From a virus, in the IMG/VR virus record IMGVR_UViG_3300020436_000059, positions 1 through 29,319 of that record: a stretch of 29,319 nucleotides of DNA. The stretch is one strand, 5' to 3'. Shown here piece by piece: positions 1 to 29,319 of the stretch. The position numbers and the translations under genes were made by a program. The notes beneath the pieces are model-generated. The model was not told the origin of the DNA. It ran no database searches and saw only the letters and a list, made by a program, of their open reading frames with translations. Within the stretch, counting starts at the first letter, position 1, and every line of letters begins with the position of its first letter.

Positions 1-77
1 AACGCTGGTTTTATTTTATAGTTTCCAAAGCTTTTAGCATGCATCCATTTGCCATTATATAAATATTCTAAACCAGA
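1..77. repeat. Terminal direct repeat, copy 1 (identical to 29243..29319)
   Basis: The first 77 nt (aacgctggtt...taaaccaga) recur exactly as the last 77 nt of the window. This is typical of a circular contig closed by a k-mer overlap, or of a short terminal redundancy. The unique length is therefore 29242 bp. Confidence 0.95.
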
Positions 78-464
78 TGATTTAATATTTTGAATATATA
101 TCCAATTAGTAGCTTGATAAATAACTCCTGTATGTTCCTGTCCTTTATCTGCATAACTAACTAAAAGTTTTACTGTTGGATTATATTTTTTAAAAAGTTT
201 CATGCTCAATGCTAATGCCTTAGATGTTGATTCTTGTTTTCCATTTAATGCCATTCTAACTAATTCCATTGCTTGACCTTGCTTAAGTCCATACTTTGAA
301 GCAATATACGGATTAGCTCCTCTACCATAAACTATACATCCACACCATTCGTTTTTATCATTAAAAACAGAAAAACCCATTCCTGCTGCGGGTAAAGTTT
401 TAGCATAATGAAATTTTAAACAAGAATATTTAATCGCTTTTTTTGACGCTTTTTTTAAAATCAT
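1..464 (-). CDS. Mom-like (GNAT-fold) DNA-modification protein, N-terminal part of a gene that wraps the circular junction
   Basis: ATG at 464..462 overlaps the ParB-like stop (ATGA). Reading 464->1 gives MILKKASKKAIKYSCLKFHYAKTLPAAGMGFSVFNDKNEWCGCIVYGRGANPYIASKYG...LLVSYADKGQEHTGVIYQATNWIYIQNIK...NGKWMHAKSFGNYKIKPA with no stop. It joins in frame to 29242..29041, giving 221 aa in total. HYxxxxPAA, S(Y/F)ADxxxxHxGxIYQAxNW and K(F/H)(K/R)Y(L/V)Y resemble, from memory, the phage Mu Mom family. The ORF track misses it because it runs off the window edge. Confidence 0.6.
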   Translation of the reverse strand, partial: MILKKASKKAIKYSCLKFHYAKTLPAAGMGFSVFNDKNEWCGCIVYGRGANPYIASKYGLKQGQAMELVRMALNGKQESTSKALALSMKLFKKYNPTVKLLVSYADKGQEHTGVIYQATNWIYIQNIKSSGLEYLYNGKWMHAKSFGNYKIKPA

Positions 465-1003
465 ATTTCACCACCACTAACCGAATAACGGGATCCGGAA
501 TATTTTTTTATAATATGTTCAACATCTTGAATACATAAATCAAAATCATTTATATTTTGTAAAATAATTTTTATTTCAAGTGGCTTTTCTTTCAAAGATT
601 CTGTTAATTCCTCTAGCTCTGGTTGTTCTGATAAAGATAATTCTTCTTCAGAAAAACCCCAATTTTTAAGCTCATTTATTTCAAAATTATTAGCTAATTC
701 ATCCCAGTCCCATTGCCCTTGATTTTTATTTAACCTAATATTTAATTCTTTTTCTTCGTTAATGTCTAAATTAATTAAAGCACAGTGAACTTTTTCTAAA
801 CCTAAATCTTTTGCTATTCTAGCCCTTTGATGCCCACCTATTAAAACATTTTTTCTTTTTACATTTGAATTTACAATCAAGGGATCAACTAAACCAAATC
901 TTGATATAGAATCTCTTAAATCTTTATATTGTTCTTTTGTTAATTCCCTAGGGTTATATTCAGCGAATATTAAATCGTCTATATTTATTTCAACAACTTT
1001 CAT
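461..1003 (-). CDS. ParB-like nuclease-domain (ParB/Srx N-terminal domain) protein
   Basis: 180 aa. N-terminus MKVVEINIDDLIFAEYNPRELTKEQYKDLRDSISRFGLVDPLIVN...VLIGGHQRARIAKDLG matches the ParBc pattern (NPR..., GxVxPIxV, xGGHxR). There is no obvious C-terminal HTH. The stop overlaps the start of the Mom-like gene (ATGA). Confidence 0.75.
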   Translation of the reverse strand: MKVVEINIDDLIFAEYNPRELTKEQYKDLRDSISRFGLVDPLIVNSNVKRKNVLIGGHQRARIAKDLGLEKVHCALINLDINEEKELNIRLNKNQGQWDWDELANNFEINELKNWGFSEEELSLSEQPELEELTESLKEKPLEIKIILQNINDFDLCIQDVEHIIKKYSGSRYSVSGGEI

Positions 1004-1054
1004 CTTATTGGAATAACCAATTGCCTTTTTGTATTACTTTTGGGCACTAATTAA

Positions 1055-1288
1055 CTAAATCCTTTTAAACCATTCTATTTCTTTTTGTTCAGGTGTAGTA
1101 TGTTCATTTAAACTTATTATATTAAATGGTTTGTCATAAACGTCATTTTTTTGTTCTGATGTATAATTTTCTAAATTTTCTGGAAATTTGCAATATATAT
1201 TATAAATTTTTTTTGCGGTAGTCCTGGAAACAAAAAAAGTGTCTTGTATTTCATTTACAGATAATGAGTTTATTTTTTTTGGATCCAT
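1055..1288 (-). CDS. Hypothetical small protein, possible HTH regulator; first gene of the long minus-strand arm
   Basis: 77-aa ORF starting at the divergent intergenic region. The segment SVNEIQDTFFVSRTTAKKIYNIY looks like a helix-turn-helix. Confidence 0.55.
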   Translation of the reverse strand: MDPKKINSLSVNEIQDTFFVSRTTAKKIYNIYCKFPENLENYTSEQKNDVYDKPFNIISLNEHTTPEQKEIEWFKRI

Positions 1289-1446
1289 TTAATAATATAC
1301 TACCTTTTACTATAATATATTATGTTGTGTTTTTTTAACCTATTTTTACCTTAACTATTTATATTTATAGAGATAGACCTATTTTTATTGTTGTATTTTT
1401 AGGCTAAAAAGCTTTTATTTAACATATAAATTTATTAAATTTCAAT
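1289..1446. promoter_or_regulatory. Divergent AT-rich control region between the minus-strand and plus-strand arms
   Basis: 158-nt non-coding gap between divergently oriented genes. It contains TATAAT at 1311..1316 and an 11-nt direct repeat ACCTATTTTTA at 1338..1348 and 1377..1387. Promoter assignment is not certain. Confidence 0.4.
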
Positions 1447-1482
1447 ATGGCACATAAAACTAAAATAACAAAAGGAGTTCAA

Positions 1483-1746
1483 ATGAAACACTACGAAGAT
1501 GATAAATACTACAGACTACTGGATTCAGTAGGATGTTATATAGATGGAGACGGATTTACTTATCCATCAGATGAGCAAGGCAATCCTGATTTATCAAATC
1601 CATTCCATATAGCAGACATAGAAGAAGATGAATGGTTTAATACTTTATCTCAAGAAGACATAGACACGGTTTGTAAAATCAAAGAAGGATGTAAAGCCTT
1701 AGAATTTTACCTTAATCGTTACGTTAAAAGAATGGAGGTAAAGTAA
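1483..1746 (+). CDS. Hypothetical protein (alternative start 1447)
   Basis: ORF 1447..1746. The internal ATG at 1483 has AGGAG (1473..1477) 5 nt upstream and is therefore preferred. Confidence 0.6.
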   Translation: MKHYEDDKYYRLLDSVGCYIDGDGFTYPSDEQGNPDLSNPFHIADIEEDEWFNTLSQEDIDTVCKIKEGCKALEFYLNRYVKRMEVK

Positions 1747-2348
1747 TGGAAAATTACGGACACGTTTCAAATTCTTTCAATTTTAAAAGATTCGTTAAAA
1801 GGTCTTTCGAATACGAATATTTTAAAGGTGATAAAAAAGATTATCAAATATATAAATATATTAATATCGACGATAAAAAAGATATAGATAAAATAGATGA
1901 TAATTTTTATGTTCATTTATATGACATAAATGCTTCATATTTTCCTATATCTGGAATTTTTTGCTTAAATACTAAAGTATTTGATGGTGTTAACAAACCC
2001 ATAATGGATACTGCAAAAGTAGAAGCAGATATGGATGATAATTTTTATAAATCTTTAAGTAAAAATGATAGAGAAACATTAATAGGTACTGCAATCGAAG
2101 TATATCATTTAAATGTTTTTTTTAAAAAAACTACTTATTCCGAAAAAAACAGATTAAGACAAGAGTTAATATATCTTCTTAAAAGGTTAAAAGGGCAAGT
2201 AGAATACGATTGTTTTTATACAAGATTAGAACAATTATTAGAAAATAATGAAGGTCCTATTATATATAAAAAACAAAGGTTCACATTAAGGACTTTAGGT
2301 GGAGATTTTGGAGCAACAGGCTTTAAATTTTCACTTTTTAGTAAATAG
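1746..2348 (+). CDS. Hypothetical protein
   Basis: 200-aa ORF whose start overlaps the upstream stop (TAATG). No motif recognised. Confidence 0.7.
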   Translation: MENYGHVSNSFNFKRFVKRSFEYEYFKGDKKDYQIYKYINIDDKKDIDKIDDNFYVHLYDINASYFPISGIFCLNTKVFDGVNKPIMDTAKVEADMDDNFYKSLSKNDRETLIGTAIEVYHLNVFFKKTTYSEKNRLRQELIYLLKRLKGQVEYDCFYTRLEQLLENNEGPIIYKKQRFTLRTLGGDFGATGFKFSLFSK

Positions 2349-2356
2349 GATCCAAA

Positions 2357-2587
2357 ATGGATATAGATAAAATAATAGCAGAATTCCATAATGAAAATGA
2401 TGAAACATCAGCAGATGAATTATTAGGTGATTTATGGGAACATGAACAAAACAAAGATGAAAAAGAAATGGCACCATTAGGTAGGTGCCATTTTTGTAAT
2501 ATACCGTTAACAAAAAATCATTTTCAATTTTTCTGTTCAGTAAAATGTTTAGAAAAAAGAGATAATGATGCTAACAAGGGAGTTTAA
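2357..2587 (+). CDS. Small zinc-finger protein (FCS/TRASH-like Cys motif)
   Basis: 76 aa. The C-terminal CHFCNIPLTKNHFQFFCSVKCLEK has the Cx2C...FCSxxC arrangement of FCS-type zinc fingers. Confidence 0.6.
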   Translation: MDIDKIIAEFHNENDETSADELLGDLWEHEQNKDEKEMAPLGRCHFCNIPLTKNHFQFFCSVKCLEKRDNDANKGV

Positions 2588-2893
2588 ATGAATAATAAAG
2601 TACACATGGTCGGATCCATTGGTTATGAAATACAGAGTGAAATAACACCTGTTAAAATAAAGTATAAATATCTCGTAGATGGATATATTGAAATTGAAGC
2701 TGATTATATTTCAGATTCTGTTTCTATATATGATTATAATAATTTTTCTGATAAAGATAAACTTAAGTTTCGCCAAAATATGAAACTTAAAATAATCGAA
2801 GAAGTTAATTCATATCATTCTATATACGAAATGAAAATAGCTCATACACAAGAAGATGTTTTTAATAATAAAGGAGATATTGAAATAAAATGA
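2588..2893 (+). CDS. Hypothetical protein
   Basis: 101-aa ORF that starts immediately after the upstream stop. Confidence 0.65.
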   Translation: MNNKVHMVGSIGYEIQSEITPVKIKYKYLVDGYIEIEADYISDSVSIYDYNNFSDKDKLKFRQNMKLKIIEEVNSYHSIYEMKIAHTQEDVFNNKGDIEIK

Positions 2894-3120
2894 AAAATAA
2901 AGTAACTAAAAAGGATTGCATGGAAGCGATTGAATACCTATTTGAAATGGGTTATGTCGAAGAAATGACAAGCGATAAAAAATATTATACTAAAATTCTA
3001 CTTAAAAAAGTAGCAAATGATTATAATATTGAATTAATAGACGAAGATAACGAAAACTGGCTAGAACATCAAGGCCTTATAAAAAATGAGGATGGAGTGT
3101 ATATAGAAAATGAAAAATAA
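2890..3120 (+). CDS. Hypothetical protein
   Basis: 76-aa ORF with an ATGA overlap with the upstream gene. Confidence 0.6.
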   Translation: MKNKVTKKDCMEAIEYLFEMGYVEEMTSDKKYYTKILLKKVANDYNIELIDEDNENWLEHQGLIKNEDGVYIENEK

Positions 3121-3325
3121 AGAAACACAAAAAAACAAAGTAAAATATCATTTAATAAATAAAGGACAAATAACTTCATGGGAAGCTATTCAACTTTACG
3201 GATGTACGAGATTATCAGATGTTATTTTAAGACTTAGGCGAGATGGAATGAATATTTTAACAAAGTATAATGGAAAAGATTCATTCGGAACTTATATATA
3301 TAGAAAGGGAGTGTACAATGGCTAG
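3110..3325 (+). CDS. Winged-helix/HTH DNA-binding protein
   Basis: 71 aa. KVKYHLINKGQITSWEAIQLYGCTRLSDVILRLRRDGMNILTK fits the small phage wHTH pattern (GxITxxEAxxxxGxxRLxxxIxxLRxxGxxI). Confidence 0.6.
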   Translation: MKNKETQKNKVKYHLINKGQITSWEAIQLYGCTRLSDVILRLRRDGMNILTKYNGKDSFGTYIYRKGVYNG

Positions 3326-3623
3326 GTTTCAAGGAAAATGTAAAGGTGAAAAAGGTGAAGCAAGTAGGCTTGGACATAAAAGAATGTCCGTAGAAGCAAA
3401 TACTTGGAAACGAGGAATTTCAGTAAATATAACTAAAATCAATGATGATATGAATCATTTCGTAGTTTATTTAACTAATGGATCCGATGGGCAATATGAA
3501 CAAAGTTCAATAATTGCAGAATTTAATGCTTTTGACATTGATGGTTCAATTCAAGAATATAATCAAACTGAAAATATTAATTTAGCAATTCAAGAGAAAT
3601 GGAGAAAAAATGAACAAAAATGA
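3318..3623 (+). CDS. Hypothetical protein (ORF track start 3270)
   Basis: ATG at 3318 is preceded by AGGGAG. The longer 3270 start would overlap the upstream gene by 56 nt. Confidence 0.6.
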   Translation: MARFQGKCKGEKGEASRLGHKRMSVEANTWKRGISVNITKINDDMNHFVVYLTNGSDGQYEQSSIIAEFNAFDIDGSIQEYNQTENINLAIQEKWRKNEQK

Positions 3624-3975
3624 AAAAATACAAGCAGAGATTGATTTATTATTTCATCGTTTTGAAAAGGTGAATAAAGAGATTAATACTATATATGGGT
3701 CAATTAAAAATCTTACTACTAGATTTAAAGAACTTATAAAAGTTAACACTTCTCAAAATATGAATATAGAATCTATTTTTAATCAATTAACTGAAGCTAA
3801 TAAAAAAATAGAAGAAGTTAGCAAGGACTTTTATTTATATAAAAATCGTAAACCTTTAGGAAAACCTCCAGAAGATTATGAAGAATATAAAAGACAGCTA
3901 GAATTAAGAAAAGTTCACGATGAAATTTCTTATTTAGCAAATGCTTCAAAACAAAATAAACGGAAGGAATTATAA
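3610..3975 (+). CDS. Hypothetical coiled-coil protein
   Basis: 121-aa ORF, charged, with heptad-like sequence. Confidence 0.65.
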   Translation: MNKNEKIQAEIDLLFHRFEKVNKEINTIYGSIKNLTTRFKELIKVNTSQNMNIESIFNQLTEANKKIEEVSKDFYLYKNRKPLGKPPEDYEEYKRQLELRKVHDEISYLANASKQNKRKEL

Positions 3976-3976
3976 A

Positions 3977-4168
3977 ATGGAATGGTATCAAACTATTAAT
4001 GGAATAGATTTTGCTATTATATGCATTTATGTATTTCATTATTTAAGGTTAGACAAAAAAATAACTCACTTAGAATCTCAAGCAGATTCTTGGAGACAGA
4101 TAGCTATGGATTTAAAAACCGATATTAATAAATATCCAATAACACAAGGAGAAAACAATGACAAATAA
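3977..4168 (+). CDS. Small membrane protein (ORF track start 3941)
   Basis: ATG at 3977 lies 1 nt after the upstream stop, with GGAAGGA upstream. One hydrophobic helix (GIDFAIICIYVFHYL). Confidence 0.55.
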   Translation: MEWYQTINGIDFAIICIYVFHYLRLDKKITHLESQADSWRQIAMDLKTDINKYPITQGENNDK

Positions 4169-4676
4169 ACCAAGACTACAATTTAACGTAGATGAACCAC
4201 AAGATATCTTTGTAATAGAGAAAAAACCGGGGACTTTTGATGGACAATATGGTAAAAGCTATATTTTAAAAGTTCAGCATGATAATCAAGAGAAAGTTGT
4301 ATTTGGAGAACGTTTATGCTTAGAAATAGCATCTTACGAAATTGGATCCAAATTAAGGGTTTGTAAAGAACAAAAAAACAATGGGGCTACTGCTTTTAAG
4401 GTTGAAAACTTAGGTGGTGAAACATTAAGTGGAAATACAAAAAAAGAAGAATTTAATTCTTTAAAAGATTCATTTAATAATATGAAATCAGATTTCAAAC
4501 CTAAAAAAGAAGTTGATTGGGATGAAATAGGTAGGATTAAATGTAGATGTACTTTCGCTAATATTGCTTATGAGCAAGGTTTAGAACCTACCGAAGAAGT
4601 AATAAATAATATTAATGACTGGGTCGAATATGTTCAAACTGGAAAAAACCCAGATGAAATTGAATTACCAGAATAA
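4158..4676 (+). CDS. Hypothetical protein (possibly OB-fold/DNA-binding; not supported by a clear motif)
   Basis: 172-aa ORF overlapping both neighbours. Confidence 0.65.
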   Translation: MTNKPRLQFNVDEPQDIFVIEKKPGTFDGQYGKSYILKVQHDNQEKVVFGERLCLEIASYEIGSKLRVCKEQKNNGATAFKVENLGGETLSGNTKKEEFNSLKDSFNNMKSDFKPKKEVDWDEIGRIKCRCTFANIAYEQGLEPTEEVINNINDWVEYVQTGKNPDEIELPE

Positions 4677-5407
4677 TGGCGAAGAAATTTATTAGTTCAG
4701 ATATTTTCCAAAAACTATGGTTTCGCAGATTAGAACCAGAGATTAAGTTATTTTTTTTATATTTAATATCTACTTGCGATTTAGCAGGGTTTTTAGAATA
4801 TGACCCAGACAGAATAGAATTTGATTTAGGAATTAATTTTGACGTTAAAACTTTTTCAGATAAAATTAATGCTACTAAAAAAAATAGAATTGTCTGGGTA
4901 GATAATAAAACTAAAATATGGATTCCAGATTATGTGAAATTCCAATATAATGAATTATCTGAAAATTCAAAACCTCATTTAGCAGTTATTAAAAGACTAA
5001 AATCTTTAAATTGCTATACCCTATACAAAGGGTATGCAAACACTACTCGTAGTATTAAATATAAAGATAAAGATAAGTCTAAAGATACAGACATAGACAA
5101 ATACATTGCTAAGCCAAAAAATCATAAAATGGTTTTAGATGTTTTTAAAGAACTAAACATTTCGGATCCAGATGAAAATTCAAGAAAATTCTTTGACCAT
5201 TATGAAGCCAATGGTTGGTATAGGGGCAAAACTAAAATAAAAAATTGGAAAAGATGTATTTCTACTTGGAATTTTGAAAAAAATACAGCTACATCTAAAT
5301 ATAAATATACTTGTTTAGACCATCCAGAAATAGAAGTTTTTGCTGAAACAAGAGAATTAAAAACTAGTTGCCCTATATGTAATAATTACTTAAAATTAGT
5401 AAAATAG
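4676..5407 (+). CDS. Hypothetical protein, possible replication-organiser-like protein
   Basis: 243 aa with a TAATG overlap. The C-terminal FFDHYEANGWYRGKTKIKNWKRCISTW resembles the Y..nGW....i.dW motif seen in phage replication/DnaD-like proteins. There is a terminal Cx2C pair. The functional call is weak. Confidence 0.6.
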   Translation: MAKKFISSDIFQKLWFRRLEPEIKLFFLYLISTCDLAGFLEYDPDRIEFDLGINFDVKTFSDKINATKKNRIVWVDNKTKIWIPDYVKFQYNELSENSKPHLAVIKRLKSLNCYTLYKGYANTTRSIKYKDKDKSKDTDIDKYIAKPKNHKMVLDVFKELNISDPDENSRKFFDHYEANGWYRGKTKIKNWKRCISTWNFEKNTATSKYKYTCLDHPEIEVFAETRELKTSCPICNNYLKLVK

Positions 5408-5416
5408 GAGGAAAAA

Positions 5417-5686
5417 ATGGAAATTACTAGAAAAGAGCAAAGGCTGTTGACTTTTATTATTAATACGATTATATCATTAGCTAAACAATTCAGGCAAGAC
5501 GCTTTCGTACAAGAATGTCAACAATTGCTAGATAAAATAATAGAAGAAAATAAAAAAACAGCAAAAGAAAATAGGACTGGATTAGAAAAAGAACTTAGAC
5601 AAAGGGATTGGCCAAGGGTCGATTCAACACCTTTAGTTCCAGATTATAATAAAGTTGGTGAAGCATTTGACACAACAGACGACTGA
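5417..5686 (+). CDS. Hypothetical protein
   Basis: 89-aa ORF with AGGAGG 6-7 nt upstream of the ATG. Confidence 0.7.
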   Translation: MEITRKEQRLLTFIINTIISLAKQFRQDAFVQECQQLLDKIIEENKKTAKENRTGLEKELRQRDWPRVDSTPLVPDYNKVGEAFDTTDD

Positions 5687-5915
5687 ATCGACATTAAATT
5701 CTGTGGTAGCAGATTCAGATACTGACCCTATAAATCCTAATTATTATACAAGAGGAATAGAAACAACTAAATATATTTTAAGCCACAATTTAGGTTTTTG
5801 CGAAGGAAACATTATAAAATATATTACAAGGTTTAAAGATAAAAATGGAATTGAAGATTTGTTTAAAGCAAAAAAATACTTAGATTTGTTAATTGAGAAT
5901 TATAAAAAACTTTAA
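5655..5915 (+). CDS. DUF3310-like small phage protein (non-ATG start; start uncertain)
   Basis: NPNYYTRGIETTKYILSHNLGFCEGNIIKYITRFKDKNGIEDLFKAKKYLDLLIE matches the DUF3310 pattern (P.HY...ie....lgf..gNaiKYl.R...K....eDL.KA..Y). The codon at 5655 is TTG; GTG at 5658 and 5703 are alternatives. Confidence 0.6.
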   Translation: MVKHLTQQTTESTLNSVVADSDTDPINPNYYTRGIETTKYILSHNLGFCEGNIIKYITRFKDKNGIEDLFKAKKYLDLLIENYKKL

Positions 5916-5977
5916 AGGAAGCCTAAGTTTGGTTTTATGTGCCAACGTAAACCTACCCTTGGACTCTGGCTTCCTTT
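5914..5977 (+). other. GC-richer intergenic element with a 10-bp inverted repeat (possible structured RNA, terminator or ori-like element)
   Basis: AAAGGAAGCC (5914..5923) pairs with GGCTTCCTTT (5968..5977). The internal TTGG/CCAA/TTGG segments allow alternative pairings. The downstream gene at 5990 has no Shine-Dalgarno sequence. Confidence 0.35.
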
Positions 5978-5989
5978 CACCTTTCTGGT

Positions 5990-6388
5990 ATGAAAAGAAA
6001 TAAATACGATAAAATATTTAGTGATATAATACGGACACGAGATAAATGGTGTTGTAAAAGATGTGGAAAAAATTATTATTTTAATAAAGGAGCATTACAA
6101 AATTCTCATTATTTTGGTAGGACACGTTATTCAGTAAGATTTGACGAAGATAATTGTGATGCTTTATGTTATGGTTGTCATAGATTTTGGGAAAAAGAAA
6201 ACAGAGAAGAATATAGAAATTATATGATAAAAAAAATTGGATCCAAAAAATTTGAATTGCTTACATATAAAGCACAATCATTAAGCAAAAAACGTGAATA
6301 TGAAAATGATATTTTTTATAAAGAAATGAAAAAAAGATTAAAAGAATTAGAAATAGAATTTGATTGTAGTGTAATTGATAATTTATAA
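5990..6388 (+). CDS. NinG-like recombination protein (Cys/His cluster)
   Basis: 132 aa. CCKRCGKNYYFNKGALQNSHYFGRTRYSVRFDEDNCDALCYGCHRFWE fits the lambda NinG family pattern (C..CG....lq.aH...r....lRfde.N...LC..CH). Confidence 0.6.
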   Translation: MKRNKYDKIFSDIIRTRDKWCCKRCGKNYYFNKGALQNSHYFGRTRYSVRFDEDNCDALCYGCHRFWEKENREEYRNYMIKKIGSKKFELLTYKAQSLSKKREYENDIFYKEMKKRLKELEIEFDCSVIDNL

Positions 6389-6392
6389 TTAA

Positions 6393-6554
6393 ATGACTAA
6401 AAAGAAAAAAATGCCTACTACAAAAGAAACAGAAACTTTGTTATTATATGCTGAGGGTAAAAAACAAAGAGAAATGGCTAAAATATTAAAAGTTTCAAGA
6501 AGTACTATTGCTGGCAGAATAGCAAACCTCAAAAAAAAAGGCTATTCACTATAA
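6393..6554 (+). CDS. Small LuxR/sigma-70 region-4 type HTH protein (below the ORF-track size cutoff)
   Basis: Hand translation gives MTKKKKMPTTKETETLLLYAEGKKQREMAKILKVSRSTIAGRIANLKKKGYSL* (53 aa). E..L.L.A.G....E.A..L.vS..Ti...i.n...K is the GerE/LuxR HTH pattern. It starts 4 nt after the NinG-like stop. Confidence 0.55.
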   Translation: MTKKKKMPTTKETETLLLYAEGKKQREMAKILKVSRSTIAGRIANLKKKGYSL

Positions 6555-6626
6555 ATCGGAAGCCCTACTTCGCATTGTCAGCAATAGTTAAATTAAAGCA
6601 AGTATTTATTTAATTAACCTTTCTTA

Positions 6627-6648
6627 GACAAACGCTTTGTTTTTTTTA
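6627..6648 (+). terminator. Weak candidate intrinsic terminator at the convergent junction
   Basis: ACAAA-cgc-TTTGT hairpin followed by TTTTTTT. The stem is only 5 bp. A larger 10-bp inverted repeat flanks the region: AAAGCAAGTA (6595..6604) and TACTTGCTTT (6673..6682). Confidence 0.3.
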
Positions 6649-6680
6649 TGTTAATGCCCCGCGAGAGATATTTACTTGCT

Positions 6681-7685
6681 TTAGAATTCTTCGGAAATAC
6701 CTAAAGAAGTAGAAAATACATTACTTGCGACTTGACTTAAAGATAAAGTGTCTTGGTCAAATCTAGCAAACAAGTAATCTCCGTTTGTGGTTGAACTTCC
6801 ATCTGGGGTGAATATAAAAGGAATATGAGAACCACCTGTGCGATTCCAAACATCATTTAAAAAAGTTGAATCTGTGCTTTGTGTGCTAATATCTGAATTA
6901 ACTAAGTTTTCATCAGAAATAAAACTAAAGTTCATTTGAAAAGATGAACGACCTCCGAAACGTAAACTACCTGATGTGCCTTTAGTTCTAAATGGTTGTC
7001 CTGTTTGAGTTGATGAAGATAAATTACCTTCTAAAAACCTCGCTTGGCTAAATCTTTTACCTGCTGGAGTTTCCATGATATCATTACCAAAAGAAATATT
7101 CCTTGTTACATTTAAATCTGGTGATATAGGCATGTCAAACTTTTTTCCAATCATAATGGATCCGATTTTAACATCATTAGAACTACTAAATGCAGAACTT
7201 ACACCTTGTATTTGTATAGCAACATATCTGTTTGTTACAGAACTTAATTCTATAATCGAATCACCATCTGATGTAGGTGTAAAAATATCAGAACTTTCAG
7301 TAGCATTTAGTATAGGTGCTGCACTATGATTCGCAGGGTCAGCAGATGTAATATCTGAAGAACTGCTATGAATAAAAAATTGAGCGTTAGCACTATTTAA
7401 GTTGTGGTTTAGTATAGCAACAAAATCAGTAGCTATATTTGTAGCTTGTTTATCGATAACAAATAATAAATGGTCTGCCCTTGTACCAGAAGAATCCGAA
7501 GTGCTAAAAACAACTTGTCTGCTTGGATTCATATCAAACAGCTCTGCATCTACAAAACTTGCATCGTGGTCAATTAAATTGGATCCAGTTGCCATAGCAA
7601 ACTGGTCTGGTGATACACCTCTTGAAATTAACCAATTTATATGGTCAACGTAAAATCTTGGTGTTTGTATTCTTGAATAAGTCAT
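6681..7685 (-). CDS. Distal tail/receptor-binding-like structural protein (last gene of the tail operon)
   Basis: 334-aa ORF, Ser/Thr/Asn-rich, with a TAATG overlap with the upstream 740-aa tail gene. The call rests on position only. Confidence 0.7.
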   Translation of the reverse strand: MTYSRIQTPRFYVDHINWLISRGVSPDQFAMATGSNLIDHDASFVDAELFDMNPSRQVVFSTSDSSGTRADHLLFVIDKQATNIATDFVAILNHNLNSANAQFFIHSSSSDITSADPANHSAAPILNATESSDIFTPTSDGDSIIELSSVTNRYVAIQIQGVSSAFSSSNDVKIGSIMIGKKFDMPISPDLNVTRNISFGNDIMETPAGKRFSQARFLEGNLSSSTQTGQPFRTKGTSGSLRFGGRSSFQMNFSFISDENLVNSDISTQSTDSTFLNDVWNRTGGSHIPFIFTPDGSSTTNGDYLFARFDQDTLSLSQVASNVFSTSLGISEEF

Positions 7686-9907
7686 TAATCACTAACCTCC
7701 GTACATAAAAATTCACAACCATCTGGTCGTTTAGTTGTTTGTGTAATCATAAAAATATTATTTGCTGAATCCATACTGGATCCGAATAATTTTATATCTG
7801 AATCAAAGTTTTCAAAATTAATTAAATCACCTATTTCAAGCCCATTATACCTAGCAGTTGGAGAATCAAACATAATTGTAATTTTTCTGTCTTTACTGAT
7901 TGAAACTAAATATGTAGATAAAGCAGATGCAGTAGTATTGTCTATTATTTTATTAGTATCTACTTCTAATGTTAAAAGCTGACCAACTCCATTAACAGTA
8001 GTCCCTTGCGAAGTCGCATTTGACGAATTAGTAGTGCTTTGAGTATCTTCTTTTCCATAGTCATAATTGAAATTTATAATAGCTTTATTTCTTACTGCAT
8101 TTATAGGAGTTAGTTCAATTTTATCTAAAGTAATTTGATTATAATCGATTGTATTAATATCATTTCTTGAAGAATTATAATCTTCTGGACGTTCTAGTGT
8201 TTGTATTTTAAAATTACCATCACCTGATAAAAATAAATAACTTCCTGATATTTTTCCTATATTTTCAATTAATTCTTTTGAGTTAATAAATTTATATTGA
8301 GAAAATGCAAATTTTATATCAGTTGCTGAATCATCAAAAACATTTAATATTTTACCATCTGATGTATTACCAGATTTATCAAAAGTTGTAGTATCAATAT
8401 TTGTTAAACTTAATTCAGTTCTTAAAATATCTTCTATCATATAAATAGGATTTTCAATTAAATCATTTTGGTCATAACCATTATCTCTGCTTGCATCTAT
8501 CCAACTGCCATATTTCCTACCTTTTCCTGCATAATAAATGTATTGAATTGTTGCTGGTTTTTCTACTTGGTCTGTAACTTGTAAAGTTTTTCTAGTTACT
8601 GGCATCATTTTTCTTTGTCTTAATACATAAGTAGTTTCGCTACCTATTTCCCTTATAGTTGTAAATCTTCTTGTATAGTCTTGTTCAGCCGTAATACTAA
8701 ACTCAAGTGCTACATTAACAAAAGCTGCGGTAATAGTTCCAGAATTTTTTTGTAAAAAAAACTCATAATCGCCTTCCATACTAAAATCAGCAAGTTCATC
8801 TGTATTAAAAATTAAATTTGACCCACTTACTGGAATTGTTACTGATTGCTCTAAATTATCGTCAGCAAAAGCTATGTTTACTGAATCACCCGTATTATTA
8901 GCATCTCTAAACGTAAAAGCATCTGCACTTCCACCACTTGTCATTGAATTAAATGAAATAATTATTTTTATTGAATCGATAGTTCCTAAATCATTTAATT
9001 TAGGTAAACTAAAACCAATTGTAGAAGAACCATTTGCTGCAATTAAATTTCTACCAGTATTAAACTTGCCATCAAACAAACCAGAATCATTAACTGCTTC
9101 TGGATAGTAAATTTGTTCGTTACCGCTAAATTTTACACTTGGATCCGAAGTGCTTACTGCACAATTAGAATTTTTTATTGCTGTAAAAATATTGTCTTTA
9201 TATTGATAAATCTTAGACTGACTTAAAGTGTGTAATGCTTGTGAATCTGGTCGTGCTACGACTTTATCATCTGATGAGTTCCATGCTTGGTCAACTATTG
9301 CTGGAAATCTACCACCAGGAAAAGCTACTGCAAAATTACTTGGAACTGTTCCTACATTTTGCTTTACTTCAAAATCTCCATACGCTATTGGTATAGGTTT
9401 AGCTACATTGCCAGGTGGAGCTGCGGTATTGGTAACAACATTTGTTGGTATTTCATCATGGAAAGTTCCAGTTTTATCTAATAATTCTAAAATAATTTCG
9501 TTTCTGTTATATTTAAAATCACCACTTATAACACCAGAGCCTATTTGGTTTGCTGATGTATCAAAAGTTAAGCCATTAATACATTGAAATAATTCCCATT
9601 TACGATTTCCAAAATTTAAAGTAGATAATAAATCTGAAAACCTACCTCCTCTTATTGAATTTTTTGTATTTGATAATTTTACTGACAAGCTTGAAATTGA
9701 TGTTGTAAAATCAAAATATTCTAAATTTTGTACTAGTTCTCCAAAATCAGTTATTACTCCATGATAGAAATCGGATCCATCATCTCTATCAGTATCACTT
9801 ACACCTACAAAAGCAGATTCGTCATTATAATATAATTTTAAACACCAAAAAGTGTTATTGTTCCGTATTTTTAAAGCATTAGAAAGAGTACTATTAAAAC
9901 TAATCAT
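7685..9907 (-). CDS. Large tail-tip/baseplate-like structural protein
   Basis: 740-aa ORF immediately downstream of the tape measure (TAATG overlap). This position is typical of Dit/Tal-type distal tail proteins. Confidence 0.75.
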   Translation of the reverse strand: MISFNSTLSNALKIRNNNTFWCLKLYYNDESAFVGVSDTDRDDGSDFYHGVITDFGELVQNLEYFDFTTSISSLSVKLSNTKNSIRGGRFSDLLSTLNFGNRKWELFQCINGLTFDTSANQIGSGVISGDFKYNRNEIILELLDKTGTFHDEIPTNVVTNTAAPPGNVAKPIPIAYGDFEVKQNVGTVPSNFAVAFPGGRFPAIVDQAWNSSDDKVVARPDSQALHTLSQSKIYQYKDNIFTAIKNSNCAVSTSDPSVKFSGNEQIYYPEAVNDSGLFDGKFNTGRNLIAANGSSTIGFSLPKLNDLGTIDSIKIIISFNSMTSGGSADAFTFRDANNTGDSVNIAFADDNLEQSVTIPVSGSNLIFNTDELADFSMEGDYEFFLQKNSGTITAAFVNVALEFSITAEQDYTRRFTTIREIGSETTYVLRQRKMMPVTRKTLQVTDQVEKPATIQYIYYAGKGRKYGSWIDASRDNGYDQNDLIENPIYMIEDILRTELSLTNIDTTTFDKSGNTSDGKILNVFDDSATDIKFAFSQYKFINSKELIENIGKISGSYLFLSGDGNFKIQTLERPEDYNSSRNDINTIDYNQITLDKIELTPINAVRNKAIINFNYDYGKEDTQSTTNSSNATSQGTTVNGVGQLLTLEVDTNKIIDNTTASALSTYLVSISKDRKITIMFDSPTARYNGLEIGDLINFENFDSDIKLFGSSMDSANNIFMITQTTKRPDGCEFLCTEVSD

Positions 9908-11418
9908 TAATAAGCACTCGCTTTACTAATTGCTGGAACTAAAGTATTTCTTACATAACTAGAGCTAATTAAACCGCCATTTATATTTACATTAACTTTT
10001 GGAGTCTTTCCTGTAAACCCTGATAATACAAAATTAAAAAAACCACCAGATGTTGCTTTTGTCGCAGCACTCGCTGCTGGACCTGCACCACCAGTAAGCA
10101 AACTTAATACGCTAAAAATCGCAGCTTTCGCAGCCATTTCCGCAGCGATAGAATTTATTGCAGATTTAACGACTTGTTCCATATTTTGTCCTTCAATCGC
10201 AGCCGTAGCTAATCTACCAGCAAAGCCTTCTGCTAAACCTATCATATTTCTAAAAGGCTCCTCTTGTGCTTCAAGCTCTGCAATCCTAGCATCCCTTCGT
10301 TTTTGAAACATATCAAGCTGTTTTAATAATCTTGCTTCTTCGTCTTTTTGCCTTTGTTCTTCGTCTTTTTTTCTTTTTTCTTCGTCAGCTTCAAATTGTT
10401 TTTGTAATTCAGCTTCTCTCCTTTTAAACTCATCATTGTCTTGTCTTTTAACGGAAGCAAGGTTTCTTTCAGCCTCAGTTATTCTCTCAATTATAATTAA
10501 TTCGTCTTTTCTTGTTTGTATTTGTTCTTCAAGTGATTTAACTAATCTATCAGTATCGTCTGCAGTCATCTCTAAAAATGATTTAGCAAGACCTTCTGTT
10601 TGTCCCATTGAAACTGCTAATATATTTCCTTTTAATTGTTCTAATTGACTAGAGAGACGATTTAAAGTTTCATCTTCTATGTCTCGCATATTATCATTAA
10701 AATTTGAAAAAAAATTATCAGCAGCGATAGCAGCATCAGTTAAAAATTCTGCTATGTCTTTTACTGCTGGAGCTAACATTGTTCCAAAAGATTCCGCAGC
10801 ATCAGAACTTGCTAAAAATAAGCCCTCCATAGTTCCTGCAAGTGTTTCTGTTTGTGCTTGCGCAGCCCCACCAAATAAATCTGCCATTACTTCAACGGCT
10901 TTACCGGCTTTCATTTCCTCTGCTGTTAATTCACGAAGTTGTGGAACTAATTCACCTAATTCTCCAGAAAGTCCAGAAAATGTTTTTGCAGTATTTCTTA
11001 CAGCACTTTCTAATGTCATTCCAGTAGCAGAAGCTAGATCCGCAGCCACAGGAATAATTGTTTTTATTTGCTCTTGTGTAAAATTTAATTCCGCTAAAAA
11101 TGCTTGTTGACTTATAATACTATCATCTGAAAAATTTGTAAGCCTTTGTAATTCAGACGATTGTTTTATAAGTGCTTGAGATGTAAAACCTAATGCTTGT
11201 GATAATTTCTTTTCTGCTAATTCTTGTTGCGCAGCTAATTGAACAGAAGTCGTTAATCCTTGTATAATTCCTCTAGCAGAAAAATATGCAGCGCCTGCTG
11301 TTAATGCAGTTCCAGCTAATTTTTTTAAAGAATTGTCAACTTTTTTAGTTCCTTTTTCAGCTTCATCTAATCCACTAACTCTAAATATATAATTTATTAT
11401 TTTATCGCCTATTGCCAT
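9907..11418 (-). CDS. Tail tape-measure protein
   Basis: 503 aa, Ala/Leu/Glu-rich. It has a long coiled-coil segment (RKDELIIIERITEAERNL...EEKRKKDEEQRQKDEEARLLKQL) and a Gly/Ala-rich hydrophobic C-terminus. It lies directly downstream of the frameshifted chaperone pair. Confidence 0.8.
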   Translation of the reverse strand: MAIGDKIINYIFRVSGLDEAEKGTKKVDNSLKKLAGTALTAGAAYFSARGIIQGLTTSVQLAAQQELAEKKLSQALGFTSQALIKQSSELQRLTNFSDDSIISQQAFLAELNFTQEQIKTIIPVAADLASATGMTLESAVRNTAKTFSGLSGELGELVPQLRELTAEEMKAGKAVEVMADLFGGAAQAQTETLAGTMEGLFLASSDAAESFGTMLAPAVKDIAEFLTDAAIAADNFFSNFNDNMRDIEDETLNRLSSQLEQLKGNILAVSMGQTEGLAKSFLEMTADDTDRLVKSLEEQIQTRKDELIIIERITEAERNLASVKRQDNDEFKRREAELQKQFEADEEKRKKDEEQRQKDEEARLLKQLDMFQKRRDARIAELEAQEEPFRNMIGLAEGFAGRLATAAIEGQNMEQVVKSAINSIAAEMAAKAAIFSVLSLLTGGAGPAASAATKATSGGFFNFVLSGFTGKTPKVNVNINGGLISSSYVRNTLVPAISKASAY

Positions 11419-12126
11419 GTGTATCCTTTTCTGCTAAATATTTTTTAATATAATAGACTTCCTCTCTAATAATCATAAAATCTCTTAACTTATTTGCTGG
11501 AGCATTATCAATGCTTGATGCAATTGGAATTTTAAATTCATCAACTATATTATATTCTTCGTATAGCATTTCAAATTCATGGTCAAATAAAAAATATGGA
11601 TTGCAAAAATAATGTAATTGAAAATATAATTGCTGTCCAATAGAAAACTTTTTATTCGCTTCTTTAGAGATTCTAAAAACTTCATTATTCCTTTCAGTTT
11701 CATCATACTTAATCGGCTTAAACTTAGTAGGGGACTGAGCTTCATAGGGTTCGCTTATTTTAACGGGAAAACGGGGCGTATCAATAAAACCTAAACTATA
11801 CGCCCAAACATAATATCGAAGCCCAAGTCCCCTTAGTCGTTTTTTGAGTCATTGTCTAACCTTAAGTATTTGACTAATAACTCTTGCCCAAGTTTATCAA
11901 TATCAATATGGGATAATCCTTTTAAATCTTCATCTGGATTTTCAAAAGCAAAATCTAAAGCCATATTTACAGCTTTATCATGCAACTCCCAATTAATAGT
12001 TAATTTACCTAGTTTATTTTTATTTAAATCATATCCTGTTTGATTGTAACTAGCTTTGTATGCAGAATACAATTCCCTTTCTTGCTTGAACGTTATTTCT
12101 TTTATTTTATATTCTTTTATGTTCAT
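11402..12126 (-). CDS. Tail assembly chaperone, -1 frameshift fusion product (GT-like, about 241 aa)
   Basis: The -1 frame opens at a TGA just 2 codons before the slippery site. It stays open for 145 codons (RLRGLGLRYYVWAYSLGFIDTPRFPVKISEPYEAQSPTKF...YLAEKDTHGNRR*) to TAA at 11404..11402, overlapping the tape-measure ATG. There is no ATG/GTG/TTG near its 5' end, so it cannot be an independent gene. Confidence 0.7.
11833..12126 (-). CDS. Tail assembly chaperone (G-like, zero-frame product)
   Basis: 97-aa acidic ORF between the major tail protein and the tape measure. It ends 2 codons after an A_AAA_AAC slippery heptamer. Confidence 0.75.
   Translation of the reverse strand: MNIKEYKIKEITFKQERELYSAYKASYNQTGYDLNKNKLGKLTINWELHDKAVNMALDFAFENPDEDLKGLSHIDIDKLGQELLVKYLRLDNDSKND
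11839..11845 (-). promoter_or_regulatory. Programmed -1 ribosomal frameshift slippery heptamer A_AAA_AAC
   Basis: The minus strand reads ...GAC TCA AAA AAC GAC TAA. X_XXY_YYZ = A_AAA_AAC sits inside the short overlap window of the two frames. Confidence 0.65.
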
Positions 12127-12136
12127 TCCGGATCCT

Positions 12137-13135
12137 TTACGTTGAAACTATTTCTATAACATCGCCAGATGTATGTGCAAATAACTTTACAGAGACATCA
12201 AAAAACATTGCAGCGTTTTCGCTCATAGATATTGATGTTATTTTACCATAACTTGCTTTACATCCGAAACCAGTTGCAGACGAAAATGTTCCATTGTTAG
12301 CTAATTCTAAAGTAACAGTATCACCATCTTTAAAATCTGTATGAAGTCCAGCAGTATTATCGTCATACTTTACTGAAGCATCATAAGAAATTTCAAACTC
12401 TGGAGTAGCTCTTACAATACTCATAGGGTCTGCATTAGCTCCAGAATATCCTATGTAAGCACTCGGGTTACTTAAATTTAAACTAAATGATTGAATAATA
12501 CTATCTGCTATACTGGCAACTGTCCTTGTTGTAGTAAAATCTGATAGACTATAAAAAGTGGATCCAAATGCAGTCATAGAAGTTGGTTTATTTTGTCCAT
12601 AAGTAGGAGTAAATCCTGTACTAAATGTTCCACTTATCATGACCCTTCCAGATTCCGTTCCCATATCACCACTCATTGTTAACTGAGTTAATGTACAACC
12701 CGGAAATATTACGCTGTGGTCATTTCCAGCTTCAGGGCTTACTAAAGCAACCGTTACGGTTTTAGTAATTGCTGAAGATGCTCCATCTTCTAATTCAGGT
12801 GGTGTGTAATTATGAGCAACGTCATAAGTATTTCCATCTGCTGTATTTGTTGTTATATTTTGAAGTAATAAAGGTAGAACCGTTGAATCAGCAACACCAG
12901 AAAAAGAAATTTCTTTCATAGTATTTTTTTCTGATATAAATGTTGATGCTAATTTTGAAACTCTACCAGTTCCACTTCTTATGTTTAGTACTTGTGTTGG
13001 GTTCAAACTCGGAAAAGTTACGCTGTCTATATTTATCAGATTCATGGATGAAACATTAGCTGTTCCAATATTTGATTCTGCAACAAAAGCAAGTTGAAAT
13101 TCCGAACTTGAGTATCCCGCTCCATCTACTGCCAT
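12137..13135 (-). CDS. Major tail (tube) protein, by position
   Basis: 332-aa ORF immediately upstream of the chaperone pair, with a strong AAGGAGG before the ATG. No sheath-sized gene is nearby. Confidence 0.65.
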   Translation of the reverse strand: MAVDGAGYSSSEFQLAFVAESNIGTANVSSMNLINIDSVTFPSLNPTQVLNIRSGTGRVSKLASTFISEKNTMKEISFSGVADSTVLPLLLQNITTNTADGNTYDVAHNYTPPELEDGASSAITKTVTVALVSPEAGNDHSVIFPGCTLTQLTMSGDMGTESGRVMISGTFSTGFTPTYGQNKPTSMTAFGSTFYSLSDFTTTRTVASIADSIIQSFSLNLSNPSAYIGYSGANADPMSIVRATPEFEISYDASVKYDDNTAGLHTDFKDGDTVTLELANNGTFSSATGFGCKASYGKITSISMSENAAMFFDVSVKLFAHTSGDVIEIVST

Positions 13136-13303
13136 CTATTTTGCCTCCTTAATTTGAGTTGTTAACTCTTTAATTTCATCAGGAACTTTTTTTATCTCAA
13201 TAGTCTTGCCATTGTTTAAAGCCTCCCAATCCTCTGTTGTTAATCCACCATAGCTATTCCAAGGCGGTATTAATTTTGTTTTACTTTTTAATTTAATTTT
13301 CAT
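13136..13303 (-). CDS. Small hypothetical protein (55 aa, below the ORF-track cutoff)
   Basis: MKIKLKSKTKLIPPWNSYGGLTTEDWEALNNGKTIEIKKVPDEIKELTTQIKEAK*. AGGAG lies 5 nt upstream of the ATG at 13303. It fills the otherwise empty gap between two tightly packed genes, and its stop abuts the next ATG. Confidence 0.5.
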   Translation of the reverse strand: MKIKLKSKTKLIPPWNSYGGLTTEDWEALNNGKTIEIKKVPDEIKELTTQIKEAK

Positions 13304-13311
13304 ATAGTCTC

Positions 13312-13824
13312 CTATTCATATTGTGCTTCGGCAGATATACATTCAAAAGTGTATTCTACTACATTTAAATTAGGTGCTGTTTCTTTATCAGACAATGATG
13401 GATTATAATTTACGTTTGTTATATTTCCTGAATGGTAAATATAAGAAGTAATTAAATTCCAGTAGTCTATGCTGTGTGTATATCTTGAAATATAAGTAGA
13501 GTATGTTGTTTCTTCATTAGGTGGTGATGGATTATTTTGCATAACTCTTAAAAACCTTTCGGTTTGATTAGACAAAATATTATGGTGTGTATGCCTTCCA
13601 TAGCCTTCTCTAAAAAAATAATACCTAATATCAAATGTATAACTTCTTATCATTCCACCAGATAATCTTTGAATATCACTAATACTATTATTATAAATAT
13701 TAAAAAATGTTGTATTTCTGTACTGGTAGTCTTTATCAAAATGAACAGGTAAGTTAAACTCAGTAAAAATAAGCTCTTGTAACTTATTCATAATTCTTCT
13801 GCCTTGGTCTATATATATTGTCAT
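13312..13824 (-). CDS. Hypothetical virion (head-tail connector/tail terminator region) protein
   Basis: 170-aa ORF with an ATGA overlap with the upstream gene. Confidence 0.7.
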   Translation of the reverse strand: MTIYIDQGRRIMNKLQELIFTEFNLPVHFDKDYQYRNTTFFNIYNNSISDIQRLSGGMIRSYTFDIRYYFFREGYGRHTHHNILSNQTERFLRVMQNNPSPPNEETTYSTYISRYTHSIDYWNLITSYIYHSGNITNVNYNPSLSDKETAPNLNVVEYTFECISAEAQYE

Positions 13825-14804
13825 TTACGCTCTATGGTGTATGATTTAATTGGACTTCCAGCTTCAGGAATCATATTAGAACATTCTATATAGTATGTAT
13901 CTCCTGTTGTATGAACACCATAGCTCCATTTTATTTGTAAACCATGAGCACATTGTTGATATGCTCCAGAAATAGGCTCATTTGTTACAACTTGTTGTGT
14001 TTGTAAGCCATCATCATTTCCGGTGAATACATTGTATGTAACGCTTGTATTTGCGGTTCCATGAGTTAAAGTACCACCATTAGCAATCTTTACAGATATA
14101 GTATCATCTGCTGATGCTTGACCTCTAATGTCTATTATACTACCAGTCGTATTGGATCCGACACTTACAGGCAATAATTTTCCTTGTGTGTCTCTTAAAG
14201 TTTTATCATGCCATAAAGCAATTTCGCCAGACTTTATTAAATCTAAAAAACCATTTCCTTCTGGATTATAAGCTAATGATTGTAAATAATCTGCTCTGTC
14301 TTGGTCGTATGGTCTAACTAATTCGCTACAAGCTAAAACTGCATTCGCCTTAATAATAATATCATCATAACTTTGTAAAGATTCAGACTGGATGCCTACA
14401 CCTAACCTTTTTAAAATAGGTCTATTAATATAAGACCGAATAAATTCTGCAGCACGATTTAATGCAGTATTTTTCAAAGTTGCATAATCTCTGCCACCCT
14501 CTATTGTATGATGTGTTAATGGATTATTATCACTTCTAATGTAAGTAATATCTGCACTACTATCATAAAAATATTCACCATCTGCATTATTTGAAATTAA
14601 GGTAGATAAGCTATTTACCTTTGTCAATTCAAAATTGTCTCTAAATAATTGGTCAATAGTTCCAGTAGAACCCGCTTTATATACATTTGACTCATGAAAT
14701 AACCAACCAGTTAATAAAATTTTTCTATCAAATGCCTGGACATCTGGCAAAAAATATTCTAAATCTGTTGTAGCATTAGCATAAATTTCTCTAAACGTGG
14801 TCAT
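13821..14804 (-). CDS. Hypothetical structural protein (ORF track start 14816)
   Basis: ATG at 14804 (MTTFREIY...) is preceded by GGAGG at about 6 nt spacing. 327 aa. Confidence 0.7.
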   Translation of the reverse strand: MTTFREIYANATTDLEYFLPDVQAFDRKILLTGWLFHESNVYKAGSTGTIDQLFRDNFELTKVNSLSTLISNNADGEYFYDSSADITYIRSDNNPLTHHTIEGGRDYATLKNTALNRAAEFIRSYINRPILKRLGVGIQSESLQSYDDIIIKANAVLACSELVRPYDQDRADYLQSLAYNPEGNGFLDLIKSGEIALWHDKTLRDTQGKLLPVSVGSNTTGSIIDIRGQASADDTISVKIANGGTLTHGTANTSVTYNVFTGNDDGLQTQQVVTNEPISGAYQQCAHGLQIKWSYGVHTTGDTYYIECSNMIPEAGSPIKSYTIERK

Positions 14805-14979
14805 CAATACCTCCAATTAATTCAGGAATTTCAATAAAATCAATTAAATTACATATCTGACTAGATAATAATAATTGTTCTTCTACTGATGCAACATTTT
14901 CAAATTGGATCCGTAAAACTTTAAGCTGAGCTATTGCTTCTCCTAAATTTAAAGGTTCGTCTATATTATTAATTTCCAT
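14791..14979 (-). CDS. Small acidic hypothetical protein
   Basis: 62-aa ORF that overlaps both neighbours by a few codons. Confidence 0.55.
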   Translation of the reverse strand: MEINNIDEPLNLGEAIAQLKVLRIQFENVASVEEQLLLSSQICNLIDFIEIPELIGGIDDHV

Positions 14980-15727
14980 CTATTTCCTCTCCATATAAAA
15001 ATGTTTTTCCGTTTGTTATGTCAACAATATCAATTCTAAAATCACCATTTTTAAACCAATCAATAACTGCAAAAGCATGACCCCAGTTTGTTTTTCTATT
15101 CCGTAACCACACATTTGCTTCATCACTCATATCTTTAAGACAACCCAAGCTAAAACCAGCATGAGTGCCGTCAACATGAGTAACGGAATGTCTTTGAACA
15201 TCATGCATGTGACCATATACCACCGATTTGCCCAAATTAATAGCGTGTTGCTTTGTGTGGTATGCAGTAGAATAATGACCGCCATGATAAAAATATAATT
15301 TTCCGATTTTAAGATATTTTCCATAAGGTTTGTATTGGTAGCCTCTTTCTTTTAAACTAAGTAATTTTTCAAATTTATATTCTTTTAAATATGGATGTTC
15401 TATTACAAATTGGTTACACCAATAATCGTGGTTGCCTTCAATCATATATTTTACAATACAATCATCATCAAGAGCTTTATCAAATAAATCTAAACCATTA
15501 TTTATAAGCTCTGCTTCTTTGTCAATTTCTGGTAATATATATTCTAAAGGTGGTCGCTTTCTCCTTTTGTATTTCCAAGCTGAGCAACTTTCCCATTCGC
15601 CTACATCTCCTAAATGTATAAAAATGTTTGGCTTTACTATATCTATTGCCTTAAGAACACAATTTACTGCTGGTTCATAATGCAATGGAAAATGAGTATC
15701 GCCACAGACTATTGCTCGTCTAAACAT
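14969..15727 (-). CDS. Calcineurin-like metallophosphoesterase
   Basis: 252 aa with the ordered metallophosphoesterase motifs GDTHFP (motif I, GDxH), GDVGEW (motif II, GDxxD/E), EGNHDYW (motif III, GNHD/E) and later GHMH/H residues. Confidence 0.8.
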   Translation of the reverse strand: MFRRAIVCGDTHFPLHYEPAVNCVLKAIDIVKPNIFIHLGDVGEWESCSAWKYKRRKRPPLEYILPEIDKEAELINNGLDLFDKALDDDCIVKYMIEGNHDYWCNQFVIEHPYLKEYKFEKLLSLKERGYQYKPYGKYLKIGKLYFYHGGHYSTAYHTKQHAINLGKSVVYGHMHDVQRHSVTHVDGTHAGFSLGCLKDMSDEANVWLRNRKTNWGHAFAVIDWFKNGDFRIDIVDITNGKTFLYGEEIDGN

Positions 15728-16252
15728 TTAATCTTTTTGTATAGTAACTTTCATTCTAAGTACGCTTGTTGAACTTGCAACGAAATTACCACCACTTCTA
15801 TTAATTGCTGATGCGAAAATACTAGTACTTCCACTAGCACTTTGTATTCCTAAATCAATAGCACTTTTACTTGCTAAACTAGAATCTGCTAAGTTTGTAT
15901 AATCACCTGCTACAATTTTAACTACTCCAAGCATATTAACTAATGCTGAATCTAAATCTGCAACATCTTCACCTACTGCTTTTCCTTCGTCTTGTGTTAT
16001 TGAAGTGTTTACTGAACTGAATATAATATCCATTGCAGGTCCTGTTGTAGTTTGGTCAAGTATTGTAATAGACTTTATAATTCCGGATCCACCATTTACA
16101 GAAGTAGCAAAAGGTATTTCTATTGCTTGTGCAAACACTTTATTATCACCTATTGTTTCTGCATCAGTTGTAAGTGTTACCGATATAACATCTATTGCTT
16201 GTTTGTTTAGTCTTTCAGTTGTTGAAAATTCACTGATTGATGTTTCTGCCAT
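15728..16252 (-). CDS. Hypothetical structural protein
   Basis: 174-aa Ser/Thr/Ala/Ile-rich ORF. Its stop abuts the start of the phosphoesterase gene. Confidence 0.7.
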   Translation of the reverse strand: MAETSISEFSTTERLNKQAIDVISVTLTTDAETIGDNKVFAQAIEIPFATSVNGGSGIIKSITILDQTTTGPAMDIIFSSVNTSITQDEGKAVGEDVADLDSALVNMLGVVKIVAGDYTNLADSSLASKSAIDLGIQSASGSTSIFASAINRSGGNFVASSTSVLRMKVTIQKD

Positions 16253-16265
16253 ATTAACTCCTATT

Positions 16266-16739
16266 TTATGTTAATGCTCTTTTAAACCAACCAAACCAAT
16301 ATTTTAATAAAGTTGGCTTTCTATTTACTAAATCAGCATAATATTTTACTCTAAAACTTTTAAGCCGATATTCTTCTAAATTTTTACTTGCTGATGCTGT
16401 TTTAGGTCCGAGTTGTCCATCAACACTTATATTGTTTTTTATTTTATGGTTTATAGCCTCTTGAAGCACCAATACTGCTCGTTTTTTTCCCATATTGACT
16501 ACCATGTCGAAATAGACTTCTCTGATTGATTTTGGAAGTATTTCACATTTACCTTGGATCCAATAATCTTTATAATAAATATCAATAGCATCTTGTTTTG
16601 TTAATCCTTTTATATCTACATCTGGATATGCTCTCTTTGAAATACCATACTTTGTTTCGCCACCGGGGTCAGAGGGGTCATTAACGTAACCCCCCTCATG
16701 ATGAAGAACTTTTTTAACTGCTCTATTAAATTCTTCCAT
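16266..16739 (-). CDS. Endolysin, glycoside hydrolase family 108 with a C-terminal peptidoglycan-binding domain
   Basis: VLHHEGGYVNDPSDPGGETKYGISKRAYP is the GH108 signature (xEGGYxxxxxDxGGxTxxGI). The C-terminal DGQLGPKT fits the PG_binding_3 pattern. Confidence 0.85.
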   Translation of the reverse strand: MEEFNRAVKKVLHHEGGYVNDPSDPGGETKYGISKRAYPDVDIKGLTKQDAIDIYYKDYWIQGKCEILPKSIREVYFDMVVNMGKKRAVLVLQEAINHKIKNNISVDGQLGPKTASASKNLEEYRLKSFRVKYYADLVNRKPTLLKYWFGWFKRALT

Positions 16740-16786
16740 TTATTTTTTTCCACCCATTTTCTTTTTTTTCTTTTTGTGATATGGCA

Positions 16787-16972
16787 TTAGCTTCCCACCT
16801 CCCTTTGTGATTTAATATGTGCTTGCTGAAAAGAAGAACCAGATTTCATTAAATTTGCCATTTTTTGTAAATGTTTTTTTGTATGATGAACTGAATGAAT
16901 TCTCATTGTGCTTCTTTGTTGTTTGTTTAAAAAACCTATTTCAACGCCTTTTACTTTATAAGAATGTTTCAT
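16787..16972 (-). CDS. Small basic hypothetical protein
   Basis: 61-aa ORF, His/Lys-rich, with an ATGA overlap with the upstream ORF. Confidence 0.5.
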   Translation of the reverse strand: MKHSYKVKGVEIGFLNKQQRSTMRIHSVHHTKKHLQKMANLMKSGSSFQQAHIKSQREVGS

Positions 16973-17142
16973 AGTACTTTTTTTAATACACTTATAAATG
17001 TATCAACCATTGCAGAAATATATTTTTCTTCTGTTTGTTCATTAATAATAGGAATGTTAATATTTTTATTTAATGCTTCAACTATTTTATTTTTATTTTC
17101 TTCTTTTGATATTTCTGCTATAACTAAATCAGCTATTTTCAT
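16969..17142 (-). CDS. Small hypothetical protein (ORF track uses a TTG at 17181)
   Basis: ATG at 17142 (MKIADLVIAEISKEENK...) with AGGAG about 10 nt upstream. The track start codon at 17181 is TTG. Confidence 0.5.
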   Translation of the reverse strand: MKIADLVIAEISKEENKNKIVEALNKNINIPIINEQTEEKYISAMVDTFISVLKKVL

Positions 17143-17263
17143 TTTTTTTGTTCTCCTGTTTACTTTTATTAACAAATTCAAATTTTATATTTTTAGGAAT
17201 ATTGTATTCAGAAACTTTTGATTTTGTTTCATTTTGCTTACAATCACAATCACAAGAACTCAT
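17129..17263 (-). CDS. Possible 44-aa Cys-rich micro-ORF
   Basis: MSSCDCDCKQNETKSKVSEYNIPKNIKFEFVNKSKQENKKNENS*. Its ATG overlaps the upstream stop (ATGA). The only other support is that it fills a gap. Confidence 0.3.
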   Translation of the reverse strand: MSSCDCDCKQNETKSKVSEYNIPKNIKFEFVNKSKQENKKNENS

Positions 17264-17523
17264 GCTCCAGCCTTCCTTTTTTGTTTGCTTCCTCTGCCAT
17301 TACCAAGCTTAGCTTCAATATAATTTAATTGATCCGTAACTTCATCATTTAATTCTTTAAATTCATTTTTCATTTCATTTTTTGAATCAATTAATTTTAT
17401 AATAATCGATTCTAACCTGTCTAATTTTTTTGTTAGTTCCGAAGTTATAAATTTAAATAAACCAAAAAGCAAGACTGCTGAAAGTCCAGCAAATCCAAGT
17501 TCCGCAATATTATCAATAGGCAT
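17260..17523 (-). CDS. Single-pass membrane protein with a coiled-coil tail (holin- or spanin-like candidate)
   Basis: 87 aa with an N-terminal TM segment LGFAGLSAVLLFGLFKFI, then a charged coiled coil and a basic C-terminus. It lies about 0.5 kb upstream of the endolysin. Confidence 0.6.
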   Translation of the reverse strand: MPIDNIAELGFAGLSAVLLFGLFKFITSELTKKLDRLESIIIKLIDSKNEMKNEFKELNDEVTDQLNYIEAKLGNGRGSKQKRKAGA

Positions 17524-17748
17524 TTATTCCTCTTTCTTATTTCCTTTTAAACTATTAGAAAGCAAAGCAACATAATAATTTAATCCAGATTCCATTTGCT
17601 GTAAATTAAATTTAGCAGTTTCTACTTTCCTGTTTAAATCAGATATATGAGATAAATAATTTTTTTGATTATCATTCATATCTGAAATGTTATATTCCTT
17701 ATCATCTAGTGTTATGGTTTGTTTTTTTATTTTTTCATTTTTAGCCAT
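17524..17748 (-). CDS. Small coiled-coil hypothetical protein (alternative start 17769)
   Basis: ATG at 17748 (MAKNEKIKKQ...) has AAGGAG 5 nt upstream, right after the upstream stop. Confidence 0.6.
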   Translation of the reverse strand: MAKNEKIKKQTITLDDKEYNISDMNDNQKNYLSHISDLNRKVETAKFNLQQMESGLNYYVALLSNSLKGNKKEE

Positions 17749-17762
17749 TTTAACTCCTTTAT

Positions 17763-18056
17763 TTACCATTTAACTTTTGATGCCCAATAACTAGCACCCA
17801 TTTTTCCAAATTTTTTGATATACCCTGCATGCCTTGCTTTAAATGCTCTCCTCCTTGCCCTTTGTGATTTAGAAGAAGGATTTTTACCAGCACCTCTTAC
17901 TCCTTGCTGTCCAAAGCGTATTAGTTTTATTTTATGCCCTTGTTCAGCTAAAACCATGTGAGATTTAGTTTTATGCTTTGGAGTTCTTTTCGGTTTGTTT
18001 GTTCCTTGCAAACCATACCTTTTAATCATAGCTTTTTTTCTTGATAAATGTGCCAT
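17763..18056 (-). CDS. Very basic small protein (putative DNA-associated/internal virion protein)
   Basis: 97 aa, roughly 30% Lys+Arg (KPKRTPKHKTKSH...KSQRARRRAFKARHAGYIKKFGK...YWASKVKW). TAATG overlap with the upstream ORF. Confidence 0.7.
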   Translation of the reverse strand: MAHLSRKKAMIKRYGLQGTNKPKRTPKHKTKSHMVLAEQGHKIKLIRFGQQGVRGAGKNPSSKSQRARRRAFKARHAGYIKKFGKMGASYWASKVKW

Positions 18057-18235
18057 TAGCCAAACACTCTTTTCATTAAACTTTTTGGTATTCTTTTACC
18101 AGCTTTATAAAGCCTTTGCATCCTACTTAAATCGGATCCACGTTTAGAACGTTTCGCTCCTTTTGTTCCAGATAAATACTTTTTAGGGACACTTTTATAT
18201 TTTTTGTCTTTAATAACTTTTCTTATTTTAACCAC
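18056..18235 (-). CDS. Very basic 59-aa protein with a GTG start (not in the ORF track)
   Basis: Hand translation gives (GTG)VKIRKVIKDKKYKSVPKKYLSGTKGAKRSKRGSDLSRMQRLYKAGKRIPKSLMKRVFG*. The frame is bounded upstream by TAG, and GTG at 18235 is the only possible start. Its TAA overlaps the next ATG (TAATG). It fills a 171-nt gap in an otherwise gap-free operon. Confidence 0.45.
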   Translation of the reverse strand: MVKIRKVIKDKKYKSVPKKYLSGTKGAKRSKRGSDLSRMQRLYKAGKRIPKSLMKRVFG

Positions 18236-18479
18236 GTCTTTTTCTTTCTGCTCTTGCTAAATCAGTATCATGTTTTAATGATTTTCTACCTTTAACTATT
18301 TTAATAAAAGAATTAACTCTTGCTGATGCCCATGATGAAGGAGTTTGACCCGGTCGGGTTCCAGAACTGACTGCCGCTCCTAATCCTCTTTGATAAACCT
18401 TATATAAAGAACTTGCTCTAATTTTATTTTTTTTAGCTAATGCTCTTAATCTTTTTCTAGTTGTTACTGGAATTGCCAT
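18228..18479 (-). CDS. Very basic small protein
   Basis: 83 aa, about a quarter Lys+Arg (TRKRLRALAKKNKIRASSLYKVYQRGLGA...WASARVNSFIKIVKGRK...RAERKRRG). Confidence 0.7.
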   Translation of the reverse strand: MAIPVTTRKRLRALAKKNKIRASSLYKVYQRGLGAAVSSGTRPGQTPSSWASARVNSFIKIVKGRKSLKHDTDLARAERKRRG

Positions 18480-18805
18480 TATTTATTACCTATAATTATA
18501 TTCAAGTCATAAACTTTGTCTTGCAGTTTTATTATTTCAGCTTCATGCTGTGCAATTGTTTTTTCAATAAATCTTAAACTTGTATTTTGTATGTGGTCGC
18601 TTGAGATAGGGCTATCTTGTGAAGCCAACATATCTGCTTGTATTTTTTCTATGTGCATTGAATTATTACTTGATGTTGTTTCCAAAAAACTGATCCTACT
18701 ATCTAACTGGCTGTATCCCCAAACACCTAAAACGATTGCTGATAGAACTTGAATAAGAAAACTTAAGCTAAAACTTACTCCAGATGATTCTTGTATTTTA
18801 CTCAT
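18479..18805 (-). CDS. Single-pass membrane protein with a coiled coil (i-spanin-like candidate; ORF track start 18820)
   Basis: ATG at 18805 overlaps the stop of the lipoprotein gene (TAATG). TM segment FSLSFLIQVLSAIVLGVWGY is followed by a periplasmic coiled coil. Confidence 0.6.
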   Translation of the reverse strand: MSKIQESSGVSFSLSFLIQVLSAIVLGVWGYSQLDSRISFLETTSSNNSMHIEKIQADMLASQDSPISSDHIQNTSLRFIEKTIAQHEAEIIKLQDKVYDLNIIIGNK

Positions 18806-19041
18806 TAATATAATATCCAATCACTTGCTAAATCATTCCAATTTTTGTACTTAGTTCTGTTGGTGTCTTTTTTTACAACCTCAAACATTTCATGGTTATA
18901 ACACCAAAGCATTGTAGAATCTTCATTGAAGTGTAGTATTCTATTATAAAAATGTTTTTCGCCATGTTGGTCTTGTATATCCATATTACCTACTTTATTA
19001 CAGCCTAAAAGTATTAATGTTGCGAAGATTATTTTTTTCAT
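18805..19041 (-). CDS. Putative lipoprotein
   Basis: MKKIIFATLILLGC has a signal peptide plus a lipobox (L-L-G-C). 78 aa. It could be an outer-membrane spanin component or a superinfection-exclusion lipoprotein. Confidence 0.65.
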   Translation of the reverse strand: MKKIIFATLILLGCNKVGNMDIQDQHGEKHFYNRILHFNEDSTMLWCYNHEMFEVVKKDTNRTKYKNWNDLASDWILY

Positions 19042-19043
19042 AT

Positions 19044-19271
19044 TTACCCTAAATTATTATCTTTACAATATTGTTCTAAGTCAGAAGTAGCACATCCTTC
19101 TGGATATGGAAACCTTTTTTTAATTTCTGCTTTTTTATCAAGCCATACAGATTTTTCTATTTCTTCTGCCATATATTGTGCCAATAAAGGATCAGATTCA
19201 TTTTTATGAGCATAAATCCTTTGACTTTTTGCAGTTATATAATCATTTGCATTTTGTTTAGTTATTGACAT
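19044..19271 (-). CDS. Small hypothetical protein
   Basis: 75-aa ORF directly after the fibre gene. Confidence 0.6.
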   Translation of the reverse strand: MSITKQNANDYITAKSQRIYAHKNESDPLLAQYMAEEIEKSVWLDKKAEIKKRFPYPEGCATSDLEQYCKDNNLG

Positions 19272-19272
19272 T

Positions 19273-22200
19273 TTAGTCTCCTATTGCTAGAGGTTGAAAA
19301 GTTGCAGAGCAATCGTATGTGCCACCAGTCGCTGCTCTTAATGACATTCCAGAAACACTTATTGTAAAATCATTACTTTCTATTGTATTTATTAAAGCGA
19401 TACCTGAATTATCTACTCCGAAAATTCCTACAAACCTAGTAGAGTAGCTACCGCCTCGTCTAACAATATTGAATAAGTAAATTCCATCACCTGTGCTATT
19501 AGCTGGAGCTACATCAGAAACATCAAAAACCTCAGTTGCACTTGTACCTACTGAAACATTAGTATGTAATGCACCAAAATTCATGCCTTGTCCAAGAGTT
19601 ACGCTGTCATCTTGGTCAATTAATAACCTTTCGGATCCACCAGTTTCAAATGCTATGGCAGTGCTATTTAGTGCAGAAAATCTATTTTTATTTCCACCAC
19701 CACCACTATACTCTGCAGATGTTATTGCAAATACAGATGCTGGGTGAGATGAATCCGTAAAAGTAATATGTTGAACTGCATCTGCACCAGAAAATGTAAC
19801 TGGTTGAAATGTTGTTGTCGTGGTTCCATCAATTACTAATTTTTCTGCATTGTTAGCATCAAAGTGAATTTCATTTGCAGTTTCAAAATCAATTTTAGTT
19901 TCAGCATCCTCACCTATTACTATATCAGTTGCAAGCAATGATGTAATTCCTGTCTGTGAAGCATTTATTGAAAAATCAAGATTATCATTTGATGTGTCAT
20001 AAGTTACTGTTATGCCACTTTCAGTATTACTTGAAACCATATTCGTGCCAACCGTATCTCTTACAAATGTTCCTAATGCAACACCATCTATTGTAACAGC
20101 ATCAGCTTCAAGTGTACCATCCACATCAACATCACCACTAATGTCTAAACTGCTAGCTTCAATTTCTCCAGATGTTTTGAATATTACATTATCTCCACCA
20201 TCTACTTCAAAGATGATTTGATTATCTGTACCGAACTTAATTCTGTTGTCAGCATCCCTTCCAATTTCTAAACTGCTATTAACAAGAGATGTAATGCTTG
20301 TCATTGAAGCATCAATTTCCAAATCAATGGTATTGTCTGCATCTTGATAAGTTGCTGTAATTCCAGTTTCAGTATTAGAGCTGAACATAGCTCCAGTTGT
20401 ATCAGAAATAGTTTCTGCTAAAGTAACACCACCAATTGTTATAGCATCTGCCTCAAGTGTTCCGTTGATATGTGCATCTTTAAATTGTAAGCTATCACTA
20501 CCTAAATCAACATCATTGTCTGTTACTGGTAATAATGCTCCATCTTGTAATTTAATTTGGTCTGCTCCTGATGCTCTAAAAATAATATTATTGTCAGTAG
20601 CAAAATCAATATCGTTATCTGCATCTCTACCAACAACTAAACTTGTATTTGTTATTGAAGTAATTCCAGTTTGCGAAGCACTTAATGAAAAGTCTAATGT
20701 GCCATCACCATCTTCGTATGTTACTGCTATTCCAGATTCAGTATTTGAAGAAACCATAGCACCAGCTGTGTCCTGAACAAATTCTGTTATAGAATCTGAA
20801 CCTCCTATTGTAACTCCTGTTGCTATATCACCAGAATCAATATTTACATTAGTCATTGCATTGGATCCAAAATCAGAAGTAGAATCAATATCTAATGCCT
20901 TGTGGAATTGTATTTTTTCGGATGAATTACTTGTATCAATTGTAATATAAGAGTTTGAACTTTCTTTAATACTAAAAGCACTTGCCTGATTGTCATCCAT
21001 AGCAATATTAAAAGTAGAACCATCAGATGATATACTATCAGCACTAATATCGCCAATATTTGTAATGTCATTGTCATTAAATGATGTACCTCCTAAACTG
21101 ATTGTGCCAGTTGCAGTAAGGTTTGATGAGCCAATATCAATAGCTCCGAATCCACTAGAAATTGCACCAGTTCCTAAAGTTCCGACAGATGTAATATTGG
21201 TTTGTGATGCAGTTTGTATAGTTCCTTCTAAATCTGCTTTAATTGTTCCTACACTACCTGATACTACTTCCGAAGAAATACTAGCATCTGGAACAAACAT
21301 TAACTTTCCATCTGAATCATCAAATCCTAAAAATGCAGTTTTAGCAGATGAGCCATTATGATAAAACATGGCTAAACCAACATCTTTATTTGTATCTGAG
21401 CCAAGGTTAGCACCATCATCAGCAGTCTGTAATGATATAATAGGGTCGTTAATAGTCATTGTTGAAACATTTTGAGTAACAGTAGAACCATTTACTTTCA
21501 AATCACCTGTAATAGTTAAATTGTCATTAATAGTTGTTTCACTTGTGCTATGTCCTATACTAATTGAGGTGCCACTAATACCTGTACCTATTGATACAGA
21601 TTCTGAACTATTTGCAGTATCGATAATTAAGTAAGCATCTGAACCTTGTTTAATTGTAAACGAAGTTGCACTATTGTCAGAAACGGCAATATTAATATCT
21701 GTTCCGTCTGCTGAAATACTATCAAGCGCTATATCTCCAACATTAGTGATATTATTATCACCAAAAGATGTAGCCCCAAGGGTTACGGATCCAGTAGTGC
21801 TCAATGCTCCTGAACCTATATCTATACTTGAAAATCCAGATGTAATTGAACCACTATTTAAAGCACCAACTGTTGTTGCAGCAGTTGTTACAAGATTAGG
21901 CATTGCGGTTATTTCATCATCAAAATATGCACTTAGGTCTGTAACTGCAACTTGTTTCATTGTACCGCTATCGTTTAAAACAACCCTATCTGCATCTGCT
22001 ATTGTTGTTGAACTAGCAGAAGTATCTCCGTCTAAAATATTTATTTCTGTTGCAGTTGCATTAATAGATGCTAATTTTGTAAAATCTGCTTGTACTAACC
22101 CAGAAACTCCATCTAATAAATTAAGTTCTGAAGCTGTTGCAGTAACTCCATCTAATATATTTAATTCAGATGTAGTTGCAGTTACGCCATCTAAAATATT

Positions 22201-23061
22201 AAGTTCTGATGCAGTACTTGTTACATTAGTTCCTCCGATATCAAGTGTAGTAACACTAATTTCTCCAGCAATAGTTGCAATACCATCTGCTAGTGTAATT
22301 AGGTCCGTATCGCTTGTATGTCCAATAGTTGACCCATTTATATTTATATTATCAATAACTGCTTGAGTAACTGCACTATTTGTTCCAAGAGTAACCCCAT
22401 CTATCGAACCGCCATCTATATCAGGACTATTAATGTCGGGGCTTGTCAAAGTTTTATTTGTTAATGTATCTGAAGTTGCTAATCCTACTAAAGTATCAGT
22501 TGCATTAGGTAGTGTTATTGTTCTGTCGCCATCTGGGTCGCCTGGTGATAATGTTATTTCGTGAGCATCACTTGTTGAACCCTCAAAGACTAAACTGCCA
22601 GTAATAGTACCGCCAAAAGCAATTGTATCACTTGAAGCATCACCTAAAGTGATAGTACCACCATTGAAAGTTGTCGTTCCTGTCACCGTTAAGTTTCCAC
22701 CGACAGAAGCATTTCCAGTTATTGTTAAATTATCTGCTATTGTAGTTTCTGATGTGGTATGTCCGATTGTAACGGCTATTCCAGATGTTTCAGTTGCAAT
22801 CTTTAATATACCAGTTGAATTAGTAATGAAAGAATTGGATCCATCATGATATATTTGTAAATCACTTCCAGTTCCTAATTTAATAGTTTTGCTGTCTATT
22901 AATTCAATTCCATTAGTTGATATTTTTAAAGCTGAAGCAGTTCCGTCTCCATCTGTTATTGAAACTGCTGTACTACTAATGCCTGAAGTTTCTCCAGTAT
23001 GTAATAATTGAGAATATGTATCTGATATTCTACTATTTGATAAATCTGCTAAAGCTGACAT
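19273..23061 (-). CDS. Large repeat-rich fibre/structural protein (tail-fibre-like)
   Basis: 1262 aa, rich in Thr/Ser/Gly/Asp/Ile. It has several internal repeat families, including tandem (T)(A/T)SELNILDGVTA units characteristic of phage fibre proteins. Confidence 0.85.
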   Translation of the reverse strand: MSALADLSNSRISDTYSQLLHTGETSGISSTAVSITDGDGTASALKISTNGIELIDSKTIKLGTGSDLQIYHDGSNSFITNSTGILKIATETSGIAVTIGHTTSETTIADNLTITGNASVGGNLTVTGTTTFNGGTITLGDASSDTIAFGGTITGSLVFEGSTSDAHEITLSPGDPDGDRTITLPNATDTLVGLATSDTLTNKTLTSPDINSPDIDGGSIDGVTLGTNSAVTQAVIDNININGSTIGHTSDTDLITLADGIATIAGEISVTTLDIGGTNVTSTASELNILDGVTATTSELNILDGVTATASELNLLDGVSGLVQADFTKLASINATATEINILDGDTSASSTTIADADRVVLNDSGTMKQVAVTDLSAYFDDEITAMPNLVTTAATTVGALNSGSITSGFSSIDIGSGALSTTGSVTLGATSFGDNNITNVGDIALDSISADGTDINIAVSDNSATSFTIKQGSDAYLIIDTANSSESVSIGTGISGTSISIGHSTSETTINDNLTITGDLKVNGSTVTQNVSTMTINDPIISLQTADDGANLGSDTNKDVGLAMFYHNGSSAKTAFLGFDDSDGKLMFVPDASISSEVVSGSVGTIKADLEGTIQTASQTNITSVGTLGTGAISSGFGAIDIGSSNLTATGTISLGGTSFNDNDITNIGDISADSISSDGSTFNIAMDDNQASAFSIKESSNSYITIDTSNSSEKIQFHKALDIDSTSDFGSNAMTNVNIDSGDIATGVTIGGSDSITEFVQDTAGAMVSSNTESGIAVTYEDGDGTLDFSLSASQTGITSITNTSLVVGRDADNDIDFATDNNIIFRASGADQIKLQDGALLPVTDNDVDLGSDSLQFKDAHINGTLEADAITIGGVTLAETISDTTGAMFSSNTETGITATYQDADNTIDLEIDASMTSITSLVNSSLEIGRDADNRIKFGTDNQIIFEVDGGDNVIFKTSGEIEASSLDISGDVDVDGTLEADAVTIDGVALGTFVRDTVGTNMVSSNTESGITVTYDTSNDNLDFSINASQTGITSLLATDIVIGEDAETKIDFETANEIHFDANNAEKLVIDGTTTTTFQPVTFSGADAVQHITFTDSSHPASVFAITSAEYSGGGGNKNRFSALNSTAIAFETGGSERLLIDQDDSVTLGQGMNFGALHTNVSVGTSATEVFDVSDVAPANSTGDGIYLFNIVRRGGSYSTRFVGIFGVDNSGIALINTIESNDFTISVSGMSLRAATGGTYDCSATFQPLAIGD
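19822..20793 (-). repeat. Three ~110-aa divergent coding repeats within the fibre gene
   Basis: aa ~757-1080. The module D(T)xGAMxSSNTE(S/T)GI(A/T)(V/A)TY(E/Q/D)D...LDF(S/E)(L/I)xASQTGITS(I/L)...(V/E)(V/I)G(R/E)DA(D/E)N.I.F.T.N.IIF occurs three times. Approximate coordinates. Confidence 0.65.
20902..21870 (-). repeat. Two ~95-aa divergent coding repeats within the fibre gene
   Basis: aa ~398-495 and ~626-720: G(A/T)(L/I)(N/S)SG..S(S/G)(I/A)IDIGS..L..TG(S/T)(V/I)(T/S)LG(A/G)TSF.DN(N/D)ITN(V/I)GDI..DSIS.DG...NIA..DN.A..F.IK..S..Y..IDT.NSSE. Approximate coordinates. Confidence 0.65.
22012..22215 (-). repeat. In-frame tandem coding repeats (13-aa ELNxLDG units, 3 good copies plus 1 degenerate)
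   Basis: aa ~283-350 of the fibre: TASELNILDGVTAT / TSELNILDGVTAT / ASELNLLDGVSG ... ATEINILDGDTSAS. Coordinates were derived from residue numbering by hand and may be off by a few nt. Confidence 0.7.
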
Positions 23062-23070
23062 TTTTTACTC

Positions 23071-23271
23071 CTAATAATCTGTATTATCGAAACTGCCCTT
23101 TTTATATTCTTCTTCATAAAAATCTTTACCGAATCGAGTTGATGTTTTACTAATAATTCTTCTTAAATCCTTGCTATTGCACTCTTTACATTTCGGATCC
23201 ATGTGTACTAATCCATGCCAATGTTCTATTATTTTTTTACACTTGTTGCATTGATATTCATATAAAGGCAT
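23071..23271 (-). CDS. FmdB-family-like zinc-ribbon protein
   Basis: The MPLYEYQCNKCKK...CKECNS pattern (MPxYEYxCxxC ... CxxC) is typical of FmdB/CxxC_CxxC_SSSS zinc ribbons. 66 aa. Confidence 0.65.
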   Translation of the reverse strand: MPLYEYQCNKCKKIIEHWHGLVHMDPKCKECNSKDLRRIISKTSTRFGKDFYEEEYKKGSFDNTDY

Positions 23272-23477
23272 TATTTTTTAGCCTTTTTACTTTTTGGTTT
23301 AGGTTTACGTTTAGGCTTAGGTTCGCAAGTTGAATCAGAGCCTAAATTATTACTGCAATCGCAATCATCTTCTTCACAAACTTTATAACCTAATTCTAAA
23401 TATTTTTCAAGTCTTTCTTCTGATAAATTGTGTTTTCCAATTACTTTCTTATCTTTTATTAAATATGTCCATTCCAT
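23271..23477 (-). CDS. Small hypothetical protein with a poly-basic tail
   Basis: 68 aa. C-terminus KPKRKPKPKSKKAKK. AGGAGG upstream of the ATG. Confidence 0.6.
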   Translation of the reverse strand: MEWTYLIKDKKVIGKHNLSEERLEKYLELGYKVCEEDDCDCSNNLGSDSTCEPKPKRKPKPKSKKAKK

Positions 23478-23490
23478 TTCTATTCCTCCT

Positions 23491-23521
23491 ATTTTGAAAA
23501 AGAGGGTGTTTTACCACCCTC
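23491..23521 (-). terminator. Intrinsic terminator just downstream of the major capsid gene
   Basis: The minus strand reads GAGGGTG-gtaaaa-CACCCTC followed by TTTTTCAAAAT. It has a 7-bp GC-rich stem and lies 16 nt after the capsid stop codon. Confidence 0.7.
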
Positions 23522-23536
23522 AATTTCTTATTCCAA

Positions 23537-24403
23537 TTAAGGATTGTTAAAGTTAACAACAGGTAGTGCTGTTGAACTTGCGCTATGAGATAAGCAAGCA
23601 CCAAAGAGACTATCAACTACAATGGATGTAGCAAGATAATCGATATCGTACTGCTCCTGAACTCTAGGGCGTAATTGCGAAGCGTAATAGACACCAGAAG
23701 TTTTGAAAATACTTCCAGATTCGTCTCCAGTACCTCCGTCATCATCCCAATCCACGCTGGCATACACAGGCATGCCGTAAACATTTCCTAACTCACCAGA
23801 AACATTTGGATTTGTAGCATCACCTCTAATAGTTGCAGAATTAAAATCTGACAAACCTAATATTGATGAATACATAGCTGGAGAAGCATAGAAAAATGTT
23901 TGTCCATCTGTGTATGAATGACCACCATCAAGAAGCTTTTGAAGTCCGCTTCTAATTAATGCTGTTGTTGCTGTATTATCAGCGGCCAATGTTACGTCGT
24001 TTCCAGTAGCACTTTGAAGTACGTCAACTGCAATATAGTTCTCTATTTTCTTTGCAATGGAATAGCCCATTGATTGAGCATACATTCCAAACAAATCAGA
24101 ATTTTCTTGAACTCTTACTAAGTCGCCTATTCTTTTTGCTTCATAAACGTGTTGGTTGATTGATAGCTCAACTTCGCCATCTGTGTTTGCACCATAAGAT
24201 ACTGCTGATCCACTGCTCAAAGTCGCAGCAGTTTCTTCAGTAACTTTTGGGATGTTTAACTTATTGCCACCCTCTGCAACCATGCTTGAAAGGTCAGTAA
24301 CTTGATTAACAAGTCTAAATTCTCTTTCTGCATAGTCAAGAACGGCATCTGACCACATTTCAGGAATAAAATTCGCTGCCGTGGTTAGTGTTACTTCTGC
24401 CAT
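23537..24403 (-). CDS. Major capsid protein (HK97-fold type, by position and N-terminal motif)
   Basis: 288 aa, preceded by a scaffold-like gene and followed by a strong terminator. The N-terminal ...FIPEMWSDAVLDYAE... resembles the IPE(I/V/M)WS motif of a common capsid family. Confidence 0.8.
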   Translation of the reverse strand: MAEVTLTTAANFIPEMWSDAVLDYAEREFRLVNQVTDLSSMVAEGGNKLNIPKVTEETAATLSSGSAVSYGANTDGEVELSINQHVYEAKRIGDLVRVQENSDLFGMYAQSMGYSIAKKIENYIAVDVLQSATGNDVTLAADNTATTALIRSGLQKLLDGGHSYTDGQTFFYASPAMYSSILGLSDFNSATIRGDATNPNVSGELGNVYGMPVYASVDWDDDGGTGDESGSIFKTSGVYYASQLRPRVQEQYDIDYLATSIVVDSLFGACLSHSASSTALPVVNFNNP

Positions 24404-24408
24404 AATTA

Positions 24409-24936
24409 TTATTTCCTATTTTTGTATGATTGTACAATGCCTGCCCAGTTCTGCCTTCGTTCAGATTTATTCATTTCCATCATTTTTTTAGGATTAGTTT
24501 GAATAACTCCTGCATTACCAGTTTCAGTTTTGACAACCTTTTTGTTAATTAATCTTTTATGAAATTTAGTTAAGTCACTTAATGGTAAGTGTCCAAAGTC
24601 TTTAATTTCATCTTCTGTAAAGTCTGCTAGCAACCTTTGCCTTTCATCTTCCATATAAGCATTAGCTTTTTGGACTTGTGGCTCTAGTTCATCTCTTTCT
24701 TGCTTATATTTTTCAGCAAGTGTTTTCCACTCCTCTTTTTCTGCTAATTCATCTTCAGATTTTTTAGCTAATTGTGCCTTGAGTTCTTCTAACTCTTTTT
24801 CAACAGACTGGGCTCTTTGTCGGTATTTTTTCGCTTCTTGAATAACTTCATGCCGACTATCAACGTCATTAGAGACAGGTTGCTCTACTGGCTGATTATT
24901 TTCTTCGCTCACCTGAGCATCTTTTTCTTCGTTCAT
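24409..24936 (-). CDS. Scaffolding protein
   Basis: 175 aa, highly charged, Glu/Lys-rich coiled coil (VEKELEELKAQLAKKSEDELAEKEEWKTLAEKYKQERDELE). It is located between the head-morphogenesis and capsid genes. Confidence 0.7.
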   Translation of the reverse strand: MNEEKDAQVSEENNQPVEQPVSNDVDSRHEVIQEAKKYRQRAQSVEKELEELKAQLAKKSEDELAEKEEWKTLAEKYKQERDELEPQVQKANAYMEDERQRLLADFTEDEIKDFGHLPLSDLTKFHKRLINKKVVKTETGNAGVIQTNPKKMMEMNKSERRQNWAGIVQSYKNRK

Positions 24937-24951
24937 CTGAACATTTCCTTT

Positions 24952-25365
24952 CTATTTGCCAACTTGTATTGTAGTTGGCTTTGCTGTGTAGTTTGTTATT
25001 TGTAAGTTTAATTCTGTATTTATAATATTTTCTACTTTGCCTAAATTCTTATTATTCAAACCTAATACGCTATATCTTAATCGTTCCATGTTTCGCACTT
25101 TCCCGCCTTCTGCATAAACTAATTTAAATCCGTTATTACCTTCTGGAACTGATGTAATTCTTCTTAACATATCACCAGTAAACCGAGCATCTACAAATGA
25201 TGTGTCTTTTCCTTTTGACTTTCTAAACTCTCTATAATCTACGCTATATTGAAATTTACCAACCTTTCCAGTTTCATTTTGGAAAACACCTTTAGAAGCA
25301 TCTTCCAATATTAAAGATTTTGCTATTTTAGAAAGTTTAATAAATGTTTTTGATAATTCAAACAT
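24952..25365 (-). CDS. Hypothetical head-module protein (ORF track start 25386)
   Basis: ATG at 25365 (MFELSKTF...) overlaps the upstream stop as TAATG. Confidence 0.6.
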   Translation of the reverse strand: MFELSKTFIKLSKIAKSLILEDASKGVFQNETGKVGKFQYSVDYREFRKSKGKDTSFVDARFTGDMLRRITSVPEGNNGFKLVYAEGGKVRNMERLRYSVLGLNNKNLGKVENIINTELNLQITNYTAKPTTIQVGK

Positions 25366-26084
25366 TAGTCTAATACCGCCACCCAATCATGCCTACAATT
25401 ATAACCACCTCTACCAGAAAATGATAATTTAAGTCCACCTATTTCTGGATAAGATAAAATTTCTGCAACAGTAAAACCCTTTTCATTTTGACTATTTGAC
25501 ATTACATGCTTACATAGTGGTCGGATCCTAGGATTTTCTTTTGATGCTCCAACATATTTGAATCGTTGGTCTGGGTTTTCTTCAAAAGCTTTTTTAGTTG
25601 CTGTATTACTAAACCTTGCAAATGAATCTCCGACTATAGTATTTAATTGTGGGCTTGTTAATTCACCTACAACTGTTGTGGATAATCTGTTAACAATATT
25701 ATCTCTTGTATCGCCATCAATAATTCCTCTTAATAATTCACTTTTTACTTTTGTTGAAATTTCTTGACCTATTCTAAAAATAGCTTGGGCATCTAAATCT
25801 TTTATTAATTGTAATTGTGAAGCAGAAGCGACTTTAGTGTCTAAACCTCTTATGTTAGCTTCTCTAAAAACATTTTCAGCTACTCCGTCATAATCTTGCA
25901 TTAATTTTTCAACACTATCATTGTAACCTAATTTATTTAATTGTTCAAAGAAATCAATTTCCCTAGCAATAACTGCTAATTCTGTATCAGAGAAACCTTT
26001 TAATCTATCAATAAGCTTTGGTAGAATGTTTATGAGTTTATTCTCAATATTTGACAATTCATTTAAAAAATCATTAACTGCCAT
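25365..26084 (-). CDS. Minor head/head-morphogenesis protein (SPP1 gp7 / Mu F-like)
   Basis: 239 aa directly after the portal. The C-terminal RPLCKHV...GGYNCRHDW resembles the conserved Cys/His C-terminal motif of the gp7/F family. Confidence 0.65.
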   Translation of the reverse strand: MAVNDFLNELSNIENKLINILPKLIDRLKGFSDTELAVIAREIDFFEQLNKLGYNDSVEKLMQDYDGVAENVFREANIRGLDTKVASASQLQLIKDLDAQAIFRIGQEISTKVKSELLRGIIDGDTRDNIVNRLSTTVVGELTSPQLNTIVGDSFARFSNTATKKAFEENPDQRFKYVGASKENPRIRPLCKHVMSNSQNEKGFTVAEILSYPEIGGLKLSFSGRGGYNCRHDWVAVLD

Positions 26085-27402
26085 TAATTAACCTTTCAAC
26101 TAATGTTTCATTTGTAGGTTTTGGATCCAATTTTTTCGGTTGACTTTCTTGTTCAATTCTTTCCATAGTTTCGTTAATTTCTTCTTCTGTAAAATCTGGA
26201 TTGTAATGTCTTAGCCAATCTTTTGTAGTTGCCAATCCATTATCCCATTTCCACATCCACTCTTCACGTTCTTGTTGTGGTGATAAAGGAATATGTGGCT
26301 CACTAAAATCAACTGAGTATTCATCACTTACGTTAATATTATAAGTTTCTAAAATCCTTTGGTCTAATTCAAATCTTTCTTTTTCAAATTTTCTAAATCG
26401 TTCAAAGTCAGACATAACTGCTTCTGTTAAATCAACTTCTAAAATTCTTTGATGCTCTCCAGATGTAGCATTTGAATCACTACCCCATTTCTTTTTTAAA
26501 TGTAAAGCTGATGCTGTTGTTTCGTAAACCCACTTTTGGTTTTCTCTTATTTCTGAAAGCGAACCAGATGGACTTACAATTGAATAATTCGCTCCCTCTG
26601 GTAATACAAGCATTTTGCTAACATCCATTTTTAGCCTTGTACTTTCATCAACACCTGTTAAAACGGATTGCCCTAAAGTCTGATACATATTTCCAAGTGA
26701 TAGTTGTGTTCCAAATACATTATATAAACAATTGGCATTTGCAACCATTTTACCCTTGCCAGTTCTAAACCATTCGTTTCCAATCATAGGATATAGATGA
26801 GAAAATAAAACTGGGATTACACCATATGGATTTACATCATCTTCGTTTACACTTATAAACTGACCACCTTTTGTCATTTTAAAATGCATATCTTTTGACC
26901 AAAAAACAAATTGTTGTTCTTCTGATTTCATATTTCCGTGATTATATAAAGGGTAAACAACAGCTACTGGATCCGAATTATTCATTTCATATATAGGTTC
27001 AAAGTCAGTAATAATATGTGAATCTAAAATTTCTTTTTCTTCGTTATAATATCTTAACATTCCTATTGTTCCTAATAAACCTGTAAGCCTGTCAACTTGA
27101 ATCATGTCCTGGTCTAAGTCTCCTAATAGTTCTAAATATTTCTCATCAGCATTTCTCTGTGGTGCAGATTTATAAGCTATGTATCTTGAATCAATTAACT
27201 CTTGTGTAATATTAGCTTCAAAAGGAACTGCAAATCTTAAAGCATTAGAATCAAAATATTCCATTACATATTTATCTAAGTTTATTCCTTCATAATAATC
27301 CATAATCATTAAACGTTCTTTATTTTCACTATAATGTGAATCATCAACATAATCTTTAATACTACTAATAATTGTTTGTTTGCTTAAATCTTGTATTATC
27401 AT
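26074..27402 (-). CDS. Portal protein
   Basis: 442-aa ORF immediately downstream of terL with an acidic C-terminus. Size and position are typical. Confidence 0.75.
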   Translation of the reverse strand: MIIQDLSKQTIISSIKDYVDDSHYSENKERLMIMDYYEGINLDKYVMEYFDSNALRFAVPFEANITQELIDSRYIAYKSAPQRNADEKYLELLGDLDQDMIQVDRLTGLLGTIGMLRYYNEEKEILDSHIITDFEPIYEMNNSDPVAVVYPLYNHGNMKSEEQQFVFWSKDMHFKMTKGGQFISVNEDDVNPYGVIPVLFSHLYPMIGNEWFRTGKGKMVANANCLYNVFGTQLSLGNMYQTLGQSVLTGVDESTRLKMDVSKMLVLPEGANYSIVSPSGSLSEIRENQKWVYETTASALHLKKKWGSDSNATSGEHQRILEVDLTEAVMSDFERFRKFEKERFELDQRILETYNINVSDEYSVDFSEPHIPLSPQQEREEWMWKWDNGLATTKDWLRHYNPDFTEEEINETMERIEQESQPKKLDPKPTNETLVERLINGS

Positions 27403-27403
27403 T

Positions 27404-28708
27404 CTACCATCTTTCAGTCTGTGTTACTTCCCGATTTTTTATAGGAAATTTATTTATAAAAAAATATCTGATAGCATCCATGCTATGGTCATGTAAACCA
27501 TCTTTTAATGGTTCTTCCTTTAAAGCACTATCAGCTTTGTCGTTAGGATACCTATAATTTTCAAAATCAGATATTACACCTTTACATTTATCTGATACAA
27601 AAAGTTTAACTTCGCTTGTAGCACTTTTTAAAAAACTTCTAACTAAGTCCACACCAGATGGAATAGATTTACTTATTTTATCTCTTTTGTATTTTGCAAA
27701 TATTCCATGTCTTTTAAATATTTCTGCATCGCCTAATCCACTTGTTGATTGCACTCCTACTCCTGCAGGGTCGCAATAGTAAGATAAAACAGGGTATTTT
27801 TTTTCTAATATTCTCATAGCTAAATCTTCGGTTTTAATATTTTTTTCATGTACTATTTCATCAAATATATGGACAATTGTTTCACCATTTACTTTTCCAC
27901 ATTGAAAAAAGACAACTGCTGGCATGCGATAGCCAAAGTCAATCGAGCAATATGTATCCCATTCTGGAATATATTCGATATTAGAAACATGGGTAGTCCG
28001 TTCAAATGGATACACTTTACCAGCAAAAGTTGTAAATTCTCCAAGATATTCTTGTTGAAATGTTTCAAGCGTTAAATCCCTTTTTAAGTCCTCAATATTG
28101 TCTTTAAAAAATCTTGACTGTGTAGATGGGTGTTGCCAACTTTCCCAGTCTGGAAACTCATTAGACAATCCTCTTTTATATAATTCATATAACCAGTTAT
28201 ATCCTCTAGGAGTAGATGTAAATAAAGCCCAACCATTCCTATCCGATAAAGTAGGTCGCAAATATTGTTCCCATATAATTTTTTGTAATAATGCTGCTTC
28301 ATCTACTATTAACCAGTCTAATCCTTCTCCTACAAGTCCAGCATCTGGAGTTGTTGCTGATTTAATCCACAATTCGGATCCATTAATAAATTTTGCATAA
28401 AATAAATTACCATTAATTACTCTTTTATTTATGGTAGGAAATTTAATCTTTAATATAAGATTTTCATGAATTTCCCTACCAATTTTTGTAGCTAAGTCAT
28501 AACTAGGAGCAACAACCCAGCCTTTAGTATTTTCTTGTAATATTGCTGTTTCTGCTTCTCTTGCTGCGCTATAACTTTTACCACTTCTTCTACCTTGTAT
28601 ATTTACTCTAAACCTAGCATCGGAATTGTGCAAGTCCCATTGTATTTTATCTGGCACATATTCAATCTCTTTGAAATAATTAGCTTTCTGTTGGGCTGTA
28701 AATCGCAT
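27404..28708 (-). CDS. terL: Terminase large subunit
   Basis: 434 aa. Walker A-like QGRRSGKS near the N-terminus, Walker B-like LDWLIVDEAA, and a C-terminal nuclease-type acidic motif (HDHSMDAIRY). Confidence 0.85.
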   Translation of the reverse strand: MRFTAQQKANYFKEIEYVPDKIQWDLHNSDARFRVNIQGRRSGKSYSAAREAETAILQENTKGWVVAPSYDLATKIGREIHENLILKIKFPTINKRVINGNLFYAKFINGSELWIKSATTPDAGLVGEGLDWLIVDEAALLQKIIWEQYLRPTLSDRNGWALFTSTPRGYNWLYELYKRGLSNEFPDWESWQHPSTQSRFFKDNIEDLKRDLTLETFQQEYLGEFTTFAGKVYPFERTTHVSNIEYIPEWDTYCSIDFGYRMPAVVFFQCGKVNGETIVHIFDEIVHEKNIKTEDLAMRILEKKYPVLSYYCDPAGVGVQSTSGLGDAEIFKRHGIFAKYKRDKISKSIPSGVDLVRSFLKSATSEVKLFVSDKCKGVISDFENYRYPNDKADSALKEEPLKDGLHDHSMDAIRYFFINKFPIKNREVTQTERW

Positions 28709-29048
28709 GAATTACATCTTCCCATTTCTCGCCAACTTGTGCTATTACTTCTGTTGCTTTTCCTTCTAATCTGTTAGCAACAAAATCTATTGCCCACGGC
28801 TTTCCTTGTATCGCATACATAATAGTCGTTCTTAGTATGCCTTCAAGTAAGTTCATATCAGTTAAGTCAATTTCTGGATAAACCTTTTTAATTCTTTTTT
28901 GTAGTTCTTTAGGCACAGGTTCATTTGTTATTTTCCTTAATAAGTCTGGTATGGATCCGGCTCCCTTAGGCCTTCCTTTTGGATTCCCACTTACACCTTG
29001 TTTAAAAGTGCCATCATTATTCCTGTTATTACCTGTTTTATCAGGCAT
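28680..29048 (-). CDS. terS: Terminase small subunit-like protein (DUF5681-type; ORF track start 29114)
   Basis: MPDKTGNNRNNDGTFKQGVSGNPKGRPKGAGSIPD carries the GxSGNPxGRPKG motif common in small-terminase-like proteins. ATG at 29048 overlaps the Mom-like stop by 8 nt. The longer 29114 start would run through the tRNA-like element. Confidence 0.65.
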   Translation of the reverse strand: MPDKTGNNRNNDGTFKQGVSGNPKGRPKGAGSIPDLLRKITNEPVPKELQKRIKKVYPEIDLTDMNLLEGILRTTIMYAIQGKPWAIDFVANRLEGKATEVIAQVGEKWEDVIHAIYSPTES

Positions 29049-29319
29049 AATTATTGAGCGATTCACTAGGTATCGAACCTGTACTTTTATCATGGACTGA
29101 TAACGTGCTTCCATTTACACTAGAATCGCATACTTTAGGATAAGTTAATTTTTGTTTATTTAATTTTTGTCTTAATGTTTTATCAAAAGCATACAAGTAT
29201 TTAAATTTTCCTGATTTTTTTCTTCTTTGAATATTTTGTTTGAACGCTGGTTTTATTTTATAGTTTCCAAAGCTTTTAGCATGCATCCATTTGCCATTAT
29301 ATAAATATTCTAAACCAGA
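29041..29319 (-). CDS. Mom-like DNA-modification protein, C-terminal part (continuation of 464..1; 29243..29319 duplicates 1..77)
   Basis: The frame is open from the window end down to TGA at 29043..29041 (...MHAKSFGNYKIKPAFKQNIQRRKKSGKFKYLYAFDKTLRQKLNKQKLTYPK...). The listed 81-aa ORF 29041..29286 is only the tail of this gene. The last ~30 codons are Ser-rich, low-complexity, and overlap the tRNA-like element. Confidence 0.6.
   Translation of the reverse strand, partial: SGLEYLYNGKWMHAKSFGNYKIKPAFKQNIQRRKKSGKFKYLYAFDKTLRQKLNKQKLTYPKVCDSSVNGSTLSVHDKSTGSIPSESLNNYA
29057..29129 (-). tRNA. tRNA-like element (possibly a degenerate tRNA-Gly, anticodon UCC)
   Basis: The minus strand reads GCGATTC-TA-GTGT-AAATGGAA-GCAC-G-TTATC-AGTCCAT-GATAA-AAGT-ACAGG-TTCGATA-CCTAG-T-GAATCGC-T. 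It has a 7-bp acceptor stem, a 4-bp D stem with A14/G18G19/A21, a 5-bp anticodon stem and a T-loop TTCGATA with G53/C61 and U8. Defects are G instead of U at position 33, only 3 of 5 T-stem pairs, and one extra nt before the acceptor 3' strand. It lies inside the 3' end of the Mom-like ORF. Confidence 0.35.
29243..29319. repeat. Terminal direct repeat, copy 2 (identical to 1..77)
   Basis: Exact 77-nt match to the window start, compared base by base. Confidence 0.95.

Follow-up and report, generated by a model that had tools for sequence, protein, structure and literature searches.

Gene content and arrangement of the locus

The window, by which we mean the whole 29,319-nt stretch of viral DNA analysed here, begins and ends with the same sequence. 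Bases 1-77 are an exact 77-nt match to bases 29243-29319, indicating that the sequence represents a circle of 29,242 bp and that the terminal direct repeat (1..77) is a 77-bp assembly overlap. In this small marine phage, a cassette of genes lies on the minus strand just upstream of the DNA-packaging genes. The block is headed by a small conserved ORF of 77 aa (1055..1288, minus strand), which matched no Pfam or PHROG family and has homologues at the same position in the sister phages L059, L061 and L065-L067. Directly downstream of it are a gene for a ParB-like protein of 180 aa (461..1003, minus strand) and a 221-aa ORF that wraps the circular junction (464..1, then 29242..29041). These are followed by a candidate small terminase subunit of 122 aa (28680..29048, minus strand; DUF5681, E = 3e-12), whose short start, MPDKTG, is backed by relatives and by independent 122-aa gene calls, and directly after it by the large terminase subunit of 434 aa (27404..28708, minus strand; Terminase_6N, E = 4.7e-13; PHROG 2). 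In TerL, matches to C-terminal RNaseH-like terminase profiles stayed below their cut-offs (Terminase_3C, 25.3 vs 26.7 bits; Terminase_6C, 14.6 vs 22.6 bits).

A previous sequence-only reading of this DNA had described the ParB-like gene, the 221-aa ORF, terS and terL as a chain of overlapping genes, and each of its literal statements was borne out by the coordinates, the translations and the junction sequences. At the first junction (minus strand, ...GGTGGTGAAATATGA) the TGA stop of the ParB-like gene and the ATG of the 221-aa ORF share ATGA, with the Shine-Dalgarno-like sequence GGTGGTGA lying within the last ParB codons. The 221-aa ORF and terS share 8 nt, the TGA of the former overlapping the latter's ATG at 29048 (ATGCCTGA), a type of junction used by all cassette types in the sister phages, and terS, ending at 28680, overlaps terL, starting at 28708, by 29 nt. 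The gene order ParB, Mom, tRNA, terS, terL was the same in 10/10 sampled relatives, in all of which TerL follows despite differing terminase family. A scan for promoter and terminator consensus sequences gave counts at the level of shuffled sequence in this AT-rich DNA, and we therefore infer the operon structure from gene order and overlaps.

The arrangement is that of the published ParB-Tls locus, in which one or more DNA-modifying genes are flanked by a ParB-like gene on one side and the gene for the large terminase subunit on the other, as given in the passages of PMC4738411 and PMC6536676 that draw on Iyer et al. 2013. The earlier suggestion that modification is linked to packaging is thus not new, being contained in the ParB-Tls hypothesis as those passages present it.

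The wrapped ORF encodes a Mom-family protein

The 221-aa ORF, which includes HYAKTLPAAG, SYADKGQEHTGVIYQATNW and KFKYLY, matched Pfam PF25680 (Mom) with E = 3.7e-36 and 125.1 bits against a cut-off of 27.1, residues 3-191 aligning to profile positions 4-202 of 202. It also matched PHROG 1384 (1.4e-43), and a search of PDB sequences returned Mu Mom (8BV8) as the sole match. An AF2 model of the protein (pLDDT 81.5, with residues 193-221 below 50) had 8BV8_A as its best Foldseek match (E = 1.2e-11, TM 0.68, 204 columns), ordinary GNATs being weaker (E about 1e-4 to 2e-4). The residues H58, Y59, R111, S124, D149, Y159 and W181, which Mu Mom needs for activity and whose roles are described in PMC7261163 and PMC13219725, six of the positions being defined by mutagenesis, correspond to H19, Y20, R70, S81, D106, Y116 and W140 of the phage protein. 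All of these are invariant across 46 homologues except W140, which is nearly so (at least 90% of rows). Residues 132-158 are modelled, at lower confidence (pLDDT about 71), as a beta-hairpin and two short helices in a place that corresponds to the HTH-like insertion of Mu Mom, residues 175-209, which is essential for activity in Mu. By its profile match, predicted fold and aligned functional residues the wrapped ORF is a Mom-family protein, in agreement with the family assignment that the sequence-only reading had made from its motifs.

The N-terminal 154 codons of the enzyme occupy 1..464 (minus strand), as seen from the translation, the junction and PF25680. The C-terminal part of the catalytic domain occupies 29130..29242 (minus strand), where translation, profile, alignment and model place the end of the domain (...TYPK, about 29130), with ...KLTYPKV ending at residue 192. 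Searches for further loci used an alignment, A2, the alternative A1, with Mu and L061 among its sequences, being too divergent for the purpose; when viral contigs were scanned with Mu Mom itself, Mu prophages alone were returned.

The upstream gene encodes a ParB-like protein unlike partition ParB

The 180-aa product of the upstream gene begins with a ParB/Srx nucleotide-binding N-domain (about residues 1-125), which an acidic linker joins to a C-terminal module of ~45 aa of the '...YSVSGGEI' type. A ParB/Srx domain, as had been proposed, was found by Pfam (PF02195, 43.1 bits vs a cut-off of 26.3), by PHROG matches (498/620, with annotations that include 'nuclease'), by PDB sequence matches to the N-domains of ParB/Spo0J/Noc proteins, and by Foldseek. 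In the last of these the AF2 model (pLDDT 82) matched CTP/CDP-bound ParB, Noc and KorB, the top matches being 7BNR, 6SDK, 7BM8 and N-domains of Noc/KorB (E 3e-7 to 1e-5). Profile searches and structure prediction gave significant similarity for both proteins, to Mom/GNAT in one case and to ParB/Srx in the other.

Alignment to the ParB structures was limited to about 105-135 N-terminal residues, no HTH DNA-binding domain was found, and no parA turned up in the minority of the genome's ORFs that were run against profile libraries. With the N-domain alone aligning, a linker and the 45-aa module after it, and no parA among the scanned ORFs, this is not a partition ParB. The motifs YNPR, GGHQR and RLNKN are invariant in the ParB-like proteins. 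YNPR stands in box I for QPR, the Asn of ENLQR is retained as N94, and the GERRxR CTP motif of partition ParB is absent, GGHQR standing in its place with H for E and Q for the first R. The phosphate-binding Arg residues are kept and the hydrolysis residues changed, and with GGHQR in this place the binding or hydrolysis of CTP is no more than putative.

The Mom gene has a tRNA-Gly gene at its 3' end

Codons 193-217 of the Mom ORF coincide with a 74-nt tRNA-Gly gene with anticodon UCC (29056..29129, minus strand), detected by ARAGORN and by a covariance model. In the spacer that follows it, before terS (29041..29055, minus strand), lie the final four codons of the read-through ORF and its TGA. 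The overlap of Mom and terS thus exists because the ORF runs through the tRNA gene, and not because two protein domains abut. This tRNA gene, hidden within a protein ORF, had been overlooked by the sequence-only reading.

ARAGORN assigned the phage copy a cloverleaf and the identity tRNA-Gly(UCC). Its acceptor stem is GCGAUUC/GAAUCGC, with discriminator U73 and with C35 and C36, and its anticodon loop, AGUCCAU, has G33 in place of U33. With the Rfam tRNA model it reached 23 bits (E = 0.018), short of the gathering score of 29, which 4/12 relatives' copies attained; with a covariance model of the family itself it scored 67 bits. It shares ~90% DNA identity with the copies of L061 and L134 while the flanks diverge, and the change in the anticodon stem is compensatory. 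Across an alignment of 21 copies (MAFFT, RNAalifold), 15/19 stem pairs showed compensatory changes. With the covariance model, the 3' end of Mom proved to carry the element in 52/53 IMG/VR loci and roughly 25/80 prophages; it was also detected in the cultured Arthrobacter phage Shade and Salinibacter phage B2_17, and many of the matches came from outside the training set. In Shade, whose ParB is gp69 and whose Mom is gp71, the tRNA-like element is unannotated and lies at about 46,210-46,281 of NC_042015. In all, it was found in this position in at least 75 loci from many phyla and in both orientations, including 8 loci in which it is on the strand opposite Mom, so that it must be a gene, an mRNA motif being ruled out by the orientation.

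Codon usage is the common explanation for phage tRNAs, and this one could be an ordinary aid to the translation of GGA/GGG codons, or a hitchhiker or attP-type remnant whose position beside Mom has no functional meaning. GGA is indeed the commonest Gly codon of the phage (273/619), so that a UCC tRNA could assist, Mu Mom needs no phage tRNA, and 12/55 unique copies of the family look fully canonical. Against this, the tRNA-Gly is the only tRNA in the phage genome, and a tRNA linked to Mom is always a tRNA-Gly. Among TerL relatives, the sole tRNA was the tRNA-Gly adjoining the sole Mom, and not one of the 71 Mom-less relatives, together 638 kb, carried a tRNA. A canonical anticodon loop (7-nt, U33, purine 37) was present in just 17/55 copies, the phage copy not being one of them; non-U33 and 8-nt loops and the unnatural anticodon ACC occur among the copies, and A18 together with G55 in 13. 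The bacterial GlyRS identity set (PMC7826273), in contrast to these decoding features, is nearly invariant: G1:C72, C2:G71, (G3:C70), U73, C35 and C36 are all present in the phage copy, and the set is complete in 51/55 unique copies. In prophages the tRNA is full length, internal and adjoining terminase, and not at the prophage ends, which argues against an attP-type remnant. Taken together, an ordinary or incidental tRNA is an unlikely explanation. Given that Mu Mom uses Gly-tRNAGly, that the linkage to Mom is strict and that decoding features are often degenerate, the tRNA is probably a dedicated glycine donor for Mom and not chiefly a decoding tRNA. Neither a Mom-tRNA nor a Mom-ParB linkage is mentioned in the main text of PMC13219725, and the passages on ParB-Tls in PMC4738411 and PMC6536676 make no mention of a tRNA component.

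The ParB-like gene and Mom form a conserved pair

In 52/53 viral loci and in 52/74 loci of prophages, Mom is immediately preceded by the ParB-like gene, mostly with a 4-nt overlap that is kept across phyla. The survey of co-occurrence upheld the translationally coupled pair proposed earlier and showed it to be conserved. The C-terminal module of the ParB-like protein co-varies with the type of Mom. All Mom loci of this phage's type (L005-L057) have a ParB tail related to '...YSVS...', with the exception that L015 is cut off upstream and its ParB end was not seen, and the ParB of L061, beside a Mu-like Mom, has the tail '...NGNALWWIC'. In sister phages, ParB-methyltransferase fusions replace ParB and Mom in the same slot, and many other ParB homologues are likewise fused to methyltransferases, in line with the earlier statement that such proteins often accompany phage DNA-modification enzymes or are joined to them.

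A different role for the ParB-like protein would be that of a packaging accessory or nuclease acting with terminase, for example in pac recognition or cleavage or in degradation of host DNA, and not with Mom, the DNA-modifying genes simply having lodged beside it. This would account for its retention beside terS and terL whichever modifying enzyme accompanies it, is compatible with the 'nuclease' annotation among the PHROG matches, and finds some backing in the published passages on the locus, where ParB and TerL define it. The covalent fusions to methyltransferases, the change of the C-terminal module with the type of partner enzyme and the conservation of the 4-nt overlap with Mom all speak against such a role, as does the occurrence of ParB-Mom pairs away from terminase, as in Arthrobacter phage Shade. 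Experiments have also provided a case in which a phage DNA-modifying enzyme is activated by ParB: the clade E thymine dioxygenases need phage ParB-like proteins as activators (preprint 10.1101/2025.08.14.668559). We consider such a packaging or nuclease role improbable.

Donor and product of the Mom reaction

The chemistry of Mom given in the sequence-only reading, N6-methylcarbamoyl-adenine, is outdated. Mu Mom transfers glycine from Gly-tRNAGly to N6 of adenine, where it rearranges to N6-carbamoylmethyl-dA, a nucleoside of 308 u, by a route that is not of the acetyl-CoA type, and every Mu tRNAGly isoacceptor supports momylation (PMC13219725). Mu Mom, a dimer, is active alone using host tRNAs, and two metagenomic homologues picked at random were reported to be active by themselves when put into E. 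coli in the Mu assay (PMC13219725), so neither a ParB-like protein nor a phage tRNA is a general requirement. By homology, the phage Mom is presumed to use Gly-tRNAGly to form N6-carbamoylmethyl-dA in dsDNA.

The phage enzyme might instead carry out another reaction, with a different acyl donor, base or product. Its identity to Mu Mom is only 26%, R151, which is essential in Mu, is absent (the aligned residue is G108), and the dimerisation residue W48 is likewise missing, aligning to Lys or Ala. Around the position of R151 the clade has its own motif, AD-x-x-Q-x-H-x-G (AD-K-G-Q-x-H-x-G), in which Q109 and H111 are invariant. From the alignment, the absence of R151 and W48 may mean that donor, base or context could differ from Mu. 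R151 is, however, also missing in phiEf11, Shade and L061, indicating that it is specific to Mu and does not define the family. The enzyme retains the fold and the other seven functional residues, the adjoining tRNA is always a tRNA-Gly with GlyRS identity elements, matching the donor used in Mu, and the two metagenomic homologues mentioned above were reported active in the Mu assay. A reaction different from that of Mu Mom is, on this evidence, quite unlikely.

GGATCC enrichment does not track the cassette

The phage genome contains 30 GGATCC sites vs 2.0-3.3 expected. Of its Gly-Ser dipeptides, 19/64 are coded GGA-TCC vs 1.2 expected, and GATC outside GGATCC occurs 6 times vs about 80 expected. 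The near-elimination of GATC points to selection against it by restriction, and so to some protection of those sites that are retained. The excess of sites in the earlier proposal was thus confirmed (30 vs about 3), and the tie to the ParB-Mom module was not. Only this species and strains 97-98% identical to it show the enrichment; GGATCC is entirely missing from the loci with the closest Mom homologues (L013, L015) and the closest ParB homologues (L052, L006, L027), and from two carriers of the same tRNA type (L134, L061). With composition controlled, no enriched palindrome was found in any other locus, and enrichment of other palindromes did not differ between loci with and without Mom. The enrichment therefore does not track ParB, Mom or tRNA.

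That the module modifies the A of GGATCC, a specificity that would be new relative to the S-A-S context of Mu, is for these reasons very unlikely. In its favour are the strong selection of GGATCC at the DNA level, the Gly-Ser coding and the depletion of other GATC given above, the lack of an MTase match among ten early-region ORFs scanned against PHROGs, and the standing of Mom as the only DNA-modifying enzyme identified in the scanned part of the genome, with ~50 other ORFs lying mostly outside that part. A dimer such as that of Mu Mom would also suit a palindrome. Besides the distribution of the sites, it is opposed by the position of the A in GGATCC outside the Mu context, and by the benefit that enriching a modification target would need, none being evident.

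Several related ideas were discarded. Other palindromes in Mom-bearing relatives (TTGCAA, AAGCTT, CAATTG, AGATCT, CAGCTG) were compositional and vanished with an order-2 Markov control. Guidance of Mom by the anticodon, with GGATCC read as codon plus anticodon, was rejected since loci with UCC, ACC, CCC and GCC lacked enrichment of the matching palindrome, and it is further disfavoured by the support of momylation by all Mu tRNAGly isoacceptors. The frame bias of the sites (19/28 in frame as GGA-TCC) was set aside as a protein-level signal because it reflects opportunity, Gly-Ser being far commoner. The GGATCC sites of L070, for which junction repeats had been suspected, occur in mixed frames, and their number is too small for interpretation.

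A proposed three-part adenine-hypermodification cassette

The reading that we favour, and regard as reasonably probable, is that ParB-like protein, Mom and tRNA form an adenine-hypermodification cassette that occupies the ParB-Tls slot, where the packaging and structural operon begins, with the tRNA as donor and the ParB-like protein as partner. The 77-aa ORF, ParB-like gene, Mom, tRNA-Gly, terS and terL would be transcribed together from the minus strand, and translation of Mom would be coupled to that of the ParB-like gene through the ATGA and the embedded Shine-Dalgarno sequence, both seen in the sequence and conserved in relatives. The tRNA would then be excised and, given its conserved known GlyRS identity elements, charged with glycine by the host GlyRS, serving mainly as glycine donor. 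By homology with Mu, the GNAT-fold Mom would move the glycyl group of Gly-tRNAGly onto adenine N6 in phage DNA that is double-stranded, and the adduct would rearrange to N6-carbamoylmethyl-adenine. The ParB-like protein may act as a nucleotide-dependent partner that activates or targets Mom, as suggested by the analogy with thymine dioxygenases, the fusions and the co-variation. The modified DNA would be packaged and protected from restriction. It is hardly to be expected that, beyond this, the phage tRNAGly, as dedicated donor, has lost decoding competence and a nucleotide-dependent ParB clamp, loaded on phage DNA possibly at the 30 positively selected GGATCC sites, confines Mom to the phage genome during packaging; such a three-component reading, if true, would give a site-directed, self-restricted modification pattern unlike the S-A-S pattern of Mu.

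The dependence of Mom on Gly-tRNAGly is a recent result, established for phage Mu only (PMC13219725). The tRNA-Gly genes tied to distant Mom homologues in phages from many bacterial phyla are independent genomic evidence that tRNA-dependent chemistry is general in the family, and they hint at phage-encoded tRNAs having work to do other than translation. To our knowledge, the only well-studied parallel for such a role is the staphylococcal cell-wall tRNAGly. If true, an extra-translational role would change how single 'orphan' phage tRNAs are read and annotated. The activation of an enzyme by a ParB-like protein has, as far as we know, been demonstrated for thymine dioxygenases alone, and the near-obligatory ParB partner of Mom makes the idea testable in a second enzyme class, with Arthrobacter phage Shade and its relatives and Salinibacter phage B2_17 available as cultured carriers.

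Comparison with known systems

The phage protein shares with Mu Mom (8BV8; PMC13219725, PMC7261163) the Pfam family, a predicted GNAT fold with a possible insertion, the functional residues H, Y, R, S, D, Y and W, and the presumed donor Gly-tRNAGly. As with Mu mom, its place amid packaging and structural genes suggests late expression. It differs in its low identity and in the two Mu residues that are not conserved, and the surroundings differ as well. Mu has the Com zinc-finger translational activator whereas the phage Mom has an upstream ParB-like partner, Mu uses host tRNAs whereas the cassette has its own tRNA-Gly gene, and mom lies at the end of the Mu genome whereas the phage gene lies upstream of terminase. 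The ParB-Tls loci, as described in passages of PMC4738411 and PMC6536676, have the same sequence of ParB-like gene, DNA-modifying gene(s) and terminase, with ParB either free or fused to a methyltransferase, and the sister phages show the ParB-MTase fusion described there together with an extra m5C MTase; in this phage the cargo is Mom and a tRNA gene.

The clade E 5mYOX systems (10.1101/2025.08.14.668559) resemble the cassette in having a small PF02195 protein without a DNA-binding domain beside a post-replicative DNA-modifying enzyme, with terminases as frequent neighbours. There the ParB-like protein is experimentally required, whereas a joint action of ParB and Mom is here a prediction from sequence. 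The enzyme there is an Fe/2OG dioxygenase and here a putative GNAT aminoacyl-transferase, and the ParB motif here is GGHQR. The non-proteogenic tRNAGly of staphylococci (PMC7826273, PMC4574755) is likewise a tRNAGly(UCC) that keeps the GlyRS identity elements. It has an altered D/T-loop elbow, escapes translation and delivers glycine to a GNAT-fold Fem transferase outside the ribosome. It is cellular and serves peptidoglycan synthesis, whereas the tRNA described here is phage-encoded and its presumed acceptor is DNA. Alterations in the phage family, unlike the staphylococcal elbow changes, lie mostly in the anticodon loop (non-U33, 8-nt loops), together with A18/G55, and poor use in translation, a property of the staphylococcal tRNAGly, is for the phage tRNA a prediction from these features.

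An overlapping ParB-like, Mom and terminase series

The first 77 bases of the window are identical to its last 77, giving a circle of 29,242 bp with a G+C content of 31%. The serial overlaps proposed in the sequence-only reading for the ParB-like, Mom, terS and terL genes, all on the minus strand, were confirmed by reading each junction. The ParB-like ORF (461..1003, 180 aa, ending in ...GGTGGTGAAATATGA) carries a Shine-Dalgarno-like GGTGGTGA within its final codons, and its stop codon (TGA) and the Mom start codon overlap in the sequence ATGA. The Mom ORF crosses the circular junction (464..1 then 29242..29041, 221 aa), contains all three peptide blocks on which its identification had been based, and has a TGA that overlaps the terS ATG at 29048 by 8 nt, ATGCCTGA. 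The 122-aa ORF starting there was taken as terS because it matches DUF5681 and lies directly before the large terminase gene (27404..28708), with which it overlaps by 29 nt; relatives use the same short start, as do gene calls made independently on near-identical contigs from Tara Oceans.

At least nine related contigs from different samples (L075, L118-L124, L127 and L129; for example, 9980..10369 and 10356..11324 in L118) have the large terminase in two pieces, as overlapping or adjacent ORFs, and so does one near-identical strain of the window phage (L130 5160..6477); a recurrent frameshift or a split gene could account for this, as opposed to random errors of assembly. The early region encodes, on the plus strand, a NinG/Rap-like junction endonuclease (5990..6388; PHROG 5034, 1.7e-24) and an 86-aa protein (5655..5915) that matches phage 'nucleotide kinase' families in their C-terminal part only. 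Scanning of ten early-region ORFs found no methyltransferase.

A tRNA-Gly gene lies within the Mom ORF

An AlphaFold model gave the final 29 residues of the Mom ORF a pLDDT below 50, and the same tail was found on the unrelated Mom of a related phage, L061. In a DNA alignment of the window, L061 and a third locus, L134, about 85 nt were roughly 90% identical while the flanks diverged, and one stem of this block shows a compensatory change. ARAGORN identified a tRNA-Gly with anticodon UCC at 29056..29129 (minus strand), the only tRNA in the window genome. The first base of the tRNA is the second position of codon 193, right where the Mom domain ends (...TYPK); this gene had been overlooked in the sequence-only reading. 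The Rfam tRNA model gave the window copy 23 bits (E=0.018), short of its gathering score of 29.

Many relatives also have an ARAGORN tRNA-Gly call at the Mom 3′ end, in some cases on the opposite strand, and 21 aligned copies give a cloverleaf fold with compensatory changes in 15 of 19 pairs. A covariance model made from this alignment detected the element at the Mom 3′ end in 52 of 53 viral loci at 62-76 bits, many of them outside the training set, and likewise in L061, L134 and L135 and in about 25 of 80 prophage loci. Among cultured phages, Salinibacter phage B2_17 has the element at this position, with a tRNA-Gly annotated there, and in Arthrobacter phage Shade a tRNA-Gly-like element without annotation scores 57.6 bits (4580..4651 of locus L002, NC_042015 about 46,210..46,281). 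The Shade element overlaps the end of the annotated Mom-like gene gp71, and a small ORF separates the ParB gene, gp69, from Mom. The covariance model did not find the element beside Mom in Mu, phiEf11, or Firmicutes and Enterobacterales prophages. In a control search of 638 kb from 72 TerL relatives, ARAGORN yielded one tRNA in all, a tRNA-Gly beside the sole Mom.

The Mom ORF is open through the whole tRNA gene in three divergent phages (window 29041..29129, minus; L061 1799..1887; L134 10587..10675), stopping 8 nt into a terS that has no obvious Shine-Dalgarno sequence, and translation through the tRNA gene could couple terS translation. Most other relatives have the Mom stop codon some 15 nt into the tRNA, so that tRNA excision would remove it and leave a non-stop mRNA. 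Excision and read-through may act as a switch between two fates of the transcript.

The wrapped ORF is a Mom-family protein

The proposed membership of the wrapped ORF in the Mom family was supported at both the sequence and structure levels. The ORF scores 125 bits (cut-off 27.1) against the whole of the Pfam Mom profile, PF25680, and also matches PHROG 1384, 'Mom-like DNA modification protein', while a PDB sequence search returned a sole match, the Mu Mom crystal structure 8BV8. This was also the best structural match of an AlphaFold model built from 46 homologues (pLDDT 81.5; E=1.2e-11, TM 0.68), exceeding ordinary GNAT acetyltransferases by seven orders of magnitude. The Mu Mom residues found important by mutagenesis, H58, Y59, R111, S124, D149, Y159 and W181 (241-aa numbering; PMC7261163, PMC13219725), are all kept, as H19, Y20, R70, S81, D106, Y116 and W140. 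R151, essential in Mu Mom, aligns with G108 and is not conserved, and W48, needed for Mu Mom dimerisation, is likewise lost; the window Mom clade has an invariant AD-x-x-Q-x-H-x-G motif. The N6-methylcarbamoyl-adenine chemistry previously ascribed to this family is out of date, as the Mu enzyme takes glycine from Gly-tRNAGly and places it on N6 of adenines in double-stranded DNA, forming an adduct that rearranges to N6-carbamoylmethyl-dA (PMC13219725). Two Mom paralogues are present in some relatives (L043 312..1534; L044 1991..3213; L028 2058..2675 and 4750..5421), arranged in tandem in L043 and L044 with a convergent tRNA-Gly after the second copy.

The ParB-like partner and the conserved cassette

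The upstream gene was also correctly read as ParB-like, since its product matches PF02195 (ParB N-terminal domain) and the structures nearest to its model are the N-domains of CTP/CDP-bound ParB, Noc and KorB. Unlike partition ParB, it has GGHQR in place of GERR, lacks the HTH DNA-binding domain and ends in a short C-terminal module; sequence and model together predict a ParB fold in a protein other than a partition ParB. The C-terminal module varies with the partner enzyme: the ParB partners of all window-type Moms end in a related '...YSVS...'-type tail, mostly ...YSVSAGEL or ...YSVSSEK, the L061 ParB beside its Mu-like Mom ends in NGNALWWIC, and in ParB-methyltransferase fusions the methyltransferase takes the place of the module. 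The ParB partners in phiEf11 (L001), Shade (L002) and Salinibacter B2_17 (L003) end in a CPxCG zinc-ribbon-like motif, absent from the window protein. This motif recalls the zinc-finger protein Com of Mu, whose gene, too, lies directly before mom and overlaps it. Phage ParB-like proteins without a DNA-binding domain have been shown by experiment to be required activators of one thymine dioxygenase class (2025 preprint, 10.1101/2025.08.14.668559).

The search of viral contigs for Mom gave 53 loci (44-62% identity), with a ParB homologue immediately upstream in 52, and the 4-nt overlap recurs in almost all of these; the remaining locus is cut off. Across the 80 prophage loci, from many phyla, ParB adjoins Mom in 52 of 74 that could be evaluated, and the pair also occurs in cultured phages such as Enterococcus phage phiEf11 and Arthrobacter phage Shade. 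Directly after the cassette, 10 of 10 sampled viral relatives have a small ORF followed by the large terminase, which belongs to another Pfam family than that of the window. This arrangement is the 'ParB-Tls locus' of Iyer et al. 2013, a known locus type described in PMC4738411 and PMC6536676 as DNA-modifying genes flanked by a ParB-like gene and the gene for the large terminase, with ParB put forward as guiding the modification machinery while DNA is packaged. The suggestion that modification is coupled to packaging is thus reasonable but not new.

Among the closest whole-phage relatives (TerL 65-71% identical to that of the window), the slot between terS and the homologue of orf77, the 77-aa gene upstream of the ParB-like gene (1055..1288, minus), is variable. 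It holds ParB with a different, Mu-like Mom in L061, a ParB-N6/N4-methyltransferase fusion in L065, L066 and L067, such a fusion with a C5-methyltransferase in L058, a decayed fusion, collapsed to 80 aa, in L059, and neither ParB with Mom nor a fusion in L062 and L064. The C5-methyltransferase-like gene (L058 1310..1993, L059 7425..8108) starts with MPDKTGENRRN, a copy of the terS 5′ end, and every cassette junction has the same 8-nt ATGCCTGA overlap, which points to recombination at the start of terS as the way in which cassettes are swapped.

GGATCC enrichment does not follow the cassette

GGATCC occurs 30 times in the window against 2.0 expected from composition and 3.3 from an order-2 Markov model (p about 7e-19), an over-representation of about 10-15-fold that extends throughout the coding regions at roughly one site per kilobase (491, 1281, 2348, 2612, 3480, 4344, 5164, 6239, 7158, 7581, 7778, 9141, 9773, 12130, 12560, 14154, 14907, 16085, 16556, 18134, 19633, 20863, 21787, 22837, 23195, 25523, 26123, 26969, 28376 and 28953). 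Only 6 of the 36 GATC sites fall outside GGATCC, where about 80 would be expected, and AGATCT is absent against 9.8 expected. Synonymous codon choice shows that selection acts at the DNA level, with 19 of 64 Gly-Ser dipeptides coded GGA-TCC (1.2 expected) and more than half of all TCC codons falling in GGATCC sites. Strains 97-98% identical to the window are likewise enriched and preserve 18 of 22 aligned sites.

That the ParB-Mom module acts on these sites, as had been suggested, is a formal possibility on two counts: Mom is the only DNA-modifying enzyme among the ORFs scanned, those of the ParB-to-terL block and ten of the early region, and GATC-containing sites kept despite apparent anti-GATC selection would need protection. 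However, neither GGATCC nor any other palindrome is significantly enriched in about 60 relatives (≥8 kb), and GGATCC is wholly missing from the genomes whose ParB or Mom is closest to that of the window or whose tRNA is of the same type. The enrichment is species-specific and does not accompany the cassette, and the comparative evidence therefore gives no link between the two, leaving the suggestion unsupported. Many Mom-bearing relatives have no GATC whatever (e.g., L007, L008, L017, L045, L047 and L048), and about twice the expected GATC is present in L061 and in the sister phages with ParB-methyltransferase fusions (L065-L067).

Nature and proposed role of the Mom-linked tRNA

Features of the tRNA were counted in 55 unique copies. 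The full bacterial GlyRS identity set (G1:C72, C2:G71, G3:C70, U73, C35 and C36; PMC7826273) is present in 51 of these. Position 34 is U in 41 copies, A in 11, C in 2 and G in 1, and eleven copies have the unnatural anticodon ACC. The anticodon loop is canonical, with 7 nt, U33 and a purine at position 37, in only 17 copies, and 16 have an 8-nt loop; the window loop is AGUCCAU, with G33. In 13 copies, G55 replaces the universal U55, always with A18 in place of G18 (for example, in alignment A6 of the Mom-linked elements, L005 1084..1156, L007 9406..9478, L029 4257..4329 and L219 4599..4672), which looks like covariation of the tertiary elbow contact. Only 12 of the 55 copies are canonical on all counts. 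With identity elements kept and loop features often lost, selection has held the requirements for glycylation and the L-shape and has relaxed those for decoding.

The new element here is the Mom-linked tRNA-Gly, and it makes the cassette directly testable. Neither ParB nor tRNA genes beside mom homologues come up in the main text of the paper on how Mom works (PMC13219725). Because Mu Mom uses Gly-tRNAGly, we infer from linkage and sequence that the phage tRNA-Gly is a dedicated glycyl donor for Mom. Its closest precedent is the staphylococcal non-proteogenic tRNAGly(UCC), which lacks G18 and G19, binds EF-Tu poorly and gives glycine to the GNAT-fold Fem transferases (PMC7826273, PMC4574755).

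What the first reader, a model, noticed from the sequence alone, without database searches (positions are those of the whole stretch)
491..28958. About 12-fold over-representation of GGATCC at quasi-regular ~1 kb spacing, with no GATC outside (G)GATC(C)
A complete manual scan, including block and line boundaries, finds GGATCC 30 times. First bases are at 491, 1281, 2348, 2612, 3480, 4344, 5164, 6239, 7158, 7581, 7778, 9141, 9773, 12130, 12560, 14154, 14907, 16085, 16556, 18134, 19633, 20863, 21787, 22837, 23195, 25523, 26123, 26969, 28376 and 28953.

- Enrichment: for a roughly 30-33% G+C genome of 29.2 kb, a zero-order expectation is only about 2-3 sites.
- GATC depletion: I find 36 GATC in total, against roughly 80-90 expected. 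The six that are not GGATCC are all one-mismatch variants: GGATCA at 882 and 19189, AGATCC at 11036, and TGATCC at 17330, 18691 and 24206. No GATC lacks both outer bases.
- Not a protein motif: sites fall in all three codon phases, with 19 as GGA-TCC (Gly-Ser), 6 as G-GAT-CC (Asp-Pro) and 3 as GG-ATC-C (Ile), in genes on both strands. Two more lie in tiny spacers: 2348 spans a stop codon/RBS and 12130 sits in a 10-nt intergenic gap.
- Not a dispersed repeat: the flanks share nothing beyond Y at -1 (28/30) and R at +1 (28/30). That bias may partly reflect RNY codon periodicity.
- Not simply codon choice: most other Gly-Ser dipeptides, including about a dozen in the fibre gene, are not encoded as GGATCC.
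- Spacing is more even than random: mean ~975 bp, range 197-2357, hand-computed CV ~0.5 versus ~1 for a Poisson process.

Short restriction-type palindromes are normally avoided in phage genomes, so positive selection for an evenly distributed one is very unusual. Hypotheses (inference only):
- recognition sites of the phage ParB-like/Mom-like modification module;
- a distributed binding array for a ParB-family protein (compare the KorB operators on RK2) or for the basic virion proteins;
- programmed nick sites, as in T5-like phages.
Basis: partly seen in the sequence, partly recalled or inferred. Interest (0 to 1): 0.92.

Follow-up and report, generated by a model that had tools for sequence, protein, structure and literature searches.

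The report
Evenly spaced GGATCC array in phage
A small uncultured marine phage has removed every GATC from its DNA except 36 copies, nearly all as the 8-base palindrome YGGATCCR, spaced about one per kilobase and still being added where gaps remain; this resembles the unexplained "highly iterated palindromes" of cyanobacteria and shows selection acting on the spacing itself.

Summary
The window is a circular 29,242-bp phage genome. It has 30 GGATCC sites, against 1.2-3.1 expected under Markov nulls and 5.5±1.5 under synonymous-codon shuffles. The selected word is the 8-mer YGGATCCR (flank test p=6e-11). All other GATC is purged: 6 remain against about 69 expected.

Those six are half-sites lying in the middle of the largest gaps (P=3e-4). 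All 36 GATCs together form a regular array: CV 0.43, maximum gap 1594 bp, and 0 of 50,000 random placements as regular.

A 97%-identical sister phage from another sample has the same array. Differences between the two show stepwise, mostly synonymous gap-filling (outgroup GGTTCA, then GGATCA, then GGATCC). Many sites cost amino-acid replacements.

None of about 200 more distant relatives shares the array.

The closest known analogue is the cyanobacterial HIP1 / GGGATCCC class. My best reading (confidence about 0.35) is a self-spacing set of recognition sites for a type-II-like, probably host-supplied, methyltransferase or nicking activity, serving a DNA transaction that reaches about 1 kb. The mechanism is unproven.

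The parts
491..496 (.). GGATCC site (cgGGATCCgg), Gly-Ser in the ParB_N gene; the one site with G at -1
   Evidence: conserved in sister L212
882..887 (.). half-site GGATCA, midway between sites 491 and 1281
   Evidence: conserved in the sister
1281..1286 (.). YGGATCCR site overlapping the start codon of the 77-aa gene (ATGGATCC, Met-Asp-Pro)
   Evidence: sister has GGACTT (Met-Asp-Leu), so this site is window-only
2348..2353 (.). GGATCC site spanning a stop codon and the spacer (taGGATCCaa)
   Evidence: sister has only the half-site TGATCC here
2612..2617 (.). YGGATCCR site, Gly-Ser
3480..3485 (.). YGGATCCR site, Gly-Ser
   Evidence: conserved in the sister
4344..4349 (.). YGGATCCR site, Gly-Ser
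   Evidence: conserved in the 94%-identical contig L210
5164..5169 (.). YGGATCCR site, Ser-Asp-Pro in the 243-aa early protein
   Evidence: conserved in L210 and L211
6239..6244 (.). YGGATCCR site, Gly-Ser in the NinG-like gene; relatives encode Thr-Gln, Gly-Glu or Gly-Gln here
7158..7163 (.). YGGATCCR site, Gly-Ser; relatives encode Gly-Gln
7581..7586 (.). YGGATCCR site, Gly-Ser; relatives encode Gly-Asn or Thr-Ser
7778..7783 (.). YGGATCCR site, Gly-Ser; relatives have GGAAGT (synonymous)
9141..9146 (.). YGGATCCR site, Ser-Asp-Pro
9773..9778 (.). YGGATCCR site, Gly-Ser
   Evidence: conserved in the sister
11036..11041 (.). half-site AGATCC near the centre of the largest gap (9773-12130), in the tape-measure gene
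   Evidence: sister has AAATCC
12130..12135 (.). GGATCC site in a 10-nt intergenic spacer (ccGGATCCtt)
   Evidence: conserved in the sister
12560..12565 (.). YGGATCCR site, Gly-Ser
   Evidence: conserved
14154..14159 (.). YGGATCCR site, Gly-Ser; relatives encode Asn-Ser
   Evidence: conserved in the sister
14907..14912 (.). YGGATCCR site, Arg-Ile-Gln; the relative encodes Arg-Trp-Gln
   Evidence: conserved in the sister
16085..16090 (.). YGGATCCR site, Gly-Ser; relatives have GGGTCT, GGATCA or GGTTCA (synonymous)
16556..16561 (.). YGGATCCR site in the endolysin gene, Trp-Ile-Gln; relatives encode Trp-Lys-Pro, Trp-Ile-Pro or Trp-Leu-Asp
17330..17335 (.). half-site TGATCC at the centre of the 16556-18134 gap
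   Evidence: conserved in the sister
18134..18139 (.). YGGATCCR site, Gly-Ser; relatives encode Ala-Ser
18691..18696 (.). half-site TGATCC in the 18134-19633 gap
   Evidence: sister has TAATTC
19189..19194 (.). half-site GGATCA in the 18134-19633 gap, inside the segment that is replaced in the sister
19633..19638 (.). YGGATCCR site, Gly-Ser in the 1262-aa fibre-like gene; relatives encode Gly-Ala
20863..20868 (.). YGGATCCR site, Gly-Ser; the relative has GGTTCT
21787..21792 (.). YGGATCCR site, Gly-Ser
22837..22842 (.). YGGATCCR site, Gly-Ser. It is window-only. The sister and five outgroups keep GGTTCA, so this is a gain by two synonymous changes
23195..23200 (.). YGGATCCR site, Met-Asp-Pro; relatives have Thr/Tyr-Asp-Pro with TGATCC
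24206..24211 (.). half-site in the major capsid gene (GGATCA on the gene strand) at the centre of the second-largest gap. The sister has a full GGATCC and outgroups have GGTTCA; all encode Gly-Ser
25523..25528 (.). GGATCC site (tcGGATCCta), Arg-Ile-Arg; relatives encode Lys-Thr-Arg
26123..26128 (.). YGGATCCR site, Leu-Asp-Pro in the portal-like gene
26969..26974 (.). YGGATCCR site in the portal-like gene, Ser-Asp-Pro; most of ten relatives keep Pro-Asp-Pro (CCTGATCC), three have Pro-Glu-Pro
28376..28381 (.). YGGATCCR site in the large terminase gene, Gly-Ser; relatives have GGAAGC, or encode Asn-Ser or Lys-Ser
28953..28958 (.). YGGATCCR site in the DUF5681 (small-terminase-like) gene, Gly-Ser; relatives encode Gln-Ser or Val-Ala
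461..1003 (-). Context only, not shown to act on the array: ParB_N protein (180 aa) with a conserved non-HTH C-terminal domain
1..464 (-). Context only: 3' part of the Mom-family gene (221 aa). The 5' part lies at 29041-29242 of the circle, and window 29243-29319 repeats 1-77

Best explanation
The 30 YGGATCCR sites and 6 half-sites form a phage-borne 'highly iterated palindrome' array.

Shown:
- The signal acts on DNA, not on protein or RNA.
- The selected word is a strict 8-bp degenerate palindrome.
- Every GATC outside the array has been eliminated.
- The sites repel each other at short range and leave no base more than about 0.8-1.2 kb from a site.
- New sites are being built stepwise exactly where gaps are largest, through synonymous and also amino-acid-changing substitutions, independently in two sister lineages.

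Inferred:
- A word of this format (6-bp palindrome plus Y/R outer positions) is read by a homodimeric enzyme of the type II methyltransferase/endonuclease class.
- The window phage encodes no recognisable methyltransferase or nuclease, and the array does not follow any phage gene I could test.
- Each methylated or recognised site serves as a landmark for a DNA transaction that reaches only about 1 kb along the duplex. Strand or self discrimination for nick-directed mismatch repair or recombination is the model case.
- Such a range limit yields a minimal covering set by selection or by a self-limiting repair ratchet. GATC outside the favoured context is costly and is removed.
For: - Enrichment and uniqueness among hexamers.
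- 8-bp motif, p=6e-11.
- GATC purge restricted to GATC-containing words.
- Regular spacing against two nulls.
- Half-sites lie mid-gap (P=3e-4). All 36 GATCs give CV 0.43 and a maximum gap of 1594 bp (P=2e-5).
- A sister phage at 97.3% identity has the same array, CV 0.44, P=2e-4.
- Stepwise synonymous series in the capsid gene, GGTTCA to GGATCA to GGATCC, together with synonymous loss of the outgroup's two GATCs.
- The same gap is filled at different positions in the two lineages (window 22837 full site; sister half-site at window position 22405).
- Sites were created by amino-acid replacements at positions where relatives agree with each other.
- The array is independent of ParB-Mom and of the sister's C5-methyltransferase.
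- HIP literature: GGGATCCC and other HIPs occur at 1000-2000 per Mb, cognate methyltransferases co-occur, and a methyl-directed repair ratchet has been proposed that saturates at about 1 site per 1000 nt (PMC4390886). HIP1 is under selection (PMC5861425).
- GATC content controls a phage's access to host methyl-directed mismatch repair (PMC5014478).
Against: - No methyltransferase or nicking enzyme for GGATCC has been identified in either phage or host, and the host is unknown.
- I could not test whether the host genome or unrelated phages of the same host carry the array.
- A repair-type benefit to a 29-kb phage should be small, yet sites were bought with amino-acid changes.
- Classical Dam/MutH reads only GATC, so it does not by itself explain the 8-bp specificity.
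- HIP function itself is unresolved, so the analogy transfers little mechanism.
- Site sharing between the sisters (18 of 22) is about what neutral divergence of 2.7% would give, so purifying conservation is not demonstrated; only directional gain is.
Confidence: 0.35

Rival explanations
1. The sites are entry or loading sites for the phage's own ParB_N-Mom modification cassette, which lies next to the terminase genes. The complex would start at YGGATCCR and act over about 1 kb, so that evenly spaced sites give whole-genome modification.
For: - ParB_N-Mom is a tightly conserved module placed directly upstream of TerS/TerL. This matches the predicted 'ParB-terminase locus' modification systems (PMC4738411).
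- Canonical ParB proteins load at palindromes and spread.
- Mom-encoding phages are enriched for total GATC avoidance: 15 of 49 loci against 11 of 138.
Against: - None of the other Mom loci of at least 9 kb has any over-represented 6- or 8-bp palindrome.
- The closest Mom homologues (57-62% identity) sit in genomes with zero GATC and no array.
- The ParB-like protein lacks the HTH recognition helix and the GERR motif.
- Mu Mom targets SAS, not GAT (PMC13219725).
- In one related clade, relatives with Mom and relatives with a ParB-methyltransferase fusion share the same k-mer signature, so composition follows clade rather than module.
Confidence: 0.13
2. The sites are a binding array for another phage-encoded dimeric DNA-binding protein, such as the small HTH proteins at 3110-3325 or 6393-6554, or an unknown early protein. 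Its role would be genome organisation, counter-silencing, replication or packaging. Stray GATCs would be removed to avoid off-target binding.
For: - The array is confined to one tight phage lineage, with no intermediate relatives between 98% and 71% TerL identity.
- Many early genes are lineage-specific and of unknown function.
- A palindrome fits a homodimer.
- Half-sites behaving as weaker members fit graded affinity.
Against: - No candidate was identified: no PDB, Pfam, NCBIfam or PADLOC matches, and the single-sequence structure model was unusable.
- Transcription-factor-type sites are usually longer and fuzzier than a strict 6+2 palindrome.
- Off-target avoidance would not be expected to erase all of the roughly 69 other GATCs while leaving variants such as GAATCC and GCATCC at expectation.
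- There is no helical phasing between sites.
Confidence: 0.15
3. The functional unit is GATC itself, in a Dam+/MutH+ (gammaproteobacterial-type) host. The phage uses the host replisome and keeps the minimum evenly spaced set of GATCs needed for methyl-directed mismatch repair. It places them in a G/C-clamped context that is methylated efficiently, and deletes all poorly methylated GATCs because MutH cleaves unmethylated sites.
For: - All 36 GATCs, not only the 30 full sites, form the regular array, and no base lies more than 797 bp from a GATC. That matches the roughly 1-kb reach of MutH-directed repair quoted in PMC4390886.
- Adding GATC sites to phiX174 lowers its mutation rate 8-fold, limited by under-methylation (PMC5014478).
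- No polymerase, primase or helicase domain was detected in the genome.
- From my own knowledge, not checked here: GATC counter-selection in enterobacteriophages has been attributed to MutH (Deschavanne and Radman 1991).
Against: - The selected word is 8 bp with very strong flank specificity, far more than known Dam or MutH flank effects.
- Residual GATCs in other GATC-poor relatives show no GGATCC preference.
- The host is unknown, and the 31% G+C content is unusual for phages of Dam/MutH-bearing taxa.
Confidence: 0.12
4. The sites are Chi-like recombination/anti-nuclease signals or uptake-type 'self' signals recognised by host RecBCD/AddAB or DNA-uptake machinery. A palindrome would work in both orientations on a circularly permuted genome.
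For: - The phage has no recognisable recombinase or nuclease inhibitor, only a NinG/Rap-like protein.
- Methylated HIP1 boosts transformation and recombination in a way described as Chi-like (bioRxiv 10.1101/2024.09.10.611283; 10.64898/2026.06.24.733823).
- A density of about 1 per kb resembles USS/DUS (own knowledge).
Against: - Known Chi and uptake sequences are asymmetric and are read on single strands.
- Neither explains the total purge of other GATCs or the short-range repulsion between sites.
- Host motif statistics are unavailable.
Confidence: 0.08
5. The sites are programmed single-strand interruptions (T5- or tf-like nicks) made at GGATCC by a phage or host nickase.
For: Regular spacing and a strict short motif are compatible with this. 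The NinG-like protein gives a weak hit to a type IV restriction-enzyme model.
Against: - A palindrome would be nicked on both strands, giving a BamHI-like double-strand break.
- No nickase was identified.
- Known nick consensus sequences are asymmetric (own knowledge).
- The idea cannot be tested from sequence.
Confidence: 0.04
6. The pattern is an artefact or a trivial cause: assembly or adaptor contamination, codon or dipeptide usage, or chance.
For: Nineteen of the 30 sites encode Gly-Ser.
Against: - Codon shuffles give 5.5±1.5 against 30 observed.
- Only 19 of 63 Gly-Ser dipeptides are used, and those are evenly spaced.
- The sites preserve reading frames.
- Independent assemblies from different samples and runs agree, and strains at 91-98% identity show the same signature with site turnover.
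Confidence: 0.01

Closest known systems
Cyanobacterial highly iterated palindromes: HIP1 GCGATCGC and alternates, including GGGATCCC in Synechococcus JA-3-3Ab / JA-2-3B'a (PMC4390886, PMC5861425)
   Same: - A short GC-rich palindrome with a GATC core.
- 15- to 300-fold over-representation.
- A density of about 1000-2000 per Mb; here it is 1026 per Mb.
- Found in all codon phases and between genes, with no peptide or RNA role.
- Evidence for selection.
- A proposed link to methyltransferases and to a process that reaches about 1 kb.
- GGGATCCC even contains GGATCC.
   Different: - This array is in a 29-kb, 31% G+C marine phage, not a cyanobacterial chromosome.
- The flanks are Y/R, not G/C.
- Nearest-neighbour spacing is regular at about 1 kb, whereas HIP1 periodicity was reported at 10-90 kb.
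- All non-array GATCs are purged.
- No cognate methyltransferase has been identified.
- Site turnover can be read directly between sister genomes.
GATC and GGATCC over-representation in subcluster B3 mycobacteriophages (PMC4841201)
   Same: A genome-wide, lineage-specific and unexplained excess of GGATCC in a phage clade. Phaedrus also has a ParB-like gene upstream of its terminase.
   Different: - In Phaedrus the excess is only about 3-fold by the order-1 expectation (82 observed against 26 by order 1, or 48 by order 3).
- GATC as a whole is enriched (605 against 345), not purged.
- Spacing is only mildly regular (CV 0.79, P=0.016).
- There is no Y/R flank rule.
GATC avoidance in phages, attributed to restriction or MutH (for example phiX174, T7; PMC5014478)
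   Same: Near-total removal of GATC from a phage genome. The same bimodal avoidance, with exact zeros, is seen in many relatives of this phage.
   Different: Here avoidance coexists with a deliberately retained, regularly spaced set of GATCs in one fixed 8-bp context. In the other avoiders any residual GATCs have no preferred context.
ParB-parS / KorB operator arrays and Noc binding sites
   Same: Palindromic sites dispersed over a replicon and read by a ParB-family protein. A ParB_N protein is encoded here.
   Different: - This ParB_N protein has no HTH and an altered CTP-motif region.
- parS, OB and NBS sites are 13-16 bp long and far fewer per kb.
- Fifty-one other ParB_N-Mom phages have no such array.
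ParB-terminase-locus DNA-modification cassettes (Iyer/Aravind prediction, PMC4738411) and Mu Mom (PMC13219725)
   Same: The gene order ParB_N, modification enzyme, TerS, TerL. Relatives carry a ParB_N-N6/N4-methyltransferase fusion, Mom and/or a small C5-methyltransferase at this position.
   Different: This is a property of the gene neighbourhood, not of the GGATCC array. Presence or type of the cassette does not predict the array.

Membership tests
Highly iterated palindrome (HIP) class | A short palindrome over-represented at least about 15-fold across the genome | tested here: met
   30 observed against 1.2-3.1 expected (Markov orders 0-3). It is the top hexamer, and z=16 against codon shuffles.
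Highly iterated palindrome (HIP) class | A density of roughly 1000-2000 sites per Mb | tested here: met
   30 sites in 29,242 bp is 1026 per Mb; counting half-sites, 36 gives 1231 per Mb.
Highly iterated palindrome (HIP) class | Acts at the DNA level: occurs in all reading phases, on both strands and in spacers, and is not explained by codon usage | tested here: met
   Phases are 19/7/3 plus one intergenic site, in proportion to opportunity. Flanks are specific.
Highly iterated palindrome (HIP) class | Maintained by selection (sites conserved or replenished beyond neutral expectation) | tested here: inconclusive
   Eighteen of 22 comparable sites are shared with the sister at 2.7% divergence, which is about the neutral expectation. 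Directional multi-step gains in gaps and amino-acid-changing site creation argue for selection or drive.
Highly iterated palindrome (HIP) class | A methyltransferase specific for the palindrome is present in the same genome | tested here: not met
   No methyltransferase is encoded in the window phage. The sister's C5-methyltransferase also sits, at 81-84% identity, in relatives with no GGATCC array. A host-encoded enzyme cannot be tested because the host is unknown.
ParB-parS type centromere or operator array | A ParB protein with an HTH DNA-binding domain and the GERRxRA CTP-binding motif | tested here: not met
   Only the ParB_N domain aligns to Spo0J/Noc. The motif is GGHQRAR. The C-terminal domain is a conserved non-HTH module.
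ParB-parS type centromere or operator array | Presence of the sites co-varies with presence of the ParB protein | tested here: not met
   Fifty-one ParB_N-Mom loci and several ParB_N-methyltransferase loci have no enriched palindrome.
Chi / uptake-signal sequences | An asymmetric motif, strand-oriented, and over-represented in the host chromosome | tested here: not met
   The motif is a perfect palindrome. Enrichment in the host cannot be tested because the host is unknown.
T5/tf-like programmed nick sites | Site-specific single-strand interruptions in virion DNA made by a dedicated nickase | not testable with these tools
   This requires virion DNA. No nickase gene was recognised.
Mom (momylation) target sites | An adenine in the enzyme's recognition context (SAS for Mu Mom) | tested here: not met
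   The A of GGATCC is in GAT context on both strands. This holds for Mu specificity only (PMC13219725); the specificity of this Mom clade is unknown.

The most novel reading that the evidence does not exclude
A virus carries its own HIP-type array that is kept as a minimal covering set. Selection acts on the distance to the nearest site, not on individual sites, because a methylation- or nick-directed host process reaching about 1 kb decides the fate of phage DNA (repair, recombination or destruction). The phage has evolved to present exactly one optimal landmark per reach-length and no stray GATC. This would be the first case where the function-defining property of iterated palindromes, their range, is read directly from site turnover between sister genomes.
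Probability: 0.3. Interest if true: 0.85.

Novelty: new variant of a known kind. Interest (0 to 1): 0.76.

Why it matters
Highly iterated palindromes have been unexplained for about 30 years. They have been studied only in multi-megabase cyanobacterial chromosomes, where selection, mutational drive and function are hard to separate.

This case offers three advantages:
- The whole array is 36 sites on a 29-kb genome.
- Sister genomes catch sites in the act of being built in the gaps.
- The background is completely free of GATC.

That turns "why are such palindromes iterated?" into measurable questions. What reads YGGATCCR? Is it methylated? What happens to burst size, mutation rate and recombination when spacing is changed?

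It also shows that a restriction-type palindrome can be strongly favoured, not avoided, in a phage. That matters for host prediction from k-mers and for interpreting motif statistics in viromes.

Tried and rejected
- **Other enriched hexamers in relatives** (CCTGAT, GCGCAG, CTGAAG, CAGTTG, AGATCT, CTGCAG). I first thought these were half-palindromes or analogous arrays. They are not regularly spaced (CV about 1 or clustered). Several are codon or repeat effects, so they are not the same phenomenon.
- **Second outlier in the window.** CGCAGC/GCTGCG is Ala-Ala coding in the tape-measure gene.
- **Link between GATC content and the ParB-linked enzyme type** (methyltransferase or Mom). No clean relation was found.
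- **Whether the GGATCC context is generally 'safe' in GATC-poor relatives.** It is not.
- **Modest GGATCC excesses in L173, L016 and L137.** These lack the flank rule and the GATC purge.
Rejected, because near-identical copies occur in array-free relatives and the window phage lacks it.
- **Candidate readers among the early proteins.** There were no PDB sequence hits. NCBIfam and PADLOC gave nothing convincing. The AF2 single-sequence model of the 200-aa protein was unusable, with pLDDT 33. The 243-aa protein models as a winged-helix protein with only weak, non-significant similarity to Rep initiators.
- **Host identification.** INPHARED has no nucleotide match, and its best protein matches are only about 26-32% identical. 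The GTDB scan returned only phage-like contigs binned into unrelated MAGs.
- **Helical phasing of the gaps.** None.
- **Relatives at intermediate divergence to date the origin of the array.** None exist in the protein database; TerL identity drops from 98% to 71%.

Full report
**1. What the window is**

The first and last 77 nt of the window are identical, and contigs from three other assemblies bridge the junction. The sequence is therefore a circular or terminally redundant phage genome of 29,242 bp.

It encodes:
- a large terminase, a portal-like protein, a major capsid protein, a tape measure, a 1262-aa fibre-like protein and an endolysin;
- a block of small early genes;
- immediately upstream of the small-terminase-like DUF5681 gene, a ParB_N protein and a Mom-family protein whose gene spans the window junction.

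There is no nucleotide match in INPHARED, and the best protein matches to cultured phages are only about 26-32% identical. All related contigs are marine (Tara, JGI marine metagenomes).

**2. The observation**

- GGATCC is the most over-represented hexamer of the genome: 30 observed against 2.0, 1.9, 3.1 and 1.2 expected for Markov orders 0-3.
- Shuffling synonymous codons within genes keeps the GGA, TCC, GAT and ATC codons that the sites themselves contribute. It still gives only 5.5±1.5 (maximum 13 in 2000). In a scan of all hexamers GGATCC stands alone at z=16.
- Total GATC is 36 against 70±6 in shuffles. Fourteen of the 16 NGATCN classes are empty. One-mismatch variants that destroy the GATC core (GAATCC, GCATCC, GTATCC, GGTTCC) are at expectation. 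So two signals are superimposed: avoidance of GATC and enrichment of one GATC-containing word.

**3. The motif is 8 bp**

Symmetrised flanks show Y at -1 in 56 of 60 half-sites and T at -2 in 34 of 60.

There are 107 positions where GGATCC could be written without changing any protein. Of the 29 that are occupied, 26 have Y(-1) and R(+1). Of the 78 unoccupied, only 16 do (Fisher p=6e-11).

The selected word is YGGATCCR. This degenerate-palindrome format is typical of type II methyltransferase and endonuclease specificities (own knowledge).

**4. Spacing**

On the circle the 30 gaps have mean 975 bp and CV 0.536. Under uniform placement CV is 0.95±0.16 (P=5e-5). Drawing 29 of the 107 synonymous-opportunity positions never reached the observed regularity in 50,000 trials. 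Both the smallest gap (197 bp, P=0.002) and the largest (2357 bp, P=0.005) are unusual.

Unused opportunities lie mostly close to an existing site: median 260 bp, and 77% within 400 bp.

New result: the six residual half-sites (GGATCA x2, AGATCC, TGATCC x3) are not random leftovers.
- They lie on average 712 bp from the nearest full site, against 314 bp for random positions (P=3e-4). That places them in the middle of the biggest gaps.
- With them included, all 36 GATCs of the genome give CV 0.433 (0 of 50,000) and a largest gap of 1594 bp (P=2e-5).
- No base is then more than 797 bp from a GATC.

There is no helical phasing.

**5. Evolution of the array**

At positions orthologous to the sites, more distant relatives often agree with each other on a different amino acid. 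Examples are Pro-Asp-Pro in most of ten portal homologues against Ser-Asp-Pro here; Thr/Tyr-Asp-Pro against Met-Asp-Pro; and Gly-Gln, Gly-Asn, Asn-Ser, Ala-Ser, Gly-Ala or Gln-Ser against Gly-Ser. Sites were therefore created at the cost of protein changes.

Protein searches then revealed a sister lineage. One is a 29,184-bp contig from another Tara sample (L212, 97.3% nucleotide identity over 21.8 kb). There are also shorter contigs from other runs at 91-94% identity.

The sister has 21 GGATCC in 23.6 kb (1.4 expected). Its only other GATCs are four half-sites, and its CV is 0.44 (P=2e-4). This rules out artefact.

Site mapping between the two genomes gives:
- 18 shared sites;
- three window-only sites;
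- one sister-only site in aligned sequence;
- different sites in a non-homologous replacement of the fibre gene's 3' end;
- an extra site at about window position 4733 in L210 and L211.

The differences are directional.
- In the capsid gene (94% amino-acid identity to array-free relatives), a conserved Ser-Gly-Ser-Ala reads GGTTCA in three outgroups, GGATCA in the window (the half-site at the centre of the second-largest gap) and GGATCC in the sister. The outgroups' other GATCs have been removed synonymously.
- At 22837 the window has GGATCC, where the sister and five outgroups keep GGTTCA. The sister has instead acquired GGATCG 430 bp away, in the same gap.

The array is thus being completed independently in both lineages, exactly where coverage is poorest.

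**6. What it is not linked to**

None of about 150 contigs related through TerL or the capsid protein shares the enrichment. The closest (71% TerL, 94% capsid identity) have zero GGATCC and ordinary GATC.

Other enriched hexamers in relatives are not regularly spaced.

In relatives the ParB_N domain is fused to an N6/N4 methyltransferase at the same position. In this phage it stands alone, followed by Mom. Fetching 53 viral contigs through Mom showed ParB_N abutting Mom in 51 of them, in otherwise unrelated phages. This is a conserved cassette, with a conserved non-HTH C-terminal domain on the ParB_N protein. It corresponds to the ParB-terminase-locus modification systems predicted by Iyer and Aravind (PMC4738411).

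These Mom phages are enriched for total GATC avoidance (15 of 49 against 11 of 138; not phylogenetically independent). None of the loci of at least 9 kb has any over-represented palindrome.

Three further points weaken the ParB/Mom idea:
- The ParB-like protein aligns to Spo0J/Noc only over the N-terminal domain, carries GGHQRAR instead of GERRxRA, and lacks the HTH.
- Mu Mom is a Gly-tRNA-dependent GNAT that modifies A in SAS context (PMC13219725). The A of GGATCC is in GAT context.
- The sister phage carries an extra 214-aa C5-cytosine methyltransferase between Mom and TerS (phrog_757, E=4e-29). Copies 81-84% identical sit at the same place in array-free relatives, and the window phage lacks it.

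No other candidate reader was found among the phage proteins. The host could not be identified.

**7. Interpretation**

The data require a factor that reads a strict 8-bp palindrome on duplex DNA. They also require a benefit that saturates once a site lies within about 0.8-1.2 kb, and a cost for GATC elsewhere.

The closest described phenomenon is the cyanobacterial HIP class. It includes HIP1 (GCGATCGC) and alternates such as GGGATCCC, at 1000-2000 per Mb. These are linked to orphan methyltransferases and are under selection. For them Elhai proposed a methyl-directed mismatch-repair ratchet that saturates at about one site per 1000 nt, because a methylated landmark directs repair only over about 1 kb (PMC4390886, PMC5861425). 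Recent preprints report methylation-dependent, Chi-like stimulation of transformation by HIP1.

Experiments with phiX174 show that GATC content controls a phage's access to host methyl-directed repair (PMC5014478). This is relevant because the present phage has no recognisable replication enzymes.

My preferred reading (confidence about 0.35) is a host-read, methylation-type landmark array kept as a minimal covering set.

Rivals, with my confidence in each:
- a phage-encoded binding protein (0.15);
- ParB_N-Mom entry sites (0.13);
- a pure Dam/MutH GATC set (0.12);
- Chi- or uptake-like signals (0.08);
- programmed nicks (0.04).

All are detailed with their refuting tests. Artefact or codon bias is excluded.

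A weaker precedent in phages is the unexplained excess of GATC and GGATCC in B3 mycobacteriophages (PMC4841201). In Phaedrus I find about a 3-fold excess by the order-1 expectation (82 against 26, or 48 by order 3), no GATC purge and only mild regularity.

**8. Verdict**

This is a real, statistically overwhelming and evolutionarily active feature.
- It is best filed as a new variant of the HIP kind, in a virus, with two properties not described for HIPs: nearest-neighbour regularity at the 1-kb scale, and complete removal of the core tetranucleotide elsewhere.
- The mechanism remains inferred.

Noticed in passing
window 1-77 and 29243-29319: The two window ends are identical over 77 nt, so the sequence is a circular or terminally redundant genome of 29,242 bp. 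The Mom gene spans the junction.
   Followed up: yes
window 461-1003 (-) and 29041-464 (-); loci L156-L208: ParB_N plus Mom is a conserved two-gene cassette directly upstream of the terminase genes in 51 of 53 Mom-encoding viral contigs from otherwise unrelated phages. The ParB_N partner has a conserved non-HTH C-terminal domain (..KPPTIKITF..AE.EI..KY..YSVSxGE) of unknown role.
   Followed up: partly
L212 3149-3793 (sister phage); also L004 1310-1993, L005 7425-8108, L012 1612-2253: A small (214-227 aa) C5-cytosine DNA methyltransferase (phrog_757; motifs LFAGS and ASPPCTYFS) is inserted cleanly between Mom or the ParB-methyltransferase fusion and the small terminase gene. It is present in the sister phage and in array-free relatives but absent from the window phage. 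Its specificity is unknown.
   Followed up: partly
loci L004-L208: GATC observed/expected across about 190 related marine phage contigs is bimodal. Many contigs have exactly zero GATC (for example 0 of 60, 0 of 41 and 0 of 35 expected), and the rest are at 0.3 or above. A few show 1.5- to 2-fold excess, for example L011 (112 against 66) and L084 (46 against 23, with AGATCT at 16 against 3). Total avoidance is more frequent among Mom-encoding contigs.
   Followed up: partly
window 19004-19849 vs L212 12928-13964: The 3' end of the 1262-aa fibre-like gene and the start of the next gene are replaced by non-homologous sequence between the two sister phages. This is probably a host-range module swap. 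Each version carries its own GGATCC sites or half-sites.
   Followed up: partly
window 9907-11418 (-): CGCAGC/GCTGCG is the second most over-represented hexamer against codon shuffles (14 against 2.6). It reflects Ala-Ala (GCT GCG) runs in the tape-measure gene and is not a DNA signal.
   Followed up: yes
window 4676-5407 (+): The 243-aa early protein models (pLDDT 75) as an N-terminal winged helix, a helical domain with a conserved FDHYEANGW..GK..IKNWK motif, and a C-terminal Cys-rich ribbon. Fold similarity to plasmid Rep initiator N-domains is weak and not significant. It may be the replication organiser.
   Followed up: partly
L209 (Mycobacterium phage Phaedrus, 1-50000): This B3 mycobacteriophage is known for an unexplained GATC/GGATCC excess. 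It also starts with a ParB-like nuclease gene and a PAPS-reductase-like gene upstream of its terminase. GGATCC is 82 against 26 (order 1) or 48 (order 3), with CV 0.79.
   Followed up: partly
protein P0184: A TerL homologue at 54% identity lies on a 499-kb contig. It is probably a prophage relative of this phage family and could reveal a host lineage.
   Followed up: no
window, all 30 sites: The flank combinations are T..A 9, C..A 10 and T..G 8, but C..G 0 (about 3 expected). The doubly CpG-containing form CGGATCCG is never used. Genome CpG observed/expected is 0.57.
   Followed up: no
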